The notes under the pieces were generated by a model. The model saw nothing but the letters and a program-made list of their open reading frames with translations, was not told the origin of the DNA and searched no databases. This document shows, piece after piece, positions 1 through 64,000 of a DNA stretch of 64,000 bases; positions within the stretch are counted from its first letter, which is position 1; the number at the start of each line of letters is the position of its first letter. Both the position numbers and the translations under genes were made by a program. The DNA comes from an uncultured Gammaproteobacteria bacterium (lineage in GTDB: Bacteria > Patescibacteriota > Patescibacteriia > Magasanikbacterales > UBA922). The stretch is from assembly GCA_964344965.1 (NCBI GenBank), contig CAYFPJ010000001.1, positions 22,771-86,770 of the forward strand. The letters run 5' to 3'.

Positions 1-324
1 ATTTCTAATTTTAAAGTTAGAGAAGGTACTGCAGTAGGTGTGTCTGTAACTTTACGTGGAGAAAAGATGTATGATTTTTTGCAAAAATTGGTAAGCATCA
101 CATTCCCTCGTGTCCGTGATTTTCGCGGTATCAGCCCACACAGTTTTGATAAGCAAGGAAATTATAGTGTTGGTTTCAAAGAAAACATTGCCTTTCCAGA
201 GATAAATTCAGATGCTGTGGAACGTATTCACGGATTAGAGGTCGTAATTCAGACTACAGCAACCAAGAAGGAAGAAGGTTTTGAATTGCTGAAAGGACTT
301 GGTTTTCCATTTAAGAAAAAATAA
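1..324 (+). CDS. rplE: 50S ribosomal protein L5, C-terminal part (5' end lies outside window)
   Basis: Frame-1 translation from nt 1 ([27 protein letters not shown]...NIAFPEI...) matches the conserved L5 C-terminus. It is followed by S14, S8, L6, L18, S5, L15 and SecY in canonical spc order. Confidence 0.9.
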
Positions 325-342
325 TATAATAAAATAATTCCA

Positions 343-425
343 ATCTACAAATAAATCCTAATGCTACTAATATATACTAAGAATGATGTAGCAAGTATTC
401 GCAACATTAGGATTTATTTGTAGAT
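343..425. repeat. 21-bp perfect inverted repeat (atctacaaataaatcctaatg / cattaggatttatttgtagat) forming a long hairpin between rplE and rpsN
   Basis: The arms are exact reverse complements, read directly from the sequence. An inner gctac/gtagc pairing extends the stem. Confidence 0.6.
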
Positions 426-445
426 TCGGATTATCCCATTCGTGT

Positions 446-631
446 ATGGCTACAAAAGCACAAATTGCAAAATCAAATAAAAAAGTCAAATTTAGTACCA
501 GAAAAGTTCAAAGATGTTGGAAATGTGGCAGAAAGCGTGGATTTATGCGTAAATTTGGTTTGTGCAGAATTTGTTTTCGAGAATTGGCAAATGATGGTAA
601 GCTGCCTGGTGTCCGAAAATCAAGTTGGTAA
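446..631 (+). CDS. rpsN: 30S ribosomal protein S14, zinc-binding type Z
   Basis: 61 aa with CWKCGRKRG...CRICFRE (CxxC...CxxC) and ending in W, typical of short S14 type Z. Position between L5 and S8. Confidence 0.9.
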
Positions 632-690
632 TTAAATTAGTATCAAGATTATAAATAAGAAATAAAAAATTTTATAAACACGTCAATTTT

Positions 691-1080
691 ATGATGACCG
701 ATCCAATTGCAGATTTGTTAACACGTATCAGAAACGCCTACAAAGCAAAAAAGGCTACTCTTGAAGCACCTCTTTCCAAAACAAAGAAGGCTTTGTCTGA
801 TATTCTTCTATCTGAAGGTTATCTTGAGGCGGTCGAAGTTACAGATACTAAGCCAGCAAAACTTATTTTGAAATTAAAATACCATGGCAAACAGCCTGCA
901 ATACAGTCAATCAAAAGAAACAGTAAGCCAGGACACAGAATCTACAAGAAAGCAGACGAATTACCAAAAGTCTTGAATAATTATGGTATCGCAATTATTT
1001 CTACCTCCAAAGGATTGATGACTAATAAACAGGCCAAGAAAGAGGGGATTGGAGGAGAAGTGCTTTGTAGTGTGTATTAA
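691..1080 (+). CDS. rpsH: 30S ribosomal protein S8
   Basis: N-terminus MTDPIADLLTRIRNA is the S8 signature. 129 aa. Operon position. Confidence 0.93.
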   Translation: MMTDPIADLLTRIRNAYKAKKATLEAPLSKTKKALSDILLSEGYLEAVEVTDTKPAKLILKLKYHGKQPAIQSIKRNSKPGHRIYKKADELPKVLNNYGIAIISTSKGLMTNKQAKKEGIGGEVLCSVY

Positions 1081-1210
1081 AACACAGATGACACAGATTA
1101 TGAATGGATTACGCGGATAGTTTTATGAAGATTGTTGCTATCCAAATTGGCCACATATAATCTGTGAAATCTATATATAATCTATGTAATCTGTGTTAAG
1201 ATAAAAAAAT

Positions 1211-1756
1211 ATGTCACGTGTTGGAAAACAGACAATTGAATTACCAAGTGGAGTAAGTGTGGAATTGAAGGAAGGTAATATAGTGGTGAAAGGGCCAAAA
1301 GGTCAACTTGAGCGCACTGCAAATCCTCTGGTTCAAATTAACATTGCCGATGGTCAGTTGACTGTGAGCGTAAAGAATGAGGGAAACAAAAAAGAAAGAT
1401 CTCTGTGGGGTACATATGCTGCACACATGAAGAATATGGTTGTGGGCGTGACAGAAGGTTTCAAAAAACAATTGGAAATCAACGGTGTGGGTTATCGTGT
1501 TGGTATGCAAGGTTCAGATCTAAAGATTGAAGTTGGATTTTCTCATCCTGTAATTTTTAAGATTCCAGAAGGTATAAAGGCTGCCGCAGAAAAAAATATT
1601 ATCACCATTGAAGGAATTGACAAAGAATTGGTAGGTCAAGTTGCGTCAGAAATAAGAGCAATCAGAAAACCAGAACCGTATAAGGGTAAGGGTATCAAAT
1701 ATGTAGATGAACAGATTCGCAGAAAAGCTGGTAAGACAGCCAAGAGTGCTGAATAA
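1211..1756 (+). CDS. rplF: 50S ribosomal protein L6
   Basis: MSRVGKQTIELPSGVSVELKEGNIVVKGPKG is a typical L6 N-terminus. 181 aa. Confidence 0.93.
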   Translation: MSRVGKQTIELPSGVSVELKEGNIVVKGPKGQLERTANPLVQINIADGQLTVSVKNEGNKKERSLWGTYAAHMKNMVVGVTEGFKKQLEINGVGYRVGMQGSDLKIEVGFSHPVIFKIPEGIKAAAEKNIITIEGIDKELVGQVASEIRAIRKPEPYKGKGIKYVDEQIRRKAGKTAKSAE

Positions 1757-1776
1757 AAAATTACTTTAGTTATAAT

Positions 1777-2151
1777 ATGAATACAAAAAATCAATCTAGA
1801 GAATCAAAGAGAAATAGACGTAGAATTAGGGTACGCTCTACTATTTTTGGCACAAAAGAAAGGCCACGTCTGAATGTTTCAAGAGGTCTTCGTCATACCT
1901 ATGTCCAACTTATTGATGATCAGAGTGGTAAGACACTGGTTGGTTTGCACAGTAAAAATAGTGAAGTAAAGGGTGATGCCGGTGAAAGAACTGGAAAGCA
2001 AGCCGCTGCCTACTTGCTCGGTAAGATTTTGGCTGAAAAAGCAAAAGCAATGAAGATCTCAAGTGTTGTCTTCGACAGAGCTGGTTATAAATATCACGGG
2101 AGAGTGAAAGCTGTAGCAGAAGGAGCTCGTGACAATGGTCTAGTATTCTAA
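1777..2151 (+). CDS. rplR: 50S ribosomal protein L18
   Basis: Basic N-terminus, RLNVSRGLRHTYVQLIDD and a C-terminal GYKYHGRVKAVAEGARDNGL match L18. Operon position. Confidence 0.9.
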   Translation: MNTKNQSRESKRNRRRIRVRSTIFGTKERPRLNVSRGLRHTYVQLIDDQSGKTLVGLHSKNSEVKGDAGERTGKQAAAYLLGKILAEKAKAMKISSVVFDRAGYKYHGRVKAVAEGARDNGLVF

Positions 2152-2204
2152 AATTGTACACCGTTGATTAAAAAAACATTTTATAATAAAATTACCTAGT
2201 CTAT

Positions 2205-2765
2205 ATGGAAGGAAAGAGAAAAAGAAAAATGAGAAAACCAAAAGAAAAGCCTGAGTTTGACCAGCAGATTGTTGACTTGGCCCGTGTTACTCGTGTGACC
2301 AAAGGTGGTAAGCAGCTCAGTTTTCGAGTTTGTGTTTTGATTGGAGATAGAAAAGGTAGAGTAGGATATGGTATTTCAAAAGGAAAAGATGTTCAGATCG
2401 CTGTCGAAAAGGCTGTATCACAAGCCAAGAAAAGACTCATCAAAGTACCAATTACCAAAGGTACCATCCCTCACATGGCAGAAGCAAAATATAAGGCCGC
2501 CAAAGTAATTTTGAAACCTGCTCCTCAAGGTTCTGGTGTTATTGCTGGCTCTGTGATTCGTACTGTTCTTGAGATGGCTGGTGTACCAAATGCTTCTTCT
2601 AAGATGCTTGGTAGAACTAATAATAAAATCAACAACGTTAAGGCAACATTCGCTGCTATTGAATTTTTGAAGACTTTTAAAGGAAGAAAAAAACCTTCTT
2701 CAAAAAAACAAGATGACAAGAATGATTCAGAGGGTGAGAGTAAGGAAAAAAAGGAAAAGAAATAG
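2205..2765 (+). CDS. rpsE: 30S ribosomal protein S5 with Lys-rich C-terminal tail
   Basis: RVTRVTKGGKQLSFRVCVLIGDRKGRVGYGISKGKDVQIAVEKA is the S5 dsRBD/S5 core. The C-terminal KK-rich extension is low complexity. Confidence 0.9.
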   Translation: MEGKRKRKMRKPKEKPEFDQQIVDLARVTRVTKGGKQLSFRVCVLIGDRKGRVGYGISKGKDVQIAVEKAVSQAKKRLIKVPITKGTIPHMAEAKYKAAKVILKPAPQGSGVIAGSVIRTVLEMAGVPNASSKMLGRTNNKINNVKATFAAIEFLKTFKGRKKPSSKKQDDKNDSEGESKEKKEKK

Positions 2766-2782
2766 TTTAAAATAATTTTAGT

Positions 2783-3226
2783 ATGACTCTAACAGCACAT
2801 ACAATTTCAGCCAAGACTGGATCAAAGAAGACTAAAAAACGTGTTGGACGTGGTAATTCTTCTGGTAAAGGCACTTATTCTTCTCGTGGTCTCAAAGGTC
2901 AGCGTTCTAGATCTGGTGGTAAGAGTGGGGGTAAGTTGAGAGGTTTCAAACAAGCCTTACAAAAAGTACCAAAAGTACGAGGATTTAAGAGTGGTAGGCC
3001 GAAAGCGCAGTCAGTTGCTCTTGCAACATTGGAACGTGTAGCTGTGGAAGGGAAAGAAATTACCCCTCGATTTTTGAAAAATGTCAAAGTAGTTAAGGAT
3101 TTTAGAAAACCTGTAAAGATAGTAGCTACTGGTGTGATCAAAAAGAAAGTGGTCATCAGTGGTTGCTTGGCTACCAAAAATGCTATAGAAATGATTGAGA
3201 AGGCTGGCGGTAGTGTGAAATTTTAG
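2783..3226 (+). CDS. rplO: 50S ribosomal protein L15
   Basis: KKRVGRGNSSGKGTYSSRGLKGQRSRSGG Gly/Arg-rich N-terminus typical of L15. Located before secY. Confidence 0.9.
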   Translation: MTLTAHTISAKTGSKKTKKRVGRGNSSGKGTYSSRGLKGQRSRSGGKSGGKLRGFKQALQKVPKVRGFKSGRPKAQSVALATLERVAVEGKEITPRFLKNVKVVKDFRKPVKIVATGVIKKKVVISGCLATKNAIEMIEKAGGSVKF

Positions 3227-3319
3227 TAATTACTGATGCGTTAATAATCAGTTTGCTTCGTTCAGTTTTATACTAATTGTCCTTTTGATTTTTGGAAAAC
3301 GAAAATTATATCGTGTAAT

Positions 3320-4585
3320 ATGTGGCAGAAATTTCAGAGAATTTGGAAAATTAAAGATCTTCGCAACAGCATCCTTTTTGTATTAGGGATGCTTGTTATA
3401 TTTCGTGCTGCTGCTCATATTCCGGTGCCTGGTGTGAATCCCGAAGGGTTGAAGCAGTTGTTTGCTGGCAACCAAGTTCTTGGTCTCTTGAATGTATTTT
3501 CTGGTGGTACTATTGAGAATTTTTCTATTGTGATGCTTGGTGTTGCTCCTTATATTACTTCATCTATTATTTTCCAACTTCTGGTGATGGTCATTCCTCG
3601 TTTGGAGGAATTACAAAAAGAAGGTGACTCTGGCCAACAAAAAATCAACATGTACACACGCATCGTGTCTGTACCTCTTGCTATATTGCAAGCTTTTGGA
3701 TTGATCAAGCTTCTTAGCTCTAGTCAGGCCAATATTTTGGGAGATGTGAATACTTTCAAATGGGTCGCCATTCTTACTACAGTAACAGCAGGTACAGTCT
3801 TCCTCATGTGGATTGGTGAGCTTATTACAGACAAGAGAATTGGTAATGGTATCTCTCTCCTAATTTTTGCAGGTATCATCGCAGCCCTGCCGACAGCTGT
3901 CCAGAATGCTATTGTAAACTATACTCCATCTGACCTTACTACTTATATCTTGTTCTTGGTGATTGCTATTGTGACCATTGTTGGTGTAGTGATAATTACA
4001 GAAGGGCAGAGAAATATTCCAATCAGCTATGCACGTCAGGTGCGAGGTAGAGGTGCTGGGTCTAATTCTAGTTTACCGCTTCGAGTGAATATGGCTGGTG
4101 TGATTCCGATCATCTTTGCTATTTCAGTTGTCCTATTTCCACCAATGATTGCGCAGCTTTTTGTAAACAGTGGAGGATTTTTGGGCAGATTTTCCACCAT
4201 GACGATCAACTTGTTTAACAATCAAATATTTTACGGAGCAGTTTATTTCCTACTTGTATTCGGATTTACATATTTTTATACAGCAGTGATCTTTCGTCCA
4301 GAAAAGATGGCCGAGAATCTTCAGCGCCAAGGAGCTTTCATCCCAGGCATTCGTCCTGGTAAGCAAACTGAAGAGTATCTGGCTAGGACCATGAACAGAT
4401 TGCTATTTAGCGGAGCTACTTTCTTGGCTGCGATTGCTGTCTTGCCACTTCTCATGCAAACGGTGACCAACTCCCAGTCTATGGTAGTCGGTGGTACTAG
4501 TCTTCTTATTGTTGTCAGCGTAGCGATTGATATTGCCAAGCAGATCGATGCTCAGCTTACTATGCATGCGTATGATCGGGTGTAG
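3320..4585 (+). CDS. secY: preprotein translocase subunit SecY
   Basis: 421 aa with 10 predicted TM segments and conserved SecY N-terminal motifs (FRAAAHIPVPGV, GTIENFSIVMLGVAPYITSSII). Ends with TAG. Confidence 0.93.
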   Translation: MWQKFQRIWKIKDLRNSILFVLGMLVIFRAAAHIPVPGVNPEGLKQLFAGNQVLGLLNVFSGGTIENFSIVMLGVAPYITSSIIFQLLVMVIPRLEELQKEGDSGQQKINMYTRIVSVPLAILQAFGLIKLLSSSQANILGDVNTFKWVAILTTVTAGTVFLMWIGELITDKRIGNGISLLIFAGIIAALPTAVQNAIVNYTPSDLTTYILFLVIAIVTIVGVVIITEGQRNIPISYARQVRGRGAGSNSSLPLRVNMAGVIPIIFAISVVLFPPMIAQLFVNSGGFLGRFSTMTINLFNNQIFYGAVYFLLVFGFTYFYTAVIFRPEKMAENLQRQGAFIPGIRPGKQTEEYLARTMNRLLFSGATFLAAIAVLPLLMQTVTNSQSMVVGGTSLLIVVSVAIDIAKQIDAQLTMHAYDRV

Positions 4586-4660
4586 TTTGAAAATTAACAA
4601 TTAACAATTAACAAAACCCGCGGAAGTGGGATTTTTGTTCAGTTGGCAACTTATAGGCAA

Positions 4661-4689
4661 TTGTAAAACTGGTGGTTTGATGATATAGT
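4661..4689 (+). promoter_or_regulatory. candidate sigma70-like promoter (TTGTAA, 17-bp spacer, TATAGT) upstream of the small ORF at 4721
   Basis: Hexamers and spacing read directly from the sequence. No experimental support. Confidence 0.25.
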
Positions 4690-4720
4690 GTTAAGGTTAA
4701 AGAGGTAAAATTGCTAATTT

Positions 4721-5035
4721 ATGGGCTTTTTTGCATATCTTTTTGGGACAGGTGCTCCAAAGAATAAAATATCCAATGTCGAACATCCTCTTGGTAAAGA
4801 TGAGATTTTTCTTCTTGTCTCGACTGCCAAAATTAAGACTCTTGATCGCAAAGAAAGAGACCTAATTCGTGAATTAATTTTGAAGCGTCGTCTGGGAGAC
4901 GGGAAGATTTCTGCCAGGCAGATTGATGAAGTACTTGCTCAAGCAGAACATGAAAACTTGATTAGTAAGTATGATAGGCAAAATGTGGTGAGAGTAATTG
5001 GTGAACATTTCAATAAAAAATTTGGAAATGCCTGA
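4721..5035 (+). CDS. hypothetical protein (104 aa) inserted between secY and adk
   Basis: Complete ORF with no recognisable motif. It occupies a slot that is normally empty in spc operons. Confidence 0.45.
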   Translation: MGFFAYLFGTGAPKNKISNVEHPLGKDEIFLLVSTAKIKTLDRKERDLIRELILKRRLGDGKISARQIDEVLAQAEHENLISKYDRQNVVRVIGEHFNKKFGNA

Positions 5036-5045
5036 AATACTGAAA

Positions 5046-5106
5046 AAGCTTAAAAGGCTACTATTTTTCAAGCCTTTTAAGCTTTTCAAGCCTTTTAAGT
5101 TTTTTT
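5046..5106 (+). terminator. hairpin with alternative pairings plus T-run (attenuator/terminator-like) immediately before adk
   Basis: aagcttaaaaggct (5046-5059) is the exact reverse complement of agccttttaagctt (5071-5084). A third copy, caagccttttaag (5088-5100), could pair alternatively and is followed by a T-run. Confidence 0.35.
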
Positions 5107-5108
5107 GT

Positions 5109-5768
5109 ATGAAAAAAATAATTATATTAATGGGGGTCCCTGGTAGTGGTAAAGGAACTCAAGCCAAAAAATTAGTCGAACGACATGGCTATGGTCATAT
5201 CTCTACTGGAGATCTGCTTCGTGCTCTTGCAGTAGATGAAAATGCTGATCCAGAAGACAAGCAAATGCTAGTTGACATGAAGGCTGGTAAGCTTGTTGCC
5301 GACAAATTGATTTACAAACTTGCTTTTGCAGAAATAGAAAAATATCTGTCAAAAGACACTGGAGTGGTGTTGGATGGAGCGATTCGAAATGTTGAGCAGG
5401 CAAAAAAGTATCAAGAATTTTTTGTTGAAAATAACTTGGCAGAAGAGGTGGTAGTAGTTGAAGTTTCCCTCAGTGATGAGACTAGCTTTCTACGCCTATC
5501 AAGACGCAAAGTTTGTTCTGGTTGTGGGGATATCATCCCGTACTCCAAAGAAAATGAATCAAAAAAAGAATGTGAAAAGTGCGGTGGGGAGCTGGTAGTA
5601 AGAGAAGACGACAACGAAGAGGTGATCAGAAAAAGAATCGAGGAACAAGGTAATGAAAAGCTACAACCAATTTTGGATTTTTATCGTGATCTCGGAATAT
5701 TACAATCTGTAGATGGTGAGATGAGTATTAATGAGGTAGATGGGGAGATTATCAAAATACTAGAGTAG
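5109..5768 (+). CDS. adk: adenylate kinase with zinc-binding lid
   Basis: P-loop GVPGSGKGTQ and a CSGCGD...CEKCGGEL Cys4 lid. The start is chosen at MKKIIILMG; the track ORF extends upstream in-frame across the hairpin. Confidence 0.9.
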   Translation: MKKIIILMGVPGSGKGTQAKKLVERHGYGHISTGDLLRALAVDENADPEDKQMLVDMKAGKLVADKLIYKLAFAEIEKYLSKDTGVVLDGAIRNVEQAKKYQEFFVENNLAEEVVVVEVSLSDETSFLRLSRRKVCSGCGDIIPYSKENESKKECEKCGGELVVREDDNEEVIRKRIEEQGNEKLQPILDFYRDLGILQSVDGEMSINEVDGEIIKILE

Positions 5769-5776
5769 AACGAAAG

Positions 5777-5846
5777 GATTCCTGCCGAAAGGCAGGTCAG
5801 TCCGGACAGCGTTCGTAGACCGCCTTTCGGTGGCAATCCTAAGTTT
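5777..5846. repeat. about 68-bp structured element, copy 1: outer stem aggatt/aatcct enclosing two GNRA-loop hairpins (cctgcc-gaaa-ggcagg and ccgcc-tttc-ggtgg)
   Basis: Seen directly. The reverse-complement copy is at 12187-12256. Confidence 0.7.
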
Positions 5847-5872
5847 AGCACAACACTTGTTTTAAAATTAAA

Positions 5873-5892
5873 CCTGCCTGCCGGCAGGCAGG
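5873..5892. repeat. 20-bp perfect GC palindrome CCTGCCTGCCGGCAGGCAGG (copy 1 of 7)
   Basis: Perfect palindrome in an AT-rich adk-map intergenic region. Related copies are at 8087, 30188, 31548 (split), 36298 and 52490. Confidence 0.8.
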
Positions 5893-5917
5893 AATTTCAA
5901 ATTAAAAATTACCAATT

Positions 5918-6733
5918 ATGTCTTATAAAAAAACTGCCGAGGAGGTAAAATTAATTATCGAAGGTGGAAAATTGATGGGAGGAATATTAGAAAAAATATC
6001 CAAGCTTGCTGTAGTTGGTGCCGTGCCAGCTGATATTGATCGTGAGGCAGAGAGATTGATTCGTGAAGCTGGCGGTATTCCTGCATTCAAGGGCTATGGT
6101 GGGGGAAATGGTGTACCAGCATTTCCATCTACTATTTGTTCCTCTATCAATGATGGGTTGGTTCATGGTGTCCCACGTGAAGATATTACACTTCAGGATG
6201 GAGATATCTACAGTATTGATATTGGGATGCAATATCCTGCCAATAGCGGTCTTGGTAAGAATGGTAATGGATTCTTCACAGATACAGCTCTGACTATTCC
6301 AATTGGCGAAATTCCTGAAAAAACCAAGCAATTACTCAGTGTTACCAAAAGGGCACTGGAAATCGGAATTGAGCAGTGTCAAGTTGGCAATACTATAGCT
6401 GATATTGGAAAAGCGATTCAGGATTACATCGATCCTCAAGGTTATGGAATTGTCCGTGATCTAGTCGGGCATGGTGTGGGTCATGAAGTGCACGAAGAGC
6501 CGCGAGTGCCAAATTATCATGATGATAAATTAAAAACTTGGGTTCTGGAGCCGGGGGTAGTGATTGCAGTAGAGCCGATGATCACTATTGGGGATTATCA
6601 AGTTGAGACAGACGAAGAAGATGGTTGGACGATTCGTACCAAGGATCGTAGTCTCAATGCTCATTTTGAGCATACTATTGCTATTACAGAGGATGGACCG
6701 GTGGTGGTTACTAGAAGACCTAGTGAGGTTTAG
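5918..6733 (+). CDS. map: methionine aminopeptidase, type I
   Basis: Metal-ligand motifs DGDIYSIDIG and HGVGHEVHEEP, with a C-terminal E ligand region. 271 aa. Confidence 0.92.
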   Translation: MSYKKTAEEVKLIIEGGKLMGGILEKISKLAVVGAVPADIDREAERLIREAGGIPAFKGYGGGNGVPAFPSTICSSINDGLVHGVPREDITLQDGDIYSIDIGMQYPANSGLGKNGNGFFTDTALTIPIGEIPEKTKQLLSVTKRALEIGIEQCQVGNTIADIGKAIQDYIDPQGYGIVRDLVGHGVGHEVHEEPRVPNYHDDKLKTWVLEPGVVIAVEPMITIGDYQVETDEEDGWTIRTKDRSLNAHFEHTIAITEDGPVVVTRRPSEV

Positions 6734-6736
6734 ATT

Positions 6737-7675
6737 ATGCACAAGATAATATCTATATTTAGTCCGAAAGATGACGCCAAGAAGTTATTGGGAAATATAA
6801 ATTTGTCTGATGTTGATGATATTTATTTTTGCGACAATGCTGCAGATGCAAAAATTCATACCAAAGACGCTACAATCCTTTTTGGCAGACCTCCAGAATT
6901 GATCAAGATTGTGGATGATACACCAAACCTGCAGTGGATTCATTCTAGCTTTACTGGAGTAGATGCCCTTTTCAATTCTCCTAGACGTGACTATCTGCTT
7001 TCCAACACAAGAGGTATATATGGTCAACATATTACTGAATATGTGATTGGACATCTTATTTTGATAGAGAGAAATTTTTTGAAATATACCGAACAAAAAA
7101 AGCAGGCAATATGGAAGCATCATCAGTATTCCGGACTAGCTAACAAAACCATTGGCATCATGGGTTATGGCTCTATCGGCTCTCATCTTTCAAAAGTGTC
7201 AGCTACTTTTGGAATGAATGTCTGGGTATACAGACACAATAGAGAAAAGCCGTCAGAAGCTCAGGCTGTTTTTGTTGGAGATCAACTTAAAGATTTTTTA
7301 AAGGGATGTGATTATGTCGTCAATGTTCTTCCTGCCACAGAAGAGACTTCATCTCTAATAAATTCAGATGCTTTTGATCACATGAAAGATCAATCTATTT
7401 TTATAAATGTTGGCAGGGCAAGTGTTGTAGATTCAGAAGCTTTGGTTGCGGCCCTAAGAGACGGTAGAATAAGATCTGCAGTCCTTGATGTTTTTCCAGA
7501 AGAGCCTCTTCCAGATTCTAGCCCTTTGTGGGAAATGGATAATGTTTTTGTAACTCCACATAATGCGGCCAGAGGGTCCTCTTCTGACATTTTGGGTCAA
7601 TTTGTAGAGAATTACAACAGATTTATAAAAGGTCAAGAATTAAAAAATATTGTAAATTTTGAGAGAGGATACTGA
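6737..7675 (+). CDS. D-isomer-specific 2-hydroxyacid dehydrogenase family protein (NAD-binding)
   Basis: Rossmann GIMGYGSIGSHL, catalytic R/E/H region (VGRASVVD...VTPHNA). 312 aa. Confidence 0.8.
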   Translation: MHKIISIFSPKDDAKKLLGNINLSDVDDIYFCDNAADAKIHTKDATILFGRPPELIKIVDDTPNLQWIHSSFTGVDALFNSPRRDYLLSNTRGIYGQHITEYVIGHLILIERNFLKYTEQKKQAIWKHHQYSGLANKTIGIMGYGSIGSHLSKVSATFGMNVWVYRHNREKPSEAQAVFVGDQLKDFLKGCDYVVNVLPATEETSSLINSDAFDHMKDQSIFINVGRASVVDSEALVAALRDGRIRSAVLDVFPEEPLPDSSPLWEMDNVFVTPHNAARGSSSDILGQFVENYNRFIKGQELKNIVNFERGY

Positions 7676-7678
7676 TTT

Positions 7679-8053
7679 ATGAACATACTAGGTATTGACT
7701 ATGGTAAAAAGAGAATTGGACTTGCTTGGGTGCAGTCTGGTCTTGATGTGGTGTTGCCCTACGGAACAATTAACAATGAACAATTAACAATTAACAAACT
7801 TATTGAATTTGTTAGAGATGAAAAGATAGATAGAGTTGTCGTGGGTTTACCACTTGGTTTGGATGGGGGAGAAAATGAAAATACCAAAAAAGTTCGTGGT
7901 TTTGTAGAAGAATTTAAAAAAGAAATAAGTATACCTGTTGAATTTGTAGACGAACGTTTTTCTTCTCGTCAGGCTGATGTCATGGGTGGCGAGGTAAGCC
8001 GAGATGAGAAAGCAGCTATGGTTATTCTTCAGTCGTATTTGGATAAGGTTTGA
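7679..8053 (+). CDS. ruvX: Holliday-junction resolvase-like protein RuvX/YqgF
   Basis: MNILGIDYGKKRIGLAWV N-terminus with the RNase-H-like YqgF fold signature. Contains an in-frame caattaacaa-type tandem repeat at 7764-7798. Confidence 0.85.
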   Translation: MNILGIDYGKKRIGLAWVQSGLDVVLPYGTINNEQLTINKLIEFVRDEKIDRVVVGLPLGLDGGENENTKKVRGFVEEFKKEISIPVEFVDERFSSRQADVMGGEVSRDEKAAMVILQSYLDKV

Positions 8054-8086
8054 ATTTCAAATCACAGTTCCCCTCCTTAGAAAGCC

Positions 8087-8105
8087 ATGCCTGCCGGCAG
8101 GCAGG
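8087..8105. repeat. GC palindrome family member (gcctgccggcaggcagg)
   Basis: Seen directly. It is adjacent to an imperfect long hairpin (8104-8185) with an ACGAATATTCGT apex, and to a ccccctttccaaggggg hairpin. Confidence 0.7.
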
Positions 8106-8220
8106 GAGGGGTTAGAGGTGGTTGATTCATAGTACGAATATTCGTGGTGCTATCATCAACCCCCTCTAACTCCCCCTTTCCAAGGGGGAGGATTTACTTG
8201 GTAGATATGCCCTAATTTAT

Positions 8221-8982
8221 ATGAGAGCAATAGTACTAGCCAGACGTGACTTTCGTGAGTCCAATCAGGTGATCACAGTCTATACTCCTGACAAAGGGAA
8301 ACTCGAATTGATCGCACGTGGTCTAAAAAAAATTACAGCAAAAAACTCGGCTCATCTTGAGCCTTTTTCTTTCGTGGATATTGATACAGTGCCTGGCAAG
8401 GAATATGACTATCTGACCCGCGTCCATCCATTAGAGTATTTTACAGATATTCGTAAAGATTTGGACAAGAGTCTCGTGGCTCAGTACCTTCTCAATTTGG
8501 TCTATCGATTACTAAACATCGGTGAATCAGACAAGAGGGTTTTTGATCTTCTATACTCATGGTTTCGTTTTGTAGACAGCATAGATATTTTCAAAATTAT
8601 CCTCTTGGATTCTTTTGTTATGAAATTTTTCGCCTTGCTTGGTTTTCAGCCGGCACTAGAAGCTTGTGTGATTTGTGATCGTACTTACAGAAGTATGATG
8701 AAGGCTGATATCAAAGGTAAGCACAAACCTGGATTTTATTTTGCTGGGGGCGGATTAGTTTGCGAGGATTGTAAGCTTGAGAAAAGGAAAATAGGGGAGC
8801 AGATCGTGGATTGTGGAATTCGAGAGGTGAGTGACATGCAGATGATCTTGCGCGGAGATTGGCGAGAAGTGGCAAGTTTTGAGATTGATGAAGTAGAATA
8901 TAATAAGCTACACAAGTTAGTCTACGAGTTTGTGATTTATCATAGTGAGAAGAAGGTTGGGGATTGGGGTGAGGTGTTGTAG
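8221..8982 (+). CDS. recO: DNA repair protein RecO
   Basis: N-terminal OB region (AIVLARRDFRESNQVITVYT) and a C-terminal CxxC...CxxC zinc motif (CVICD...CEDC). 253 aa. Confidence 0.85.
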   Translation: MRAIVLARRDFRESNQVITVYTPDKGKLELIARGLKKITAKNSAHLEPFSFVDIDTVPGKEYDYLTRVHPLEYFTDIRKDLDKSLVAQYLLNLVYRLLNIGESDKRVFDLLYSWFRFVDSIDIFKIILLDSFVMKFFALLGFQPALEACVICDRTYRSMMKADIKGKHKPGFYFAGGGLVCEDCKLEKRKIGEQIVDCGIREVSDMQMILRGDWREVASFEIDEVEYNKLHKLVYEFVIYHSEKKVGDWGEVL

Positions 8983-9225
8983 ATGTTGGATCACTTCGTT
9001 TGTTGTAAATGTTTTATTGTTGTATTACTTTGTGGTATTTAATGCCTTTCATTATGTAAATTTGTCCAAGTTGGCACGAACCCCTCCTAACCTCCCCTAC
9101 GAGAGGAGGAATAATTCTGTATTAAAAAACACCTCGATGACCATCGGGGTGTTTTGATAGATTGGGAATGGGCGAGCAGCTGCAGCATGCAGATTGACCT
9201 CTGCTGCCCTCCCCCCTCCGCGTCG

Positions 9226-9387
9226 TCAGGTGACCATCGCCGCAACGATGGCCGCCAGGATGGCGACACGGAGGACGTGCATGGCGACGCGCCATGCACG
9301 AGTTCGCCGGATGGGCTCGGTGAGCCACCCGACGAACGAAGCTGCTGCCCACAAGAGGAGCAGCAGCATGATCACCACGAACCACAT
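9226..9387 (-). CDS. small hydrophobic protein (53 aa) inside a high-GC island, preceded by a perfect AGGAGG Shine-Dalgarno sequence
   Basis: The minus-strand ATG at 9387 is preceded by AGGAGGAACAA. The product is MWFVVIMLLLLLWAAASFVGWLTEPIRRTRAWRVAMHVLRVAILAAIVAAMVT. Local GC is far above the window average. Confidence 0.45.
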   Translation of the reverse strand: MWFVVIMLLLLLWAAASFVGWLTEPIRRTRAWRVAMHVLRVAILAAIVAAMVT

Positions 9388-9631
9388 TTGTTCCTCCTGT
9401 GGGTCTGGGTGAAGAAAAAGCACATTTTTGTAAATATATCTTTTCTTCACCCTATTTTTTCTAAAAATAGACTATTAAATATAACATGCTTTAGCCGTTT
9501 TGTCAACTTTTATGATCAAAAAACTTGCTTATCTTAGCAAAAAATGATAAATTACAGGCATAAGGTTTAAGATTTAAGACATAAGAATTTTCTTATCTTA
9601 TACCTTAAGTTTTATTTCTTATTTCTAAAAT

Positions 9632-10924
9632 ATGCATATTTTAATCAAAGATATCTCTAAGCATGTTGATCAAGAAGTGACGATCAAAGGCTGGCTCTAC
9701 AACAAGCGTTCTTCAGGTAAGATTGCCTTCCTTGAGTTGCGTGATGGGTCGGGGTTTATCCAAGCTATTGTTTCTCAGGCAGAAGTTAGTGAGCAAATTT
9801 GGCAAGATGTCGACAAGACTACCCAAGAATCTGCAGTAATCGTCACTGGAAAAGTTAGTAAACATCCCAAAAAAGAAAATATTTTTGAGTTGCAAGTTAC
9901 TGATTTTGTGCTGCATTCTCTTGCTCAGGAATATCCAATTACTAAGAAAGAACATGGCCCAGACTTCCTTCTCGACAATCGTCATCTCTGGCTCCGAAGT
10001 AAAAAGCAATGGGCTATCCAACGAGTCCGTGATGTAGTGATCCAGGCAATTTATGATTTTTATCATGCCAACGGATTTATAAAAATCGATACTCCAATCA
10101 TCACACCAAACGCATGTGAAGGAGCGACAACACTTTTTGGAATAGAGTATTTTGATCAGGGCGAAGTATTTCTCTCCCAATCTGGACAACTTTATCTCGA
10201 AGCAGCGATTATGTCTGTTGGTAGAGGATTTGATTTTGGTCCTACTTTTCGGGCAGAGAAAAGCAAAACCAAACGCCATCTGACAGAATTCTGGATGATG
10301 GATGCAGAGGCTGCTTATGTCGAACATGAGGAAAGCATGGAAATTCAAGAAAATATGATCGTATTTATTGTTGAGCAATGTCTTGAAAAATGTCAGCAAG
10401 AATTAGCTATCTTGGAGAGAGATCTCGAGCCACTTAAAAAAATACAAGCACCTTTCACTCGTTTGACCTATAGCGAAGCAATAGAAAAATTGAATTCACT
10501 CGGTTCAGATATAAAATTTGGTGAAGATCTTGGTAATGATGACGAAGGTACACTGACCCAGGATTCAGACGTGCCAGTATTTATTCACAAATGGCCCAAA
10601 GCAATCAAGCCATTCTATATGAAGCAAGATCCAGATAATCCAGAATTAGTGCTAAACAATGATCTAATAGGTACAGAAGGATCTGGAGAGCTAATCGGAG
10701 GATCTCAGCGTGAGGATGATTATGAGATATTGAAAGCTGCTATTGAAAAAGAAGGTCTAGAAGGAGAAGAATATCAGTGGTACCTAGATCTTCGCAAGTA
10801 TGGCTCTGTGCCTCATTCTGGCTTCGGTCTAGGATTAGAAAGGACTGTAGGGTGGATATGTGGTGTGAAGCACATCAGAGAGACTATCCCTTTCCCAAGA
10901 CTTATCAATAGAGTCAGACCTTAG
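9632..10924 (+). CDS. asnS: asparaginyl-tRNA synthetase (class IIb)
   Basis: N-terminal OB anticodon-binding domain and class II motifs (FRAEKSKTKRHLTEFWMMDAE, GSGELIGGSQRE, GFGLGLERTV). At 430 aa the length fits AsnRS rather than AspRS. Confidence 0.88.
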   Translation: MHILIKDISKHVDQEVTIKGWLYNKRSSGKIAFLELRDGSGFIQAIVSQAEVSEQIWQDVDKTTQESAVIVTGKVSKHPKKENIFELQVTDFVLHSLAQEYPITKKEHGPDFLLDNRHLWLRSKKQWAIQRVRDVVIQAIYDFYHANGFIKIDTPIITPNACEGATTLFGIEYFDQGEVFLSQSGQLYLEAAIMSVGRGFDFGPTFRAEKSKTKRHLTEFWMMDAEAAYVEHEESMEIQENMIVFIVEQCLEKCQQELAILERDLEPLKKIQAPFTRLTYSEAIEKLNSLGSDIKFGEDLGNDDEGTLTQDSDVPVFIHKWPKAIKPFYMKQDPDNPELVLNNDLIGTEGSGELIGGSQREDDYEILKAAIEKEGLEGEEYQWYLDLRKYGSVPHSGFGLGLERTVGWICGVKHIRETIPFPRLINRVRP

Positions 10925-10932
10925 ATTTTTGT

Positions 10933-12129
10933 ATGCCTGAAGGTGGTGGAAAACACGACATGGATCCCAAAGTTTCTGGACCAGATGATGCTGATTTTGT
11001 TGCTGCCCCGGAAGAAGAGGTGGTAGAGCAAGAAGCCAGATTTGAAGATGAGCCAACAGACGTTGCAGATTCGATAGAGAATGAAGAAGAGCGGGCTGTT
11101 CGACAGCAATCTCTGGAAGAGTTGAAAGCTGCTTATCTTGGCTATAGAATTAACCAAGACGGAAAAGAATTATCTTTTGCTGGGGCAATTGATAGAATTG
11201 AATCTCTAGCAGAAAAAATTTCTGGTTTTACTGCTGAAGAACAGTCTGAACAAGAAAATTACTCAGATGTGGATGGTGATGAATCAACCTTGGTTTATTC
11301 TGCCATAGACTCAAAGCTTAATGATATTTTTGTTTTTTCCTCTGAAAACGATTCAAGTAGAGAATTGAAAAGTAGTATTGAACAAAAATTTGATTCAGTA
11401 CTTGATAAAATCAAGAAGTTATTTTCTAGCGATGATACCATTGATGAACAAAAGATGGAGGAACAGATTAATAATATTTTGAAGAATTTTTTCAATTTTC
11501 TTGATAAATTATACAATAAATTGACCGCTGAGGGAGATGAAGAAGATGCTGCATCTTCTTTTAGAGAAGATTTGGCTACTTTAGATGAGGATGATTATTT
11601 CGATGATGAGCAAGAGGAAATAAAAGATGCTTCTCACTTACGTTTGGTTTCAACTGCTACTGATGATACAGATGAGAATAATGATGATGACGCAGCTGCG
11701 GCAGCTACCATGCTCCTTCTCAATAATGACGAAGCAGAAGGTTCCTTTGGTGCTGTAACAAAAGATCCTGAGATCGGCGAGAGGTGGAAGAAAATGATTG
11801 TCAGTGGATTTATGAACGGTTCTTTAATTAGAGAGAGTGACGGATCTTATAAAATGGAAGTTCGCAATCCGGTGATTCCATGGATTGCAGATAAGCCGGA
11901 AGAATTTTTCCGTAAGAATTATGAACGCCATGCCGGTGATCCAGAATATTTTTCTACCCGCCGTAATCCAGCTCGCGATGGAGAATTTTTTCCACGTGAG
12001 GTGTTTTTGGATGAGACTGGGACAGCATTAGACTTGTATATCAATGGACGATTTGATGAATTTGCCAGCACTGAGGCGGGGAAGAATTTTTATGCTGAGG
12101 AGCAGAGCCCCTTTGAGATAGCGGCATAG
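10933..12129 (+). CDS. hypothetical highly acidic protein (398 aa, D/E-rich)
   Basis: Complete ORF tightly following asnS. No recognisable domain. Confidence 0.55.
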   Translation: MPEGGGKHDMDPKVSGPDDADFVAAPEEEVVEQEARFEDEPTDVADSIENEEERAVRQQSLEELKAAYLGYRINQDGKELSFAGAIDRIESLAEKISGFTAEEQSEQENYSDVDGDESTLVYSAIDSKLNDIFVFSSENDSSRELKSSIEQKFDSVLDKIKKLFSSDDTIDEQKMEEQINNILKNFFNFLDKLYNKLTAEGDEEDAASSFREDLATLDEDDYFDDEQEEIKDASHLRLVSTATDDTDENNDDDAAAAATMLLLNNDEAEGSFGAVTKDPEIGERWKKMIVSGFMNGSLIRESDGSYKMEVRNPVIPWIADKPEEFFRKNYERHAGDPEYFSTRRNPARDGEFFPREVFLDETGTALDLYINGRFDEFASTEAGKNFYAEEQSPFEIAA

Positions 12130-12186
12130 AATGTATTTGCGAAATTACGAAAGGTGCGAAATATACGAACCATTAATAATACTAAA

Positions 12187-12256
12187 GGATTACCACCGAA
12201 AGGCGGTACCACGAAGATTGTGTGTGCTAGCCTGCCTTTCGGCAGGAATCCTAACG
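12187..12256. repeat. about 68-bp double-GNRA-hairpin element, copy 2 (reverse complement orientation of 5777-5846)
   Basis: The reverse complement reproduces aggattcctgccgaaaggcagg...accgcctttcggtgg..aatcc, with a different 22-nt centre. Confidence 0.7.
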
Positions 12257-12359
12257 TTTTGGTTGTTTTTTTGTACTTTTCGTAATTTTGCACATCTTAG
12301 ATATTTGCCAAAACTATATTATTTTGCTAAGATATTACTGTTAATTTAGCAAAATATTT

Positions 12360-14171
12360 ATGGAATATCGTACTCACAATTGTGGACAATTAAACACAAA
12401 ACAAGCTGGACAAGAAGTAATTCTTTCTGGTTGGGTACACCGTCGTCGAGACCTTGGTGGTCTTATTTTTATTGACCTCCGAGATCGTTATGGGATTACT
12501 CAGGTAGTTTTTCATCCTGATCAGTTGGCTGATTTTGCTGTAGCAGAAAGTCTGAAATACGAATACGTGGTCAGAGTAAAAGGTAAAATAGAAAACAGAA
12601 AGAAAGAAAATGTTAATAAAGATCTGAAGACTGGTGAGATTGAAGTGATGGCTACAGAACTGAGTGTCCTCAGTACAGCGAAGGCTATGCCTTTTGAGAT
12701 TTTTGAAACAAACAAAGGTGAAGAAGACGAAGAGCTGAGATTGAAATATCGTTTTCTTGAATTGCGTCGAGAAAGATTGCGTGAAAATATTATCTTCCGC
12801 GCCAAGATGGTCTCCCACATTCGTAAATATATGGACGAGCACGACTTTGTCCACATTGATACGCCAATCTTGACTGTTAGTTCACCAGAAGGGGCACGAG
12901 ATTTCCTCGTCCCATCTAGACTACATCCTGGTAAATTTTATGCCCTACCGCAAGCTCCGCAGCAGTACAAGCAGCTTTTGATGGTGGCTGGCTTTGATCG
13001 TTATTATCAGATTGCTCCTTGCATGCGTGATGAAGACCCGAGAGCCGACCGTTCTCCGGGAGAATTTTACCAGCTGGATTGTGAGACTAGTTTCATGAGT
13101 CAAGACGAGTTTTTTGAACTCATGGAACCCTTGTTTATCGAATTGACAGAAAAAGTTGCAGGTAAAAAAGTAAAATCAAAACCACTACCAAGGATTCCAT
13201 TCAAAGAGTGTATGGAGACTTATGGTAGTGACCGACCAGACTTGCGCTATGATCTTGAAATTCAAGAAGTAACAGAATGGGCCAAAGGAACAGACTTCAA
13301 AGTTTTCAACAGTGCAGAGCATGTCCGTGTTTTGGTGATCCCTGGAGGTGATAAATTTACTCGCAAAGAGATTGACAAAGAGTTTACAGATGTGGCCAAG
13401 AGAGCGCACGCCAAAGGACTGGCTTGGATGAAATATATAGATGGCAAGTTTGAAGGAGGGGTGAGTAAATTTTTTGATGATGATCAGCTAGAAAAGTTGT
13501 TGAATTTACTTAAGGCGAGACCCCCCTCCGACTCCCCCCTACAAGGGGGGAGGGAATCGGGTGGACTTGGGGATGCTATTCTTTTTTTCTCGGCTGATGA
13601 TTGGGAAGTGAGTTGTACAGCTCTTGGGGCGGTGAGGCATATGGCAGGAGAGAAGCTTGATCTGGCAGATCCAAATGAGGTTGCTTGGGCTTGGATAGTG
13701 GATTTTCCATTTTATGAGAAAGATGCGGAGACTGGCAAGATAGATTTTTCACACAATCCATTCTCAATGCCTCAAGGTGGTATGGAGACTCTAGAAAACA
13801 CAGATCCACTAGATATCAAGGCTTTTCAGTATGACATCATTGCTAATGGTCTTGAACTTAGCTCTGGCGGAGTACGAAACAAAGATCCAGAAATAATGTA
13901 CAAAGCATTTGAAATAGCTGGCTATACCAAGGAAGACGTGGATGCCAAATTTGGTCACATGATCAGAGCTTTTGAATTTGGTGCTCCTCCTCATTGTGGA
14001 TTTGCTCCTGGTATCGAGAGGATGGCTATGCTCCTCTTGGGAGAGAAAAATATTCGTAGCGTAGTTCCATTCCCCAAGAATCAAAAAGCAGAAGAACCAA
14101 TGGTGGGTAGTCCTGCTGAGGCCGATGAAGGGCAGTTGAAAGAATTAGGATTGGAAATAAAAAATATATGA
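12360..14171 (+). CDS. aspS: aspartyl-tRNA synthetase (bacterial type with GAD insertion)
   Basis: 603 aa. Motifs QQYKQLLMVAGFDRYYQIAPCMRDED, GGVRN, GFAPGIERM. Contains a GC-rich in-frame insert at about 13505-13562. Confidence 0.92.
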   Translation: MEYRTHNCGQLNTKQAGQEVILSGWVHRRRDLGGLIFIDLRDRYGITQVVFHPDQLADFAVAESLKYEYVVRVKGKIENRKKENVNKDLKTGEIEVMATELSVLSTAKAMPFEIFETNKGEEDEELRLKYRFLELRRERLRENIIFRAKMVSHIRKYMDEHDFVHIDTPILTVSSPEGARDFLVPSRLHPGKFYALPQAPQQYKQLLMVAGFDRYYQIAPCMRDEDPRADRSPGEFYQLDCETSFMSQDEFFELMEPLFIELTEKVAGKKVKSKPLPRIPFKECMETYGSDRPDLRYDLEIQEVTEWAKGTDFKVFNSAEHVRVLVIPGGDKFTRKEIDKEFTDVAKRAHAKGLAWMKYIDGKFEGGVSKFFDDDQLEKLLNLLKARPPSDSPLQGGRESGGLGDAILFFSADDWEVSCTALGAVRHMAGEKLDLADPNEVAWAWIVDFPFYEKDAETGKIDFSHNPFSMPQGGMETLENTDPLDIKAFQYDIIANGLELSSGGVRNKDPEIMYKAFEIAGYTKEDVDAKFGHMIRAFEFGAPPHCGFAPGIERMAMLLLGEKNIRSVVPFPKNQKAEEPMVGSPAEADEGQLKELGLEIKNI

Positions 14172-14529
14172 AAAGGTCTGGAGGATTAGAATATAAAAGT
14201 TCAAAGAGAAGTGCAGATAGCAGACTCTCTCAAGCCTTGGCTCATGCGAAAAGAGATTTACGCAATCATTTTGTTTCAAAAAACAGAGAGATAGACGAAG
14301 ATTTTTTTAATTCAGCGGGAACTCCCCGCCTGTTAAGGTGGGGATGAGAGTCAAATCCTGCTCAAGCAGGACAAGCCCAGCTTGAACTGTAGGCCTCAAG
14401 GCCACAAGTGCCACGGCTGTTAAGCCGTGGGTATCTACTGCTTTTCAGGAAAATGAGGCCCGACTTGCTTTTCAGGGAAATCCTCATGGGGATATCGAAA
14501 AACTAAGAGAAAAATTTTATCGTCCTGAT

Positions 14530-14721
14530 GTGACAGATCCGTCTCTGTGGCTAGAAGATACAAAAGGTAGGGTGATGGCAGAGCAGGCCCAGATTTTGGT
14601 GGGAGCGTTGGATATGGTGCGTAGTGGCAAGTCTAAGTCATTGGAGGTCTCACAAGCTTTGGCTTTGGCTGATTTGTTTATAAATCCTCCAAAAGACGTA
14701 TCTACTGGTGAATCATTTTAA
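14530..14721 (+). CDS. small hypothetical ORF (63 aa, GTG start) in a long intergenic region
   Basis: Only ORF-track support. Confidence 0.2.
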   Translation: MTDPSLWLEDTKGRVMAEQAQILVGALDMVRSGKSKSLEVSQALALADLFINPPKDVSTGESF

Positions 14722-14846
14722 AGTTTTTTAGAATAAAAATTACTATCCTCAGAGATAGTTTTTTATTGTATGAAGATAAAAAATATGCTATAATTATTTC
14801 GTTTTTTATGCCTTATTTTAGCAAAAATTTTGGAAATTATTGATTT

Positions 14847-15539
14847 ATGAATACTCCTATAAGCCTTGAGGAATTTAGTGGGCCACTTGATCTATTACTA
14901 TCTCTTGTACATGAAGAGAAGTTGGACATTACAGCTATTGCGCTTTCTCAGGTGACAGAACAATATATTGGCTATATAGAAGGTCTGGAGGAAAGTTCTG
15001 GTGAAGAGTTGGCTGACTTCGTAGTGGTGGCAGCCAGACTACTCCTCCTCAAATCTAGTAGACTAATGCCTCAGTTTGCGCCAGCAGAAGACGAAGGTCC
15101 AAGACTTGAAGATCAACTACGCTTATATCAGTCTTTTGTAAAAGCAAGCAAAGGTTTTAATCTTCTTTGGGAAAATGATAGGCAAAGTAGATTTCGTATC
15201 GAGCCACCACGGGTGTCGGAAGAATTTGTCATGCCAGCAAATACTACTCTAGCAAGCCTATACGAGTTCATGGTACAATTGATAAACCGGATCAAGCCTG
15301 CCAAACCATTACCGCAGACTCAGATTGACAGAGCAATATCCATCAAAGAAAAAATTGCAAATATTAGAAAATTGTTGAGAAGTAAAAAGAAGTTTAGTTT
15401 TCAGGAGGTACTAGAAGATTCAGAAAATAAGACAGATGTGATAGTAGGATTTTTGGCTTTACTCGAGCTGGTAAAACAAAAGCATGTGGGTCTAAAGCAA
15501 GAAGGTAATTTTGGGGATATTATGGTGAATCGGGCTTAA
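14847..15539 (+). CDS. scpA: segregation and condensation protein A
   Basis: N-terminus EEFSGPLDLLLSLVHEEKLDITAIALSQVTEQY is typical of the ScpA kleisin. Confidence 0.85.
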   Translation: MNTPISLEEFSGPLDLLLSLVHEEKLDITAIALSQVTEQYIGYIEGLEESSGEELADFVVVAARLLLLKSSRLMPQFAPAEDEGPRLEDQLRLYQSFVKASKGFNLLWENDRQSRFRIEPPRVSEEFVMPANTTLASLYEFMVQLINRIKPAKPLPQTQIDRAISIKEKIANIRKLLRSKKKFSFQEVLEDSENKTDVIVGFLALLELVKQKHVGLKQEGNFGDIMVNRA

Positions 15540-15584
15540 CACTTAAACACTTTAACACCTTAGCACTTAAACACTTGGTTTATT

Positions 15585-16121
15585 ATGAGTTCATTATTAT
15601 CAAAAATTGAGTCAATCCTCTTCGTAGCATCGAAGCCTTTGTCTTTCAAAAAGATTGCCAAAGCGGTGGGGAAGATGAGTGGAGAGGTGGCTCAGACGAT
15701 TGAGACTCTACAAATGAAATATAATAAAGAAGATTCTGGAATTCATTTGCTGGTGGAAGGAGAAACTGTTCAGATGGCCACTAATCCAAGTAATTCGGAT
15801 GTAATCGAGGGATTTGTAAAAGATCAGACCAGAGGAGAGCTGACTAAAGCTCAACTTGAGACTTTGACCGTGATAGCGTATCGCAGTCCCGTCACTCGTC
15901 CAGAATTGGAACAAATTAGAGGGGTGAATTGTGCTGTCATTATTCGAAATCTTCTTATAAGAGGTCTGATAAAAGAAAAGTCAGACAGTGACGCTCTTTT
16001 GCCAGAATATTCACTTTCTATAGAAGCTTTAAGTAATCTGGGTATTAGTTCTGTGAGTGAATTAAATAATTATGAAGATTTACATGCTCATGAGTATGTG
16101 GAGAACGTGGTAAATCAATAA
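15585..16121 (+). CDS. scpB: segregation and condensation protein B
   Basis: Winged-helix motif ETLTVIAYRSPVTRPELEQIRGV. Follows scpA. Confidence 0.85.
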   Translation: MSSLLSKIESILFVASKPLSFKKIAKAVGKMSGEVAQTIETLQMKYNKEDSGIHLLVEGETVQMATNPSNSDVIEGFVKDQTRGELTKAQLETLTVIAYRSPVTRPELEQIRGVNCAVIIRNLLIRGLIKEKSDSDALLPEYSLSIEALSNLGISSVSELNNYEDLHAHEYVENVVNQ

Positions 16122-16126
16122 ATAAT

Positions 16127-17158
16127 ATGGGAAATAATTTTTTGCAAATCGAACCAGGCAATGAAAGGTCTAATCGTTGGCGGAATTTTTTTGCTGTTTT
16201 TGTGGTTGCAACAGTATTTTTGACTGTAGGATTTTTTTCTACTGATTTGTCTACTAAATTTTTGATAAGTGGAGAAAAATTTGTAGAAAAAACTTTTCCA
16301 GTTTCTTCTGATCGAGAAGTGCAAGCCAGTGTAGGTGGAGATATAGTAGTGCAGCCAAAGAGAATTTTGTTGCCAGTTTTGGATGGAGATTTGCTTCCCT
16401 CTGACCAACTTACTGCCGCTAGTATATTTGCAAAAGATGTGGAGACTGGAGCAACTTTGTATGAAAAAAATACTTATCAGACAAGACCGATCGCTAGTAT
16501 AACTAAGCTGATGAGTGCTCTAGTAATTTTAGAAAAAAATCCAGATTGGGATTTGTCAGCTGTTGTTGTTTCAGACAATATACTTGATACTCATATGTAT
16601 GCTGGCGATACTTATACTCTTGATGAGCTATGGATTTCATCTCTGGTTGGTTCTTCCAATAAAGCCATCCTCACGCTTGCTGATGCTGTTGGTTGGCCAA
16701 GAGAAGCCTTTGTAGAACGCATGAACCAAAAGGCTCTAGAACTTGGAATGAGTGACAGTAACTTCGTTGATCCAACAGGTATAGAAGCTGGCAATATTGC
16801 TACTGCTTCTGATGTTGCTTTGCTTCTAGAAGAGAGTATGAGACAAGAAAAAATAGTAGAAGCATTGTTGACAAGAGAACAAGATTTGTATTCAAAAGAA
16901 AGAGAAAATTCCCACCATATTTGGAATACAAACTGGCTACTTCTTGGTTGGATTCCTCATACTCTCCCAGAAATACTTGGTGGTAAGACTGGTTATATTC
17001 CAGCTTCTGGATACAATTTTGCTATGCAAATCGTGAATGAGCAAGGGAAAATAATTGATGTCGTAGTGCTCGGGGCTGATGTTCATGAAGCCAGATTTAC
17101 CGAAGCTCGTGATGTGGCAGAATCTGTTTTTGGAAATTATACTTGGCCAGAAAATTAG
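16127..17158 (+). CDS. D-alanyl-D-alanine carboxypeptidase (S11 serine peptidase, PBP5/6-like)
   Basis: SxxK (ASITKLM), SxN (GSSNKA) and KTG (GGKTGYI) motifs in the correct order. N-terminal TM anchor. Confidence 0.8.
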   Translation: MGNNFLQIEPGNERSNRWRNFFAVFVVATVFLTVGFFSTDLSTKFLISGEKFVEKTFPVSSDREVQASVGGDIVVQPKRILLPVLDGDLLPSDQLTAASIFAKDVETGATLYEKNTYQTRPIASITKLMSALVILEKNPDWDLSAVVVSDNILDTHMYAGDTYTLDELWISSLVGSSNKAILTLADAVGWPREAFVERMNQKALELGMSDSNFVDPTGIEAGNIATASDVALLLEESMRQEKIVEALLTREQDLYSKERENSHHIWNTNWLLLGWIPHTLPEILGGKTGYIPASGYNFAMQIVNEQGKIIDVVVLGADVHEARFTEARDVAESVFGNYTWPEN

Positions 17159-17271
17159 GCACATAGGTAGATTTAGGTGCTTAGGTTATTAGGTTTTTGT
17201 GACTTGGTAATTTAAATTCCTAACAACCTAAAGACCTGTAGCCTATACTTACTTATACTTATCTAAGACCT

Positions 17272-17769
17272 ATGCTTAATCCCGTCGAATGGTTCACTAG
17301 CATCCCTCCTGAATGGGCAGTTTTTTTTCTGTCCATGATTCCTGTCACTGAACTTAGAGCTTCTATCCCTATTGGTATAGAGGTCTACAACCTTGCTGTA
17401 TGGAAAGTCTGGATTATTGCTGTTATTGGCGATCTTGTCCCAGCTTTATTTATTCTTTATTTTATTCCTTATGCTCATAAGTGGATAATGAAGAAAAAGT
17501 TTTTGGGACGTGTTTTGACTAAAAAACTTGAACATGCCGAAAAGGCTTTTGGTGGAAAATACCAAAAGTATGGAGCCATTGCTTTGGTTGTGTTTGTGGG
17601 AATACCCTTGCCAATGACTGGATCTTGGACAGGGTCACTGGCTGCATTTATATTTAATATTCCTTTCAAAAAGTCAGTACCTCTTATTACTGCTGGGATT
17701 TGCGTGGCAGCTACTTTGGTGACTTTGATTACATTGTTTGCTGGTGAAGCTATCCGTTCTGTAATATAA
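17272..17769 (+). CDS. small multi-pass membrane protein (COG2426-like putative small exporter family)
   Basis: 4 TM segments. The TELRASIP motif is reminiscent of COG2426 proteins. Low certainty. Confidence 0.4.
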   Translation: MLNPVEWFTSIPPEWAVFFLSMIPVTELRASIPIGIEVYNLAVWKVWIIAVIGDLVPALFILYFIPYAHKWIMKKKFLGRVLTKKLEHAEKAFGGKYQKYGAIALVVFVGIPLPMTGSWTGSLAAFIFNIPFKKSVPLITAGICVAATLVTLITLFAGEAIRSVI

Positions 17770-17773
17770 TTTT

Positions 17774-18397
17774 ATGAATAATATTGTCAGAAAAAGAGAA
17801 GAAGGAGAGCCAACAATGTTAAAAAATGGTGAGCCAAAAATAGTTTTTGAGGCTAGGATTGGGGCTGTGATAAATTTTCCTGTACTTGAAGACGCAGGAG
17901 AAGGCTATGTCCAAAAGATGTATGAAAAGTATGTCCGTTCACCGGGGACAAGAATTATAGCTCTCAGAGATGATAAAATTTATCTCCAAAAAGAAGATCG
18001 AGTAGAAAGTGAGAAAAAATGGGATTGGAGATTGCCTGGTGGGAAAGTAGTTGATTCCTTTGTTGCTTACAAAGAATATCTTAACAAGCCACTACCAGAA
18101 GAAATAGTATTTGAGGCTGCAAGAAAAGAATTACAAGAAGAAGCTCATCTTGATTCTGAAAATATGATGATCTTTGACAAAAAAATTTGTGGCACACTTG
18201 TGGAATGGGATCTTTACTATGTCATAGCCAAAGATGTGGTAGGTTTTGATTTTGAGGGAACACATGCGGAAGGTGAAGAGATTGGAGAATCGGGATGGTT
18301 TGAATTTTCAAAAGTTCTTGAGATGTGTCAGACTGGGGAGATATCTGAAGGTAGGACAGTGTCTGCTCTCCTGCAATTTATACATAAACAAAAATAA
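17774..18397 (+). CDS. Nudix-like hydrolase
   Basis: Partial Nudix box around RKELQEEAHL preceded by LPGGKV. Divergent. Confidence 0.45.
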   Translation: MNNIVRKREEGEPTMLKNGEPKIVFEARIGAVINFPVLEDAGEGYVQKMYEKYVRSPGTRIIALRDDKIYLQKEDRVESEKKWDWRLPGGKVVDSFVAYKEYLNKPLPEEIVFEAARKELQEEAHLDSENMMIFDKKICGTLVEWDLYYVIAKDVVGFDFEGTHAEGEEIGESGWFEFSKVLEMCQTGEISEGRTVSALLQFIHKQK

Positions 18398-18413
18398 TCC
18401 TGAATAGGATTAT

Positions 18414-19385
18414 TTATTTTAGAGTAATTAATACTACCTCCGGGGGATTAAACAATCTCGCCCTCGTCCCAGACTCTCCAGTACCACTACTGACAAACAA
18501 TTTAAAATTTTTAACATCGTGTAAACCCTGGTACCATTGTGCTGGGGTTTTATTATCTATTCTTCCAAGTGGCCCCAAAAAAGGCAGGCGGATTTGTCCA
18601 CCGTGGGTATGTCCTGACAGCATCAAGTCAAAGTGATAATTTGATAAATCTTCCAGAGCTGCAACTGGATTGTGGATGAGAGCAATGGTTGGGGTGGTAG
18701 AGCTTGATGCGTTTATGTTTTTCCAGTTCAAATTACCAGACCAAGGGGCGTCCCCACCAAAAATGTCAATTTCTTGATTATCTATTTTGATTGTTTCTAA
18801 TTCGTTTACCAGATATTTTATTTCTAAGCTTTCTATTTTTTCTTTGGCTTCTTTTGAAACATCGGCTATACGATATCGAGGGTCAGTCACTGCTTTGCCA
18901 GAGCCAATACCGTATTCATGGTTGCCATGAATAGCAAAGGTTGGAAATTTTTCTACTAATTTTTTTAAAGGATCTAACATTACTAGCTCTTCTTCAATAG
19001 ACAGACTATTGTCTACTTGATCTCCACCTAGTAGGACAATATCAGGATTGAGAGAAATAACTCTCTCTACTATTTTTTCTGTATTTTTTACGTTACGATA
19101 CTGTCCAACTTGCATGTCAGTCACCAGAACTATCTCTATTTCCTGACCTAGATTTTCTAAATCAATTGATACTTTGTTTGTTACCAGGAGATGTGGCTCT
19201 ATGAAGCTCCCATATACTAATATTGCTGTCCCAAATAGCAACATTGTAGACATTAGGACTGTAGATTTTTTATGCTTGTATTCCCATGATTTTTTGTCTC
19301 TATTTTTGTGATATAACAAAATAACGGCTGGGAGAGCCGTGATAATAATTCCGATAGTGATGAGAAGGTCAAAGTATTTTTTCAT
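18414..19385 (-). CDS. membrane-anchored calcineurin-like metallophosphoesterase (YkuE-like)
   Basis: Phosphoesterase motifs are present in order: GDQVD, GNHEY and GHTHGG. The start is chosen at MKKYFDLL because the longer track ORF runs in-frame through two tRNA-type sequences. Confidence 0.8.
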   Translation of the reverse strand: MKKYFDLLITIGIIITALPAVILLYHKNRDKKSWEYKHKKSTVLMSTMLLFGTAILVYGSFIEPHLLVTNKVSIDLENLGQEIEIVLVTDMQVGQYRNVKNTEKIVERVISLNPDIVLLGGDQVDNSLSIEEELVMLDPLKKLVEKFPTFAIHGNHEYGIGSGKAVTDPRYRIADVSKEAKEKIESLEIKYLVNELETIKIDNQEIDIFGGDAPWSGNLNWKNINASSSTTPTIALIHNPVAALEDLSNYHFDLMLSGHTHGGQIRLPFLGPLGRIDNKTPAQWYQGLHDVKNFKLFVSSGTGESGTRARLFNPPEVVLITLK

Positions 19386-19394
19386 GTTGTCTTG

Positions 19395-19473
19395 TGCCCG
19401 AGGAGAGAATCGAACTCTCACTCCCGAAGGAACACGATTTTGAGTCCCGCCTTCGCTAAAGCTACGGCGGGCA
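19395..19473 (-). tRNA. degenerate tRNA-like sequence (CUCAAAA loop, long variable arm, canonical T-arm) lacking a proper D-arm and acceptor pairing; possible pseudo-tRNA or integration scar
   Basis: Reverse complement: GCCCGCC...GGCGGGACTCAAAATCGTGTTCCTTCGGGAGTGAGAGTTCGATTCTCTCCTCGGGCA. The T-arm is perfect. The 5' GCCCGCC pairs locally with GGCGGGC instead of with the 3' end. Confidence 0.35.
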
Positions 19474-19495
19474 GGCGTGCGTTTAATTATTTTCG

Positions 19496-19579
19496 TGCCG
19501 AAGGAGGGACTTGAACCCTCAAGAGCTTGCGCTCGCAGCATTTTGAGTGCTGTGCGTTTACCAATTTCACCACTTCGGC
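19496..19579 (-). tRNA. tRNA-Leu (anticodon CAA)
   Basis: Reverse complement: GCCGAAGTGGTGAAATTGGTAAACGCACAGCACTCAAAATGCTGCGAGCGCAAGCTCTTGAGGGTTCAAGTCCCTCCTTCGGCA. Cloverleaf with long variable arm. Close to E. coli tRNA-Leu(CAA). CCA is not encoded. Confidence 0.8.
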
Positions 19580-19629
19580 ATATCACTTGAGCAAGGGATA
19601 TTATATATTTTATTGTTCATTTTGTCAAT

Positions 19630-20418
19630 TTGAGGTATAATATGCTACATATGTCCCGTGTTATAGCTATTGTCAACCAAAAAGGCGGAGTGGGAAAGAC
19701 CACGACAGCCATGAATTTGGCCGCTCATTTGGCTGAGCTTGGTAAATTTGTCTTACTCATAGATATGGATCCACAAGGTAATGCCAGTAGTGGACTTGGA
19801 TTTTCCAAAGACGATACACCTCATGGTATATACGAAGTTCTCGCTAGGCAAAAAAGAATGCATGATGTTGTTTTCAATACTGGACATGAGGGTCTGAGAA
19901 TAATTCCGGCTACTACCAATTTGGCTGGAGCGAACATAGAGCTGGTAGACATGGAAGATAGAGAGAGGCAACTCTTCAATTTGGTTGAAGAGGCTAAGCA
20001 CGCTTATGATTATATTATTATAGATTGTCCACCTTCTCTTGGTCTCCTTACAATCAATAGCTTGGTGGCTGCAGACGAACTTCTTATTCCTGTACAAGCA
20101 GAGTACTATGCTCTTGAAGGTCTTGGTCAACTTTTACAGACTATCAATTTAATTCAAGAACACATCAAGCCAGATCTGGGAATTCTTGGAGCAGTGATTA
20201 CTATGTTTGATAAGCGTACCAAGCTTTCTGGAGATGTCATGGATCAGCTATATCAGTATTTTCCAGATACCATATTCCGTTCTGTCATACCACGGACAGT
20301 CCGATTGGCAGAAGCTCCAAGTTTTGGTCAAACAATATTACAATACGATCCAAGAGGAAAAGGTTCGCGAGCCTATGAGAGGTTGGCTGTAGAAATTCTT
20401 GACAAACATAACAACTAA
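19630..20418 (+). CDS. parA: chromosome partitioning ATPase ParA/Soj
   Basis: Deviant Walker A IAIVNQKGGVGKTTTAMNLA and MDPQGN. The true start may be 19645 or 19651. Confidence 0.88.
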   Translation: MRYNMLHMSRVIAIVNQKGGVGKTTTAMNLAAHLAELGKFVLLIDMDPQGNASSGLGFSKDDTPHGIYEVLARQKRMHDVVFNTGHEGLRIIPATTNLAGANIELVDMEDRERQLFNLVEEAKHAYDYIIIDCPPSLGLLTINSLVAADELLIPVQAEYYALEGLGQLLQTINLIQEHIKPDLGILGAVITMFDKRTKLSGDVMDQLYQYFPDTIFRSVIPRTVRLAEAPSFGQTILQYDPRGKGSRAYERLAVEILDKHNN

Positions 20419-20457
20419 CAATTAACAACTAACAATCTTTGTCTGACTTGTTAATTG

Positions 20458-20604
20458 TTAAATCTTTAAGCGGTTTTATTCCTCGATGCTTGCATCGAAA
20501 AAGTGAAAACTAACATTGGTTGAAATAAGATTTTCTGCCAATACCCCGCAGCTTGCTGCGGGGATGGCCCGATGAAGTCTTACTTAAACCAAATTTACTT
20601 TTAT
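20458..20604. repeat. 147-bp element, copy A (exact duplicate of 27204-27350), ending 22 nt upstream of the parB ATG
   Basis: Identical sequence, read directly. Contains hairpins cgatg-cttg-catcg and ccccgcag-cttg-ctgcgggg (CUUG tetraloops). Confidence 0.85.
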
Positions 20605-20625
20605 TGTTAATTGTCAATTGTCATT

Positions 20626-21489
20626 ATGGCTTTAGGAAAAGGATTAAATTCTCTTATTCCACAATCTAAGTCTCGCAAAAGAATACGTAAGGAGACTAGC
20701 TCAGATAAAAATAATCATGAGCGTATTTGGTATATCCCTTTGTCAGAAATAACACCAAATAGTGAACAGCCTCGAAAGAATTTTTCTCACAAAGAGATCG
20801 AAGACTTGGTACAATCAATTAAAAAACACGGCATTTTACAACCCATTACCGTTACAGAAAAAGAAGACGGGGGGTATGAGCTTATTGCGGGGGAAAGAAG
20901 ATTGAGATCTTCTGAGATTGCGGGCTTGGCCACGATTCCAGCCATTGTGCGCAGTGCCACAAGTCAGGAAAAATTGGAGTTGGCTCTCATTGAAAATATT
21001 CAACGTCAAAATCTTGATCCAATCGAAGAGGCTTTTGCTTATCAGAGATTGATACAAGAGTTTGGGCTTACTCAGCAGGAAGTTTCTGCTCAGGTGGGCA
21101 AAAGTCGTCCTGTAATTGCCAATACTATTAGGTTGTTGGACTTGCCAGACAAGATTCAAAAAGCTTTGGTGGATAGGCAGATTAGTGTTGGGAAAGCAAG
21201 AGCATTGCTTAGTCTCAAAAGTGACAAAGAACAAATGAAAGTATTCATAGAAATGATAGGTCAAAAGGCTACTGTCCGTGATGTCGAAAAAGCTGTGGCT
21301 GCCAAGGGGCAGAGTTCACGCAAAGGTTCTGTGAGACGTGATCCTAATATCAGAGCTACAGAACAATTGATAGAAGAAAGAGTTGGTTCTAAAGTGCATA
21401 TTACCCAAAAGGGGGAGCGGGGTACTATAGTGATTGAGTATAACTCCAAAGGAGAGCTGAAGAGGATTGTGGAGGAGATAATCATTTGA
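20626..21489 (+). CDS. parB: chromosome partitioning protein ParB (Spo0J)
   Basis: ParB box GILQPITV...LIAGERRLRSSEIAG, HTH region. Start chosen at MALGKGLNSLIP. Confidence 0.88.
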   Translation: MALGKGLNSLIPQSKSRKRIRKETSSDKNNHERIWYIPLSEITPNSEQPRKNFSHKEIEDLVQSIKKHGILQPITVTEKEDGGYELIAGERRLRSSEIAGLATIPAIVRSATSQEKLELALIENIQRQNLDPIEEAFAYQRLIQEFGLTQQEVSAQVGKSRPVIANTIRLLDLPDKIQKALVDRQISVGKARALLSLKSDKEQMKVFIEMIGQKATVRDVEKAVAAKGQSSRKGSVRRDPNIRATEQLIEERVGSKVHITQKGERGTIVIEYNSKGELKRIVEEIII

Positions 21490-21530
21490 GGGCCCATGAT
21501 CTATGAACCAAGAACCATGAACTCCAATAA

Positions 21531-23009
21531 TCACTTGTTCGGTAACATGGATTTAATCCAGCCAGTTATTTTATTTTTTTGTGTAGTCTTGATGTGGGTT
21601 TTTGCAGTTGTTGTTTTTACAAAGGATAACCAGTCTGGATTTGGGCCTTTTCTATTTTTGTCTAGTATTATTTCTACTACATCACCATTCTTCAATTCAG
21701 TATCAAGACTTACCATCATGTCATTCACTAGAGCTCCGTTACACTTGTTGCCGACTTCTGTATGGATATGATATGCAAAGTCTACAGGACTAGCACCTTC
21801 TGGCAGGTCTATTACATCTCCTTTGGGGGTGAAGACAAAAATTCTGGTCTGCAAAAAATCTACTTTCATTTGTTCTAGGTCAGAAAGTTTGTTGAGCATG
21901 TCTTTTTGGATACTCACTAATTCTTTGATCCAGGCTATTTCTTTTTTTTGGGCTTTAGAACCATTTTCATCATAGTGCCAGTGTGCAGCTACACCATACT
22001 CTGCCTCTTCGTGCATTTCTGGTGTTCTGATTTGGAATTCAATAATATCTCCAGAGTCTCCAAAAACTGTGGTGTGGAGTGATTTGTAACCATTTGGTTT
22101 TGGTTGGGAGATATAATCCTTTATTCTTCCTTTCAGTGGTTTGTAAGTGTGGTGTAGTATTCCAAGAGTGGCGTAGCAGTCAGCTATGTTGGATACAATT
22201 ACTCTAATGGCAACTAGATCATATATTTTGGCAACAGAATTTTCTTTTCTAAGTAATTTTTTGTACAAACTGTACAGTCTTTTACTTCTGCCATAAATAG
22301 AGATTGTCTTTACGTTCGCCTCTTTGAATGCTTTTTCTGTTTTTTTGATTATATCTTTCAGGTATTGTTTTTTCCCCTTTATTTTTTCATCTCTGATTTT
22401 CTTCACCCTCTCATACTCCTTTGGATATACATACTTGAAGGACAAGTCTTCCAATTCTCCTTTCATTTCAGCCATCCCGAGACGGTTGGCAATCGAAGCA
22501 TATATCTCTAGACTTTCTAAGGCTATACGATATTTTTTTTGTGGAGGAAGGGCATCTAGAGTACTCAAATTATGAATTCTGTCTGCGAATTTTATAATCA
22601 TCACTCTTACATCTTCTGCCATGGCAATAAACATCTTTCTTAGATTTTCAATATATCTCTCTACCCCCCGATATTTTAGTTTCCCTAATTTTGTAATACC
22701 TCTTACTAATCCTTCTATCTCGCTGCCAAAATTTTTCCTTATATCTTCCAGTGTCACTTCGGTATCTTCTGGAACATCATGCAATAAGGTGGCTACGATA
22801 ATAGTCGGGTCAATTTTCATGTCTGCTAAAATGTGGGCTGCTGCCAAGGGGTGAGTGATGTATGGCTCTCCGGTACGCCTCTTTTGTCCTTCGTGAGCAG
22901 AGGCGGCAAAATCATAAGCAAGCTGGATCATGTCTAGATCAGCCTTGTCATGGTATTCTTTTATTTTCTCAAGCAATTTCTCAATTGTTTGTTTTTTGTG
23001 CTTGCTCAT
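21531..23009 (-). CDS. short RelA/SpoT homologue (HD hydrolase + synthetase + TGS, no C-terminal regulatory domains)
   Basis: HD motif (HDVPEDT), synthetase region (RSKRLYSLYKK...YKSLHTTV), TGS (IFVFTPKGDVIDLPEGASPVDFAYHIHTEVG). Only 492 aa. Confidence 0.85.
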   Translation of the reverse strand: MSKHKKQTIEKLLEKIKEYHDKADLDMIQLAYDFAASAHEGQKRRTGEPYITHPLAAAHILADMKIDPTIIVATLLHDVPEDTEVTLEDIRKNFGSEIEGLVRGITKLGKLKYRGVERYIENLRKMFIAMAEDVRVMIIKFADRIHNLSTLDALPPQKKYRIALESLEIYASIANRLGMAEMKGELEDLSFKYVYPKEYERVKKIRDEKIKGKKQYLKDIIKKTEKAFKEANVKTISIYGRSKRLYSLYKKLLRKENSVAKIYDLVAIRVIVSNIADCYATLGILHHTYKPLKGRIKDYISQPKPNGYKSLHTTVFGDSGDIIEFQIRTPEMHEEAEYGVAAHWHYDENGSKAQKKEIAWIKELVSIQKDMLNKLSDLEQMKVDFLQTRIFVFTPKGDVIDLPEGASPVDFAYHIHTEVGNKCNGALVNDMMVSLDTELKNGDVVEIILDKNRKGPNPDWLSFVKTTTAKTHIKTTQKNKITGWIKSMLPNK

Positions 23010-23080
23010 AATATTTCTATATTATATGAGGTTTGGTGTTTTGGCAAGGTGTAGACCTTATTTTTTTGCTAATTTAAGAT

Positions 23081-23120
23081 AAAAAAATAAAAACTCTTTA
23101 TGTATTTATAAAGAGTTTTG
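23081..23120 (-). terminator. rho-independent terminator-like hairpin (aaaactcttta/taaagagtttt) followed by a U-run on the minus strand, downstream of the topA operon
   Basis: 11-bp perfect stem plus T-run, seen directly. Confidence 0.4.
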
Positions 23121-23166
23121 TGCTTTATTCTTGAAGGTGGAAGTTTTGCTCTATCTATTTTGATGA

Positions 23167-24360
23167 TTATTGTAATTCTATTATGTCCTCTTCGATGTCA
23201 TATGCTATAGAAATATCCTCGTCACCGATATAAACTTCTTGATTTTTTGAATTTACATCAGAATTTCCCTCTTCTTTACTATGTATTTTTTTGGGAAGTA
23301 CTCTGCTTCTTTTTTTGATATATCCAGAGGGGGGATTATTTCGAGCCCCTAATGCCTCTATAAACATTTCCATGACAATTTTTGGACTAAAATATTCCCT
23401 CCCCCTTCCTATTTTACCGACCTTTACCCATTTATCTTTGTTATTTTTTCCACCTCCGTATGCCCATTTGACCACATCCAGAGCATCTAGCACTTCTTTC
23501 GCCTTAAGTGGACGATCTATTATTAATGGTGGATTTGGACCTGGGTAGTCAATTTCTTCTGTAGATTTTATTTTCATAATACTCTCTTTGTCCAACCAAC
23601 CTGAGGGTGGCTGATCTAACATTTTAATATGTTTGCCTCCTTCATATTTTTGTACCAAATATGTCAAAAGCTCGTCAACTTTTTCGTCTGGTATGGCAAA
23701 TAAATCATCATCATGCCCTGGGAACATTTTCGATCTTTCTTTAAAAGAGTTTTTTTCTATGATATTTATAAATTCTTGTTCTTTAAGAGAGGATGATATT
23801 AATTTTTGTAATCTTGTTTCCCAATTATCCTTACTGCCACCATTTGCTACTCTTTCCATAAACATTGACAAAAATGTTGAAGATGGTATCCACCCCTCTT
23901 CAATCGTGTGAGGAGCACTTTCTATTTTTTTTGCCAGACTTTCTGAGATATATACTTCTTTTGTGGTTGCGCTACTTCTGCCGTCCCCCTTTTTTCTTTC
24001 TGTACGAAATATCTTTATATCTGTAAGTAGGTCTTCTGCCCCTGCAATTTCTAGGAATCTTGTTTCTGTGATATGCATTTTTTTACAAAAGAAAACCATC
24101 GGTTCCCAACCTTCTGGAGCTGCCTCATTGATATCATTTATGTATGTTCGTAGCTCTTCAGCCTGAGCAGGCTTGATCAAAGCAGACATTTTCATTTGAC
24201 TTGTGATGTCAGCTGTCATTAACTTATATGCGTACAATAAGGTGGTAAAATCTACACCAAGCTCTCCTTGTAATTTTGTAACGAGGACACCTTTCTCTCT
24301 TTCTCTTTTTTGTGGTCTTTCTGCTACTGTTGGTGGTTTGTATATTCTTGCCCTTACCAT
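23167..24360 (-). CDS. hypothetical protein (397 aa) translationally coupled downstream of topA
   Basis: 9-nt gap after the topA stop. No recognisable domain. Confidence 0.55.
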   Translation of the reverse strand: MVRARIYKPPTVAERPQKREREKGVLVTKLQGELGVDFTTLLYAYKLMTADITSQMKMSALIKPAQAEELRTYINDINEAAPEGWEPMVFFCKKMHITETRFLEIAGAEDLLTDIKIFRTERKKGDGRSSATTKEVYISESLAKKIESAPHTIEEGWIPSSTFLSMFMERVANGGSKDNWETRLQKLISSSLKEQEFINIIEKNSFKERSKMFPGHDDDLFAIPDEKVDELLTYLVQKYEGGKHIKMLDQPPSGWLDKESIMKIKSTEEIDYPGPNPPLIIDRPLKAKEVLDALDVVKWAYGGGKNNKDKWVKVGKIGRGREYFSPKIVMEMFIEALGARNNPPSGYIKKRSRVLPKKIHSKEEGNSDVNSKNQEVYIGDEDISIAYDIEEDIIELQ

Positions 24361-24369
24361 ATGAGTGTA

Positions 24370-26643
24370 TTATTTTTTTGTTTTTTTACGACCTCTCTTC
24401 TTTGTGGGATTTTCTTTTAGCTCTATCTCACATTCTTCCAGTGTCAGATCTTTAGGCTCTTTGTCCTTGGGAATTTTGGCATTAGTATTCGTACTTGGGT
24501 CGGTGATGTATGGTCCATACCGGCCATTGAGGACTTGGATTTTGCTTCCTTCAAATGTCTTAATTATTTTTTCAGCCTCAGCTTTTTTCTTGGCAGCAAT
24601 TACTTCGAGAGCAGTTTCAATTTTTATGGTATAAGGATCTTCGTCTTTAATCGAATAAAATTTTCCTTCCACTTTCACATATGGACCGAATCTGCCAATA
24701 TTGGCGATTACTTCATTATCATTTTCATCTTTTCCTACCACCCTTGGGAGCTTGAAAAGTTCTAGAGCTTCTTCTAGAGTGACTGTGTCCACTCTTTGAC
24801 CCTTAGCAAGTTTGGCAAAGGCTGGTTTTTCTTCATCATCTTTGGTTCCTTTTTGGACAAATGCTCCGTATCGTCCGACTCGGGCGTAGATTGGTTTACC
24901 GCTCTTTGGATCAGCACCCAATTCTCGCATGGCCACTGTTTCTTCTTTGGTAAGGTTTTCAGTTTTGTCCACCAGATTCTCATGAAAGGGGTGGTAAAAT
25001 GTGGAGATGATTGGCTTCCAATCTTTTTCACCATCAGCAATAGCATCTAGATTATCTTCCATTTGAGCTGTAAATTTGTAATCTACAATGTTTGAAAAAT
25101 GTTCTACCAAGAGGTCATTGACCACAAAAGCAATATCGAGTGGTTCTAATTTTTTATTATCATCTCTCTCTACATAGCCGCGATTTTCAATAGTGCCAAT
25201 AGTCGGAGCATAGGTTGAAGGTCTTCCGATGCCATACTCTTCCATTGCTTTGACAAGTGTAGCGTCAGAATATCTGGCTGGTGGCTGGGTGAAGTGTTGC
25301 TCTGGCTTTAGTTCTTTGCAATCTACTGCATCTCCTTCAGATAGCTCTGGGAGCATTTCTTCTTTGGTTTGTTCTGGATATAGTTTGAGCCAACCTGGGA
25401 AAATGATAGTCTGACCACTAGTGCGGAACATATAATTTTTGGCAGTAGTGTCAATTGAAGTCCGATTCAATTTTGCTTCTGCCATCTGGGTGGCAAGAGC
25501 TCTTTTCCAAATCAGTGTATACACTTTTAGCTGCTTGTCATCGAGATGGGCTGACAGGAATTCTGGAGTCCAGGCAGGATTGGTCGGTCGGATTGCTTCG
25601 TGAGCTTCTTGTGCTCCTTTGGATTTTGTTTTGTATTTGCGAGGAGTTTTCAAAACATATTTATCACCATACTCTTTGCCAATAAAATTTTTAGCTTCAT
25701 CCAAAAATTTGGCTGATAAATTGACCGAGTCGGTACGCATGTAGGTGATGAGACCAGTCTGACCTTCTGCTCCAACATTTACACCTTCATACAGTTGCTG
25801 GGCAAGACGCATGGTCTGGCGAGCTGAATAACCACATTTATGACTAGCTTGTTGTTGCAAGGTTGAGGTTGTAAATGGAGGTGGGGGAGTGCGTTTTGTT
25901 TCTTTTTTGGCTACCTTGGCAATTTCATATTTGGCACCATCTAGATCAGCCAAGATTTCATCTACTCTTTTTTTATTACCAATTTCCAACTTGTCTAGTT
26001 TCTTATCATCGATAGAATGTAGCTTACCGACAAAGTCGTGTTTTTCTTTATTAAATATTCCTTGAACAGTCCAGTATTCTTCTTCTTTGAAAGCTTGTCT
26101 TTCACGCTCACGCTCCACAATCAATCGTACTGCAACAGACTGGACGCGACCAGCAGACAGTCCACGAGCCACCTTTTTCCATAAGAATGGAGAAAGTTCA
26201 TAACCAACCAGTCTGTCGAGCACTCGACGAGCTTGCTGAGCATCTACTAGTTTTTGGTTGATTGTACGAGGATTTTTCAAGGCTTCTTCGATGGCATGCT
26301 TGGTGATTTCATGAAAGGCTATCCTTTTTGCCTTACTTGGGTCTACATCAAGGATATGAGCTAAGTGCCAGGAGATAGCTTCTCCTTCGCGGTCTTCATC
26401 AGTAGCAAAGATGATTTCATCAGCTTTTTTGGCAAAGTCTTTGAGCTTTTTTACTTGTTTGGTTTTGTCCTTAGAAATAGCATAAGTAGGCTCAAAAGTA
26501 CCGCCTTCGATATCTACCCCCATCTTACTTTTCGGTAGATCTCGGAGATGCCCAAAAGAAGACTCTACTTTGTAGTCTTTGCCAAGGAATTTGGAGATTG
26601 TCTTGGCCTTGGTAGGGGACTCGACGATTACTAGTTTGGTCAT
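24370..26643 (-). CDS. topA: DNA topoisomerase I
   Basis: Toprim N-terminus (LVIVESPTKAKTI), active-site region (TYMRTDS), C-terminal Lys-rich tail. 757 aa. Confidence 0.92.
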   Translation of the reverse strand: MTKLVIVESPTKAKTISKFLGKDYKVESSFGHLRDLPKSKMGVDIEGGTFEPTYAISKDKTKQVKKLKDFAKKADEIIFATDEDREGEAISWHLAHILDVDPSKAKRIAFHEITKHAIEEALKNPRTINQKLVDAQQARRVLDRLVGYELSPFLWKKVARGLSAGRVQSVAVRLIVERERERQAFKEEEYWTVQGIFNKEKHDFVGKLHSIDDKKLDKLEIGNKKRVDEILADLDGAKYEIAKVAKKETKRTPPPPFTTSTLQQQASHKCGYSARQTMRLAQQLYEGVNVGAEGQTGLITYMRTDSVNLSAKFLDEAKNFIGKEYGDKYVLKTPRKYKTKSKGAQEAHEAIRPTNPAWTPEFLSAHLDDKQLKVYTLIWKRALATQMAEAKLNRTSIDTTAKNYMFRTSGQTIIFPGWLKLYPEQTKEEMLPELSEGDAVDCKELKPEQHFTQPPARYSDATLVKAMEEYGIGRPSTYAPTIGTIENRGYVERDDNKKLEPLDIAFVVNDLLVEHFSNIVDYKFTAQMEDNLDAIADGEKDWKPIISTFYHPFHENLVDKTENLTKEETVAMRELGADPKSGKPIYARVGRYGAFVQKGTKDDEEKPAFAKLAKGQRVDTVTLEEALELFKLPRVVGKDENDNEVIANIGRFGPYVKVEGKFYSIKDEDPYTIKIETALEVIAAKKKAEAEKIIKTFEGSKIQVLNGRYGPYITDPSTNTNAKIPKDKEPKDLTLEECEIELKENPTKKRGRKKTKK

Positions 26644-26807
26644 AAGGTCAGCAGATTAGGCAGAATATGCAGATCAAGCAGATTATGCCAGTCAAGTTTA
26701 CCTGATTTTAGGTAATTTATGCTTAGATCTTTTTTAGACTTTTAACAGCATAGTCGATATTGCACTGCATGTCAAATGGTGGTATTCTGTATTATGTAAT
26801 TTTTTAA

Positions 26808-27089
26808 TTGTATTTTCATATGGACAATCTAGGCATTGAGCAATCGAGAGTGAACGAAGTTCGTTCAGAAGTATCTAGTTTCATAAAAGATGTATCTGGT
26901 TCTGAGAGTGATATTTCTTTAGACAGTGTTATAAATGAGTTACTGTCAGAACCACGTCAAATATCTGATTTAGAGAGTAGAATAAATGCAGATTTTGGCA
27001 TCTCCTTTACAAGAGAGGAGATTGATAGTATTTCTACAGGTACAGTTGCTCAATTGATGGAGCTTGTCTCCAAAAAAATTGGGTGGTAG
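26808..27089 (+). CDS. small acidic protein with acyl-carrier-protein-like (PP-binding) features
   Basis: DISLDSV then ...ADFGISFTREEIDSISTGTVAQLMELV resembles the ACP DSLD / EEEFGI / helix-4 layout. Weak. Confidence 0.35.
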   Translation: MYFHMDNLGIEQSRVNEVRSEVSSFIKDVSGSESDISLDSVINELLSEPRQISDLESRINADFGISFTREEIDSISTGTVAQLMELVSKKIGW

Positions 27090-27203
27090 TATATATCGCA
27101 CCATATTGAGAGAAAGTAAATTTTAGATATATTTATATATCTCTTACGGAATATAGGATTAACTAACTAAATATATATTTTACATTAACTTTACTAAATA
27201 ATT

Positions 27204-27350
27204 TAAATCTTTAAGCGGTTTTATTCCTCGATGCTTGCATCGAAAAAGTGAAAACTAACATTGGTTGAAATAAGATTTTCTGCCAATACCCCGCAGCTTG
27301 CTGCGGGGATGGCCCGATGAAGTCTTACTTAAACCAAATTTACTTTTATT
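27204..27350. repeat. 147-bp element, copy B, ending 4 nt upstream of the ATG at 27354
   Basis: Exact duplicate of 20458-20604. Confidence 0.85.
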
Positions 27351-27353
27351 TAT

Positions 27354-27713
27354 ATGAAAAGAATGGACGCAGGGAAACCAAGAAAAAACGTTGATGCTCA
27401 AGAGTTGTCACATGGACATGTAAAAAGTAAAATTTTGGGTTTGACAAAATTTATAACTTCCAGTAGGGAAGGTCATATATTTCCGCAAGTAGATCAATCG
27501 CAATTGGTGCTTAACACTTTAGAAGAAGGTCGCGTCTTGGAAGATGCTGATTTAAGCTCAGTTGATTTGATATCATTTGTAGGTTCTATTGAAGAGGAGT
27601 TTGGTATTAATTTTGTTGGTCAGGAAATACACGGCTTACAACAATCAACTATAGATAAGATTGCTGAAAAAGTAATGGAAAAAATTAAAAATAAACCTAC
27701 TATGGATAGCTAG
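27354..27713 (+). CDS. acyl-carrier-protein-like protein (PP-binding domain with N-terminal extension)
   Basis: DADLSSVDLISFVGSIEEEFGINF...STIDKIAEKV aligns well with ACP [24 protein letters not shown]...helix 4. Confidence 0.5.
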   Translation: MKRMDAGKPRKNVDAQELSHGHVKSKILGLTKFITSSREGHIFPQVDQSQLVLNTLEEGRVLEDADLSSVDLISFVGSIEEEFGINFVGQEIHGLQQSTIDKIAEKVMEKIKNKPTMDS

Positions 27714-27719
27714 TGCTAG

Positions 27720-29033
27720 CTATTTTTTTGTATGTAATTCTCCGCTCAAAAAAATAGAACCGGTAACTAAAATTAGATCATCTTTCGAGGTGATCTTTTT
27801 TATACTCTCAAGAGCCTCTTTCGGATCAAGAAAAATTTTCATCTTAGTTTTTGGCAGAAGTTTTTTTAGCTTTTTATATATTGTTTGCGGGTCAGCTACT
27901 TTGCGAAAAGGGTTGCTGGTATAGCGAGTGATAGCTATTGATTTTGGGTTTAGTTTGGCAAGTTCGCGGAGCATGGTTGAGACATCTTTGTTGGCGGAGA
28001 AACCTATAATTAGGTGTATGGGTTTGCAAGTTTGCAAGTTTGCAAGTTTGCAAATTGCTTCCACTGTGGTTTTCATCTTATATGGATTGTGGGCGGCGTC
28101 GAGAATAATCGTTGGGTTTTGAGAGACTATTTCCATGCGGAGAGGTTGGTGTGCATTTTTGAGACCAAGCTTTATTTTGTTTTCTGGAACACCAAGTGAT
28201 CTTGCTATTTCTATACACAAAATTGCGTTCCTGATTTGATGTTGTCCAGGTACATTTATTTTGTAGTTTTGTTTATGGTAATTAAAAATTTGTTCATTAA
28301 AAAATTGTTTGAAAATTGAAAATTGAAAATTGAAAATTTTAAGCGAGGCTTTTTGTTTTTTACATTCATTTTCAATAATTTTCAATACTTTTTTGTTTTT
28401 TTCTGCTGTGAATACAAGATTGCCTTGCTTGATAATACCCGCTTTCTCATATGCAATTTCCTCCTTATTATTCCCAATGATTCCGACATGATCTAATCCG
28501 ATGTTGGTAATTACAGCAACATCTTTGTGAGGGATGACATTGCTAGCATCGTAGCGTCCACCGCAAGCCACCTCAAGTACTGCCCATTTTACTTTTTTAC
28601 GCGCAAAATAGACAAAACCGATTGCTTCGGTTAATTCAAAAAAAGATAGCATGTCGTACGGGGTGGTCCTGATATACTCATCCAACTTTGGTTTGATGTA
28701 TTCTATTAGCTCAACAAATTCACGTTTGCTCATGTATTTATTCCCGACCTTCCAGCGCTCAGTAATTGTAGTAGGGTGAGGAGAATAGGTTGATCCGACA
28801 TTTTTTTCACTTTCTTTCAAGATAGAGTGAAGGAAGCTGGTGACAGAGCCTTTGCCGCTAGTACCAGTAACATGTATGTAGTGAGAGATTTTTTTTTCTG
28901 GATTGTCTAGAATATCTAGGAAGAATTGAAGACGCTTAAGATACCACTCACATTTTCGTGGGTCGGTCATGTATTCTTTGCGGGGTAAGTTGAAGAGGGA
29001 GATGAGGTAGTTGTAGGCGGATTGGAAGTTCAC
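27720..29033 (-). CDS. folC: Mur-ligase-family folylpolyglutamate synthase / dihydrofolate synthase-like protein
   Basis: ATP-binding loop HVTGTSGKGS, the Mur ligase central and C-terminal domains. Carries in-frame tandem repeats (gtttgcaa x4; gaaaatt x4). Confidence 0.75.
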   Translation of the reverse strand: MNFQSAYNYLISLFNLPRKEYMTDPRKCEWYLKRLQFFLDILDNPEKKISHYIHVTGTSGKGSVTSFLHSILKESEKNVGSTYSPHPTTITERWKVGNKYMSKREFVELIEYIKPKLDEYIRTTPYDMLSFFELTEAIGFVYFARKKVKWAVLEVACGGRYDASNVIPHKDVAVITNIGLDHVGIIGNNKEEIAYEKAGIIKQGNLVFTAEKNKKVLKIIENECKKQKASLKIFNFQFSIFKQFFNEQIFNYHKQNYKINVPGQHQIRNAILCIEIARSLGVPENKIKLGLKNAHQPLRMEIVSQNPTIILDAAHNPYKMKTTVEAICKLANLQTCKPIHLIIGFSANKDVSTMLRELAKLNPKSIAITRYTSNPFRKVADPQTIYKKLKKLLPKTKMKIFLDPKEALESIKKITSKDDLILVTGSIFLSGELHTKK

Positions 29034-29097
29034 AAGTTAGCAAGTTAGCAAGTATTCAGGTTGGCAAGTATTCAGCCAACCTAAACTTGTTGATTTA

Positions 29098-29469
29098 TTA
29101 CATTGTTTTTTTATTTTCTATATTCATCCAACCACGAAGGGTTCTACCTGCTTCATTAGCTTTGCTATACAATACTCTTGCCGTTTCAATGGATATATAA
29201 TTAAGATCTTTTGATAGTATGATATAATATTTTACCTCTTCGAGAGAGCTCATTGATATCCCATAAAAGCATAATTTTTCACGAGAGGTTTTTCTATAAA
29301 AACCCTCAACAATATTAGCTGCTACAGAGGTTGAAGATCGACGCATTTGTGAAGATAATCCACATCTTTCTTCCTTTGGGAATTGTTGGGTTATTTGCTA
29401 CACGTCTAGATTAAAGGTATGTGCATGTTGCCATGCTCTTATATCTATAAATTTGGTAATTGTAGCCAT
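29098..29469 (-). pseudogene. four-helix-bundle protein (TIGR02436-like) gene interrupted by a single in-frame TAG at codon 24
   Basis: Minus-strand translation: MATITKFIDIRAWQHAHTFNLDV-stop-QITQQFPKEERCGLSSQMRRSSTSVAANIVEGF...SLEEVKYYIILSKDLNYI matches the family consensus end to end. The stop is at 29398-29400. Confidence 0.55.
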
Positions 29470-29529
29470 ATATAAAAACTTGTCAACTTGCTAACTTGAG
29501 TACTTGATGATTTGTTGTCTAGAAGTTAA

Positions 29530-30171
29530 TTATTTTTTATTACCAACTTTTTCACTGCGTAGCCACTTCACCAACGCATAAACAAGCGGAGTATCTAGCG
29601 CAGCAAAAGCAATCTTGAAGAGCCAATAGGTGACAGAAAGTTCTAGAATGAAGCCAACTGTGAATTTGTCATTGATACCATAGAAGGCAATGAACATGAA
29701 GAGCAGAGTGTCGATAGCCTGGCTGCCAAAGGTAGAGAGATTGTTTCTAAGCCACAAGTGTTTGCCTCCAGTTTTTTTCTTCCAAAATTCAAAGGCCCAC
29801 ACATCATGGACTTGAGCAACAATAAAGGCGATCAGGCTGGCGATGATCATACGGATGCTCCCGCCAAAGACTTGGACGTATTCTTCATTGAGATGATAGC
29901 GGTCTGCAGCTGGTAGTTTTACTGATATGTAAGTAAGTATTAAGACTAGAACTTGGGCGATAAGAGCAGCATAAACTAGTTGTTTTGCTTTCTTCTTACC
30001 ATAGACTTCAGAGATGGCGTCAGTCATGAGAAATGTAAGAGGATAAGCAAAGATTCCTACGGACACTGCAATTCCAAATAATGTTGTTACTTTCGAACCA
30101 AGTAGGTTGGCAGCGAGTAGTCCTGCCACAAAAATGGCAGAGACAATAGTGAGTTTGAATTCTTTTGTCAT
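29530..30171 (-). CDS. YhhQ/DUF165-family membrane protein (queuosine-precursor transporter family)
   Basis: 6 TM segments. Conserved TFLMTDAISEVYG and C-terminal motifs of DUF165. Confidence 0.65.
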   Translation of the reverse strand: MTKEFKLTIVSAIFVAGLLAANLLGSKVTTLFGIAVSVGIFAYPLTFLMTDAISEVYGKKKAKQLVYAALIAQVLVLILTYISVKLPAADRYHLNEEYVQVFGGSIRMIIASLIAFIVAQVHDVWAFEFWKKKTGGKHLWLRNNLSTFGSQAIDTLLFMFIAFYGINDKFTVGFILELSVTYWLFKIAFAALDTPLVYALVKWLRSEKVGNKK

Positions 30172-30187
30172 AATAAAAAGATGCTAA

Positions 30188-30207
30188 CCTGCCTGCCGGC
30201 AGGCAGG
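30188..30207. repeat. 20-bp GC palindrome CCTGCCTGCCGGCAGGCAGG
   Basis: Perfect copy, followed by ACGAAT-word-rich AT sequence. Confidence 0.8.
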
Positions 30208-30373
30208 TATACGAATTGTACTAATGATACTAATTGTATACGAATAATAAGATTAAGATAATTTGGTTGACTTTACTGACAATAGAATGATTTGAAAAAT
30301 ATATTAGTATTCATTCGTATCATTAGTAAAGTTAGTATATTGGTATCATATTTACAACATATGTTTGTATCGT

Positions 30374-31450
30374 TTACCTTGCTAACACATAATTCATATT
30401 CCCCACATTCCGTACTTTACCCTTCATCTCCATCATGGTGAGAGTGGCGTTTACTTCTGGACTAGAAAGCCCAGATTGCTTGGTGAGATGATCGACATGA
30501 GCTGGTTCTCGCGATAGATGTTCAAGTAGCTTTGCCTCAGTAGGGGAGTCGGGCAATATTTCTTTATTTGTAACATACTTCTCAATGTCCTGCAAATTGA
30601 GAGCCTCCAGTATGTCTGTGGCAGTAGTGACCACCTTCGCTCCCATTTTGATAAGATTGTTGGGGCCTGCTGCTGTAGGTGAGGTGATGTTTTGGGGGAT
30701 GGCAAATACTTCTCGCCCATCATTGAGGGCACATTCAGCTGTGATGAGAGCTCCAGATTTTTCTGGGGCTTCTATGACTAGGGTTCCGAGAGACATGCCA
30801 GCAATGATGCGGTTTCTTCTTGGGAAAGTGAATTTACTAGGTAAAGCTCCTGGGGGATATTCTGAGATTATAGCTCCGCCTGCTTCTATTATTTTTTCTG
30901 ATAAACTACGATGGGCAGCTGGATATATGTGGGATTTGTTTATCCCTGACCCCAGAACTGCCACTGTATTTCCGTGGTTGCTTATAGCCGTGCTGTGAGC
31001 AATACCATCTATCCCAAAGGCCAATCCGCTAATAATATTTATTCCTTGGCTAGCTAGTTGACTGACAATTTCTTCTGTCACTTGTTTGCCATAGGGTGTG
31101 TACTTTCTAGTACCTACCACACCTAGATTGAAGCCTTTTTTTACCTCACCACGGACAAATAAACAAAATGGAGGGTCATATATTTCTTTCAATAATTCCG
31201 GATATTCTTCATTGTCTTTGAAGACACATTTGATTTGTTCTTTTTCTAATATTTTATTTATTTTTTCTTCGTTTATCTTTTTTCGCCAATTTACAAATTC
31301 TGTAATTATTTCTTCTTTCCACTTACTTTTTTTTAATTCTTTAGCACTAGCTTGCCACACTTCCTCCAGAGAAGAAAAAACTGCCAGTAGCTGCTGATAG
31401 CGATTGACAGTTATTTTTGGAAAAAATGATAGGAGAATTCTTTTGTCCAT
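30374..31450 (-). CDS. dprA: DNA processing protein DprA (Smf)
   Basis: Rossmann-like DprA core (GVVGTRKYTPYGKQV...SGLAFGIDGIAHSTA...AVLGSGI). 358 aa. Confidence 0.88.
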   Translation of the reverse strand: MDKRILLSFFPKITVNRYQQLLAVFSSLEEVWQASAKELKKSKWKEEIITEFVNWRKKINEEKINKILEKEQIKCVFKDNEEYPELLKEIYDPPFCLFVRGEVKKGFNLGVVGTRKYTPYGKQVTEEIVSQLASQGINIISGLAFGIDGIAHSTAISNHGNTVAVLGSGINKSHIYPAAHRSLSEKIIEAGGAIISEYPPGALPSKFTFPRRNRIIAGMSLGTLVIEAPEKSGALITAECALNDGREVFAIPQNITSPTAAGPNNLIKMGAKVVTTATDILEALNLQDIEKYVTNKEILPDSPTEAKLLEHLSREPAHVDHLTKQSGLSSPEVNATLTMMEMKGKVRNVGNMNYVLAR

Positions 31451-31485
31451 ATGAGTATGCAGATATACGGATAATTCAGATCTAC

Positions 31486-31645
31486 GGATATTTAATCCCG
31501 ACCTCGTTCCTCGGTACGGGACGAGGGACTGGTTTAACCTGCCTGCCGGTCTTCGACTATGAAGCTCAGACTGAATAGCAGGCAGGCCCCCCGAGACTTG
31601 CTTCGGAAAAAAGGGTCCAGGGGCTTGTCTTAGGGTTCATACCTT
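31486..31645. repeat. about 150-bp structured repeat, copy 1; its internal GC palindrome is split by a 28-nt insert
   Basis: ttaatcccgacctcgttcctcggtacgggacgag...ggtttaacctgcctgccgg[tcttcgactatgaagctcagactgaata]gcaggcagg...gggtccag...catacc..ttgatt. Shared with 36248-36400. Confidence 0.75.
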
Positions 31646-31662
31646 TGATTGGATTTATAAAT

Positions 31663-32205
31663 TTAAAGTAATTTATTTATCTCATCGACACTTTGTTCTA
31701 GTATTTTATTTAGTTCTCTTTTTTCGAGCAGACCAAATTTTCCCAAAACAAATCTAGAGGTGTTTTCCATTTTTTTTTCGTTATTACTAGCTATGCCAAT
31801 GCGGATGCGAGTAAAGTCTTTGGTGCCAAGATGATTAATAATTGATCTGATGCCATTATGCCCAGCATGGCCACGGTCACTTTGCACTTTTATTTCTCCA
31901 AGTTTCAGATCTTTGTCGTCGTGAGCCACCACAATATCATCAATGCCAATGTTGTAGAAGTTGGTAATAAGCCAGACTGATTGGCCAGAGTGATTCATAT
32001 AGGTCATTGGTTTGGCAAGAATAATTTTCTCTCCATTTAGGCTTGTTTCATAGATCTCTGCATTGAATTTTTTGCTTAGCTTCCATATCTCTTTAGATCC
32101 TGGTTCCAGCTTTTTTTTCAATGCATCGAGCACCATAAAACCCACGTTATGACGGGTACGTGCGTATTGTCTACCTGGATTGCCAAGTCCGATGATGAGT
32201 TTCAT
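31663..32205 (-). CDS. pth: peptidyl-tRNA hydrolase
   Basis: MKLIIGLGNPGRQYARTRHNVGF and the HDDKDL / GHNG catalytic motifs. Confidence 0.9.
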   Translation of the reverse strand: MKLIIGLGNPGRQYARTRHNVGFMVLDALKKKLEPGSKEIWKLSKKFNAEIYETSLNGEKIILAKPMTYMNHSGQSVWLITNFYNIGIDDIVVAHDDKDLKLGEIKVQSDRGHAGHNGIRSIINHLGTKDFTRIRIGIASNNEKKMENTSRFVLGKFGLLEKRELNKILEQSVDEINKLL

Positions 32206-32285
32206 AAGGCTAGTTCATAGCAAATAGTTCTTGGCCAATATTCTTGTCATCTATGAACTATTGGCTTTGAACTATGAACTGTAAA

Positions 32286-33683
32286 TTATCTTTTCATCTT
32301 AGTTAATTTAATTATAATCGGTGTACCATAAAAATCAAATCTTTCTCGTAGCTTATTTTCTAGATAATTGATGTATGATCTGTGTACTGAGGTGCGATAT
32401 TTTACAAAGATTTCAAATACTGGCGGGGCTGTATCTATTTGTCTTATACCCATCAATTTTGGGTGCCTAGTCCCTTTTCCTCTAGAGGGGCGATGTTCTT
32501 TTGTTACTTGCTCCAAAAAGTTTTCTAGCACCTTTACAGGTATTTTGGTTTTTCTAGAGTTCCACACTCGCATAATTTCTGGTAGTATGCTGTGAACATG
32601 TAGTCCAGTTTTACCGCTCACCAAGAGCATAGGGGCGAATTTTAGATGTGGAAAATATGAATAGACCATTCTCTTTACGTACTTTTGATTTTGTTCACTA
32701 TTGTCTTCTGCAAGGTCCCATTTGTTAACAAGTATAATGACACTTCTGCCATGTCTTTCTAATAATCCTCCAAGCTGCATATCTTGTGATGATATAGATT
32801 CCTTTCCGTCAATCACAAATAGGACAACTTCTGACTCACTGGCGGCGTCAATACTTTTGAAAATTCCCTCTCTTTCCAATTTTCCTTTTACTTTGGATTT
32901 ACGTCTTATACCGGCAGTGTCAATAAAATTTATTTTTTGGTTTATTTTTTTTGAACCAATTTTGTGTTCATATATTACTAATGTGTCATGTGGTTCACGA
33001 GTTGTATGAGCCATGTCGCTGACTATCACTTTTTCTTGACCAATTAGCTTGTTGAATAATGATGATTTGCCTACATTTGGTTTACCTATCAGGCTTACAT
33101 TTATGACAGAGTCATCCAAATTGTAACTTTTTTTGGGACGTCTTTTGGATTTATTTAATAATTTGTAAATAAGATCCAACAAGTCGCCAGTATTGGCACC
33201 GCTGGTGGCTGAGATAGCAAACGGTTCGCCAAGACCAAGAGAAAACCACTCTTTTTCATAAAGGTTTTTTTGATACTTTTTGCTATCCACCTTATTGGCA
33301 ATTAAGATTACTGGTTTTTCGATGATTCTTCTGAGACGCCTGGCTAGATCTTTTTCTTGGGGGAGTACTCCTGTTTGTGCATCAGTCATAAACAATATTA
33401 TGTCAGCCTCCTTCATTGCTTTTTTTGACTGCTTCAAAATATCTTCTTCTAGAGGAACACCTTCTTCAAATCTAAGACCTCCTGTGTCTACAAGACGAAT
33501 ATATTTGCCACGCCATATCACCACCCCCTCATTGTTGGTCCTCGTTGTGCCCGGCACATTGGAAACAATTGCTTTTTGCTCTTCTGTGAGGCGATTAAAT
33601 AGGGTAGATTTACCGACATTTACTCTACCTACTAAGGCCACCACTGGCAAATTATCTATACTTCTTTTTGTGTTTTTTGACAT
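32286..33683 (-). CDS. der: ribosome-associated GTPase Der (EngA), tandem GTPase domains + KH-like domain
   Basis: Two G1 loops (GRVNVGKST, GKPNVGKSS), two DTAG/DTGG motifs, C-terminal KH. 465 aa. Confidence 0.9.
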   Translation of the reverse strand: MSKNTKRSIDNLPVVALVGRVNVGKSTLFNRLTEEQKAIVSNVPGTTRTNNEGVVIWRGKYIRLVDTGGLRFEEGVPLEEDILKQSKKAMKEADIILFMTDAQTGVLPQEKDLARRLRRIIEKPVILIANKVDSKKYQKNLYEKEWFSLGLGEPFAISATSGANTGDLLDLIYKLLNKSKRRPKKSYNLDDSVINVSLIGKPNVGKSSLFNKLIGQEKVIVSDMAHTTREPHDTLVIYEHKIGSKKINQKINFIDTAGIRRKSKVKGKLEREGIFKSIDAASESEVVLFVIDGKESISSQDMQLGGLLERHGRSVIILVNKWDLAEDNSEQNQKYVKRMVYSYFPHLKFAPMLLVSGKTGLHVHSILPEIMRVWNSRKTKIPVKVLENFLEQVTKEHRPSRGKGTRHPKLMGIRQIDTAPPVFEIFVKYRTSVHRSYINYLENKLRERFDFYGTPIIIKLTKMKR

Positions 33684-33716
33684 AATGTTTATTTTAGTAA
33701 CTAGTAACTAGAAATT

Positions 33717-35162
33717 TTATAGTGAATCATAGTCAAAGTCTTCTCCCAAGATTATCAGTATGTCTGATCCAGGGGCAAAGCTTTCTGTGCTGGGGAGATT
33801 TTCTTTGACAGGAATATCTAGTATTTCTTTCAGGGCTGGTGTAATATCTTTTTTCCCCTTATTGCTAACTTGGTATATACCACTTTCCAGTATTGGTCTT
33901 TCTGATGTGTTGCCTACTTTTGTGATAAGAAAATTATTTTTTTCTAATTCTTTTTTGGTCCGAGCTGCGAGACCAGCTTGCCATGTGCCATTTTGGATTT
34001 CTACATTTGCCTGACTGACAGTTGGTGTTTCTTGTTTGGGGGTATTGTCTTTTATTTTTACTGGGTTTTTTTGATCAAAAATCATCTCTATCATTTCACT
34101 TATTTCTTTAAAATTTCCAGAAGATGGCTCCAGAATGAAAGCTCCTTCTAGGCTGCGGGCATTTTTTAGGTATCCGTCAACACTATTGTCAAGCACCACT
34201 GTATTTATATTGTCGGTGTCTAATGTCTTACTTAATTTCAACATGGCAATAATATCTGAAAATTCCATGTTGGTGGTTATGTGCTTGTCTAAGGTTTTTA
34301 TAATATTGTGGATACGAATTGGATTGGCAAGTGTCTCAAAAGATATAACTTTTTCTTTTAGGGCTAGGATCATTTTTTGTTGCCTTTTTGCTCTTGCGAA
34401 GTCGGAGCCTTCTCCGTTATTGCCATGTCTTGATCTGGCGTACTGAAGAGCCTCTTCTCCATTCATATTGGTTATCCCTTTTTCGAAGTGGACAGTTTGA
34501 TATTCATGGTTGTCTGCTGGATATTCTAGATCTGTGAATGTCCGTTCTACATTTATTTTTATGCCACCTATCTCTTCTATCACATCTTTTACAGCCTGGA
34601 AGTCTACTCTTATGTAATAATGAATGTCTATATCGAACGTGTCGGAGATAACTTCTGTTGCTAATTTTGCTCCACTATTTTCTTTTTTTGCTTCACCTAT
34701 AGCGTTGGCACTGTTTATCTTTCTCCAGCCATACCCTGGAATTTTTACACCAAGATCACGAGGAATCGAGACCATCGATACTTGGTTGGTGGAAGGTTTG
34801 ATACTAGCAATGATGACGGTATCAGTCAAGAAGGGTCCGTCATGCCCAAGACCTCCCATGCCAAGAAGAAGGACATTGATACGGTCGTCTCTCTGCCCTT
34901 CTAATGTTATGTCTTTGCTGAATACGAAGTTCTTTATTCTTTTCAATAGACTGGCAGGTTTTTTTGGTTCCAGTGTAACCGGATCGTAAGCTTCTGGGTC
35001 GTTTGGTATGTTTTGTTGGATCATGCTTTTTGCTCCATATCCGCCAACCAAGACAACAGCAATAATTATGAAATATAAAAAAAAACGTGGTTTTTTATTC
35101 CGGTTTTTTATTCTTTTTTCTCTAGTATTTTCTTCTAAGAAATTTGTTTTCCTATTTTCCAT
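33717..35162 (-). CDS. LytR-CpsA-Psr (LCP) family cell-envelope phosphotransferase
   Basis: N-terminal TM, then LCP core INVLLLGMGG...DTVIIASI...SIPRDL. Confidence 0.85.
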   Translation of the reverse strand: MENRKTNFLEENTREKRIKNRNKKPRFFLYFIIIAVVLVGGYGAKSMIQQNIPNDPEAYDPVTLEPKKPASLLKRIKNFVFSKDITLEGQRDDRINVLLLGMGGLGHDGPFLTDTVIIASIKPSTNQVSMVSIPRDLGVKIPGYGWRKINSANAIGEAKKENSGAKLATEVISDTFDIDIHYYIRVDFQAVKDVIEEIGGIKINVERTFTDLEYPADNHEYQTVHFEKGITNMNGEEALQYARSRHGNNGEGSDFARAKRQQKMILALKEKVISFETLANPIRIHNIIKTLDKHITTNMEFSDIIAMLKLSKTLDTDNINTVVLDNSVDGYLKNARSLEGAFILEPSSGNFKEISEMIEMIFDQKNPVKIKDNTPKQETPTVSQANVEIQNGTWQAGLAARTKKELEKNNFLITKVGNTSERPILESGIYQVSNKGKKDITPALKEILDIPVKENLPSTESFAPGSDILIILGEDFDYDSL

Positions 35163-35316
35163 AATGGACCCTAGTATACGTGATTTTTTTATTTTTTACA
35201 ATCGATCTCTCTTTTTCTATTTTTAATCTTGTCTTGCTCAAAATGTCTTGCTCAAAATATTAGCTTTGTGCTATACTTAGTTTAAATTTGAACTCATATC
35301 AAGTTTTTCAAACCCA

Positions 35317-35399
35317 CCAAAATATTAACTTATTTTTTAGCCCCAAAACTCGTCTTTGGACTCACACAATTGTGTCTAAAAAATAAGTTAATATTTTGG
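35317..35399. promoter_or_regulatory. 24-bp perfect inverted repeat (ccaaaatattaacttattttttag / ctaaaaaataagttaatattttgg) with a nested 12-bp palindrome ACACAATTGTGT, in a divergent intergenic region
   Basis: Arms are exact reverse complements. The inner palindrome is at 35363-35374. Confidence 0.5.
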
Positions 35400-35462
35400 C
35401 TCTATTTTGGTCAAAAATAGGTAAAACTTAATACAAGTTCTTTAAGGAGTATTTTTCTGTTT

Positions 35463-35966
35463 ATGCCAGAAGCATTGTCAGAACAAACAACAATTGGAGA
35501 TATAAAGCACCGATGGACTATCCAAGAGTATGATAGCCATGATCGAGGTACTTTATGGCACATCCTCATGATCACTTTGGGGATAATATTTGTGGTGTAT
35601 GCCTTATGGACTGGTAATTTTTTGTTTGCCTTGATAGTGGTACTATTTTCAATAGTAATTTTTTTACAGTCTAATCAAGAAGCCTTACAAGTCAATTTCG
35701 CAATTACAGATCTTGGTATAGTGATTGGTCGTAGATTTTATGCTTATTCTGAATTTGAAAGTTTTTATGTGATTTACCAGCCACCGGAAGTAAAGACTCT
35801 GTTTCTAGAGACCAGAAGCACCTTCCGTCCATCGATTCGTATCCCTCTACTTGACGAAGATCCTGTGCAGGTCAGGAAAGATCTTTCTATTTTTTTGGAA
35901 GAGGATCTCGAAAAGGAAGATGAGCCACTTAGTGACAGAGCTGCGAGGAGATGGAAGATACATTAG
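35463..35966 (+). CDS. hypothetical membrane protein (2 TM, 167 aa)
   Basis: ORF with two hydrophobic helices. No motif. Confidence 0.45.
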   Translation: MPEALSEQTTIGDIKHRWTIQEYDSHDRGTLWHILMITLGIIFVVYALWTGNFLFALIVVLFSIVIFLQSNQEALQVNFAITDLGIVIGRRFYAYSEFESFYVIYQPPEVKTLFLETRSTFRPSIRIPLLDEDPVQVRKDLSIFLEEDLEKEDEPLSDRAARRWKIH

Positions 35967-36138
35967 TGAAATTTTCAATTTTTAATTTTCAATTTTTAAA
36001 ATTGTCTTATTGACAGTTTTATTTTTTTACGATATATTGTTGACGTCAAATGCCCCTGTTGCCCCTGTAGTTTCCCGACTTTGTCGGGATCAGCCTTTGG
36101 CTGATAATGGATAGTCCCGATATATAGATTTTGGTTCA

Positions 36139-36210
36139 GCTCTCGTCGTTCAACGGATAGGACACCAGTTTGCGGAACTGGCAATGCAGGTTCGATTCCT
36201 GCCGAGAGCA
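36139..36210 (+). tRNA. tRNA with anticodon GCG (reads as tRNA-Arg)
   Basis: GCTCTCG-TC-GTTC-AACGGATA-GGAC-A-CCAGT-TTGCGGA-ACTGG-CAAT-GCAGG-TTCGATT-CCTGC-CGAGAGC-A. All four stems pair. U33 and G37 are present. Confidence 0.75.
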
Positions 36211-36247
36211 CTATTTTTGAAGGTTTTGTACTACGTACGTTTCCTAC

Positions 36248-36400
36248 GATTTTAATCCCGACCTCGTTCCTCGGTACGGGACGAGAGATCGGTTTAACCT
36301 GCCTGCCGGCAGGCAGGTTCCCCGGGGCTTGCCCCGGAAAAATGGGTCCAGTCCCGATAAAATCGGGACTGGGGCTCATACCATTGATTTAAACTTTTTG
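36248..36400. repeat. about 150-bp structured repeat, copy 2 (intact GC palindrome at 36298-36317), 38 nt downstream of the tRNA
   Basis: Aligns with 31486-31645. Contains hairpins ccgggg-cttg-ccccgg and agtcccgat-aaaa-tcgggact. Confidence 0.75.
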
Positions 36401-36437
36401 GTATACTAGGATTGAAATGTTCTAGTTTTATTTTTTT

Positions 36438-37061
36438 ATGCAGAAGATAGAAAAAAATACTCCAAAAACACAAATTATTTTTTCAGTTATTATATTGTTG
36501 TTTGCCAATATACTTGTTATTGGTTTAGCCTTATTTTATTACTGGTCGCTTCATACATTTTTTTTGGTATTTTGGGCCCAAAGTTTGATTATTGGTTTTT
36601 TCTATATTTTGAAAATACTTGATCTAAAAAATTTTTCTACCGAGGGAGTAAAGGTCAATGGAAAATTGGTAAAACCAACAAAAAAGTTTAAAAAAGAAAG
36701 TGCTTGGTTTTTCTTACTCCATTATGGTTTTGTGCATTTTTGTATTTATTTTGCTATTGGTGATATGGCTGGGGAGGTTGATTGGAAAATGGTAATAATC
36801 GGGTCAATTATCTTCTTTGTAAATCACTGTTTGTCTTTTATCATAAATAGAAAACAAGATCGTCTACGGGTTTTTCATATTGGTAAAATTATGATTTTCC
36901 CATATTTGCGTATTTTTCCAATGATTATATTAATTTGGTTAGCATTGAACTTTGCTTCAGACCAATCAACACTTTTATTTTTTTTGGCATTTAAAATTGT
37001 GGCTGATATGACTATGCATGTTGTGGAGCATATTTGGCATGGTGAGACATCATTTTTGTAG
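36438..37061 (+). CDS. hypothetical polytopic membrane protein (207 aa)
   Basis: 5-6 hydrophobic segments. No motif. Confidence 0.45.
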   Translation: MQKIEKNTPKTQIIFSVIILLFANILVIGLALFYYWSLHTFFLVFWAQSLIIGFFYILKILDLKNFSTEGVKVNGKLVKPTKKFKKESAWFFLLHYGFVHFCIYFAIGDMAGEVDWKMVIIGSIIFFVNHCLSFIINRKQDRLRVFHIGKIMIFPYLRIFPMIILIWLALNFASDQSTLLFFLAFKIVADMTMHVVEHIWHGETSFL

Positions 37062-37065
37062 ATAC

Positions 37066-39336
37066 ATGAAATTAGATTCGCAGGTTTCACAATTGAATAG
37101 AGTCGGTAAAGTTCTGGAAAAAAAGCTAGGACGTCTTGGTATTGTTACAGTTGTAGATTTGCTAAATTATTTTCCTTTCCGTTATGAGGATTTTAGTCAG
37201 ATCGTAGATATAAAAGATTTACAAGAAGGATTGGAGGTGACTGTGCGAGGTAGAGTGGAATTGATAGCCAACAAGAGAAGTTCTCGTAAGCGAAAAATTA
37301 TTACAGAAGCAATAGTCAGTGACGGCACCGATAGTTTGCGAATTATCTGGTTTGGCCAACCCTTTATTACCAAGATTTTGAAAGCTGGAGATGATGTATT
37401 TTTTTCTGGTAAGGTGAAGGATGATATGTTTGGGTTACAGATGGTGGGACCGGGGTATGAGAAAGCTGGACAGAGGACTTCCCGCAGGACCTCACCCGCA
37501 CTCGCTTCGCTCGTGTCGACCTCTCCTGAAAGGAGAGGTGAATATGGTGGTGCTTCCAAACCTGCTTTAGATACGACGCACACCGCTCGTATTGTACCGA
37601 TATATCCTCTGACTGCGGGGGTTACACAGAAGCAAGTGCGTTTTTTGATGAAGCAGGTTATTGATTTGTCTAGTAGTATGGAAGATTGGCTGCCGGATGA
37701 TATTCAGGATCGGGTGGATGTCATGGAATTCTCAGAAGCCATAAAAGCAATTCATTTTCCTGATTCTCAAGATGAGCTTAGACATGCTGAAAGGAGATTG
37801 AAATTTGATGAGTTATTTCTCTTACAACTTCGAGCAGAGATGATCAGACAATCGATCAAGAGATCAAAGGCTCCAGAGATCAAATTTCAAGAAAATGAAA
37901 TCAAAACTTTTGTAGACTCACTTCCATTCAAATTAACTAAAGATCAAAAGATTGCTGCTTGGGAAATATTGCAGGATCTGGAAAAAGCAGAACCGATGAA
38001 TAGATTGCTGGAGGGAGATGTGGGGTCTGGAAAGACTGTGGTGGCAGCGATGGCTCTCTACAGTTCGGTGCTGAATGGTTTTCAAGGGGTGCTGATGGCA
38101 CCGACAGAGATTTTGGCGAAACAGCATTTTTCTTCACTGTGTGAATTGCTTGGCGGTAAAGTTAGTATTGGTTTGCTGTCACGTTCAGAACGAACAACGA
38201 ACAACGAACAACGAACAAGTGACAAAGAAGAAAGTTCGTCGATGGTTGATCGTAGTTCGTCAAAAAAATTGTCAAAGAAAAAAATGTTAGAGAAAATAGA
38301 GAATGGTGAATTGGAAATAATTGTTGGTACTCATGCCTTACTTTCTGATGACATAGGATTTGCAGACTTGGGTTTGGTCATCGTGGATGAGCAGCACAGA
38401 TTTGGAGTGGAACAGAGAAAAAAGATTCGAGAAAAGTCTGGTAATAAAAAAACATCTCCACATTTCTTATCTATGACAGCTACACCTATTCCACGTTCTT
38501 TTGCCCTCACTGTGTATGGTGATCTCGATTTGTCTATCATACGAGAGATGCCGGCAGGTCGGAAGCCAGTGCAGACTAGACTTGTGGACCCACATCAAAG
38601 GGATAAGGCGTATAGGTTTATCCGGGAGCAGGTGAGCGACGGTAGGCAGGTTTTTGTAGTGTGTCCTTTGATACAAGAAAAAGGAAAAGAGATAAGAGAT
38701 AAAGAGATACCTTTTATCTCGCAGCCTGCTAAACAGAATGCCTATCTTGTATCTCCATCTGTAGAAAAAAAATCAGTGCTTGCAGAATATGAGAAACTTT
38801 CTAAACAAATATTTCCAGATTTGAAAATTAGTTTTCTTCATGGCAAGATGAAGGCAAAAGAAAAGGATGAGGCGATGGCAAATTTTGTGACAGGGGAGAC
38901 AGATATCCTGGTCTCTACTTCGGTGGTGGAGGTGGGGGTGAATATTCCTAATGCCAGTGTGATGATGATCGAAGGTGCTGAAAATTTTGGCCTGGCCCAG
39001 CTACATCAGTTTCGTGGGCGTGTAGGTAGGAGTGGGCATCGATCTTATTGCTTTTTGTTTACTGATAGTGATAGCCAAAAAGTACAAGAAAGACTTTCTT
39101 TTTTTGAAAAAAATAATAGTGGTTTTGATGTGGCAGAATATGATCTGGAGATGCGCGGCCCAGGAGAGGTCTATGGTAAAGCTCAGAGTGGGATGGAGCA
39201 ACTGCGTCTGGCTTCGATGCGAGACGGTGAGTTGATTAAACTGGCTAGAGAAGTGGCGAGAGGAATTGATTTTGAGAAGTATCCTGAGCTGAGGGAGAAA
39301 GTGGAGGAATGGGAAGATTCTGTTCATTTAGAATGA
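37066..39336 (+). CDS. recG: ATP-dependent DNA helicase RecG
   Basis: Wedge/OB N-terminus, helicase motifs I (GDVGSGKT), II (DEQHRFGV), VI (QLHQFRGRVGRS). Start chosen at MKLDSQ. Carries a GC-rich in-frame insert (37448-37560) and a cgaacaa x4 tandem repeat (38191-38218). Confidence 0.9.
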   Translation: MKLDSQVSQLNRVGKVLEKKLGRLGIVTVVDLLNYFPFRYEDFSQIVDIKDLQEGLEVTVRGRVELIANKRSSRKRKIITEAIVSDGTDSLRIIWFGQPFITKILKAGDDVFFSGKVKDDMFGLQMVGPGYEKAGQRTSRRTSPALASLVSTSPERRGEYGGASKPALDTTHTARIVPIYPLTAGVTQKQVRFLMKQVIDLSSSMEDWLPDDIQDRVDVMEFSEAIKAIHFPDSQDELRHAERRLKFDELFLLQLRAEMIRQSIKRSKAPEIKFQENEIKTFVDSLPFKLTKDQKIAAWEILQDLEKAEPMNRLLEGDVGSGKTVVAAMALYSSVLNGFQGVLMAPTEILAKQHFSSLCELLGGKVSIGLLSRSERTTNNEQRTSDKEESSSMVDRSSSKKLSKKKMLEKIENGELEIIVGTHALLSDDIGFADLGLVIVDEQHRFGVEQRKKIREKSGNKKTSPHFLSMTATPIPRSFALTVYGDLDLSIIREMPAGRKPVQTRLVDPHQRDKAYRFIREQVSDGRQVFVVCPLIQEKGKEIRDKEIPFISQPAKQNAYLVSPSVEKKSVLAEYEKLSKQIFPDLKISFLHGKMKAKEKDEAMANFVTGETDILVSTSVVEVGVNIPNASVMMIEGAENFGLAQLHQFRGRVGRSGHRSYCFLFTDSDSQKVQERLSFFEKNNSGFDVAEYDLEMRGPGEVYGKAQSGMEQLRLASMRDGELIKLAREVARGIDFEKYPELREKVEEWEDSVHLE

Positions 39337-39380
39337 TTTTAAGTTATAAAAAATTAGTTATTCATTTTAAAAATAAATCT

Positions 39381-39812
39381 ATGGGTATAGATGCAGAAAG
39401 AGTTTTTGAGCACCAGTTGTTTGAGGAAAGGGCTGGTTTTATTAGAGAGCATTATCCTGGAGACGAAGAAAGGGTGGTGGAGGTTATAAATTCTGCCCTA
39501 GATGGATTTGAAGTGCTTGAAAAAAGAAAAGATGGAGATCTCTTGGCATTATTAACTTATTGTTTTGCTGAAAACTCTTTTAAAACTAAATATTGTCAAT
39601 TTGGTATGCATGTTGTAGACGAAGGAGAAAGAGGTGAAGGTCATGCTTATGAACTTTTTGAGATTTTAAAAGAAAAGGCTAGAGGTAGTGGCTGTCAATA
39701 TATTACTGCGATGGCCGACACAGAGAGTGGAAATGATTTTCTAAGAAGACAGGGTTTTGATATTGAAGAAGATCCTGTAACTGGATCTGAGTATTACCAT
39801 CTTGATCTATAG
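39381..39812 (+). CDS. putative GNAT-family acetyltransferase
   Basis: Weak GNAT-like C-terminal pattern (HVVDEGERGEGHAYELFEILKEKARGSG). Low certainty. Confidence 0.35.
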   Translation: MGIDAERVFEHQLFEERAGFIREHYPGDEERVVEVINSALDGFEVLEKRKDGDLLALLTYCFAENSFKTKYCQFGMHVVDEGERGEGHAYELFEILKEKARGSGCQYITAMADTESGNDFLRRQGFDIEEDPVTGSEYYHLDL

Positions 39813-39943
39813 TCTGTATTAAACATTTTGCTTTACGTAGATCTTATTGTTATAAAGTATCTCTATGGAGAGGATCAGTTGGTTCCACCTTCATTCGAGT
39901 ATGTAGAAGATGTTGCGATAGTCACAATGTTGTATGTTCATAT

Positions 39944-41290
39944 TTATGTCTTCGCAATCAACTCCTCAATATTTTTCACTCCTGTCATTTTTACATCTTT
40001 CATATTTGGTAAATTTTTTCCAGCAGCAGTGATTACTCGTTTCATACCCAGTGCGCTACTTTCTTTGATCCTTTTTTCCACATGTCTAACTGAGCGTACT
40101 TCGCCACCAAGGCCCACTTCACCAAATACTACCAGATCCTTACCCCCAGCTTTGTCTTTGAAGCTACTAGCAATAGCTAGGCAGACTGCCAAGTCAGCTG
40201 CTGGTTCATTAGCTTTCATTCCACCGACCACATTGATGTGAATATCATACTGACCAAGATTTAGTTTGGCACGTTTTTGTAATACTGCCACTAAGACATG
40301 AAGACGATTTAGGTCAAAGCCGCTGGCTTTCCTGACTGGATACCCAAAGCTGGTTTTATTCACAAGAGCTTGTATTTCTACGAGTATTGGTCTGGTTCCT
40401 TCCATAAGACAGGTGACAATGCTGCCAGGCATATCTTCTCCACGTTCCTCTAGAAAATTGGCAGAAGGATTTTTGACTCCATTTAGGCCGGTTGCAGTCA
40501 TTTCAAATATGCCGACTTCGTCTGTGGGCCCAAAACGATTTTTGACAGTCCTGAGTATTCTGTGCTGGTGATATCTGTCTCCTTCGAGATATAGGACTGT
40601 GTCCACCAGATGTTCAAGTGTCCGTGGGCCAGCCACAGATCCATCTTTGGTGACATGACCAATGAGCACTATTGCTGTATTGGTTGATTTGGCACATTCC
40701 AATAGTTTGGTGGTGCAAGCCCGGATTTGGTTGACATTCCCTGGCTCTCCACTGACATCATTGGAATAAAGTGTCTGAATGGAATCAATAATTGCCAAAG
40801 ATGGTTTGTTATTTTTGATGGTTGCTGAGACAGATTCGACATTTGTTTCGTTGGCCAGTTGTAGAGATGCAAAATTTTGTGTCTCTACGATACGGTCAGC
40901 TCGAAGTTTTATTTGTTCTATAGATTCTTCTCCAGAAATATATAGAGTAGGGGAAACACTGGCAGCAAGTTGAATCGACAAAGTGGATTTGCCAATCCCG
41001 GGTTCACCACCAAGCAATATTAGGCTGCCAGGTACCAGGCCACCCCCAAGCACACGATCAAGTTCAGAAAGTTTAGTATTAATTCTTTTTACATTCTCAC
41101 CTTTGATTTCAGTGAGAGTTTTTGTTTTTGCAGGTGCGTGTTGTTGCACCTTGTCAGTAGTCTGTGGTCCATAGTTCGTAGTCTGTTCTAAAGTTCCCCA
41201 CTTGCCGCATTCTAGACATCTTCCAGTCCATTTTCCAAATTGAGCTCCGCAATGAGAGCACTCAAAGATTTTATTATTTTTTTTATTCAT
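39944..41290 (-). CDS. radA: DNA repair protein RadA (Sms)
   Basis: N-terminal C4 zinc finger (CSHCGAQF...CLECGKW), RecA-like Walker A GEPGIGKST, KNRFG motif, Lon-protease-like C-terminus. ATG start at 41290 preferred over GTG at 41308. Confidence 0.9.
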   Translation of the reverse strand: MNKKNNKIFECSHCGAQFGKWTGRCLECGKWGTLEQTTNYGPQTTDKVQQHAPAKTKTLTEIKGENVKRINTKLSELDRVLGGGLVPGSLILLGGEPGIGKSTLSIQLAASVSPTLYISGEESIEQIKLRADRIVETQNFASLQLANETNVESVSATIKNNKPSLAIIDSIQTLYSNDVSGEPGNVNQIRACTTKLLECAKSTNTAIVLIGHVTKDGSVAGPRTLEHLVDTVLYLEGDRYHQHRILRTVKNRFGPTDEVGIFEMTATGLNGVKNPSANFLEERGEDMPGSIVTCLMEGTRPILVEIQALVNKTSFGYPVRKASGFDLNRLHVLVAVLQKRAKLNLGQYDIHINVVGGMKANEPAADLAVCLAIASSFKDKAGGKDLVVFGEVGLGGEVRSVRHVEKRIKESSALGMKRVITAAGKNLPNMKDVKMTGVKNIEELIAKT

Positions 41291-41301
41291 ATCTATACAG
41301 T

Positions 41302-43443
41302 TTAACACGAAGTTTCAAAACAACTAACAGTCCTGCTATCCTCTAATGGATTTTTTGGATATTCAAAGTGCCATACCTCTGATTTCAACCTCTTCCATCC
41401 TGCGGCATACATAATCTCAGCTAGTTTTTTGTTGAATTTTCTGTATTCTTTATTGTTTTGCACAGCACGTTTTGTTGGCGCACTGATGCCAGTTTCTTTT
41501 TTCCCATTTATGATCGTAGTACCTTTCAATTGGACATCTATTGCTGTCCCAGAGCCGTGTCTTGAGCCACCTGGCCAAGCTATACTTGAGGGATTGAAGG
41601 TGCCTTTGATAATTTTGTCGCAGGCTATCTCTAGTTGTTCTTCCAAAGATCTGAATCCATAATAAACATTTATTTCTAATCCTTGACTACTGGCTAGTTT
41701 ACCAGCTTTTTTCAAAGGACCTACTATGCTAGGTAGAATGCGAGCAGGCTTACCGGTTGTAGCACTGGATCTGGCTACAATACCTACCATGTTGTGTTTC
41801 TTGACAGCATCTGACAATAGTATAACTTCTGATTCATCAGGAATGCCAGCTAGTTTATATTCACCCCATTTTTCCTTATTTTTACAGATTGGTAGACATT
41901 CCTTTTCTGAGCTACACAGCCTCTTGGCTGTTGATGGGTTAAGCTCATCTTCGGGATGAATGTGTTCTCCCTCTAAAGCATAATCTAGAGATTGTGGAGT
42001 GAAAGTGATTACTCTTAGATTTTTGAATTTTACCAATTCAGGATTTACTAGGTATAAAATAGTATAAGATCCTACCGCCAAGAGTAATCCAGTGATCGAG
42101 TTCAAAAGCATCTTCTTTGCCTCTGTCACCTTCTCACTATTTCCTCCAGAAATGATAAGGGTAAAACCAGAATTAATAATCATCACAACAGCAATAATAC
42201 TCATAATAGCTACGCCATATCTATAGATGGCAGCTAGGTATTCGCCGAGGTAGGGGATAGACAAAAATTCATTTCCATGCTCATCTGCATGTAATACAAG
42301 ATTTTCAGGACTAAAGTTGAGGCCGGGAATATTTATTTTTGGTTGTGGTCTGTGGGTGATTTGTTCTATTTCACCTATTACTCCAGATCCATGCTCTGGG
42401 ATAAGCACATCATCCTTTATTGTTTCACATGTTGATTCTACTCCAGATACGTGACCATTGTATTTACCTATATGCGCCTTCACTTCACCTGGAAAATTAT
42501 CTTTATCAAACAAAACCATCTCTGTACCGTCAAAATAATAGAAAGAAACAGACAGTAGGCCACTTTTCAAAACATCTACCCACACAAATGACTGAGTAGC
42601 TTTGTCTTTTTGGCCGATTTTTTTGGAGTTCCAGTAATTGACCATACCTTTGATTGGTAGTACTACTCTTTTTCCCAGTGTGCCTGTGTTAACATATCTA
42701 AAATTATTGCAGGTCGCATCATAAAAGGCGTGATTGTGGCCAGAAAACAGTGTGCTTATATTTTTTTCTTCTAATTTTTTTACAAATAGAGGATAGTTTT
42801 TTATATCTCCAGAATCATTTAGAGCTAGAGCGCTTTCTGTATTTACATTGTAGGGGTGAATATGCTTGAAGACCAGGTCTCCGGACTGAACATTGTTTTC
42901 TATCCAACTCATTTCTTCATTTTGGAGCCCCCATGACTTGTAGTAACTGATCATAGAGAAGTAAACCCCCTTGTAAGTGAAACGATAAGAGCTCTCTGGA
43001 AATCCAGAAGCATTTTTGGCTTGAGATAGAACACTACTCTTGTTGTTGTCCCAGAATTTTTCCCAAAATATCATGCCATTATCCTTACCAATACCAAACC
43101 CGTCGTGATTTCCTGCCACTGGTACAAAGGGTACTTTCAATTTATCTAAATACACTTTCTTAAATTCGGCCCACTGTTCTTCGGCAGTATGAAAAGGATG
43201 TGTGTGTTTGCATTCTCCGCCACCACCAATTAGATCTCCCGCACCCACTACAAATGCTGGTTTTCGATCGTTGATAATCTCTACAGCATATTTTGACCAC
43301 TTTCCTTGTCTAATGTGGCATTTATTTATATCATGAGTATCTGATATTACTGCGAAACTAAATAAGACGTCTTCTTCAGCCAAAGAGGGAAGAGGGAAAA
43401 GGATAATGATTAATAAAAATATTACATACCAAATATTTTTCAT
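41302..43443 (-). CDS. mosaic envelope protein P1: signal peptide + calcineurin-like metallophosphoesterase + conserved two-TM pilin-like module + VanY-like M15 D,D-carboxypeptidase domain
   Basis: Phosphoesterase motifs (ISDTHD, GDLIGGG, GNHDG, SGHNHAFY). Module YLAAIYRYGVAIMSIIAVVMIINSGFTLIISGGNSEKVTEAKK...LLAVGSYTILYLVNPELVKFKNLR. C-terminal SRHGSGTAIDV and EVWHFEY match the M15B (VanY) SxHxxGxAxD / EWWHF motifs. Confidence 0.7.
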   Translation of the reverse strand: MKNIWYVIFLLIIILFPLPSLAEEDVLFSFAVISDTHDINKCHIRQGKWSKYAVEIINDRKPAFVVGAGDLIGGGGECKHTHPFHTAEEQWAEFKKVYLDKLKVPFVPVAGNHDGFGIGKDNGMIFWEKFWDNNKSSVLSQAKNASGFPESSYRFTYKGVYFSMISYYKSWGLQNEEMSWIENNVQSGDLVFKHIHPYNVNTESALALNDSGDIKNYPLFVKKLEEKNISTLFSGHNHAFYDATCNNFRYVNTGTLGKRVVLPIKGMVNYWNSKKIGQKDKATQSFVWVDVLKSGLLSVSFYYFDGTEMVLFDKDNFPGEVKAHIGKYNGHVSGVESTCETIKDDVLIPEHGSGVIGEIEQITHRPQPKINIPGLNFSPENLVLHADEHGNEFLSIPYLGEYLAAIYRYGVAIMSIIAVVMIINSGFTLIISGGNSEKVTEAKKMLLNSITGLLLAVGSYTILYLVNPELVKFKNLRVITFTPQSLDYALEGEHIHPEDELNPSTAKRLCSSEKECLPICKNKEKWGEYKLAGIPDESEVILLSDAVKKHNMVGIVARSSATTGKPARILPSIVGPLKKAGKLASSQGLEINVYYGFRSLEEQLEIACDKIIKGTFNPSSIAWPGGSRHGSGTAIDVQLKGTTIINGKKETGISAPTKRAVQNNKEYRKFNKKLAEIMYAAGWKRLKSEVWHFEYPKNPLEDSRTVSCFETSC

Positions 43444-43505
43444 ATTTTCCTAATTTTATAACATTGATTCTACTCCAGGCAAACAAGTATACAGGCTAAA
43501 ATAGA

Positions 43506-45431
43506 TTACAATTTTTTTGTGATCAAGTCTGTGTCTATTAGTGGACATTTTGTATCATTCCTGTCTTTGAACTTGAAAGTTGAGCCAAGGGACTTGGCTG
43601 TATCAATAACCCCTTTCCCTCCTTTGAAACCATCGTTTGTATGTCTTTTGGCACAATAATATTTCCTTTTTGTTTTTGGGTTTATTGTGTTGCACAGTTT
43701 TTCATCACCAGCCTTTGTTGCCTCTCCCATAATAACTTGTTTCGTAGGATTTTTGAATTCATGCTTGATCCACATATCATATATTACATCATGTGCTTTA
43801 TTCCAATCGCATGTGGGATCTATAATTTTTAATTTTGTCATAATATTTTTTGCACCACCAAGTCCACTGTGGTGACCTGTGTACATAAAGAATACTTTTG
43901 ATTCATTTGTGGCTTTTGGGCAGACTTTTTCGACTAGCTTATAGGAGGCGCGCAGTGAGCTTGCTCCCACCATGGTGCTTACCTCAGGATCAGTTATTTC
44001 TTCACAGTAGTCACTAAGCCCGTATTTTCCTAGATACCCGTTACTTCCATTTCCTTCACAATTTTTTTTTGTCGTTTGGAATAATCCTTTATATCCTGTA
44101 TCACTCACTGCATCTGGATTTAGCCTGGATTCTCTATAAGCAACCGCCTTTAGAATTTTCCAATCTACATCAAGACAAGATTCATATTTTTGGAATATAG
44201 AATCGTAAGTAGCATTTCCTGTAGATGATTTTGAGGATGAAGAAATTTTTAAGGGTTGACCTTTGTCTAAGATATCCAAAGGAAGACCTTGTACAGTGAG
44301 TATGCGTAAATTTTTAAATTTTACCAACTCTGGATTAATAGTATAGAGTAGGGTGTAAGAGCCTACTGCAAGGATAAGAGCTGTAATGGAATGGATTATT
44401 TTATCTTTTGCTTTGGTGATTTTTTCACTATTGCCACTGGATATGATGTATTGGAAACCAGCGTCGATAATCATCACAACAGCAATTATACTGATGATGA
44501 CTACTGCATATCTATAGATGGCAGCTAGATATTCTCCGAGGTAGGGGATTAAGATGAACTTACTACCCACCTCATCTTCTTCTTGGAGTAAATTTTCGGG
44601 ATTAGAAAAATCAAGACCAGGAATTTTTATTTTTGTTTGCGGTTTTTCTATCTTTAGTTCAATGTCACCGAACACTGATAAATCTGAGACAACTATTGAG
44701 CCATCAAAATCAAATTTTTTGTCGCCGTAAGCTAAAACCATTATCAATTGGTGAAGTAGTTTATGTCCTTCACTATTCATATGAAGACCATCCCCACTGT
44801 CGTAGATGGTCTGCATGCCTTGACCCCCATCTTCTATATATGGATATATATCTACAAATACGTCGAGACCATAAGGTTTGGAACTCAACCACAGAGCATT
44901 GTCTCGAACATTTTTCCCCCACAATTTGGTCCACTCAACTGTTTTCCCTTCCTTGGTGACAGTTTTATAATTGGCAAATGGTTGGGCCCCAGTGACTATC
45001 GTCCTTATTCCCTCTAATTCAGCTTGTTGGAGTATTTTTTTAAAACTGTCTTTGGATTTGTCTGGTGCTTTTGTAGATCCCATGAAGTTTAGACCAGAAT
45101 AAATTATCAGATCATCGTAGCCTCGCCCTTTGACCTTGTCATTGAATTGATCTAAAAACCATTTGTGACCGGTACTACTTTTTACGAAGCAATCAATTTT
45201 GTGTTTTGGTAAAGAATTTTTTAATCTTTTTATCACTCCCCAGTTTTTATTACATCCAGCTGCATAGGTGGATGATCCTATGACTGCAATTTTACCACCC
45301 TCCTCTGTCTCAGCTATGCTGGTGACTGGATAAAAAAAATAAAATGTGAATATAACACAAAATATAAAACTAATTGTTTTCACTACTTTATTTCCAAAGA
45401 TGCTGTTCATAGTTGTAAAATAGTCTCCCAA
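43506..45431 (-). CDS. mosaic envelope protein P2: SGNH/GDSL-like esterase + the same two-TM pilin-like module + lytic transglycosylase (SLT) domain
   Basis: SGNH block V DGLHMNSEGHKLL. Module YLAAIYRYAVVIISIIAVVMIIDAGFQYIISSGNSEKITKAKDK...ILAVGSYTLLYTINPELVKFKNLR is about 75% DNA-identical to P1. SLT motif AYRESRLNPDAVSDTGYKGLFQ. Confidence 0.7.
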   Translation of the reverse strand: MGDYFTTMNSIFGNKVVKTISFIFCVIFTFYFFYPVTSIAETEEGGKIAVIGSSTYAAGCNKNWGVIKRLKNSLPKHKIDCFVKSSTGHKWFLDQFNDKVKGRGYDDLIIYSGLNFMGSTKAPDKSKDSFKKILQQAELEGIRTIVTGAQPFANYKTVTKEGKTVEWTKLWGKNVRDNALWLSSKPYGLDVFVDIYPYIEDGGQGMQTIYDSGDGLHMNSEGHKLLHQLIMVLAYGDKKFDFDGSIVVSDLSVFGDIELKIEKPQTKIKIPGLDFSNPENLLQEEDEVGSKFILIPYLGEYLAAIYRYAVVIISIIAVVMIIDAGFQYIISSGNSEKITKAKDKIIHSITALILAVGSYTLLYTINPELVKFKNLRILTVQGLPLDILDKGQPLKISSSSKSSTGNATYDSIFQKYESCLDVDWKILKAVAYRESRLNPDAVSDTGYKGLFQTTKKNCEGNGSNGYLGKYGLSDYCEEITDPEVSTMVGASSLRASYKLVEKVCPKATNESKVFFMYTGHHSGLGGAKNIMTKLKIIDPTCDWNKAHDVIYDMWIKHEFKNPTKQVIMGEATKAGDEKLCNTINPKTKRKYYCAKRHTNDGFKGGKGVIDTAKSLGSTFKFKDRNDTKCPLIDTDLITKKL

Positions 45432-46075
45432 CCCTCTACATATGAAGGAGGAGCAATTTGTTCATTGTCTATGAATATTGCTGGTACTGCTTGTATATTT
45501 AGTAGAATGGCAAGTTGTTTGTTTCTTTCTACATAGTCGGTTGGTGCTGAAGTGGCAAGGCATCCAGCCATTTTTTCTGTATCTAGTCCTATGTCAGATG
45601 ATATGGCAGCCAATGTTTCTGGAGATAGATTTTCCAAATTATCAAAGGCTAGATTTTTGAATTCTTCAAATTTTCCTTGTAGGGCAGCACAATAAGAGTA
45701 GCGATGGGATGGCTCACTAGATACAGGGAATGTTTTTACAGGCAGTCCTTTCCAGATTACTTTTATCCGACCCGGATGCTTTTTTCTAAGTCCGTCTAAG
45801 ATTACCATCTGATTTTTACATCCTTGGCAGGCAAAATCTTCAAAAACTACAATAGTCTTGCCGGCATTTACACTTCCAAGCACAGGATCATCTGGGAATA
45901 TTGGTACTAGCTCTATTCCTGTATTTGCCTGATTTTTTATCTGCGGTTTTTGAAAAATATTGTTGTGCTGTATCAGACGGATGCCAAATATAATAGTGAT
46001 TAGAAGTATGGCAGGGACAAAAACAGATAAAATGTGTTTTGTTTTGATCATATTTGTAACATTTATTCCACCCAA
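45407..46075 (-). CDS. membrane-anchored DsbA-like thiol:disulfide oxidoreductase (thioredoxin fold)
   Basis: N-terminal TM, CxxC active site FACQGCKN, DsbA-like helical insert. The start may be 46051. Confidence 0.65.
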   Translation of the reverse strand: MGGINVTNMIKTKHILSVFVPAILLITIIFGIRLIQHNNIFQKPQIKNQANTGIELVPIFPDDPVLGSVNAGKTIVVFEDFACQGCKNQMVILDGLRKKHPGRIKVIWKGLPVKTFPVSSEPSHRYSYCAALQGKFEEFKNLAFDNLENLSPETLAAISSDIGLDTEKMAGCLATSAPTDYVERNKQLAILLNIQAVPAIFIDNEQIAPPSYVEGWETILQL

Positions 46076-46189
46076 GGCAGAAAAGTAGACTGATTAAAAA
46101 AGGTAGCACAGATACTTTATTGCATGATAAGAGTTTTATTTTACCATGACTCCATATACCTGTTACCTCTGACTTATTTCAGTAAAAGT

Positions 46190-47428
46190 TTATAATTCCA
46201 CATTAAATAAACCATCTTGGTTTTTGTCTGTAAAATAAATTTTGTCACCCTTGTCATCCAAAAATAGATTATCTATTGTGTGCGGCTTGTCCATGATAAT
46301 TTCTTTTTTTAGGCCGGTCTGAGTATCTATCTTATACAATTTGTCAGGAGTATTGTCAGCTAACTCTGGGACAAATCCAGACCCTTTGGAAAGATCAGTT
46401 GGGACTCCGCAATATACAAATCTATCATCAGCAAACGTGCATTTGTCTGCCCAGGTGTTCACATTCAAGAGCTTTCTGCCTGTTCCTATATTGTCTCCTT
46501 GAGCATTAACTATCCAGAGTTCTGGCTGAAAGTTGCTTCTTGAGCTATAGACGCTGTGCAGAAGCTTGTCTCCACTGGTAGACCATTTGGTCTTCAGGTC
46601 TCTCCCTTCCACAATGATGGATTTGAAATTCTCTCCATGTAGTCCGACCAGTAGCACTTCTTGCCTATCATTGCCAAGCACCTCTCCAGTCCTAGAGAGA
46701 GCCACTACCTGCTTATTTGGGGACCAATCCATGATTACTTTGTAAGCATTTTTTCCCATTGGCTCTACAGCTTTCACATTGTTTCCATCTGGATCGGATG
46801 TTACCAACCAACGGTTTTCTGGAGAAAAGCCCATACTCTTTGAAGCGATTTGACTTCCGTCATCTGAAAAGGTGAATTCTTGCCAATGCTGAGGTAGGGT
46901 AACCTGTTTTTTGGTGGTGAAATTGTAATAAATATTGGATCCGTCAGGATACTCAATGATGGATTCATTTTTTGTCGGTGACCATGTCACTTTTTGGACT
47001 TCGTAAAATACCTCATCACTGAGAGGTTGGGCCGTACCATCATCCATTAGTCTATAAAATTTACCATCTCCTTCATTATAAAATTTTGCCGCTCCAATAC
47101 TATCTTTTTGGACACCAACAAGTGGTGATTCTATCACTTGCTCTATATTTATGTCTTCCTCAAAAAATGTATCATCATCGTCAAAGTCTATTCCGCCACC
47201 GCCCGGTACTGTGCCTATGGTAGGTAGGTCACTGGTCCCACTTCCTGCAGACCCTGTATCGACAGACCCTTCTCCTGAAGCAGGGAATTGACCAGCCTCT
47301 CCAGTGGTTGTGGTAGTAGCCTCCGGGTCAATTTTTGGTGGAGCAAAAAATATGCGATACAGTAAGTATCCTAGTGCAATAGTGATTATTATGAACCCGA
47401 CTATGAGAGCAAGAAGTTTTTTGTCCAT
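46190..47428 (-). CDS. membrane-anchored beta-propeller (TolB/PD40-like) protein with Thr/Gly-rich linker
   Basis: N-terminal TM, poly-T/G linker, repeated ...PDG(S/N)...(I/V)Y... blades. Low-confidence fold call. Confidence 0.4.
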   Translation of the reverse strand: MDKKLLALIVGFIIITIALGYLLYRIFFAPPKIDPEATTTTTGEAGQFPASGEGSVDTGSAGSGTSDLPTIGTVPGGGGIDFDDDDTFFEEDINIEQVIESPLVGVQKDSIGAAKFYNEGDGKFYRLMDDGTAQPLSDEVFYEVQKVTWSPTKNESIIEYPDGSNIYYNFTTKKQVTLPQHWQEFTFSDDGSQIASKSMGFSPENRWLVTSDPDGNNVKAVEPMGKNAYKVIMDWSPNKQVVALSRTGEVLGNDRQEVLLVGLHGENFKSIIVEGRDLKTKWSTSGDKLLHSVYSSRSNFQPELWIVNAQGDNIGTGRKLLNVNTWADKCTFADDRFVYCGVPTDLSKGSGFVPELADNTPDKLYKIDTQTGLKKEIIMDKPHTIDNLFLDDKGDKIYFTDKNQDGLFNVEL

Positions 47429-47450
47429 ATTTTATTATTTTGTTAAGTTT

Positions 47451-49766
47451 TTAATTTTTTGTTTTTTTGGAGAGGAGTGTTTGTCTTTCTCTTTCTTTTG
47501 ATTCTATTTCTTTGCTTACTTTTTTTGATGCACTCCTGTTATCTTGTTCATTTATAAATTCAAAAATAACCAGAAGTATGTTGACGCCAGGAATCATCTT
47601 TAGCAAAAATGTCACACAACTTCCACTTTTGTAGGGTTTACCTTGGGTCAGTTTCATCAGTGCTACTATGGGCATTCCAATCCCTGAAAGTGTAAGTAAA
47701 TGTACAAAACACCCGGTAAGCTCATCTTCATTATCTATTTGATTGTCTATTTTCTTTTTTTGTTTTTTTAGTTTGCTAATGTCCTTATCCAGGTCCTGTG
47801 CTTTTTTATTATTTTTATTTTTTTGCTCTCTTTTTTTGTTATCCAACTCATTTTTTCTGTCTTTCTCTGTTTCGGATCTTTCCTTATTTTTTTCTTTATC
47901 CTTATCTTTTCCTTTTCCTTCTCCTTCTCCTTCTTGTTTATCTTTTTTTTCTGAATCATCTCCCTCATTTTTACTCTCATCTTCAGCCTCTTCTTCCTTT
48001 TCTTCTTCCTTTTTTTCGTCTATGGCAGAATCTTTTTTTCCGTCCAGCGCGTCAGCTGCTTGCTGCCACTTGTCAGCATTCCAAAAACTTGGCATACCAC
48101 CGGGCATTTTTTGCTTACTGTCTTCTTCTGGATCACTGCCATCTTCTGTATCACCATCTTGTTTGTCATCATTTTTTTCTTTGTCATCTTTTACATACTC
48201 TTCACCACCTGGCGCACTCTTTGCAGATTCTTCGTCAGCTTTTTTCTCTTTTTCAGATGGTTCATCACTTTCATCATCTCCGTCATCGTCCTCTTCATCT
48301 TCTTCTGCGTCTTCTGGTGAATCAGTATCATCGTCTGCATTCTCACCATCTACTGGCTGATCTTCTCCCTCGTCGTCATCATCATCAAAAAAATCATCCA
48401 TGCCTGGCACACCTTGTGCCATTCCTGCCAGTCCGTGTCCACCATCTGGTGCATCTTCATCAGTTGTATCTTTTTCATCGTCAGCTTTATCTTCGTCATC
48501 ACCTGCATCTTTTTTTTCATCAGGCCTTTTTTCACCTTCATCGGGTGTTGGTTTTTCGTCTGATGGTAGCAGATCACCACTCGGCGTATCATCAAGGCTG
48601 TCAGCTGCTTGTTGCCACTGATCATCACCCCACATGCTTGCCGGTCCTTTTGGGTTACTTGGTTTTTTTGGTTCTTCGCTTTTTTCATCTCCGCTATCAT
48701 CACCATCATTTTTACCACCTGCATCTTTATCTTTGTCACCACCTTCTTCCTCTTTTGGTTTGTCTGTTTCTGTACCATCTTTTTTTTCGTCTTCTGGTTT
48801 TTTTTGATCTTCCTTTTGCGGTGTATTGTCAGACTTGTTATTGGATTTATCGGAACCTTCTTCTACTTTTTTACCGCCATTATCTGATGCCGGATCACCA
48901 CTCGGCGTATCATCAAGGCTGTCAGCTGCTTGTTGCCACTGATCATCACCCCACATGCTTGCCGGTCCTTTTGGTCTACCTGGTTTTTCTTGGTTTTCAT
49001 CTTTTTTATTTTTATTCTCATCCTCATTTTCACCATCTCCACCTTCTTTCGATTTCTCTGGCTCTGCTTCATCTTTTGGTTCTCCTGCTTTTGTGCCATC
49101 TTTGTCGCCATCTGACTTTTCTGGATTTCCTTTTTCTTTTGGTGCGTCATCAGATTTACCATCTGACTCATTGGATTTGTTGTCGGAACCTTCTTCATTT
49201 TTTTTGTTATCATCGTTTGTTGGCGCATCAAGACTATCTGCAGCTTGTTGCCACTTGTCTGCACCCCAAAAGCTTGGCAATCCGCCTGGCATGACTGTTC
49301 TTGGCTTGCTTGGTTCAGTCGAAGCTTGTCCAGATTCTTGCTTCGGTACCTCAGCTTTTTCAGAGGCGGGTTTAGTTTGTGCTTTTTCTGGTTTTTTGGG
49401 AGTTTGTTTTTTGGGAGTAGGCTGTCGTCCTCTTTCTTGGTTTTCCTTCCTTTTTGCTTTCTTTGCCTTATCCCTCTTTTTTTTTGCTCGTTTGTTTGCT
49501 GCCTTTCTTTTCTTTTTTCTTTCTTGCGCCCTCCTTTGTCCTGGAGTTAGTTGATTGCTATCTCTGGCAGAATTTTTCAGATCCTCTCTGTTTGATGATG
49601 CTCCCCGCGTTCTATTGGTAGCTGATCGCGAACTAGGCTCTCTTCTTTTTGCTTCTTTCTTATTGCCTTGACGACGTGGAGCATCCTGATCATCACCCAC
49701 AAGAGGGGCTGGCACCTTTCTGGCAGCATTTGATTTTCTGTTTTGCTGATCAGATTGATCTGCCAT
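47451..49766 (-). CDS. 771-aa intrinsically disordered poly-acidic/Lys-rich repeat protein with four (M/F)WG(D/A)D(Q/K)WQQAADSLD motifs and a C-terminal hydrophobic anchor
   Basis: Repeats PASMWGDDQWQQAADSLDDTPSGD (x2, encoded by an exact 83-bp direct repeat), PSFWGADKWQQAADSLDAPTNDD, PSFWNADKWQQAADALDGKKD. Basic N-terminus. Hydrophobic GMPIVALMKL...VNILLVIFEF near the C-terminus. Confidence 0.6.
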   Translation of the reverse strand: MADQSDQQNRKSNAARKVPAPLVGDDQDAPRRQGNKKEAKRREPSSRSATNRTRGASSNREDLKNSARDSNQLTPGQRRAQERKKKRKAANKRAKKKRDKAKKAKRKENQERGRQPTPKKQTPKKPEKAQTKPASEKAEVPKQESGQASTEPSKPRTVMPGGLPSFWGADKWQQAADSLDAPTNDDNKKNEEGSDNKSNESDGKSDDAPKEKGNPEKSDGDKDGTKAGEPKDEAEPEKSKEGGDGENEDENKNKKDENQEKPGRPKGPASMWGDDQWQQAADSLDDTPSGDPASDNGGKKVEEGSDKSNNKSDNTPQKEDQKKPEDEKKDGTETDKPKEEEGGDKDKDAGGKNDGDDSGDEKSEEPKKPSNPKGPASMWGDDQWQQAADSLDDTPSGDLLPSDEKPTPDEGEKRPDEKKDAGDDEDKADDEKDTTDEDAPDGGHGLAGMAQGVPGMDDFFDDDDDEGEDQPVDGENADDDTDSPEDAEEDEEDDDGDDESDEPSEKEKKADEESAKSAPGGEEYVKDDKEKNDDKQDGDTEDGSDPEEDSKQKMPGGMPSFWNADKWQQAADALDGKKDSAIDEKKEEEKEEEAEDESKNEGDDSEKKDKQEGEGEGKGKDKDKEKNKERSETEKDRKNELDNKKREQKNKNNKKAQDLDKDISKLKKQKKKIDNQIDNEDELTGCFVHLLTLSGIGMPIVALMKLTQGKPYKSGSCVTFLLKMIPGVNILLVIFEFINEQDNRSASKKVSKEIESKERERQTLLSKKTKN

Positions 49767-49773
49767 AAATTTT

Positions 49774-52326
49774 TTAGACCAATCTATACTCTTTGGCCAC
49801 TCTCTTTAGAGTATAGTCTTTTTTGGTTATTTTTTTTCTTAATATATTAGATACAGCCTCACTAATAATTTTTTCTACCACAGTTTCAAGTATTCTGGCT
49901 CCTGTGTCTTCATCGTACGATTCTTTGATGATACTCTTTATGGTAGGTTTGTCTGAGGAAATTGTGATATTGTCTTTAACCAACTTTTTATTTATTTGTT
50001 CTATCCTATTTTTTATTATCTCTTCTAGTGTTTCTTCTGATAGAGTAGAGAAGAAGCAAGTTTGATCCAGTCTTCCGAGCAGCTCTGAACCAAATTGTTC
50101 TTTTAGTTTGGAGTTGATGGCGGAGTTTATTTCTTTTTTTATTTCAGCAGTCTCTTTATCTCTGGAATGACCAAATCCAATACCGTGAGATTTGTATAGC
50201 TCTGATCCAACATTGGAAGTGAGAATTATAGTGGCATGCGAAAAGTTTATTTTTTTACCAGCACTATCTGTCAATTCCCCTTCATCCAAAATTTGCAATA
50301 ACAAACGAACGACATCTGGATGAGCCTTGTCCACTTCATCGAATAGTACGACCGAGTATGGTCTTTTTTTGATCTCATCTGCAAACCTATTTCTTTCTTT
50401 GTGCCCTATATATCCAGCAGGGGAGCCAAGGAGCTTCGATATTCCATGCTGCTCAGCAAATTCGCTCATATCTAGTTTGACAAGAGCTTTCTCATCAAAA
50501 TACATTTCTTTGGCTAAGACTTTGGCTAGTTTGGTTTTACCCACTCCACTTGGGCCCACGAAGAGTAGAGAGGCAAAAGGTTTTTTTTCTGATTTGAATC
50601 CAAGGTGGGATTGCTTGAGAGAGGAGACTATCTGATCTATTGTTTTGTCTTGGCCAAAAATTTGTTTTTTTATTTTCTTACCCAAGACGTCGAGCTGCTT
50701 CCAGGTACTACTAGTCAATATTTTAGGGTCGACGTTCAATCTTTTTCCTACTATCTTGGCAATATGGGTCACTGTAATTGGTTTTTTGGGGATTGATTTG
50801 CTGTTGGCTATCTTTTTCTCTAGATTAGAAATTTGTTTTTGCAGTTTCTCAGCCTGTTTTTTCAATTCCATTGCTGCTGAAAATTCTTCGGCATGAATAG
50901 CCTGAGCCTTACATTCCAATACATTTTCCAATTCTTTTTTTATTTTTTCTAATTTTTTTTGGGTAGGATGCATTTTTTGCTTGTTCTTCACAGAAGCTGC
51001 TGCCTCGTCAATTAGGTCAATTGCCTTGTCTGGCAAGAAATTGTCATGCACATACTTGATGCTGAGATCCACTGCTGATTCGACTACCTTTGATGATATC
51101 TGGACGTGATGGAATTTTTCATACTGCTTTTTCACACCCTCTAGGATTTCTAAGACTTCTTCCCGTGTTGGCTCATCGATGTCAATGGACTGAAATCTTC
51201 TTTCAAGTGCTGGGTCAGATGAGATATGTTTTTTATACTCATCAATTGTGGTTGCACCGATACAGCGTAGCTGACCTCTTGCCAAAGCTGGCTTGAGGAT
51301 ATTTGCCGCATCCATGGTGCCTTGATTTGATCCTGCTCCAATGATGTTGTGGATTTCATCAATAAAAAGAATAATGTTCGGATTCATTTGTACTTCTTCA
51401 ATGATTTGTTTCAATCTACTTTCAAATTCACCGCGGTAGATTGTCCCCGCAATCAGAAGGGTCATATCAAGAGAGAGAATTTTTTTATTTCTCAGCACAT
51501 CTGGGACTTGACCTTTGAATATTTTTTTTGCCAAGCCTTCTACAATTGCTGTCTTTCCTACACCCGGCTCACCAACTAGGACAGGATTGTTTTTGTTTCT
51601 TCTGCCTAGTATATTTATCAGTCTTTCCATTTCGTCTTTTCTGCCTATCACTGGGTCCAGGTCGGCCTGAATATTCTTACTTGTCAGATCTGTAGCAAAG
51701 GTTTCAAGAGCAGTCATTTGCTTATGGTGATTTTTGTTATTTCTCTCTCTCTTTTTAATTTGTAATTTTGGAGAAGAGATGGCAGGCGGACCTATATCTT
51801 GCTCCATGTGATCCATGGCTTCTGCCACATCATCCACAGTCGGGAAACGGCTTGTATTTTGGACAATAGCCAGGATCTGCTCCTCTATTTCTTCGGTTGC
51901 AGTTTTTGTTTGATTTATTACTTTTTGAACATGTAAGTCTTTTGTTTTGATGAGTCCGTATAGAAGATGCTCTGTACCGACGTAGCCGTTGCCATACTCA
52001 TAAGCCAAGAGCATGGCTTTTTCGAGAGCATTTTTTGAGGCAGAATTTAGATTTGGTAAGGTGGCGGTCAGTGTGTGTCCTGAGCCCTCTTCGTTTTGGT
52101 GAGGTTTTATGATGATAGAAGAAAGCAGAGTGGAAATTTTTGTTGGGGTTATTTTATTGTTTTGTAAAATTTGGTTGGCTATCGAACCTTTTTCTTCACT
52201 CAGTGCTAGGAGAATATGGAGAGGAGTGACATCTGGATGTTTATTTTCAGATGCAGTAGATATACTTCTTGCAATGACATTTTTTAGGTGAGTCGATAAT
52301 TTGTCTAGCAGATGATCGGTATTCAT
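49774..52326 (-). CDS. clpC: Clp-family AAA+ chaperone ATPase (ClpC/ClpB type, two AAA modules, Clp_N repeats, coiled-coil M-domain)
   Basis: Walker A GEPGVGKTAIVEGLA and GPSGVGKTKLAKVLA, sensor/arginine fingers, a GIGFG loop at the ClpP-docking position. 850 aa. Confidence 0.85.
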   Translation of the reverse strand: MNTDHLLDKLSTHLKNVIARSISTASENKHPDVTPLHILLALSEEKGSIANQILQNNKITPTKISTLLSSIIIKPHQNEEGSGHTLTATLPNLNSASKNALEKAMLLAYEYGNGYVGTEHLLYGLIKTKDLHVQKVINQTKTATEEIEEQILAIVQNTSRFPTVDDVAEAMDHMEQDIGPPAISSPKLQIKKRERNNKNHHKQMTALETFATDLTSKNIQADLDPVIGRKDEMERLINILGRRNKNNPVLVGEPGVGKTAIVEGLAKKIFKGQVPDVLRNKKILSLDMTLLIAGTIYRGEFESRLKQIIEEVQMNPNIILFIDEIHNIIGAGSNQGTMDAANILKPALARGQLRCIGATTIDEYKKHISSDPALERRFQSIDIDEPTREEVLEILEGVKKQYEKFHHVQISSKVVESAVDLSIKYVHDNFLPDKAIDLIDEAAASVKNKQKMHPTQKKLEKIKKELENVLECKAQAIHAEEFSAAMELKKQAEKLQKQISNLEKKIANSKSIPKKPITVTHIAKIVGKRLNVDPKILTSSTWKQLDVLGKKIKKQIFGQDKTIDQIVSSLKQSHLGFKSEKKPFASLLFVGPSGVGKTKLAKVLAKEMYFDEKALVKLDMSEFAEQHGISKLLGSPAGYIGHKERNRFADEIKKRPYSVVLFDEVDKAHPDVVRLLLQILDEGELTDSAGKKINFSHATIILTSNVGSELYKSHGIGFGHSRDKETAEIKKEINSAINSKLKEQFGSELLGRLDQTCFFSTLSEETLEEIIKNRIEQINKKLVKDNITISSDKPTIKSIIKESYDEDTGARILETVVEKIISEAVSNILRKKITKKDYTLKRVAKEYRLV

Positions 52327-52461
52327 AGGTTATTTTTTCAAATATATATAAACAAAATACCCTAATATTTTTAGGTCGATTTTTGCTTTAGTAATATGAT
52401 TAGTATATAATAAAACGCATCATTTATCAACCAGAATTGCAGCTAAAATATATTGATAATT

Positions 52462-52602
52462 AACATACGAATTGCGAATTGTACGCCGTGCCTGCCGGCA
52501 GGCAGGAATGTTCGAATACTATTTCCAGAGTTTTATTTACAAAATGATAGATAGTAGTGTAACCGGTATTCGTACATTAGAAATATTCGTAATTCGTATG
52601 TT
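52462..52602. mobile_element. MITE-like element: terminal inverted repeats AACATACGAATTGCGAAT / ATTCGTAATTCGTATGTT enclosing a GC palindrome (52490-52506)
   Basis: TIRs read directly. The same 18-mer TIR is found at 56255-56374. Confidence 0.55.
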
Positions 52603-52633
52603 AAGTTATTATCACGTAACTAAATTTCATATT

Positions 52634-53998
52634 ATGAATTTTCCTACCCATATTTTCAAAGCATACGATATTAGAGGTCTTTATCCAGAGGAGATCGATG
52701 AAAAGTTGGCCTACAAAATTGGGTCTGCTTATGCACAGTTTATGAAAAGTGATCTTGGGAGAGAAGATTTGACTCTGGTGGTTTGTCAAGATATGAGGAG
52801 TTCTTCTATCCCAATTAAGAAAGAAGTGATTCGAGGTATGCTCGATCAGGGTGTGGATGTGGTCGATATTGGTCTTGCTTCTACTCCTACATTTTATTTT
52901 GGCGTAGGATTTCATGATTATGATGGTGGGATCCAGGTCACAGCTTCCCATAATCCTGCCGAGTACAATGGTTTCAAGATGGTCCGACCCAAAGCCAGGC
53001 CAATCAGTGGAGAGAGTGGCATTCAAGAGATTAGGGATATGGTCGAGAAAGAGGATTTCACACCGCTCAAAAATGTGGGAAGTATGAGTAGTAGAGAAGG
53101 TGTGCTCGAAGAGCAAATTGCCTATGCCCTCAAGAAGGAAGATCCAGACATTATCAAACCATTCCACATTGTAATCGACACTGGCAATGGCATGGGTGCT
53201 CCGATTATGGAAGAATTGTTCCAGCATCTACCTTGCAAATTGGAAAAAATGTATTTTGATCTTGATGGGAATTTTCCAAATCACGAAGCTAATCCGTTCA
53301 AAGAAGAAAATAATGTTGATATCCAAAATAAGATCCGAGAAGTGAAGGCTGACCTGGGGATTGCGCTAGATGGTGATGGAGATCGAGTATTCTTTTTTGA
53401 TGAGACTGGGAAAACTATCGAGCCAGCCATAGTGCGTGGGATACTGGCTCGCGCTGTTTTGCAAGATCATCCTGGTGCCAATATTGGCTATGACATCAGA
53501 CCAGGCAAGATTACCCGGGATATGATAGAAGAGGCTGGGGGCAAGCCTTTTGTGACGAGGGTAGGACATTCACTGATCAAAGAGAAGGGGATTGAGATGA
53601 ATGCTCCTTTTTCTGGTGAGTCGTCTGGACATTTTTTTTACAACGAGCCTCATGGATTTTTTGAGATGCCCGCTATTATTGTTCTCAATTTTCTGAAAGA
53701 AATATCTGAGAGTGGTCAGACTGTTAGCGAGTACACTAAGCCATTTTATAAATATGCTCATTCTGGAGAGATCAATTTTGAAGTCGAGGATAAGGAATCT
53801 GTATTCGCGAGGTTGAAAGAAAAATATGGTGATCATTTGACGACTGAGATCGACGGAGTCACCTTTGAATGGGAAGATTGGTGGTTCAATGTCAGACCGA
53901 GTAATACGGAGAATGTAGTAAGGCTCAATTTGGAAGCTGTGTCGGAAGATGTGATGAGAGAGAAGGTGGGGGAAGTTTCAAATGTTATTGGATCTTGA
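52634..53998 (+). CDS. phosphoglucomutase/phosphomannomutase family protein
   Basis: Active-site TASHNPAEYNG, Mg loop DGDGDR, sugar-binding GESSGH. Start chosen at MNFPTHIFKAYDIRG. The upstream in-frame extension runs through the MITE-like element. Confidence 0.85.
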   Translation: MNFPTHIFKAYDIRGLYPEEIDEKLAYKIGSAYAQFMKSDLGREDLTLVVCQDMRSSSIPIKKEVIRGMLDQGVDVVDIGLASTPTFYFGVGFHDYDGGIQVTASHNPAEYNGFKMVRPKARPISGESGIQEIRDMVEKEDFTPLKNVGSMSSREGVLEEQIAYALKKEDPDIIKPFHIVIDTGNGMGAPIMEELFQHLPCKLEKMYFDLDGNFPNHEANPFKEENNVDIQNKIREVKADLGIALDGDGDRVFFFDETGKTIEPAIVRGILARAVLQDHPGANIGYDIRPGKITRDMIEEAGGKPFVTRVGHSLIKEKGIEMNAPFSGESSGHFFYNEPHGFFEMPAIIVLNFLKEISESGQTVSEYTKPFYKYAHSGEINFEVEDKESVFARLKEKYGDHLTTEIDGVTFEWEDWWFNVRPSNTENVVRLNLEAVSEDVMREKVGEVSNVIGS

Positions 53999-54054
53999 CA
54001 AATTGTATGATAATATAGTATGATAATATCATATTATATAATCATATATTTAGT

Positions 54055-54261
54055 ATGACTACACTTTCTGTACCACTTACTGCTGATCTTATCAAACAGA
54101 TTGATCAGCTTGTCCAATCTGGTGTCGGAGCAAACAAGGCTGATGTAATGCGCAAAGCTCTCAAATTCTTTGCTGAAGAACAGGCTGTGCAGGCTGTTCT
54201 TCGGGCAAGGACTGAACCTTCGCTTGAAGGTGATTTGGATGAATTGGTAAGTAAGATATAG
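54055..54261 (+). CDS. putative antitoxin (68 aa) of a type II toxin-antitoxin pair
   Basis: Small protein, 2 nt upstream of a RelE/ParE-like ORF. N-terminus consistent with a ribbon-helix-helix/Phd-type fold. Confidence 0.5.
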   Translation: MTTLSVPLTADLIKQIDQLVQSGVGANKADVMRKALKFFAEEQAVQAVLRARTEPSLEGDLDELVSKI

Positions 54262-54263
54262 AC

Positions 54264-54521
54264 ATGAAAATTCTCTATAAGCCGACATTTTTGAGGCAGT
54301 ACAAAAAGTTACCAAAAAATCTTCAGAAAGAGGTAAAAGAAAAGATAAATCTATTTGAAGATGATCCGTCTCACCCTTTCTTAAAGACGCATAAATTGCA
54401 TGGACCATTGAAAGGAAGTTATAGCTTTTCTGTTAATTATAAGTATCGAATTGTGTTTGAGTATACAAAAGAAGGGGATGCAGAGTTGCTTGCGGTGGGT
54501 GATCATAGTGTGTACTCCTAG
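54264..54521 (+). CDS. RelE/ParE-family toxin
   Basis: 85 aa. ...LKTHKLHGPLKGSYSFSVNYKYRIVFEY... matches the RelE/ParE fold pattern (K..L.G.L.G.....V...YRI.Y). Confidence 0.7.
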   Translation: MKILYKPTFLRQYKKLPKNLQKEVKEKINLFEDDPSHPFLKTHKLHGPLKGSYSFSVNYKYRIVFEYTKEGDAELLAVGDHSVYS

Positions 54522-54639
54522 ATTTAATTTGAGTAAGTATTGAAAAACATCGCTTCTCTAAGCGATGTTTTTTGTGATAATAGATTTTAAAGCCCCCCCG
54601 TGGGATTAAATCCCTCCCGACTTGGTCGGGAATATTTCA

Positions 54640-54760
54640 AGTCCATGTATCTCATGACTACTTGTCATTCTGAGTGAAACGAAGAATCTCTTAAACATCA
54701 AATTTGTATGAATATACAAAGTATAAGGGATCCTTCGTTTCACTCAGGATAACGTACTAT
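54640..54760. repeat. long imperfect hairpin element (15-bp arms ctgagtgaaacgaag / cttcgtttcactcag around an inner tttgtat-gaa-atacaaa hairpin), flanked by two similar terminator-like hairpins (54545-54572, 54858-54886)
   Basis: Arms are exact reverse complements. The flanking catcgcttctctaagcgatg and catcgcttgggagagcggtg hairpins are each followed by a T-run. Confidence 0.5.
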
Positions 54761-54986
54761 CACTATAAATTTATACTCTTTAGCGTCCTTCAGGACGACA
54801 AAGTTATAGATTCTTTCGGCTTTAGCCGATAGTGGTTCAATTTAAGTAAGTATTATAAAACATCGCTTGGGAGAGCGGTGTTTTTTCTCTAACTGAGGAG
54901 TAAGCAAAGCAAGCTATCCCATGAAAAATATTTTGTGCCAACTTTTTTGAACCTCATATCTTTTGTTGTGTAATGTAGATTTTTTT

Positions 54987-55385
54987 CTACATTGCTTTCA
55001 TTGCTCTTTTTTTCAAGTAGTTAATGACAACAGTTATTGCTTCATCAGCACGTTTTATTTCATTAGCAGTTCTGTATTCTTTAAAATTAATATTCTCTGT
55101 AAATTTTATAAATTGTCTAACTTGTTCTGCTACGGTTGGATCTTCAATTACCACTTCATTTTCGCCTGTGCCCATTTCAATTCCAAGTAATAATCTAAAT
55201 CTTCCGATTATTCCATTCCACCAATTAGTTCTACATTTAGCCTGATAATATATTTCAGGATAGTTGCTAATGTGTTTTTCCGGAAGCTCATCAGTACATT
55301 CATCTCTCTCTTCTCTTAAAAATTCTAGATGTAAATTAATTTCCTGGAGCTCTGGACTCATGTTGTTTTCCGTTTTTTCAGCCAT
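54987..55385 (-). CDS. hypothetical protein (132 aa)
   Basis: ORF only. Confidence 0.4.
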   Translation of the reverse strand: MAEKTENNMSPELQEINLHLEFLREERDECTDELPEKHISNYPEIYYQAKCRTNWWNGIIGRFRLLLGIEMGTGENEVVIEDPTVAEQVRQFIKFTENINFKEYRTANEIKRADEAITVVINYLKKRAMKAM

Positions 55386-55449
55386 AGGTTAAAAAGGGAT
55401 ATTGATTTAATTTTTATTATTTTCTAAATGCATAGTTTTTGTACAACTA

Positions 55450-55860
55450 TTATTTTTTTGGAATTTGGCTAGACAAAATAGTAAGAATAGAATCACATTT
55501 TTTGTTTTGTTTTTTGTCTGTTTTTGAGTTGTGTATTTTGTTTGTATAAGTGTCTGCACTGCCGTCATAGGAGACAACAAACCAACACTCGTCTGTAATT
55601 TTTTTTAGATGTGTTTTATCAAATTGTTTTCTTGTGTCTGAGAAATATATACTAATTTTTGTTCCACCGGCGAAGTTGCTGGTATGCCAGTCGCCAGGAT
55701 ACTTAAAGTCAGGTAATATGCCCAGCATACCTTCTTTTTGTTCGTCAAAAATAACCCAACTAGAGTCAATGATTTTTTCTTGATTTTGTTTTAGCGCTAT
55801 TTTTGTTGCAATTATTCCTATTAGCGCAGCTACCATAAAAATAACAAATAATTTTTTCAT
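55450..55860 (-). CDS. hypothetical secreted/membrane-anchored protein
   Basis: Start at MKKLFVIFMVAALIGIIATKIA (signal/TM). No motif. Confidence 0.45.
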   Translation of the reverse strand: MKKLFVIFMVAALIGIIATKIALKQNQEKIIDSSWVIFDEQKEGMLGILPDFKYPGDWHTSNFAGGTKISIYFSDTRKQFDKTHLKKITDECWFVVSYDGSADTYTNKIHNSKTDKKQNKKCDSILTILSSQIPKK

Positions 55861-55879
55861 AAGTGTGCAAGAGTTATTT

Positions 55880-56224
55880 TCACAAAATCCCCAAAACACT
55901 TTCCGGCGGTCTACCCAAGACTGCTTTTTTATTATCCTTAATCACAATCGGTCTTTCAATCAACTTCGGATATTTCACCATAGCATTTAACACCTCTACA
56001 TCACTGCTATCTTTTGATAATCCAGCTTGTTTGAATTCTGACTCTTTTCTTCTAGTGAACTCGATTGGTTTCATGCCAAGCAGTTTAGCTATATCTTGTA
56101 ATTCAGATTTGTTTGGTGGATTTTCAAGATAAAGAATTACCTCTGGTTCGATACCATTGTCCTTTAGGAGTTGGAAAGTTTGTCTGCTTTTGGAGCAGCG
56201 GGGGTTGTGATATATATGGTACAT
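55880..56224 (-). CDS. ArsC/Spx-family protein (YffB-like arsenate-reductase fold)
   Basis: IYHNPRCSKSR N-terminal motif with thioredoxin-like fold length (114 aa). Confidence 0.8.
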   Translation of the reverse strand: MYHIYHNPRCSKSRQTFQLLKDNGIEPEVILYLENPPNKSELQDIAKLLGMKPIEFTRRKESEFKQAGLSKDSSDVEVLNAMVKYPKLIERPIVIKDNKKAVLGRPPESVLGIL

Positions 56225-56254
56225 AGAATTGTTAATGGATATTAGGAGTAGATA

Positions 56255-56374
56255 AACATACGAATTACGAATATTTCGAATATACGAATACCTGTAACAT
56301 TGCTCTTTGTAATATTGTAAATAAAACTATGGAAACAATATTCGAACATTCGTACAATTCGTAATTCGTATGTT
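56255..56374. mobile_element. MITE-like element with TIRs AACATACGAATTACGAAT / ATTCGTAATTCGTATGTT (second copy of the family)
   Basis: 18-mer right TIR identical to that at 52585-52602. About 120 bp. Confidence 0.55.
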
Positions 56375-56922
56375 CACAATATTCTTCTCTTAAACTCTTC
56401 CAACTCATCATTCTCCAACTTCATCCTCAAAAAACTCTCCACCACTTCACGACTATCAAAGTCAGGTTCTAATGTTTTATCTACAAACTGATCAAAACTA
56501 AGCTCAAGGACTTCTATCTTTTCTCCAGCGTCAAGATTTTGCTCTGCTACCTTCCTACAGTTCTTGGCAATATATGTGTACACTCCCCACTCAATTTTGC
56601 TGTAGGGCTCGGTAACTTGCCAGAGCTCCCAGTCACCACTCTCCATCCCAGCTTCTTCCAGGAGTTCACGTTTGGCAGTGTCTAGAGGATCTTCACTCTC
56701 GTCCTGCCTGCCACCAAGAAGACAATGAAATTCTCCTTTGGAAGGTTGGGATTGTTTTGCAATGAAGACTTTGTCACCAGCAGTAGCGATGACATTGACA
56801 GTGTTTGGTCGTTTGAGCATTTCAAAAGTGGCTGTTGATCCATCAAACATTTCCTGCTCCCACTGGTAAGTATCGAAGATATTGCCTTTGAAGGCTAGTT
56901 TGGCATTGATGGGTAATTTCAT
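56374..56922 (-). CDS. Nudix hydrolase
   Basis: Nudix box GGRQDESEDPLDTAKRELLEEAGM (GX5EX7REUXEEXGU). Confidence 0.8.
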   Translation of the reverse strand: MKLPINAKLAFKGNIFDTYQWEQEMFDGSTATFEMLKRPNTVNVIATAGDKVFIAKQSQPSKGEFHCLLGGRQDESEDPLDTAKRELLEEAGMESGDWELWQVTEPYSKIEWGVYTYIAKNCRKVAEQNLDAGEKIEVLELSFDQFVDKTLEPDFDSREVVESFLRMKLENDELEEFKRRIL

Positions 56923-56945
56923 ATGTGGTTATGGTACTAAGTGTT

Positions 56946-57626
56946 TTAATCGTCCTTGATTACTATATCTCCTTTTTCATTTTTTGTTAAATTGTGGGAT
57001 AAGAAAATTAGTTCTAAATTTTTAGCCTTTATAAAATCTACTGGGTAAATTACATTTTTTATTTTTCTAAGATCCTGATCCAAAATATGTTTGTTTTTTT
57101 CTGTGTTGTAGGCTTTTAGATCAAATCCAGCTTGCCTGTAGGCATGATCTACAAGTTGGGTACAAAAAAAATCTTCAATATCATTTTTGAAATAAAAATC
57201 ATAAGGTTTGCCAAGTTGTTTTTTGGCAAACCCTATTGCTTTGTGGATTATTTTTTTTCTTTTTTTTGAATTTATTTTTGGTCTTAGAATAGCTAGAGTA
57301 TCATATTGTTTGAATATCTCTTTCATGTTGATATAACAAACTCCCTCTACAACAGAGTGAATCATTTTTTTTTTGGATACATAAAGAAGAGAGTGGGTAA
57401 CAGGGCCGGGAATGACCAGTGAGCTGGCATAGGTGAGATTACCAGCTACCACAATATCTCCTTTTTTTACAAGACGAGCAGTTTTTTTATAATCAGAATG
57501 AGTAAGAAGATTATTGCGAAATTTTATTTTCAATTTTCCCAAAAATGTTAGAACATTACCAAAAATCTTATGGAAGATTGTTGAACCTTTTTTGAAATTT
57601 TTGATAATATGATATTTGCCAGTCAT
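56946..57626 (-). CDS. YiiX/YaeF-like (DUF830, permuted papain-fold) protein
   Basis: Pattern ...SHSLLYV...YDFYF...FCTQLVDHAY resembles the permuted NlpC/P60-like C92 family. Moderate to low certainty. Confidence 0.4.
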   Translation of the reverse strand: MTGKYHIIKNFKKGSTIFHKIFGNVLTFLGKLKIKFRNNLLTHSDYKKTARLVKKGDIVVAGNLTYASSLVIPGPVTHSLLYVSKKKMIHSVVEGVCYINMKEIFKQYDTLAILRPKINSKKRKKIIHKAIGFAKKQLGKPYDFYFKNDIEDFFCTQLVDHAYRQAGFDLKAYNTEKNKHILDQDLRKIKNVIYPVDFIKAKNLELIFLSHNLTKNEKGDIVIKDD

Positions 57627-57632
57627 ATTTTT

Positions 57633-58415
57633 TCATTTTATCAATTTGCCAACTATTTTGGCAACAATATTCCTTGGGGTAAGGCGATTGAGCCATATCA
57701 AGACTTTATTTTTAGTACCAGTTATGATAAATGTTTTATTTTTTTTCATAGCTTGGTACCCTATCTCAGCCACACGTTTGGCTGTCAGTATTTTTCCTTT
57801 GAAAAAATCATTTCTACCAGCTGTTTTTTCAAAATTGGTTTTGGTCGGGCCGGGACAAAGTGCTGTGACAGATACACCGGTCCCAGCTAATTCGACAACC
57901 AAGGCTTCAGAAAAATGCAAAACATAGGCCTTGGTAGCGAAATATACAGCCATAAAAGGCCCGGGCTGGAAAGCTGCTGTCGAGGCGACATTGAGAATTT
58001 TTCCAGATTTATTTTCTAGCATTGAAGGAAGAAATAATTTTGTCAGAGCTGTTAGTGAAGAAATATTTAATTCAATCATATCCAGCTCTCTTTCTAGGTC
58101 ATTTTTGGCAAACTCACCAGTCAGTCCGAAGCCAGCATTATTGACCAGCACATCTACTGGTCCGGATTTTTCAAATACTATTTTAGAGTTTTCTTTTTTA
58201 GACAAGTCTGCAATAATTATTTTTATATTACTATTATATTTTTCTTCTAGATCTTTTTTTAGCTTCTCAAGCTTCTCTTCATTTCTAGCTACAAGAGTTA
58301 GATCATAATTATCACGAGCAAAAAGATGAGCAAATTCTAGGCCGATTCCTGAGCTGGCGCCGGTGATGAGGACTTTTTTGGATATTGATTGTGCGAATTT
58401 ATTTGATGATGTCAC
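57633..58415 (-). CDS. short-chain dehydrogenase/reductase (SDR)
   Basis: TGASSGIG cofactor motif, NNAG, catalytic YxxxK (YFATKAY). 260 aa. Confidence 0.85.
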   Translation of the reverse strand: MTSSNKFAQSISKKVLITGASSGIGLEFAHLFARDNYDLTLVARNEEKLEKLKKDLEEKYNSNIKIIIADLSKKENSKIVFEKSGPVDVLVNNAGFGLTGEFAKNDLERELDMIELNISSLTALTKLFLPSMLENKSGKILNVASTAAFQPGPFMAVYFATKAYVLHFSEALVVELAGTGVSVTALCPGPTKTNFEKTAGRNDFFKGKILTAKRVAEIGYQAMKKNKTFIITGTKNKVLIWLNRLTPRNIVAKIVGKLIK

Positions 58416-58437
58416 AGACTTTGGTTTATATTAAGTG

Positions 58438-59328
58438 TTATGCCATATTGCGCAATTTTGAAATTCGATCTTTGATCGGTGGGTGTGTTGAAAATAGTCC
58501 GGATATACTTCTTTTTTTAAATGGATTGGAGATGAAGAGGTGGGCAGTGGCGGCACTAGCATGAGGAAGAGTTTCTTTTGACCCGCTTATTTTTTCTAGA
58601 GCTCCAGCCAGCCCTTCTGGATAGCGGGTCAAGAGGGCACCAGAAGCGTCAGCCAGATATTCACGTTTTCTTGAGATTGCCAGTTTGATTAGCTCGGCAA
58701 TGATGGGGGAGAGGACTAATAGGATAATACCTATCAAGACTATAATACCACCTGCTTTTCCACCACCATTATTGGATGACCTGTTGCTTCCCGCACCAAT
58801 CCAACGAGCACGGAAGAACATATCAGAAATTAGGGCAATAAATCCAACAAGCACAGCTGCGATGGTCATAATACGAATATCATAATTTTTTATATGAGCT
58901 AACTCATGAGCAATCACTCCTTCCAATTCTTCATTCTCTAGTTCCTCTATGATTCCTGTGGTGAGGGCGATGGAGGCATGCTCTGGATCGCGACCAGTGG
59001 CAAAGGCATTGAGAGCAGGGGAGTCGATAATATGTACTCTCGGCACTGGTAGTCCGGCTGTGATACAGAGATTTTCTACCATTCGATAGACATATGGATT
59101 GTCTTCTTTTTTTATTCCTTTTGCTCCTGTCGTTGCTAGAGCTATTCTGTCGCCTTTGAAATAGCTGAGCATGGTCATCCCAAAAGAGAATAAAATGGCG
59201 ACAGCCATGGCGTTGTATCCATAACCCATATATTCAGCCAAAAAATAGCCTATACCGAGAATGATGGCGATGAAGATTGATATGAGAATTACTGTTTTTC
59301 TTTTGTTGGAATCGATTTGGGAGTACAT
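58438..59328 (-). CDS. htpX: HtpX-like M48 zinc metalloprotease
   Basis: HELAHIKNYD (HExxH) between TM segments. 296 aa. Confidence 0.85.
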   Translation of the reverse strand: MYSQIDSNKRKTVILISIFIAIILGIGYFLAEYMGYGYNAMAVAILFSFGMTMLSYFKGDRIALATTGAKGIKKEDNPYVYRMVENLCITAGLPVPRVHIIDSPALNAFATGRDPEHASIALTTGIIEELENEELEGVIAHELAHIKNYDIRIMTIAAVLVGFIALISDMFFRARWIGAGSNRSSNNGGGKAGGIIVLIGIILLVLSPIIAELIKLAISRKREYLADASGALLTRYPEGLAGALEKISGSKETLPHASAATAHLFISNPFKKRSISGLFSTHPPIKDRISKLRNMA

Positions 59329-59402
59329 ATAAAAAGTTCATAGTAGGTAGCCAATAGCCAATAGTTTTTATCTATTGGCTATGAATTATTGGCTATGAAC
59401 TA

Positions 59403-59966
59403 TTATAATTCTACTTTTACGTTTTCCCTCTCATTTGCATCTGCAATTTCGAAGAATTCAAACTTTTTGAATTTTAGAGTGTCCGCAACCATATTGGCAG
59501 GGAAGCTCTCGATAGATGTATTGAAGCCATTTACTTGGCTGTTGTAGAATCTGCGTGAGGCTTGGATTTTATTTTCAGTATCACTTAGCTCATCCATTAA
59601 TTGAGCTACATTTTGATTAGCTTTTAGGTCTGGGTAAGCTTCGACTGCGATTTGCAATTTACCAAGCATGCCACCGAGCATGCTTTCGGCACTTGCTAGC
59701 TCTGCTGTGTTGCCAGCCTCTTGAGCTGACATGGCTTGGGAGCGAGCCTTGGTAATGTTTTCAAGTAGCTCGCGTTCGTGTGTCATGTATCCTTTCACAC
59801 TGGTTACAAGATTTGGAATCAAGTCGTGACGACGTTTTAGTTGGACGTCGATATCACTCCAGGCTTCTTTTACTCTGTTTCTTTCTCTGACAAGCTTGTT
59901 GTAAAGGCCGATCAGCCAAAGAGTTATGACGACGGCAATTACTATAATTATAGCTAGAAAAGACAT
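59403..59966 (-). CDS. lemA: LemA family protein
   Basis: N-terminal TM, then LIGLYNKLVRERNRVKEAWSDIDVQLKRRHDLIPNLV, characteristic of LemA. Adjacent to htpX. Confidence 0.85.
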   Translation of the reverse strand: MSFLAIIIVIAVVITLWLIGLYNKLVRERNRVKEAWSDIDVQLKRRHDLIPNLVTSVKGYMTHERELLENITKARSQAMSAQEAGNTAELASAESMLGGMLGKLQIAVEAYPDLKANQNVAQLMDELSDTENKIQASRRFYNSQVNGFNTSIESFPANMVADTLKFKKFEFFEIADANERENVKVEL

Positions 59967-60181
59967 AGTATTTATTTTTAGCAGATTGTGCAGAATGGAC
60001 AGAGTATGCAAAATAAGCTGTTCTTAGCTTAATTTGCCTATTCTGCTTAATCTGCCTATTCTGCAAGTGATTAATAAGTATGTATTTGATTTGGTAATCA
60101 GTCTTGCTCTTTAGATTTTTTTATGCAATAATATTACCATTATTTTACGCTAATCTAGCCTATTTAGTCAACTATTCCGTT

Positions 60182-61369
60182 ATGCTCACTATTATACTTT
60201 TCATATTGATCCTCAGTCTCCTTGTATTTGTCCATGAATTTGGGCATTTTATTGTTGCTCGAAAATCTGGAATGAAAGTATATGAATTTGGGTTTGGGTT
60301 TCCACCACGGGCATTGGGATTTTATAAAGACCCAAAAACCGGCAAAATTATACGAGTAAAAAAGAATAAAAATAAGAATAAAGAAAAAGACTCTACTCTG
60401 ACTAATACTGTCGGCGGGGGAGCGCGGGAAGAGGAATGCCCAGCCACAGTCTATTCTGTCAACTGGCTGCCTCTTGGTGGTTTTGTGAAGATCAAGGGTG
60501 AAAACGGTGAGATGGCTAGTGAACCGGATAGCTTTGGTTATCACAAGTATTGGAAAAAGGCTCTGGTTTTGGTAGCTGGAGTAACAATGAATTTTTTGCT
60601 TGCTGCCGTTTTGCTTGGAATTGGCTTCATGATTGGACTGCCTGCTGATTCTACTTCTTTGCAAGACCCGCGCGCTATCATAGTTGAGGAGGCTGCTGTC
60701 ACAGCTCAGCAAGTAGAAGATGATTCGCCGGCAGAAGAAGCTGGAATATTGTTTGGTGACAAGATTTTATCTGTCAATGGGGTAAAAATAACAGACGCTG
60801 CTCAAATGGCGGAAGTGGTAAACAAAAACGCAAACCAAGAAACAATTGTAAAAATTCAAAGAGCGGATGAAGAGATTAGTCTCAATATGGCCCCTATAAA
60901 ATTGGCTGAAGAAGAAACCGCCAGAATTGGGATTACAGTAGTCGAGGCAGGGATCATTCGCTATCCGTGGTATATTGCAATTTACAAAGGATTTGTCGGA
61001 GCTGTGGTTACTACTATCAATATCTTTTTTGCTTTTGCCATATTGATCAAGAATTTAATCTTGGGTCAAGGTCTTGCTTTTGCAGTCTCTGGTCCAGTGG
61101 GTATTGCTGTTATTGTGGGGGAGAGTGCTCGTCTTGGATTATCCTATTTGATAAATATCACGGCCATGTTATCATTAAGCTTGGCAGTGATAAATATTTT
61201 GCCCATTCCAGCTCTGGACGGTGGGCGACTACTATTTGTTACTCTTGAAAAAATATTCAAGCGTCCAGTCCCGTTGAAGTATGAACAAATGGCTCACACT
61301 GTCGGGTTCTTGCTTTTGATGGCTCTCATTGTGGTGGTGACTTGGAGGGATATAGTAGGATTATTCTAA
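60182..61369 (+). CDS. rseP: RIP site-2 metalloprotease RseP (M50, PDZ domain)
   Basis: HEFGHF zinc motif in TM1, PDZ region, LDGG motif (ALDGGRLLF). Start chosen at MLTIILF. Contains a Lys/Asn-rich low-complexity insert. Confidence 0.85.
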   Translation: MLTIILFILILSLLVFVHEFGHFIVARKSGMKVYEFGFGFPPRALGFYKDPKTGKIIRVKKNKNKNKEKDSTLTNTVGGGAREEECPATVYSVNWLPLGGFVKIKGENGEMASEPDSFGYHKYWKKALVLVAGVTMNFLLAAVLLGIGFMIGLPADSTSLQDPRAIIVEEAAVTAQQVEDDSPAEEAGILFGDKILSVNGVKITDAAQMAEVVNKNANQETIVKIQRADEEISLNMAPIKLAEEETARIGITVVEAGIIRYPWYIAIYKGFVGAVVTTINIFFAFAILIKNLILGQGLAFAVSGPVGIAVIVGESARLGLSYLINITAMLSLSLAVINILPIPALDGGRLLFVTLEKIFKRPVPLKYEQMAHTVGFLLLMALIVVVTWRDIVGLF

Positions 61370-61382
61370 GTAGAATTTTATT

Positions 61383-61793
61383 ATGAAAGATGAGGTTGTA
61401 TTAAATGATTTGGATAGACAAAGATTGAAACAAGAGCTTGTTAGGGAGTTTGGTGATATATGTGCCTATCCAGATAGTGCTCTTTTGGGAGGAGGGAAGA
61501 CAATGTCTGATTTCAAGAGAGATCTGTTAAATATTTTTAACAACGGAGAATTGAATTTTAAAAAATTGAGACAGAGTGTTAGAGAGGTTGTTTCTTCTTG
61601 GGTTAGTCATATTGATGGATGTAGGAGAGAAGTCAATGCTCCAATGCTTAAGGGGCTTGTCGGCGCTTTTCGTGACAGCTACCTGAGAAGGGTAGATGAA
61701 ATAGCAAATGATGAAGGACGAGAAGGAGGGCTGGTATCTGGAGAGGGTACTGATAATGTCGTGCATGCAGAGGATCGTTTTTCTAAGAGATAA
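61383..61793 (+). CDS. hypothetical protein (136 aa)
   Basis: ORF only. Confidence 0.4.
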   Translation: MKDEVVLNDLDRQRLKQELVREFGDICAYPDSALLGGGKTMSDFKRDLLNIFNNGELNFKKLRQSVREVVSSWVSHIDGCRREVNAPMLKGLVGAFRDSYLRRVDEIANDEGREGGLVSGEGTDNVVHAEDRFSKR

Positions 61794-61797
61794 ATAA

Positions 61798-62169
61798 ATG
61801 TCTATGCCAAAGATAGTAAGGGGAGATGGTAAGATCAGTAGAATAGCAGAAAATGAGCGAAGTGAGTCTGACAGGTTTTTAGACATTATTTCTCCTATTA
61901 TTGCTCGTGTACCTATAATGGAAAGTTCTCATCATTATGAATTGGTGGGTATTTTCACCGAATGGTTTGATGCTGTGACCCGTAACGACAGATATGCTGA
62001 AGATTCCTTTGATGAAAGGATTGGGGTTGCCATATGGTATGGCTTAATGGATGTGCATTTGAAGCATAAAAAATTTTCTTTAGAAACATACAATACTCTC
62101 AAGGAGGAGTTGCAGAAATTTTGGGATGACGGTAAGGCAAAAGTATTACAATTCCCATCAAAAAAGTAA
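61798..62169 (+). CDS. hypothetical protein (123 aa)
   Basis: ORF only. 5 nt after the previous ORF. Confidence 0.4.
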   Translation: MSMPKIVRGDGKISRIAENERSESDRFLDIISPIIARVPIMESSHHYELVGIFTEWFDAVTRNDRYAEDSFDERIGVAIWYGLMDVHLKHKKFSLETYNTLKEELQKFWDDGKAKVLQFPSKK

Positions 62170-62173
62170 TTTT

Positions 62174-63205
62174 ATGGAAAAACAGTTAAAACAAATACAA
62201 CAAGATTTTGAAAAAGAGATTAAACAAATCTCCAGTTTGACGACACTTGAGAAGCTGGAGCAACAATTTTTGGGACGCAAATCTGGATCCTTCACTCTTA
62301 TTACCAAGCAAATGAAAGATCTGTCAGAAGGAGACAGAAAAAAAATAGGACCGCTGATAAATGAAGTGCGAACAGAAATTGTAGATGGATTGGAAAAAAA
62401 GCGCAGTGAATTGCAGCTTGAGAAAATGAAAAATATTTTACAAACAGAAGCAATAGATGTCACCCAGCCTAAATTACCGAAAAAAAGTCGAGGACACCTT
62501 CATCCCATGACTATTGTCCATAATGAGTTGGAAGACTTGTTCACCTCTATGGGTTTCATGGTCCTTGATGGACCTGAGCTTGAGAGTGATTATTATAATT
62601 TTGAAGCTCTCAATATATCTGCTGATCACCCAGCCCGCGATTCCCAAGACACCTTCTTCATAAAAGATCACCCAGACTGGGTGATGAGGACACACACCTC
62701 TCCAGTCCAAGTGCGAGCTATGCAAAAGTATGGTGCCCCACTCAGAACAGTGGTGACCGGTAGGTGCTTTCGTAATGAAGCAACTGATGCTAGTCATGAA
62801 CATACATTTTATCAAATGGAAGGACTTGTGGTGGATAAGGATATTTCTATCGCCAATCTTATTGGCACTATGAAAGAATTGTTGCAAGGTGTATTGAAAC
62901 GTGAGGTGGAGGTTCGTCTGCGACCTGGGTATTTCCCATTTGTGGAGCCTGGATTTGAGCTTGATATGCGTTGTCTGGTTTGCGAAGGTCGAGGATGCGG
63001 TGCCTGTAAACACAGTGGTTGGGTAGAGACTTTGCCTTGTGGACTTGTCCACCCTCATGTCATCGAAGCTGGTGGTCTTGATCCAGATGTCTATAGCGGG
63101 TTTGCCTTTGGTCTTGGTTCTATGCGACTTGCTATGCAAAAGTATGGGATTGAAGATATTCGACATCTTCATTCAGGAGATCTTAGATTCTTAGAACAAT
63201 TTTAA
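62174..63205 (+). CDS. pheS: phenylalanyl-tRNA synthetase alpha subunit
   Basis: Class II motifs (FRNEATDASHEHTFYQMEGLVVD, GFAFGLGSMRLAM). Start chosen at MEKQLKQIQ. Confidence 0.9.
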   Translation: MEKQLKQIQQDFEKEIKQISSLTTLEKLEQQFLGRKSGSFTLITKQMKDLSEGDRKKIGPLINEVRTEIVDGLEKKRSELQLEKMKNILQTEAIDVTQPKLPKKSRGHLHPMTIVHNELEDLFTSMGFMVLDGPELESDYYNFEALNISADHPARDSQDTFFIKDHPDWVMRTHTSPVQVRAMQKYGAPLRTVVTGRCFRNEATDASHEHTFYQMEGLVVDKDISIANLIGTMKELLQGVLKREVEVRLRPGYFPFVEPGFELDMRCLVCEGRGCGACKHSGWVETLPCGLVHPHVIEAGGLDPDVYSGFAFGLGSMRLAMQKYGIEDIRHLHSGDLRFLEQF

Positions 63206-63300
63206 AAACATATAACACATATCATATAACATATAACAATTTTTTATTAAATTTCACTAAGTTTGTTACATGTTATATGGTACATGATACATGAAAAAAT

Positions 63301-64000
63301 ATGTTAGTAAGCTATAACTGGCTAAGACAATATGTAGACCTACTAGAATCTCTCACTCCAGAAGAACTGGCTTTGAAAATGACAATGGGTGTGGTAGAGG
63401 TAGAAGAAGTGAGTGCTCAGGGTGAGAATTTAGAAAATATTGTAATTGGTGAGATCACTGAATTGAAAAAACATCCAGATGCCGACAAGTTGCAGCTTTG
63501 TACAGTCAGTGATGGAAAGACAGACTTCCCAATCGTATGTGGAGGTTCAAATTTGAAACAGGGGATGAAAATTGCTTTGGGTAAAATTGGTGCCAAAGTA
63601 AGATGGCACGGAGAAGGTGATCTTATTGAATTGAAAAAAGTAAAAATTCGAGGCGAAGTATCTGAAGGTATGATTTGTCAATCTACAGAGATTGGTCTTG
63701 GTCTTCTTTATCCCATCTCTGATGAAGCTGAGATACTTGACCTAAGTCACATCGACGCCAAGCTCGGCACACCACTTGCAGAAGCTCTTGGGCTAGATGA
63801 TATTGTTTTTGATATTGACAATAAATCAATGACTCATCGTCCAGACCTTTGGGGACACTATGGCATGGCTAGAGAGTTGGCAGCTGCGTATGATCTAGAA
63901 TTGAAAGAATATAATCCTGCAAAAATTAAATCCAGTAAAGAAGTTAAAATTGATCTAAAAGTAAAAGAAAAAACTCTCTGTCCACGCTATATGGCTGTCG
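63301..64000 (+). CDS. pheT: phenylalanyl-tRNA synthetase beta subunit, N-terminal part (3' end outside window)
   Basis: Manual translation MLVSYNWLRQYVDLLESLTPEELALKMTMGVVEVEEV...HPDADKLQLCTV...GEVSEGMIC matches the PheT N-terminal and tRNA-binding domains. It is not in the ORF track because no stop lies within the window. Confidence 0.8.
   Translation, partial: MLVSYNWLRQYVDLLESLTPEELALKMTMGVVEVEEVSAQGENLENIVIGEITELKKHPDADKLQLCTVSDGKTDFPIVCGGSNLKQGMKIALGKIGAKVRWHGEGDLIELKKVKIRGEVSEGMICQSTEIGLGLLYPISDEAEILDLSHIDAKLGTPLAEALGLDDIVFDIDNKSMTHRPDLWGHYGMARELAAAYDLELKEYNPAKIKSSKEVKIDLKVKEKTLCPRYMAV

What the first reader, a model, noticed from the sequence alone, without database searches (positions are those of the whole stretch)
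5777..12256. 68-bp double-GNRA-hairpin element present twice in opposite orientation
The element at 5777-5846 and the reverse complement of 12187-12256 share: an outer aggatt/aatcct stem, the hairpin cctgcc-GAAA-ggcagg, a variable 22-nt centre, and the hairpin ccgcc-UUUC-ggtgg (GAAA on the other strand).

Compensatory conservation of the stems with a free centre is what a structured RNA or protein-binding cruciform shows, rather than a decaying repeat.
Basis: seen in the sequence. Interest (0 to 1): 0.55.

Follow-up and report, generated by a model that had tools for sequence, protein, structure and literature searches.

The report
Small palindromic repeat, two inverted copies
Two copies of a 66-nt GC-rich palindromic repeat lie between housekeeping genes of a Magasanikbacteria-like (CPR) genome; it resembles the small hairpin-forming intergenic repeats (REPIN/BIME/MITE type) known from other bacteria, and nothing shows it to be a new structured RNA.

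Summary
Copy A (5775-5840, +) and copy B (12186-12252, -) share arms that are identical at 43 of 44 positions. Their 23/24-nt centres are only 54% alike.

The "double GNRA hairpin" is a by-product of symmetry. The right arm is an imperfect reverse complement of the left arm, so the whole element is a palindrome. On either strand it prefers one long hairpin (-36/-33 kcal/mol) over the proposed two-hairpin junction (-26).

There is no covariation between the copies, because the stems are simply identical. No third copy or homologue turned up anywhere:
- Rfam
- GTDB representative genomes
- JGI metagenomes
- about 0.9 Mb of related CPR and viral loci, searched with a covariance model

The closest relative (Map protein 81% identical, same gene order) has neither copy. 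In the same adk-map spacer it carries a different nested palindrome, at another insertion point.

The host genome is full of other GC-rich palindromes. One is inserted in-frame in aspS. Another is a 20-nt palindrome that uses the same CCTGCC/GGCAGG stem.

Best reading: a lineage-specific REPIN/BIME/MITE-like palindromic doublet whose arms are constrained and whose spacer is free. It is a new member of a known kind, of modest interest. No transposase was found in the window, and the rest of the genome could not be reached.

The parts
5775..5840 (+). Copy A, 66 nt. Layout: AGGATT (5775-5780), hairpin CCTGCC-GAAA-GGCAGG (5781-5796), centre (5797-5819), hairpin CCGCC-TTTC-GGTGG (5820-5833), unpaired C (5834), AATCCT (5835-5840). 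It starts 6 nt after the adk stop codon and ends 77 nt before the map start codon.
   Evidence: (92.5 bits on +, 39.5 bits on -)
12186..12252 (-). Copy B, 67 nt, inverted relative to A. In + coordinates: outer stem 12186-12191, unpaired base 12192, hairpin 2 at 12193-12206, centre 12207-12230, hairpin 1 at 12231-12246, outer stem 12247-12252. It lies between the stop codon of the 398-aa acidic protein gene (12129) and the aspS promoter-like site.
   Evidence: (96.3 bits on -, 41.5 bits on +)
12138..12292 (.). Composite 155-nt palindrome with copy B at its apex. Its outer stem of about 24 bp is built from TACGAA-rich units (about 12138-12161 against 12269-12292).
   Evidence: MFE -66.6 kcal/mol, z = -7.7; alignment shows the flanks pairing; TACGAA at 12146, 12164, 12279
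5873..5892 (.). Perfect 20-nt palindrome CCTGCCTGCCGGCAGGCAGG ('pal20'), 32 nt downstream of copy A. It has the same CCTGCC/GGCAGG stem as hairpin 1 and is absent from the relative's spacer.
12305..12333 (+). Promoter-like site for aspS (TTGCCA-17-TAAGAT), conserved in the relative L021. It shows that copy B lies upstream of, and outside, the aspS transcription unit.
   Evidence: site listed; same sequence block present in L021

Best explanation
The element is a lineage-specific miniature palindromic repeat, of the kind described as REP doublets (REPINs/BIMEs) or hairpin-forming MITEs. It consists of two inverted copies of a 22-nt unit, each with its own small C-GAAA-G hairpin, around a 23/24-nt spacer.

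Shown: both copies descend from one ancestor. The arms have been kept almost unchanged while the spacer drifted. The element sits in intergenic spacers as a lineage-specific insertion. It is one of several GC-rich palindrome families in this AT-rich Magasanikbacteria-like genome.

Inferred: the copies arose by duplication or transposition of the whole hairpin. The arms persist because they are the part that must pair or be recognised, as an ssDNA or RNA hairpin, with arm-to-arm templated correction as a possible contributor. When read through as part of the adk or upstream-operon transcript, either orientation folds into a long GC-rich stem of about 22 bp. That stem would protect the upstream mRNA 3' end and may partly stop read-through. 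This effect is a by-product rather than the reason the element exists.
For: - Palindromic anatomy with a stable long hairpin on both strands; the covariance model also scores the opposite strand at 40-41 bits.
- Arms 43/44 identical against centre 13/24, while the centres remain detectably homologous. This matches the published REPIN pattern of conserved inverted ends and a less conserved spacer (PMC3116915).
- Intergenic position in both cases.
- Both copies absent from the closest relative despite conserved gene order. That relative has a different nested palindrome in the same adk-map spacer, and the spacers align at similar length once the palindromes are removed.
- No homologue in any collection or in about 0.9 Mb of related loci, and no Rfam family.
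- The genome carries other GC-rich palindromic insertions. One is in-frame in aspS and one follows secY; both are missing in the relative. Of the GC-rich perfect hairpins, 17 of 20 are intergenic.
- Copy B sits at the apex of a larger palindrome made of another repeat family, giving a mosaic, BIME-like arrangement.
- Both copies are flanked on the + strand by AA|...|AA, a possible 2-bp target duplication.
Against: - Only two copies are visible, and the rest of the genome could not be reached, so 'repeat family' rests on n = 2.
- No transposase, RAYT or integrase was found among the roughly 50 window proteins scanned.
- The AA flanks are weak evidence in AT-rich DNA.
- No clean empty site is available, and the spacer alignment with the relative is short and AT-rich.
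- One compensatory difference between the left and right local hairpins, plus G.U pairs on one strand only, hints at selection on a folded single strand. That could equally be an RNA.
- The proposed effect on mRNA is untested, and there is no U-tract.
Confidence: 0.55

Rival explanations
1. It is an RNA hairpin selected in place, working within the operon transcript. It would act as an intercistronic 3'-end stabiliser, processing site or U-tract-independent terminator between adk and map, and at the end of the operon upstream of aspS. The two copies would share sequence through local duplication or gene conversion, not through mobility.
For: - Both copies lie just downstream of a stop codon on the + strand, and copy B lies just upstream of the conserved aspS promoter.
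- The relative has a strong hairpin of different sequence at the same adk-map position and another upstream of adk, so 'a hairpin here' seems to recur.
- Tetraloop hairpins (GAAA, CUUG) are common in this genome's spacers.
- A T-rich stretch starts 4 nt after copy B on the + strand.
Against: - There is no U-tract directly after the stem, so the scan does not call either copy terminator-like, whereas canonical terminators do exist here, for example 4617-4630.
- The strand that folds best (with G.U pairs) is + for A but - for B.
- The palindromes in the two species sit at different points of the spacer.
- Near-perfect 22-25-bp symmetry is more than an RNA stabiliser needs.
Confidence: 0.2
2. It is a stand-alone small structured RNA gene: a three-way junction with an outer stem, a GAAA hairpin, a variable centre and a second hairpin, present as two paralogues.
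For: - Stable fold.
- One compensatory difference and one G.U between the two local hairpins.
- Both copies carry their G.U pairs on the same element strand.
- Arms conserved, centre free.
Against: - No Rfam hit.
- No homologue anywhere, and absent in the closest relative.
- The junction fold is 8-11 kcal/mol worse than the simple long hairpin.
- No convincing promoter or terminator frames either copy.
- There is no covariation between the copies.
Confidence: 0.07
3. It is a DNA-level protein-binding or recombination site. In this reading the inverted pair brackets the 6.3-kb map-to-398-aa segment as sites for a site-specific recombinase (an invertible segment) or a nucleoid or topology protein that binds cruciforms.
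For: - The two copies are inverted and flank a defined segment (repeat I3).
- The DNA folds equally well on both strands.
- C-GAAA-G mini-hairpins are also very stable in ssDNA (my own knowledge, not tested here).
Against: - The bracketed genes are housekeeping genes in the same order and orientation as in the relative.
- No recombinase or integrase is present in the window.
- The four independent assemblies compared show an identical adk-map spacer, including copy A; inversion of the segment was not tested, since those contigs stop inside it.
- Inversion would turn essential genes against their operon context.
Confidence: 0.08
4. It is a guide-RNA-like module: conserved hairpin scaffolds presenting a variable centre of about 23 nt that pairs with a target.
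For: - The centre is variable between conserved hairpins.
- RNA-guided systems with unusual arrays exist in Patescibacteria (TIGR-Tas, abstract of PMC12045711 seen).
Against: - Neither centre matches anything in the window or about 1 Mb of loci beyond chance.
- The copies are singletons, not an array.
- No associated effector gene is nearby.
- The centres are still homologous to each other, which fits drift rather than spacer acquisition.
Confidence: 0.03

Closest known systems
[quoted passage not shown]
   Same: - Two short palindromic units in inverted orientation around a spacer, with the whole folding into a hairpin in ssDNA or mRNA.
- Ends highly conserved and spacer less so, with spacer length preserved.
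- Extragenic location.
- Mosaic association with other short repeat motifs (copy B inside TACGAA-rich units).
The published description was read in PMC3116915.
   Different: - Much smaller: 66 nt, with 45 nt between arm starts, against 71 bp or more in the paper.
- Only two copies seen.
- No RAYT gene in the window.
- No sequence similarity to known REPs was observed.
- The GTAG motif next to the hairpin is present in A only (GTGG in B).
- The host is a reduced CPR genome, where such elements have not, to my knowledge, been described.
Hairpin-forming bacterial MITEs (Correia/NEMIS, RUP, ERIC) and Rickettsia palindromic elements
   Same: - Short non-coding elements with terminal inverted repeats that fold into a long hairpin.
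- Lineage-specific insertion in spacers.
- Possible 2-bp flanking duplication.
- The same genome also has a palindromic insertion in-frame within a protein gene (aspS), as Rickettsia palindromic elements do.
The properties of these families are recalled from my own knowledge, not tested here.
   Different: - Shorter than these families.
- No parent insertion sequence with matching ends was found.
- The internal region diverges strongly between copies while the ends are kept.
- Copy number is unknown.
Intrinsic (bidirectional) transcription terminators
   Same: GC-rich stem with a stable tetraloop, placed just after stop codons, and able to fold in either orientation.
   Different: There is no U-tract adjacent to the stem. 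The stem, at about 22 bp with a nested structure, is much longer than usual. An identical 22-nt arm sequence is shared between two loci.
Integron attC sites
   Same: An imperfect inverted repeat with a variable centre, 57-141 bp in known cases, recognised as a folded single strand (my own knowledge).
   Different: The ends have no RYYYAAC/GTTRRRY core sites. The copies are in opposite orientation, bracket housekeeping genes rather than cassettes, and no integrase is present.

Membership tests
REPIN / REP-BIME | Two palindromic units in inverted orientation separated by a short spacer, with the whole forming a hairpin | tested here: met
   Arm alignment and folds:
REPIN / REP-BIME | Ends more conserved than the spacer | tested here: met
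   43/44 against 13/24, Fisher P = 1.5e-5; criterion taken from PMC3116915
REPIN / REP-BIME | Extragenic location | tested here: met
   Between adk and map, and between the 398-aa gene and aspS
REPIN / REP-BIME | Tens to hundreds of copies per genome | tested here: inconclusive
   2 copies in 64 kb. The rest of the source genome could not be fetched, and it is not in the GTDB representative set.
REPIN / REP-BIME | A cognate RAYT (IS200/IS605-like Y1 transposase) gene in the genome, flanked by the repeats | tested here: inconclusive
   None among about 50 window proteins scanned with Pfam. The genome outside the window was not examined.
REPIN / REP-BIME | Conserved GTAG/CTAC tetranucleotide beside the REP hairpin | tested here: inconclusive
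   Copy A has GTAG 1 nt 5' of hairpin 2; copy B has GTGG-TA. The motif definition is from my own knowledge.
MITE | Terminal inverted repeats | tested here: met
   AGGATT...AATCCT, extending as an imperfect 22-nt inverted repeat
MITE | Target-site duplication of fixed length | tested here: inconclusive
   AA on both sides of both copies on the + strand. This is weak evidence in AT-rich DNA, and there is no 3-bp or longer duplication.
MITE | Presence/absence at orthologous sites in relatives | tested here: inconclusive
   Both copies are absent in L021/L024 (Map 81% identical). That spacer holds another palindrome, so there is no clean empty site.
MITE | A parent insertion sequence with the same ends | tested here: inconclusive
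   No transposase in the window. The arm pattern gives only chance-level single hits in GTDB genomes and one in viral contigs.
Intrinsic terminator | GC-rich hairpin followed directly by a U-tract | tested here: not met
   Neither copy is listed by the terminator scan. After A the sequence is AAGTTTAG; after B on + it is AACGTTTTGG.
Any Rfam RNA family | Score at or above the family's gathering threshold | tested here: not met
   Only two tRNAs in the window reach threshold. The best sub-threshold hits over the copies are implausible eukaryotic families.
Structured small RNA gene (generic) | Covariation supporting the proposed fold across homologues | not testable with these tools
   The stems of the two copies are identical and no further homologue was found.
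Integron attC | R''/R' core sites, cassette array in one orientation, nearby integrase | tested here: not met
   No core sites can be read at the ends. The copies are inverted around housekeeping genes, and no integrase is present.

The most novel reading that the evidence does not exclude
This CPR genome, its relatives and some phages may host a previously undescribed system of GC-rich mini-palindromes that spread without a nearby transposase. Three observations point that way:
- A 20-nt palindrome, CCTGCCTGCCGGCAGGCAGG, recurs five times in the window. It also occurs in distant CPR loci and in 35 viral contig stretches, once as the extra arm of a phage tRNA-Met.
- A related C-rich/G-rich hairpin is inserted in-frame in aspS.
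- The 66-nt element would be a doublet built from the same CCTGCC/GGCAGG stem.
If so, the arms are recognition hairpins of a new kind of mobile or templated palindrome-generating process in reduced genomes.
Probability: 0.15. Interest if true: 0.6.

Novelty: new member of a known kind. Interest (0 to 1): 0.3.

Why it matters
On its own, the element adds one more small palindromic intergenic repeat to a long list. Its main value is as a caution: inverted-repeat symmetry automatically produces paired 'GNRA/complement' hairpins that can look like a structured RNA.

It matters somewhat more in context. CPR/Patescibacteria genomes are small and gene-dense and are thought to carry few repeats. This one nevertheless shows several families of GC-rich palindromes that differ from its closest relative, including one inside a protein-coding gene. 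If these prove to be mobile or actively generated, they would be a handle on genome dynamics, and perhaps on transcript-end formation, in organisms that cannot yet be cultured.

Tried and rejected
- Rfam, at gathering threshold on the whole window and by E-value on both loci: only tRNAs and implausible eukaryotic hits.
- Degenerate arm pattern against GTDB representative genomes: 15 single-arm hits in unrelated phyla, about the number I estimated for chance (roughly 17), and none with two arms. Against viral contigs: 1 chance hit inside GC-rich sequence.
- Whole-element pattern allowing transitions in the stems, against JGI metagenomes: 0 hits.
- Reaching the rest of the source genome: look-ups by exact protein returned only short Logan/ENA contigs with identical sequence, and one look-up failed because of a wrong start codon.
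- A closer relative: nothing exists between 81% and 100% Map identity. Four more contigs of the 81% relative were identical to each other in the spacer.
- Guide-RNA idea: the centres match nothing beyond a chance 13-mer inside a coding region of L038.
- tRNA-derived origin: the 12-nt identity GATTCCTGCCGA with the T-arm of tRNA-Arg (36139-36211) has a rough chance probability of 0.3-0.4 after multiple testing by my own estimate, so I did not pursue it.
- attC, invertible segment and composite transposon bracketed by A and B: rejected because the bracketed genes are ancestral and syntenic in the relative and no recombinase is present.
- Sequencing-adapter artefact for the 20-nt palindrome: considered and judged unlikely. 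It is consistently intergenic, has variants in relatives, and the copy next to A is identical in the four independent assemblies compared.
Full report
**1. The observation**

Reading both loci and aligning them confirms the finding. Copy A occupies 5775-5840 on the + strand (66 nt). Copy B occupies 12186-12252 read on the - strand (67 nt).

Both copies have the same layout: AGGATT, CCTGCC-GAAA-GGCAGG, a centre of 23 nt (A) or 24 nt (B), CCGCC-TTTC-GGTGG, one unpaired base (C in A, T in B), and AATCCT.

The match is far beyond chance. A degenerate arm pattern finds four matches, the two arms of each copy, against 0.02 expected. CCGCCTTTCGGTGG finds two against 0.02. No third copy exists in the window, even with 3-5 mismatches allowed.

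**2.

The right arm is an imperfect reverse complement of the left arm (AGGATTCCTGCCGAAAGGCAGG against AGGATTGCCACCGAAAGGCGGT). The 'second hairpin with GAAA on the other strand' therefore follows automatically from inverted-repeat symmetry.

RNAfold prefers one long hairpin on every strand:
- A: -36.4 kcal/mol on the element strand, -31.3 on the opposite strand.
- B: -33.3 and -31.5.
- With DNA parameters, all four strands fold at about -18.

**3. Conservation pattern**

The arms are identical at 43 of 44 positions and the centres at 13 of 24 (Fisher P = 1.5e-5). The centres are still more similar than shuffled sequences (P = 0.013), with TTCGT as the only conserved block. The whole element therefore has one ancestor, and the arms have been held constant while the centre drifted.

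There is, however, no compensatory change between the copies, because the stems are identical. The only covariation-like signal lies between the left and right local hairpins of each copy: one U-A against C-G pair, and one G-C against G.U. Both copies share it, so it counts once. The G.U pairs make the A(+)/B(-) strand fold a little better.

**4. Context**

Pfam identifies the neighbours:
- secY (3320-4585), adk (ORF 4998-5768) and map (5918-6733);
- a 2-hydroxyacid dehydrogenase, ruvX and recO;
- a class II aminoacyl-tRNA synthetase (9632-10924);
- an acidic 398-aa protein with no Pfam match (10933-12129);
- aspS (12360-14171).

All are on the + strand. Copy A starts 6 nt after the adk stop codon. 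Copy B lies between the 398-aa gene and a promoter-like site, TTGCCA-17-TAAGAT (12305-12333), that is conserved in the closest relative.

Neither copy is followed by a T-run, and the terminator scan lists neither, although canonical terminators do occur, for example after secY. Because the two copies are inverted while the genes are co-directional, no single strand-specific role in those mRNAs fits both.

Copy B sits at the apex of a 155-nt composite hairpin (12138-12292, -66.6 kcal/mol, z = -7.7). Its outer stem consists of TACGAA-rich units. By eye, these units resemble the arms of a 97-nt inverted repeat pair at 52506-52602 / 56255-56351. TACGAA is three-fold enriched in intergenic DNA and clusters beside the GC-rich palindromes.

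**5. Organism and relatives**

Map homologues are named Candidatus Magasanikbacteria (CPR/Patescibacteria). The same sequence occurs in assemblies of ERR2281800-803 with an identical spacer.

The closest relative (L021/L024/L101; Map 81% and AspS 85% identical) keeps the order adk-map-ruvX-recO-aaRS-aspS but lacks both copies. In the same adk-map spacer it carries a different nested palindrome (ATCATCCTGAA-tttgt-TTCAGGATC ... 30 nt ... GATCCTGAA-ataaa-TTCAGGATGA). It carries another one upstream of adk.

When copy A (plus AA), the adjacent 20-nt palindrome and the relative's palindrome are removed, the two spacers have similar length and align. This suggests separate insertions at different points. 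It is suggestive only, since the sequences are short and AT-rich.

More distant relatives (40 loci from JGI metagenomes) show unrelated sequences upstream of map.

**6. Searches for more copies**

All searches were negative:
- Rfam: nothing.
- Arm pattern in GTDB representative genomes: 15 single-arm hits in unrelated phyla, the chance level. In viral contigs: one chance hit.
- Whole-element pattern in JGI metagenomes: none.
- Covariance model: none in 555 kb of CPR loci (best 15.6 bits, E = 0.34) and none in 352 kb of further loci.
- The remainder of the source genome could not be fetched.

**7. The genome is rich in other GC-rich palindromes**

Perfect GC-rich hairpins are almost all intergenic (17 of 20). 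The perfect 20-nt palindrome CCTGCCTGCCGGCAGGCAGG has three exact and two near-exact copies in the window. One lies 32 nt after copy A, and it uses the same CCTGCC/GGCAGG stem as hairpin 1.

Relative to L024, the window has extra GC-rich hairpins after secY and, notably, a 16-residue in-frame insertion in AspS. That insertion is encoded by a CTCCCCCC...GGGGGGAG palindrome (13520-13570). No transposase, RAYT or integrase appears among about 50 window proteins.

**8. Interpretation**

The anatomy consists of two inverted palindromic units, a conserved-length but poorly conserved spacer, hairpin formation in ssDNA or mRNA, extragenic location and mosaic association with other motifs. This matches the published description of REPINs/BIMEs (PMC3116915, read). 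It also matches, more loosely, hairpin-forming MITEs.

Lineage-specific presence, the lack of any homologue, orientation independence and the many other palindromic insertions in this genome all favour a palindromic repeat of insertional origin over an ancient structured RNA.

I therefore rate it a new member of a known kind, with confidence about 0.55. The main gaps are copy number and the absence of a transposase in the window.

A selected in-place RNA hairpin (stabiliser or atypical terminator) is the main rival, at 0.2. The two readings are not exclusive as regards effect. A stand-alone sRNA (0.07), a DNA recombination or binding site (0.08) and a guide-like module (0.03) are less likely.

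**9. Novelty and interest**

The element itself is ordinary in kind. What is unusual is the host: a reduced CPR genome with several palindrome families, one of them shared with distant CPR lineages and phage contigs. That wider pattern, rather than the 66-nt element, deserves follow-up.

Noticed in passing
window 5873-5892, 30188-30207, 36298-36317 (exact); 8086-8105, 52487-52506 (1 mismatch); split copy about 31538-31590: The perfect 20-nt palindrome CCTGCCTGCCGGCAGGCAGG recurs in spacers. It also occurs, exactly or nearly so, in distant CPR loci (L032, L039, L040, L057-L059). Exact copies occur in 35 viral contig stretches, mostly GC-rich, with up to 6 copies per contig. It is often flanked by short direct or heptamer-like repeats. 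No paper in the library contains the sequence.
   Followed up: partly
L090 2239-2330 (viral contig); similar context in L067 about 8590-8660: ARAGORN calls a 92-nt tRNA-Met(CAT) in L090. Its variable-arm position is filled exactly by the 20-nt palindrome (…CTCATACCCACGAGG|palindrome|TCGCCGGTTCGAATCC…).
   Followed up: partly
window 13520-13570 (inside aspS, 12360-14171): An in-frame insertion of 16 residues (RPPSDSPLQGGRESGG region) is encoded by a GC-rich palindrome (CTCCCCCC-taca-GGGGGGAG). It is absent from the 85%-identical AspS of the relative. Similar C-rich/G-rich hairpins lie at 8170-8190 and about 9083-9115 (intergenic) and at 37519-37539 (inside recG). This recalls the Rickettsia palindromic elements that insert into genes.
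   Followed up: partly
window 9160-9400, small ORF 9226-9387 on the - strand: A GC-rich island in an AT-rich genome; the window has roughly 400 nt more here than the relative L024. It encodes a 53-aa hydrophobic peptide (MWFVVIMLLLLLWAAASFVGWL…). The ORF has a GGAGGA ribosome-binding site, a strong promoter match (TTGACA-17-TATATT, 9506-9478) and a terminator-like hairpin with a T-run (9128-9160, - strand). It is possibly an acquired small membrane peptide or toxin. No Rfam hit.
   Followed up: partly
window 52506-52602 and 56255-56351; also 12136-12170, 12273-12295, 30208-30245: A TACGAA/TTCGTA-rich repeat family. A 97-nt inverted pair (86% complementary) brackets a 3.6-kb block that includes a phosphoglucomutase gene and several small genes. 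The hexamer is three-fold enriched in spacers and lies next to the GC-rich palindromes. TTCGT is the only conserved block in the centres of copies A and B.
   Followed up: partly
L021 4803-4867 and 5557-5635 (= L024 9124-9188 and 9881-9954): The closest relative has two nested palindromes of its own sequence flanking adk. They have the same hairpin-spacer-inverted-hairpin architecture as the element studied. In about 590 kb of loci, this architecture was otherwise seen only once: a direct repeat of a palindromic hairpin in L037.
   Followed up: yes
window 20458-20605 and 27203-27350: A 148-nt direct repeat, 100% identical, contains a CCCCGCAG-cttg-CTGCGGGG hairpin. One copy lies between parA and parB, and the other lies upstream of a 119-aa ORF.
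   Followed up: no
window 31491-31660 and 36251-36420: A composite repeat of about 170 nt made of several GC-rich hairpins, including the 20-nt palindrome (interrupted by about 30 nt in the first copy). One copy lies 40 nt downstream of tRNA-Arg(GCG) and the other next to pth. It could be an unrecognised structured RNA or a mosaic repeat.
   Followed up: no
window 14172-14846: A 675-nt stretch with no ORF of at least 80 aa and several GC-rich tetraloop hairpins (for example CCACGGCT-gtta-AGCCGTGG). It occupies the place where the relative has a 705-aa glycosyltransferase gene. No Rfam hit.
   Followed up: partly
window spacers, e.g. 1081-1210, 4586-4616, 9538-9631, 17159-17271, 26644-26700, 28307-28339, 35967-36000, 59330-59410, 60012-60103: Many spacers carry a locus-specific 6-8-nt motif repeated in tandem, often followed by its inverted complement, giving long AT-rich hairpins. 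The Logan contigs L001-L003 all end at about window 7795, within one such repeat (7768-7801).
   Followed up: no
window about 19400-19485 (- strand), next to tRNA-Leu(CAA) at 19495-19579: The sequence has a tRNA-like 3' end (GAGAGTTCGATTCTCTCCTCGGGCA), but neither ARAGORN nor Rfam calls it. It may be a degenerate or unusual tRNA.
   Followed up: no
window 29098-29346 (- strand): An 82-aa protein of the '23S rRNA intervening-sequence protein' family (PF05635), encoded away from any rRNA gene in the window.
   Followed up: no

What the first reader, a model, noticed from the sequence alone, without database searches (positions are those of the whole stretch)
7764..38219. In-frame short tandem repeats inserted into conserved housekeeping genes
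Four conserved genes carry in-frame tandem repeats that add low-complexity peptide segments without breaking the frame:
- ruvX carries aacaattaacaa-type repeats at 7764-7798 (peptide NNEQLTINKL).
- The folC-like gene carries gtttgcaa x4 at 28022-28053 and gaaaatt x4 at 28311-28340.
- recG carries cgaacaa x4 at 38191-38218 (peptide ERTTNNEQRT).
- rseP has a K/N-rich insert (60340-60420).

The same caattaacaa word also occurs intergenically after secY (4590-4615) and flanking parAB (20409-20461, 20601-20625). Microsatellite expansion within essential genes is unusual in bacteria. It may provide phase- or length-variable linkers, or it may mark relaxed selection.
Basis: seen in the sequence. Interest (0 to 1): 0.6.

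Follow-up and report, generated by a model that had tools for sequence, protein, structure and literature searches.

The report
Heptamer repeat arrays inside housekeeping genes
This uncultured Magasanikbacteria (CPR) genome is peppered with short tandem arrays of 7- and 8-base units, mostly between genes; a few sit in frame inside conserved genes (ruvX, a folC-like gene, recG), where selection lets them persist only if they keep the frame and contain no stop codon.

Summary
The repeats are real, at the stated coordinates, and far beyond chance. Period-7 arrays number 12 against 0.15 in shuffles, and period-8 arrays 7 against 0.17. Periods 3, 5 and 6 show no arrays.

They are not microsatellites private to four genes. 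They belong to a genome-wide population of roughly 4-unit heptamer and octamer arrays. About half lie in the 9% of the window that is non-coding, usually within 15 nt of a start or stop codon.

"Inserted low-complexity segments" holds only for recG and the rseP loop. In ruvX and the folC-like gene the arrays encode segments that align almost gap-free to solved homologues, and in FolC they model as folded.

The arrays are old. A relative with 64% identical FolC carries the nucleotide-identical perfect array at the same codons. The ruvX site carries AACAATT here and perfect AACAACG in a relative, at the same length.

The only mismatch in the ruvX array is the base that removes an in-frame TAA.

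Consensus assemblies from four sequencing runs show no copy-number change.

Best reading: slippage-generated heptamer repeats filtered by selection, not phase switches. This is a new variant of a known kind.

The parts
7765..7797 (+). Heptamer array AACAATT x4.7 in ruvX (7679-8053), encoding residues 30-40 (TINNEQLTINK). Its single mismatch, T>G at 7778, turns an in-frame TAA into GAA.
28309..28338 (-). Perfect heptamer array (AATTTTC x4.3 on the coding strand) in the folC-like gene (27720-29033, minus strand), encoding residues 233-242 (IFNFQFSIFK). In the model this is a loop plus a beta strand.
28022..28053 (-). Perfect octamer array (TTGCAAAC x4 on the coding strand) in the folC-like gene, encoding residues 328-338 (CKLANLQTCKP). 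In the model this is a helix end plus a loop.
38189..38218 (+). Perfect heptamer array AACGAAC x4.3 in recG (37018/37066-39336), encoding residues 391-401 (ERTTNNEQRTS). It sits at the start of a lineage-variable, low-confidence insert between helicase motifs I/Ia and II.
38686..38709 (+). Weaker 7/8-mer array AAGAGAT x3.1 in recG, encoding residues 557-564 (KEIRDKEI). It lies inside the third variable insert, which has pLDDT below 50.
60358..60390 (+). K/N-rich run (KKNKNKNKEKD) in rseP (60182-61369). It is a weak hexamer, codon-pair repeat inside an old, length-variable roughly 36-aa loop insert. It is not a heptamer array.
4592..4614 (+). Intergenic perfect AATTAAC x3.3 array (the same necklace as AACAATT), 7 nt after the secY stop and followed by a terminator-like hairpin.
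15538..15576 (+). Octamer array AACACTTA x4.9 that fills the scpA-scpB spacer. The scpA stop codon TAA lies inside the array.
20409..20435 (+). TAACAAC/TAACAAT x3.9 array overlapping the parA stop codon. It forms a hairpin with the downstream TTGTTAATTGTT.
20603..20623 (+). ATTGTTA/ATTGTCA x3 array (inverted AACAATT family), 4 nt upstream of the parB ATG at 20627.
35970..35996 (+). Intergenic AATTTTC x3.9 array, 4 nt after a stop codon. It uses the same unit as the folC array. A relative (L088) has an array at the syntenic position with a diverged unit.
56264..56370 (-). Inverted pair of ATTCGTA-type arrays (56264-56290 and 56340-56370) between two minus-strand genes. It folds into a long hairpin (-41.6 kcal/mol, z -6.7).
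63207..63294 (+). Inverted pair of AACATAT-type arrays starting 2 nt after the pheS stop. It folds into a hairpin (z -3.9).

Best explanation
The window comes from a Candidatus Magasanikbacteria (Patescibacteria/CPR) genome with a strong, lineage-typical tendency to form short tandem arrays of 7-nt units, and less often 8-nt units, usually about 4 units long. The proposed origin (inferred, not shown) is slipped-strand mispairing or short-homology duplication during replication.

Most arrays sit in the small non-coding fraction, hard against start and stop codons and often as inverted pairs. A minority sit inside genes. There selection allows only arrays that meet three conditions:
1. They change length by a multiple of 3 nt, that is three units at a time or with compensation.
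2. They have no stop codon in any of the three phases in which the unit is read.
3. They lie in segments whose sequence the fold tolerates.

Three units of a heptamer are translated in all three phases and so give a 7-residue peptide.

Once established, the arrays are long-lived. Copy number and position stay fixed, while the unit can be replaced in all copies at once (concerted evolution by slippage or conversion).

In ruvX, the folC-like gene and recG the arrays are therefore tolerated, selection-filtered by-products that recode variable or permissive protein segments. They are not on/off or length switches.
For: Specific 7/8-mer excess:
- Period 7 gives 12 arrays against 0.15 in shuffles, and period 8 gives 7 against 0.17; other periods show little or no excess.
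- Array density at TRF score >=45 is 10.9 per 100 kb here. It is 5.7 in Magasanikbacteria relatives, 1.6 in other CPR loci and 1.2 in about 1 Mb of mostly Firmicutes loci.

Location:
- About half of the arrays lie in, or overlap, the 9% of the window that is non-coding. Most of these are within 15 nt of a start or stop codon.

Selection filter:
- 9 of 11 in-gene units are stop-free in the coding orientation, against about 42-52% expected for AT-rich heptamers.
- The two exceptions (window ruvX AACAATT and L088 folC AATTAAA) are the imperfect arrays. The mismatch is the base that destroys the in-frame TAA.
- Most intergenic units carry stops.
- 16 of 17 in-gene arrays have 3.9-4.9 copies, as expected for one seed plus three units. 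Among intergenic arrays the figure is 9 of 14, ranging from 3.3 to 7.0.

Age and concerted evolution:
- The ruvX site has AACAATT x4.7 here and perfect GAACAAC x3.9 in L083 at the same codons and the same length. L084 and L086 have degenerate heptamer periodicity there.
- The folC array is nucleotide-identical in L088, whose FolC protein is 64% identical. In the array region 16 of 16 codons are the same, against a background of 0.467 (P about 5e-6).
- At the folC octamer site, L088 carries a heptamer array instead.
- The variable loop of recG carries heptamer arrays in L001-L004, L007 (Berkelbacteria), L014 and L078. None were found inside recG in about 60 non-CPR loci at TRF score >=45.

Stability:
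- Assemblies from four sequencing runs show zero gaps across the arrays.

Precedent:
- Heptamers are reported as the most abundant long simple-sequence repeats in many bacteria, with polymerase slippage proposed as the cause (Mrazek 2007, as summarised in PMC4679880 and PMC4692102).
Against: - The generating mechanism is inferred. Nothing here shows slippage, and no explanation is offered for why 7-8 nt is favoured.
- Arrays in RuvX and in FolC region A cause no length change relative to distant homologues. Simple '+3 units' insertion therefore does not explain them without a compensating deletion or in-place conversion.
- Nucleotide-level identity of the FolC array across deep divergence, and positional conservation of intergenic arrays, would also fit selection on the DNA or RNA itself.
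- The same units (AATTTTC, AACAACG, AACAATT) recur in different genes and genomes, although 222 AT-rich stop-free necklaces are available. This hints at preferred units or ectopic spread.
- The contrast in copy number between in-gene and intergenic arrays is only suggestive. The samples are small and the detection threshold truncates the low end.
Confidence: 0.6

Rival explanations
1. The arrays are functional cis-elements maintained by selection at the nucleic-acid level. They could be binding sites for a factor that reads heptad-periodic DNA or RNA, or building blocks of RNA hairpins that control termination, processing or translation. On this view the genic copies are retained because of that role, not merely tolerated.
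For: - The FolC array and its flanks are nucleotide-identical between genomes whose FolC proteins are 64% identical: 16 of 16 identical codons against a background of 0.467, P about 5e-6.
- Perfect or near-perfect arrays are kept at the same sites in diverged lineages.
- Intergenic arrays hug start and stop codons and occur as inverted pairs that fold far better than shuffles, with z scores from -3.5 to -11.7.
- A syntenic intergenic array is conserved between the window (35970) and L088 (1808).
- Similar positional preferences and a regulatory role were proposed for GGGAATC repeats in Xanthomonas/Nostoc and for TAACTGA repeats in Beggiatoaceae.
Against: - Units differ widely between sites and lineages. 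No single motif is shared.
- Several orthologous arrays have simply decayed (L084 and L086 in ruvX; the P0249 and P0340 peptides in FolC), so perfection is not universally selected.
- If arrays are kept homogeneous, every unit position is read as codon position 1, 2 and 3. Protein-level selection alone can then freeze the nucleotide sequence.
- No Rfam family matches.
- No candidate binding protein was identified.
Confidence: 0.2
2. The genic arrays are contingency loci. Gain or loss of single units by slippage reversibly frameshifts ruvX, folC or recG (phase variation), or in-frame changes tune linker length.
For: - Non-triplet tandem repeats inside ORFs are the classical substrate of phase variation (PMC3315296).
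- Three of the arrays are perfect.
- One sister assembly has recG inactivated, although by a point mutation and not at the array.
Against: - Copy number is identical in consensus assemblies from four sequencing runs.
- It is also identical across relatives at 64-76% protein identity.
- The 90% clusters of the exact RuvX and FolC proteins contain no length variants.
- Four units of a 7-mer is a short tract.
- The genes are core housekeeping genes, not surface or host-interaction genes.
- The arrays in RuvX and FolC encode structured segments.
Confidence: 0.07
3. The repeats mark relaxed selection or incipient pseudogenisation of dispensable repair and metabolic genes in a reduced symbiont genome.
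For: - recG carries a nonsense SNP (E431*, G>T at 38308) in assembly ERZ930065.
- RecG has three long inserts with low model confidence.
Against: - All four ORFs are intact in the window and match full-length Pfam models.
- The catalytic motifs are invariant in alignments.
- The stop-removing substitution in the ruvX array and the stop-free unit bias show active purifying selection.
- The arrays are shared with relatives that also keep intact genes.
Confidence: 0.05
4. The repeats are sequencing or assembly artefacts.
For: None found.
Against: - Seven independent contigs from four runs, built with two assembly pipelines (ENA and Logan), are 99.9-100% identical with no gaps across the arrays.
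- Homologous arrays exist in unrelated assemblies from other projects.
Confidence: 0.01

Closest known systems
Long simple-sequence repeats with 5-11-nt units in prokaryotic genomes, heptamers predominant (Mrazek, Guo & Shah 2007, as summarised in PMC4679880 and PMC4692102)
   Same: - A statistically over-represented class of short tandem arrays whose dominant unit length is 7 nt.
- The arrays are mainly intergenic.
- Slippage tied to polymerase contact length was proposed as the cause.
   Different: - That class was described mainly for large, often GC-rich genomes of non-pathogens. This is a small, roughly 38% GC CPR genome.
- Non-triplet units were reported as disfavoured in coding regions. 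Here several sit in frame in core genes and are conserved in position across lineages.
GGGAATC / GGGGA(T/C)T heptamer repeats of Xanthomonas and Nostoc (Rehm et al. 2015, PMC4692102)
   Same: - Heptamer arrays with a preference for about four units.
- They are placed within tens of nt of stop or start codons and between co-oriented genes.
- They occasionally occur as inverted pairs.
   Different: - One G-rich unit per genome was interpreted through G-quadruplex formation. Here the units are many, A/T-rich and cannot form G4, yet the roughly 4-unit size recurs.
[quoted passage not shown]
TAACTGA direct repeats of marine Beggiatoaceae, some Cyanobacteria and Bacteroidetes (MacGregor 2015, PMC4679880), and the cyanobacterial tandem heptanucleotides first reported in Calothrix (named STRR from my own knowledge)
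   Same: - Heptamer arrays of 2-6 units lie next to start codons.
- That author noted that stop codons in the unit limit where arrays can lie in genes, and that the stop-free orientation yields a 7-residue repeating peptide.
   Different: - There a single favoured heptamer dominates each genome and related heptamers are rarely repeated. Here there is a diverse unit repertoire.
- No case was reported of arrays embedded in conserved housekeeping enzymes, or of concerted unit replacement at a fixed site.
Contingency loci (phase-variable SSRs) of host-adapted pathogens
   Same: Non-triplet tandem repeats lie inside open reading frames.
   Different: - Those are long tracts of 1-5-nt units (occasionally 7-nt) in surface or restriction-modification genes, with copy number varying between and within strains.
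- Here the arrays are short, fixed in copy number and sit in housekeeping genes.
Perfect tandem repeats in Borg elements that create intrinsically disordered regions (Schoelmerich et al. 2023, PMC9879509)
   Same: Tandem nucleotide repeats arise de novo inside ORFs and add or recode peptide segments.
   Different: - Borg genic repeats have unit lengths divisible by three and many copies, and they create disordered regions.
- Here the units are 7 or 8 nt, read in three phases, with about 4 copies. Two of the three genes carry them in structured segments.

Membership tests
Heptamer-dominated long SSRs (LSSR, 5-11-nt units) | Tandem head-to-tail copies of a 5-11-nt unit, at least 3 copies, high identity | tested here: met
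   TRF and an exact-run scan find 12 period-7 and 7 period-8 arrays of >=2.9 copies at >=80% matches. Four arrays are perfect, at 3.3-4.3 copies.
Heptamer-dominated long SSRs (LSSR, 5-11-nt units) | Over-representation relative to composition-matched random sequence, with period 7 the dominant class | tested here: met
   Period 7 gives 12 vs 0.15 and period 8 gives 7 vs 0.17 in 40 dinucleotide shuffles. Periods 3, 5 and 6 give 0 arrays against 0.03-0.23 in shuffles. The same bias is seen in 189 kb of Magasanikbacteria DNA.
Heptamer-dominated long SSRs (LSSR, 5-11-nt units) | Enrichment in non-coding DNA | tested here: met
   About 10 of 18 arrays lie in, or overlap, the roughly 9% of the window that is non-coding.
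Single-motif heptamer systems (Xanthomonas GGGAATC, Beggiatoa TAACTGA) | One favoured heptamer sequence accounts for nearly all arrays in the genome | tested here: not met
   At least 10 different necklaces occur in 64 kb. The AACAATT family is the commonest, at 4 loci.
Single-motif heptamer systems (Xanthomonas GGGAATC, Beggiatoa TAACTGA) | Placement within about 50 nt of start or stop codons; about 4 units; inverted pairs | tested here: met
   For example, arrays lie 2-7 nt after the secY, pheS and 35966 stops, overlap the scpA and parA stops, and lie 4 nt before the parB ATG.
Single-motif heptamer systems (Xanthomonas GGGAATC, Beggiatoa TAACTGA) | G-quadruplex-forming G-tracts (Xanthomonas/Nostoc type) | tested here: not met
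   The units are A/T-rich and lack G3 tracts.
Phase-variable contingency loci | Repeat copy number differs between isolates or within populations, including out-of-frame alleles | tested here: not met
   Consensus assemblies from four runs have zero indels across the arrays. There are no variant members in the protein clusters. Minority alleles in reads could not be tested.
Phase-variable contingency loci | Genes affected are surface, host-interaction or restriction-modification functions | tested here: not met
   The genes are RuvX, a FolC-like Mur ligase and RecG.
Borg-type amino-acid tandem repeats | Genic repeat unit length divisible by 3 | tested here: not met
   The units are 7 and 8 nt. 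Only the rseP K/N run has period 6/12.
Borg-type amino-acid tandem repeats | Repeats create intrinsically disordered regions | tested here: inconclusive
   The RecG arrays lie in inserts with pLDDT below 50. The FolC arrays have pLDDT 75-90 and defined secondary structure. The RuvX array aligns to loop/helix residues of solved homologues.

The most novel reading that the evidence does not exclude
Heptamer arrays in CPR bacteria may be actively maintained elements. On this reading, a homogenising process or a heptad-reading nucleic-acid-binding factor keeps arrays of about 4 units perfect at fixed positions for very long periods. This would apply both at gene boundaries, where inverted pairs form hairpins, and inside core genes.

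Parts of conserved enzymes would then be encoded by sequence whose every base is simultaneously a first, second and third codon position. That would be a previously undescribed coupling of a cis-element system to protein coding.
Probability: 0.15. Interest if true: 0.75.

Novelty: new variant of a known kind. Interest (0 to 1): 0.5.

Why it matters
- It shows how a non-triplet mutational process can still write protein sequence. Three 7-nt units read in three phases give a 7-residue segment, with selection visibly editing out the stop codon.
- Short arrays like these can persist at fixed sites in core genes across deep CPR divergences while their unit sequence turns over in concert.
- This is a source of the lineage-specific inserts and loop variability typical of CPR proteins.
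- It is a caution for alignment, phylogenetic marker and annotation work on these genomes.
- The roughly 4-unit size preference for A/T-rich units questions the G-quadruplex explanation given for the same preference elsewhere.

Tried and rejected
- **Exact-sequence look-ups of the window's RecG** (772-aa and 756-aa starts) found nothing. The sister assembly explains part of this, since recG is split there by a nonsense SNP.
- **DNA for P0248**, the orthologue that shares the ANLQT[CF]KP octamer peptide, was not retrievable.
- **Rfam at gathering threshold** found only two tRNAs. No known RNA family covers any array or the 148-nt repeat.
- **Four-unit preference.** I tested whether perfect arrays prefer exactly four units. 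There are too few perfect arrays (2 with 3 copies, 3 with 4) to say.
- **Copy-number contrast.** In-gene arrays fall at 3.9-4.9 copies in 16 of 17 cases, intergenic arrays in 9 of 14. This is suggestive only, and the TRF score threshold truncates the low end.
- **RecG loop homology.** I first read the RecG-loop arrays of L007, L014 and L078 as strictly homologous to those of Magasanikbacteria. Their positions within the loop differ (N-terminal versus C-terminal end), so I claim only a shared hot-spot region.
- **Literature.** Searches for simple-sequence repeats in Patescibacteria/CPR returned nothing relevant. The Mrazek 2007 paper itself could not be found in the library and is cited second-hand.
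- **Metagenome scan for (AACAATT)x3.7.** This unit is not lineage-specific, and the hits were not assigned to taxa.

Full report
**1. What is in the sequence.**

The window is about 38% GC. Its best protein matches are named Candidatus Magasanikbacteria / Patescibacteria. Pfam confirms the four genes as RuvX, a FolC-like Mur ligase, RecG and an M50/PDZ RseP-type protease.

- ruvX, 7765-7797: AACAATT x4.7, with one mismatch.
- folC-like gene, 28022-28053: GTTTGCAA x4.0, perfect.
- folC-like gene, 28309-28338: TTGAAAA x4.3, perfect.
- recG, 38189-38218: AACGAAC x4.3, perfect.
- After secY (4592-4614) and on both sides of the parA-parB spacer (20409-20435 and 20603-20623): arrays of the AACAATT family.

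recG holds a further weak array at 38686-38709. The rseP K/N run is a different object, a weak hexamer (KN)n repeat.

**2. More than chance, and specific to periods 7 and 8.**

I compared the window with 40 dinucleotide-preserving shuffles. It has 12 period-7 arrays where 0.15 are expected, and 7 period-8 arrays where 0.17 are expected. Periods 3, 5 and 6 have no arrays.

The coding fraction is about 91%, yet roughly half of the arrays lie in or overlap non-coding DNA. So the genic repeats are the minority members of a genome-wide population of roughly 4-unit heptamer and octamer arrays. They are not a peculiarity of four genes.

The intergenic arrays sit hard against gene ends:
- 2-7 nt after the secY, pheS and 35966 stop codons.
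- Overlapping the scpA and parA stop codons.
- 4 nt before the parB ATG.

Several form inverted pairs that fold into long hairpins, with z scores from -3.5 to -6.7 here and -11.7 in a relative.

**3. Not an artefact, and not visibly polymorphic.**

Independent ENA and Logan assemblies from four runs of PRJEB17505 match the window without a single gap across the arrays at 4592, 7765, 28022 and 28309. One of them, L089, also covers 35970, 38189 and 38686. Only six SNPs were seen.

The exact RuvX and FolC proteins occur on several contigs, and their 90% clusters have no variant members. Minority alleles in reads could not be examined.

**4. Insertions or not.**

*RecG.* An alignment of 30 Magasanikbacteria orthologues shows three hypervariable regions. 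Relative to T. maritima RecG (1GM5) the window's protein has extra residues in each: about +32, +23 and +24. In an AlphaFold model exactly these segments (153-198, 399-415, 552-584) have pLDDT below 50. The two recG arrays lie at the start of the second insert and inside the third. For recG, "inserted low-complexity segment" is fair.

*RseP.* Most homologues lack about 36 residues between the HExxH helix and the LPLGGFV motif. Others have inserts from a few to about 90 residues at that point. The insert is old and variable, and the K/N run is a small local feature of it.

*RuvX.* The array-encoded residues 30-40 align to solved homologues (7W89, 1IV0), and those homologues are 1-2 residues longer there. 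The shortest Magasanikbacteria orthologues are only about 4 residues shorter.

*FolC.*
- The heptamer array encodes IFNFQFSIFK. This aligns to the YVIDKDFSV strand region of T. maritima FolC 1O5Z, again with the query shorter.
- In a confident model (pLDDT 89, pTM 0.90) these residues form a loop plus a beta strand.
- The octamer-encoded residues 328-338 form a helix end plus a loop.
- At the octamer site the net excess over distant homologues is 3-4 residues.

In these two genes the arrays recode ordinary parts of the fold rather than add linkers.

**5. The arrays are old and evolve in concert.**

*ruvX site.* Four lineages have the same segment length. The window has AACAATT x4.7. L083 (70% identical protein) has a perfect GAACAAC x3.9. 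L084 and L086 have decayed but still heptamer-periodic sequence. Two near-perfect arrays that differ at the same unit positions in every copy cannot arise by independent point decay. The unit has been replaced array-wide.

*folC heptamer site.* L088, whose FolC is 64% identical, has the nucleotide-identical perfect AATTTTC x4.3 at the same codons. In that region 16 of 16 conserved residues use the same codon, against 46.7% elsewhere in the gene (P about 5e-6).

*folC octamer site.* L088 carries a heptamer array (AATTAAA x4.6) instead.

*recG variable loop.* It carries heptamer arrays in L001-L004 (GAAATTG-type, starting at the same codon as the window's array), in a Berkelbacteria locus (L007), and in L014 and L078. 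I found none inside recG in about 60 non-CPR loci at TRF score >=45.

*Orthologue peptides.* Peptides such as NFQFSIF, QITNYKLQI and QISNFKFQN in other RecG orthologues look like translated heptamer arrays (my back-translation, DNA not checked).

*Density.* At TRF score >=45 period-7 arrays number 10.9 per 100 kb here, 5.7 in Magasanikbacteria relatives, 1.6 in other CPR loci and 1.2 in about 1 Mb of mostly Firmicutes loci. A few non-CPR loci are also array-rich.

**6. Selection is visible in the arrays.**

Three heptamer units are read in all three phases, so any stop trinucleotide in the cyclic unit will fall in frame.
- The three perfect genic arrays of the window have stop-free units in the coding orientation.
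- AACAATT contains TAA. The only mismatch in the ruvX array (T>G at 7778) is the base that turns that TAA into GAA.
- The same holds for L088's AATTAAA array.
- Overall 9 of 11 in-gene units are stop-free, against about 42-52% of AT-rich heptamer necklaces. Most intergenic units carry stops.
- In-gene arrays have 3.9-4.9 copies in 16 of 17 cases, which fits one seed plus three units. Intergenic arrays range from 3.3 to 7.0. This contrast is only suggestive.

**7. Mechanism.**

Shown:
- A lineage-typical excess of 7/8-nt tandem arrays.
- Their non-coding bias.
- The stop-free and frame filters.
- Positional persistence with unit turnover.
- No consensus-level copy-number variation.

Inferred:
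- The arrays arise by slipped-strand mispairing. This is the cause proposed for the heptamer predominance among bacterial long SSRs.
- Homogenisation is by slippage or conversion.
- The genic copies are tolerated by-products.

If an array is kept homogeneous, no unit position is synonymous, because each is read as codon position 1, 2 and 3. That could by itself explain the nucleotide-level freezing of the FolC array.

The main rival is that the arrays are selected cis-elements. It is supported by the FolC conservation, the syntenic intergenic array and the hairpins. It is weakened by the diversity of units and by decayed orthologous arrays.

Phase variation, relaxed selection and artefact are poorly supported.

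**8. Comparison with known systems.**

The closest known kinds are:
- The heptamer-dominated long SSRs of prokaryotes.
- The GGGAATC repeats of Xanthomonas/Nostoc, which show a four-unit preference, placement near stop and start codons, and inverted pairs.
- The TAACTGA repeats of Beggiatoaceae, where the stop-codon limitation and the 7-residue peptide were already pointed out.

The present case differs in four ways:
- The host is a small A/T-rich CPR genome.
- There are many units rather than one.
- There is no G4 potential.
- The arrays are embedded, position-conserved and concertedly evolving inside core housekeeping enzymes.

Contingency loci and Borg amino-acid repeats fail defining features (see the membership table). 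Searches of the library found nothing on such repeats in Patescibacteria.

A metagenome scan shows that AACAATT arrays as such are widespread and can be much longer. They occur on contigs that are generally heptamer-rich.

**9. Verdict.**

I classify it as a new variant of a known kind, of moderate interest. The interest would rise if the arrays prove to be actively maintained elements.

Noticed in passing
window 20458-20605 and 27203-27350: A 148-nt direct repeat, 100% identical. One copy ends about 20 nt upstream of the parB ATG (20627) and the other about 3 nt upstream of the ATG of ORF 27354-27713. It contains internal GC-rich hairpins (CCCCGCAGCTTGCTGCGGGG). It has no Rfam match. Three independent assemblies break exactly at it. 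It may be a duplicated leader or promoter element, or a small mobile element. The parAB heptamer arrays flank one copy.
   Followed up: partly
window 38308 (recG codon 431): In the sister assembly ERZ930065 (L089) a G>T SNP turns GAA into TAA, and RecG is called there as two genes. This is either a real inactivated allele in that sample or a consensus error. It is unrelated to the heptamer array 90 nt upstream.
   Followed up: partly
window 56255-56378 (minus strand); 63200-63300; L088 11345-11460: Inverted pairs of heptamer arrays form long intergenic hairpins: -41.6 kcal/mol (z -6.7), z -3.9, and -43.7 kcal/mol (z -11.7). The L088 pair uses the same AACAATT unit as the window.
   Followed up: partly
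window 31491-31549 and 36251-36309; 52558-52602 and 56330-56374: Two further short dispersed repeats. One is 59 nt at 95% identity, with one copy just downstream of tRNA-Arg. The other is 45 nt at 80% identity and includes the ATTCGTA array. So at least one array is part of a duplicated segment.
   Followed up: no
window 5065-5104: A 9/10/18-nt tandem repeat (TTTTCAAGCC-type; the 18-mer is x2.2 at 95%). It lies just upstream of the likely true adk start (MKKIIILMGVPGSGKG) and inside the longer called ORF, where it would encode FFKPFKLFKPFKFF. It is unclear whether it is translated.
   Followed up: partly
window 47451-49766 (minus strand): A 771-aa ORF with no Pfam match. It is full of low-complexity pyrimidine-rich repeats on the plus strand (TTTCCT and similar, 47879-48017) and has a 211-nt internal duplication (48572/48893, 78%). 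The region has extreme AT skew (-0.36).
   Followed up: no
L083 11936-13334: A relative's ruvX neighbourhood carries a diversity-generating-retroelement-like pair (a bAvd accessory gene plus a reverse transcriptase) about 1.5 kb downstream of ruvX. It has no evident connection to the heptamer arrays.
   Followed up: no
L014 (13.5 kb; MAG 'bacterium isolate ELA570'), L074 (Ruminococcus sp.), L056: Some other genomes are even richer in heptamer arrays. L014 has at least 7 in 13.5 kb, three of them perfect and inside ORFs. L074 has 5 in 12 kb. The trait is patchy across bacteria, not confined to Magasanikbacteria.
   Followed up: partly
RecG orthologues P0027, P0038, P0051, P0075, P0078, P0085: Several Magasanikbacteria RecG proteins are about 880-900 aa and carry an embedded PDDEXK_3 (GxxExxY, PF13366) domain. 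That is a much larger insertion in RecG than the repeat-derived ones.
   Followed up: no

Follow-up and report, generated by a model that had tools for sequence, protein, structure and literature searches.

Membrane type I toxins are hydrophobic, helical peptides of fewer than 60 amino acids, usually with a single transmembrane helix and generally with their cationic residues in the C-terminal domain (PMC8309996). The small gene that we analysed lies between recO and asnS in a stretch of 64,000 nucleotides, the whole of which is called the window below. It resembles the type I toxins in several respects: a small hydrophobic helical peptide is predicted, the gene forms a stand-alone intergenic unit with a compact, stable mRNA and a long structured 5'UTR, and the related cassettes are patchily distributed, with tandem copies in one of the genomes that carry them (L048). 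It differs from them in that the predicted product is a hairpin of two helices around a basic central loop, its sequence is not similar to theirs, the Shine-Dalgarno sequence (SD) is not consistently sequestered in the cassettes, and an antisense partner was not found.

Other known systems share some of these traits. Class II holins and pinholins are likewise small proteins with two transmembrane helices, as predicted here, but the present peptide is shorter than typical holins and comes without a charged C-terminal domain, a lysis cassette or a prophage. Pmp3/YqaE (PF01679, ~50 aa), AcrZ, KdpF and CydX have a similar size and a helical-hairpin or short membrane topology like that predicted here, and their short ORFs, too, are often missed by annotation; unlike them, the present peptide has no Pfam or NCBIfam match and its gene does not share an operon with a partner complex. 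We know of no comparable GC island or excess mRNA structure in the genes for these proteins. Yeast mitochondrial GC clusters, Rickettsia palindromic elements and REP-like repeats are also short, GC-rich, near-perfect hairpins in AT-rich intergenic DNA, and a REP-like example is present in one relative of the host (L077). The cassette described here differs from such elements in being single-copy, at a fixed locus, equipped with a promoter, an SD and a terminator, and protein-coding with amino-acid conservation.

We consider it probable that the island is an independently transcribed gene for a 53-aa peptide with two hydrophobic helices and that it belongs to a new cassette family.

The GC island and its small gene

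A preliminary description of this DNA, made from the letters alone, had reported a GC jump of ~250 bp between recO and asnS (9165-9412), and windowed GC values bear it out. In 100-nt windows the GC fraction is 0.59-0.70 across 9150-9399, with a peak of 0.70 at 9200-9349. Over 9201-9400 it is 0.65, compared with a mean of 0.386 for the 64-kb window and 0.525 for the runner-up 200-nt bin, and with 150-nt windows the island is the sole place in the 64 kb where the excess over the mean is at least 0.20. The composition shifts abruptly at both edges. An assembly chimera, one of the explanations offered at the outset, is ruled out by identical junctions in assemblies from three runs of one project, produced by two pipelines: a 667-bp MEGAHIT contig (ERR2281805), a 10.9-kb Logan contig (ERR2281803) and a 1.8-kb MEGAHIT contig (ERR2281802) all carry the same island sequence, with 100% identity over the island and both junctions. 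The one mismatch among the assemblies in 1.8 kb is at position 9997, within asnS. Gene calling between recO and asnS gave no gene in one assembly and an 87-aa alternative frame in another, which partly explains the near-absence of the peptide from protein databases.

Both flanking genes, recognised by Pfam, are on the plus strand. The small gene is on the minus strand, convergent with recO (8221-8982) and back-to-back with the promoter of asnS (9632-10924). The latter promoter, TTGCTT-17-TGaTAAATT (9525-9553, plus strand), is followed by a leader and diverges from that of the small gene (9478-9519, minus strand), with 18 bp separating the two -35 boxes. The small-gene promoter consists of a -35 box TTGACA (9506 to 9501), a 17-nt spacer, TGT, and a -10 box TATATT (9483 to 9478); it scores 11/12 and has a TG ahead of the -10 box. 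An A-rich upstream box, TTGATCATAAAAG (9519 to 9507), adjoins the -35 box. From the position of the -10 box, the 5'UTR would be ~75 nt long (9399-9471). Folding predicts in it a 20-bp hairpin (9452 to 9407) and an 8-bp inverted repeat (9470 to 9452). Read on the plus strand, the large hairpin followed by TATTTTTTCT (9453-9462) resembles an intrinsic terminator.

The SD, AGGAGG (9398 to 9393), is separated from the ATG by a 5-nt spacer, AACAA. In the window its mean unpaired probability is 0.56, with ~26% of the ensemble pairing it with CUCCU at codons 10-11. The coding sequence (CDS), 53 codons and a TGA (9387 to 9226, MWFVVIMLLLLLWAAASFVGWLTEPIRRTRAWRVAMHVLRVAILAAIVAAMVT), encodes a predicted two-helix hairpin and is itself rich in predicted RNA structure. 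A 16-bp hairpin over the FVGWLTEPIRRT codons (9302-9337) shares 10 pairs with L084, the contig that carries the nearest homologue (see below), and a perfect 11-bp palindrome, CGTGCATGGCG / CGCCATGCACG, over the RAWRVAMHV codons (9276-9300) is confined to the window copy. The stop codon is spanned by a 13-bp clamp helix (9215-9274) in which CCUCCGUGUCGCCA, from the codons of the second helix, pairs with UGACGACGCGGAGG; folding places an 11-bp hairpin inside it (9256 to 9229), and its CUCCG...CGGAGG pairing recurs in L084. Beyond the clamp, a 14-bp GC-rich hairpin is predicted in the 3'UTR, GGGGAGGGCAGCAG...CUGCUCGCCCAUUCCC (9214 to 9164). A bidirectional terminator (9120-9155) with a 12-bp stem (9126-9138 / 9143-9155) is common to the small gene and recO; it is followed by U6 in the minus-strand direction and by U4 in the other. 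Judged by these predicted elements, the small gene is a complete transcription unit, with promoter, structured 5'UTR, SD, CDS, 3' hairpins and terminator.

The 53-aa minus-strand ORF behind a perfect SD had been proposed in the preliminary description, and 9387 to 9226 translates exactly to the peptide quoted there. Its GC1, GC2 and GC3 are 0.64, 0.47 and 0.83. GC3 is 0.29-0.41 in recO, asnS and the next gene (asnS 0.33) and never above 0.43 in credible ORFs of at least 150 aa in the window, confirming the earlier remark that the codon usage is unlike that of the host. Five of the six frames across the island are open and an ATG ORF of at least 50 codons arises in 15.6% of island shuffles, so the open frame alone is weak evidence. 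GGAGG-N4-9-ATG ahead of an ORF of that length occurs in only 0.15% of the shuffles. Three-base GC periodicity in the ORF frame (high GC3, low GC2; p=0.0024 against dinucleotide shuffles) sets in at the ATG and ends at the TGA.

A homology search with the peptide had been recommended at the outset. Using HMMER against 1.84 billion representatives, we found one other protein, P0002 (56 aa, E=6.9e-6), which is encoded on L084, a contig of 521 bp. It is 56% identical to the window peptide over 41 aa, has the same ORF limits and shares with it the invariant core SFVGWLTxPxRxTRxW..AM..LR. Comparison of the window and L084 genes gave a dN/dS of 0.52 overall and 0.31 in the core, with dS ~0.9; identity at codon positions 1, 2 and 3 was 0.58, 0.72 and 0.52, and 9 of the 23 conserved residues are encoded by different codons. 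Both copies are open in frame 0, and three of the five other frames of L084 contain stops. The SD, the promoter, the periodicity and the homologue together uphold the initial view of a small hydrophobic-protein gene with its own expression signals, and as far as sequence evidence goes the island ORF is a genuine protein-coding gene. The notion that it might be a remnant of a foreign gene fails, because the periodicity is confined to the stretch from the ATG to the TGA, the homologue has equal ORF limits and the other frames (four alternative frames of the island were searched) have no Pfam match.

The AlphaFold2 model of the peptide has helices at residues 2-26 and 30-52 (mean pLDDT 83), a further point in favour of coding. 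Mean hydropathy is 1.42, arginines are at residues 27, 28, 30, 33 and 40, and the C-terminus, VAILAAIVAAMVT, is uncharged and hydrophobic. Searches with the peptide or the two-sequence profile against Pfam, NCBIfam, PHROGs, PADLOC and PDB sequences returned no match. Rfam searches of the region, of L084 and of the whole window gave best E-values of 0.16-0.97, far under gathering scores.

Related cassettes at the recO-asnS locus

The AsnRS of the host shares 87% identity with its counterpart in a Parcubacteria-labelled MAG, and the next best matches are mostly labelled Magasanikbacteria; the host genome belongs to the Patescibacteria, close to Candidatus Magasanikbacteria. The contig L084 carries, at its far end, the C-terminus of RecO on the opposite strand (...IFIYKFLLYNTDRNIRDW...) and, at its near end, a promoter of the window type, TTGACAAAAC.GCT...TG.TATATT. 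On the recO side at least, the layout is thus that of the window. The GC content of the L084 ORF is 51% (GC3 0.61) and that of its 3' hairpin is 62%, against flanks of 24-25%, so this cassette stands out from its host as a GC island as well.

The window and 708 kb of loci from relatives were scanned for cassettes in which a TTGACA-type promoter is followed within 150 nt by an SD-ATG that opens an ORF of 35-95 aa with a mean hydropathy of at least 0.8. The scan yielded only seven, five of them on the minus strand in the recO-asnS spacer: the window copy, L084, L029 (52 aa) and a tandem pair in L048 (56 aa and 64-78 aa), in which the promoters are duplicated as well. The promoter and upstream box are conserved among the window, L084 and L029, and those of L029 are nearly base-identical to the window sequence: TTGATC(A/T)TAAAAG..TTGACAAAA(C/T)...TATATT(T/A)AA. 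A hairpin of the GGGAGG/CCUCC type just past the stop codon, equivalent to that of the window, is present in L084 (329-381) and in L029, where GGGGGAGG..CCTCCCCC directly follows the stop. The L029 peptide is only ~15% identical to that of the window, and L029 is tied to the family through promoter, layout and locus alone. The L048a peptide aligns end-to-end with the family profile, weakly so (hhalign E=1.3e-3, probability 18%), and the statistically solid sequence homologue of the window peptide is L084 only. At the same place in L106, a similar promoter and AGGAGGAAACAATG accompany a 20-codon ORF, which may be a remnant of a cassette.

The shared plan would consist of a near-consensus sigma-70-type promoter, a 5'UTR of ~60-85 nt with at least one long hairpin, a strong SD, an ORF of 52-56 codons, a GC-rich hairpin past the stop and then a terminator, the hairpin and the terminator apparently being one and the same in L048a.

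Most relatives examined do without the cassette. The closest, GCA_002793015.1 (RecO 74% identity), has a 270-bp spacer that lacks the small gene and an asnS promoter and leader almost unchanged from those of the window, and the cassette is absent in at least 40 further relatives. L033, whose RecO C-terminus is most like that of L084, was considered and set aside; a tRNA-like sequence, glnA and other genes take the place of a cassette there. Paralogues were not found by tblastn in the window or in the first 83 relatives' loci, and the gene is single-copy. RuvX and RecO of the host are nearest to one lineage (71% and 74%) and AsnRS to another (87%, versus 60% in the first); recombination across the recO-asnS junction may contribute to the distribution of the cassette. 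On comparison of these loci, the cassettes form a small family, not described before, that only a minority of the Magasanikbacteria-like Patescibacteria carry.

Base composition and RNA folding across the family

In all four members compared, GC3 of the small ORF is above that of the host, for which asnS was used except in L084, where ~30 RecO codons were counted by hand. The values are 0.83 versus 0.33 in the window, which is the most extreme, 0.61 versus ~0.30 in L084, 0.64 versus 0.33 in L048a, and 0.35 versus 0.14 in L029. The idea of a constant GC offset in every member was weakened by L029, in which the total GC of the CDS equals that of its locus (0.28). GC-ending codons and GC-rich hairpins within and after the CDS account for the GC island. 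With dS ~0.9 between the window and L084 genes and GC3 raised nonetheless, an inherited foreign signal would, in our judgement, have decayed; the bias thus seems to be actively kept up rather than a fading foreign signature.

Whole transcripts were compared with shuffled controls, and the CDS alone with synonymous-codon permutations. The whole-transcript z was -10.0 for the window, -9.9 for L084, -5.7 for L048a and -6.0 for L029; the corresponding CDS-only values were -5.2, -1.9, -1.8 and -1.8. Host gene segments put through the CDS test gave a mean z of -0.13 and a minimum of -2.0, and CDS structure in excess of coding needs is strong in the window copy only. The mRNA strand folds better than its complement in the window (-178 vs -164 kcal/mol) and in L084 (-148 vs -122 kcal/mol), and it has more G-U pairs (11 vs 3 in the window and 15 vs 8 in L084). 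These observations point to selection on the sense RNA, not on DNA cruciforms, in both copies.

Conserved pairing along the whole CDS was rejected, as one hairpin alone, that over the FVGWLTxPxRxT codons, is found at the same position in the window and in L084. The two copies have 10 of its pairs in common, with one compensatory change from C-G to U-A. The conserved trait is therefore the modular plan (5' hairpin, 3' GC hairpin and terminator) together with a tendency to fold. Consistent sequestration of the SD across the family was likewise not found: the probability that it is unpaired drops from 0.56 in the window to 0.19 in L084, and the L048a copy has it base-paired inside the 5' hairpin.

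Alternative explanations and possible function

Horizontal acquisition was among the origins suggested in the preliminary description. Recent transfer from a high-GC organism, with the composition still unameliorated, would fit a GC3 of 0.83 amid host genes at or below 0.43, a cassette that is missing in the closest relative (74% RecO identity) and a discordant phylogeny across the recO-asnS junction. However, none of the collections searched, comprising 1.84 billion representatives, 5.8 billion clusters, contigs from JGI and from viruses, plasmids and phages, yielded a high-GC homologue. Searches of plasmids and phages by blastn and tblastn gave nothing beyond short chance matches; JGI metagenome contigs matched a degenerate codon pattern for GWLTxPxRxTRxW 12 times, each time by chance, and viral contigs not at all; and a two-sequence profile search of metagenome and viral contigs revealed no related loci. 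The sole relatives are same-locus cassettes in AT-rich Magasanikbacteria, with the same AT-rich promoter, and for all the depth of the divergence from L084 (dS ~0.9), GC3 is still raised in every host. We thus hold recent import from a high-GC donor to be very unlikely. The simplest reading of these comparisons is an old, dispensable, fast-evolving resident cassette, often lost and duplicated once. A structured non-coding RNA or a cluster of GC-rich palindromes, with the ORF incidental, would account for a fold z of about -10 on both strands, for a CDS more structured than its codons require and for the five open frames out of six; it is nevertheless highly improbable, given a codon periodicity confined to the ORF with a strong SD ahead of it, amino-acid conservation with synonymous changes, a dN/dS below 1 and stops in three of the five other frames of L084. 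Moreover, most helices shift position between copies, Rfam offers no match, and the sequence is single-copy in the window. We give next to no credence to an assembly chimera or a remnant of a phage holin or lysis gene; the abrupt change in composition at both edges and the two predicted hydrophobic helices would agree with one or the other, but the assemblies from three runs are identical across both junctions, the neighbours are housekeeping genes, and there is neither an endolysin nor a charged C-terminal domain. Searches of PHROGs, phage DNA and phage proteins with the peptide or the region gave no match, and none was found among plasmid DNA and proteins. The holin-like role once suggested is unlikely because phage context, a PHROG match and a charged C-terminal tail are all missing.

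A module resembling type I TA systems, in which a membrane-damaging toxin would be held in check by mRNA folding and by an antisense RNA, either a cis-antisense transcript or read-through from recO, is by analogy possible, if doubtful. The peptide conforms to the description of such toxins as hydrophobic, helical and shorter than 60 aa (PMC8309996). It would be expressed from its own strong promoter on an mRNA whose 5'UTR is long and structured and whose predicted fold is very stable, and the family is patchy in distribution, clustered at one locus and present in L048 as a tandem pair with duplicated promoters, with rapid peptide divergence beside a conserved promoter. The SD is sequestered in L084 (0.19 unpaired) and in the 5' hairpin of L048a, but in the window it is mostly open (0.56 unpaired); the basic residues are in the central loop rather than in a C-terminal tail, and there are two helices, not one. 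The peptide matches nothing in NCBIfam, in PADLOC or in Pfam, the last of which should cover the type I toxin families described so far. No paper in the literature searched links type I TA systems with Patescibacteria. A search for an antisense partner, also recommended in the preliminary description, gave only weak promoter-like sites on the opposite strand, which lie between the terminator and the 3' hairpin in the window (TGaTAGATT, -10 hexamer at 9158) and in L084; the 5'UTR hairpin with its T-run would terminate plus-strand transcription. An antitoxin RNA gene was not identified, the antisense promoter-like sites scoring 8-9/12 with no demonstrable conservation.

Most likely, according to the structural and folding models, the cassette makes a small helical-hairpin membrane peptide from a hairpin-rich and probably long-lived mRNA. 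The peptide would insert as a helical hairpin into the cytoplasmic membrane, its site of action, with EPIRRTRAWR as a basic loop on the cytoplasmic side; the chain of hairpins would probably prolong the life of the mRNA and slow its translation. The peptide may be a benign membrane modulator or a toxin, and by analogy with known systems a type I-toxin-like role is plausible. A more far-reaching proposal, which we advance only tentatively and regard as rather unlikely, is that the recO-asnS cassettes are the first family of RNA-controlled small membrane toxins (type I-like) in Patescibacteria, located at one chromosomal hot-spot and subject to repeated loss and duplication. Selection for a hairpin-rich mRNA, not foreign origin, would then drive local GC3 as high as 0.83 in a genome of 39% GC, with an antisense transcript or recO read-through, terminated at the 9407-9452 hairpin, as the antitoxin.

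Local anomalies in GC content and codon usage are routinely taken as signs of horizontal transfer or misassembly; in this case they would mark a resident small gene. Related cassettes in AT-rich relatives are also raised in GC3, which suggests that the mRNA itself is under selection. The small proteins of candidate-phylum (CPR) bacteria are largely unexplored. The cassettes add to them an unannotated small-protein family, new in itself and of a general kind already known, and with it a candidate toxin-like or membrane-modulating peptide in organisms that are not culturable alone.

Cassettes in relatives and the recO-terminator interval

Two small membrane-peptide cassettes lie in tandem on the minus strand of the recO-asnS spacer of one relative (L048, 3175-3940). 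Their promoter modules are near-identical (AAATTGCAAGGTTGACAG), and the recO-proximal copy has a long hairpin in its 5'UTR that pairs the SD. At a second locus, L106, where the gene following the spacer downstream of recO is aspS, we found on the minus strand at 1331-1578 a TTGACA promoter, the sequence AGGAGGAAACAATG, a hydrophilic ORF of 20 codons, and a terminator that would work in both directions. This element could be the decayed remnant of a cassette or a small RNA.

In the window itself, an inverted repeat, CCTCCT...AGGAGG, is placed at 9083-9110, between the recO stop and the hairpin terminator that recO shares with the small gene. This repeat resembles the purine-rich arm of the hairpin in the 3'UTR of the small gene (direct repeat D2, 78%).

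GC-rich islets and peaks

GC-rich islets are frequent in the loci of relatives, including L027 618-902, L041 5306-5589, L019 2531-2791, L048 6987-7281, L083 1724-1991, and L018 25-244. In most of those listed, an SD precedes a candidate orphan ORF that is 60-79 aa long and has a GC3 of 0.68-0.84, and searches with these ORFs gave no significant Pfam or PHROG match (best E 0.03-0.06). The L018 islet lacks an SD-preceded orphan ORF of this kind, yet its fold z is -7. Directly after asnS in L077 there is a GC-rich patch (2228-2479) whose frames translate to strings such as ..CHSRESGNP.. and ..VIPAKAGIH..., which we take to be of the kind that REP-like palindromic repeats typically give. In the window, tRNA genes account for two minor GC peaks, tRNA-Leu(CAA) at 19495-19579 and tRNA-Arg(GCG) at 36139-36211.

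The recO|asnS junction and the asnS leader

When window 7679-10924 was compared with L099 (GCA_002793015.1) and L004, two loci from relatives, the relationships conflicted across the recO|asnS junction. L099 is the closest relative for both RuvX (71%) and RecO (74%), whereas identity in AsnRS falls to 60%; L004 shows 87% identity in AsnRS, but 39% in RecO and 52% in RuvX. After asnS, the window carries a very acidic ORF of 398 aa (10933-12129), which matched no Pfam family above threshold and in whose place the closest relative has an ORF of 81 aa.

Despite the low AsnRS identity, the asnS promoter and leader (window 9519-9631) are conserved, being ~80% identical to those of L099 as judged by eye. 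A palindromic box, TTGCTTATCTTAGCAA, at 9525-9540 overlaps the -35 element of the asnS promoter, and the leader contains an inverted repeat with many TAAG motifs. L099 has both elements in nearly the same form, and L004 retains them in part. The promoter/leader region had no match in Rfam, and the leader may therefore be an uncharacterised regulatory leader. Taken with the discordance at the junction, the persistence of an L099-like promoter and leader suggests that the asnS coding region has been replaced or recombined.
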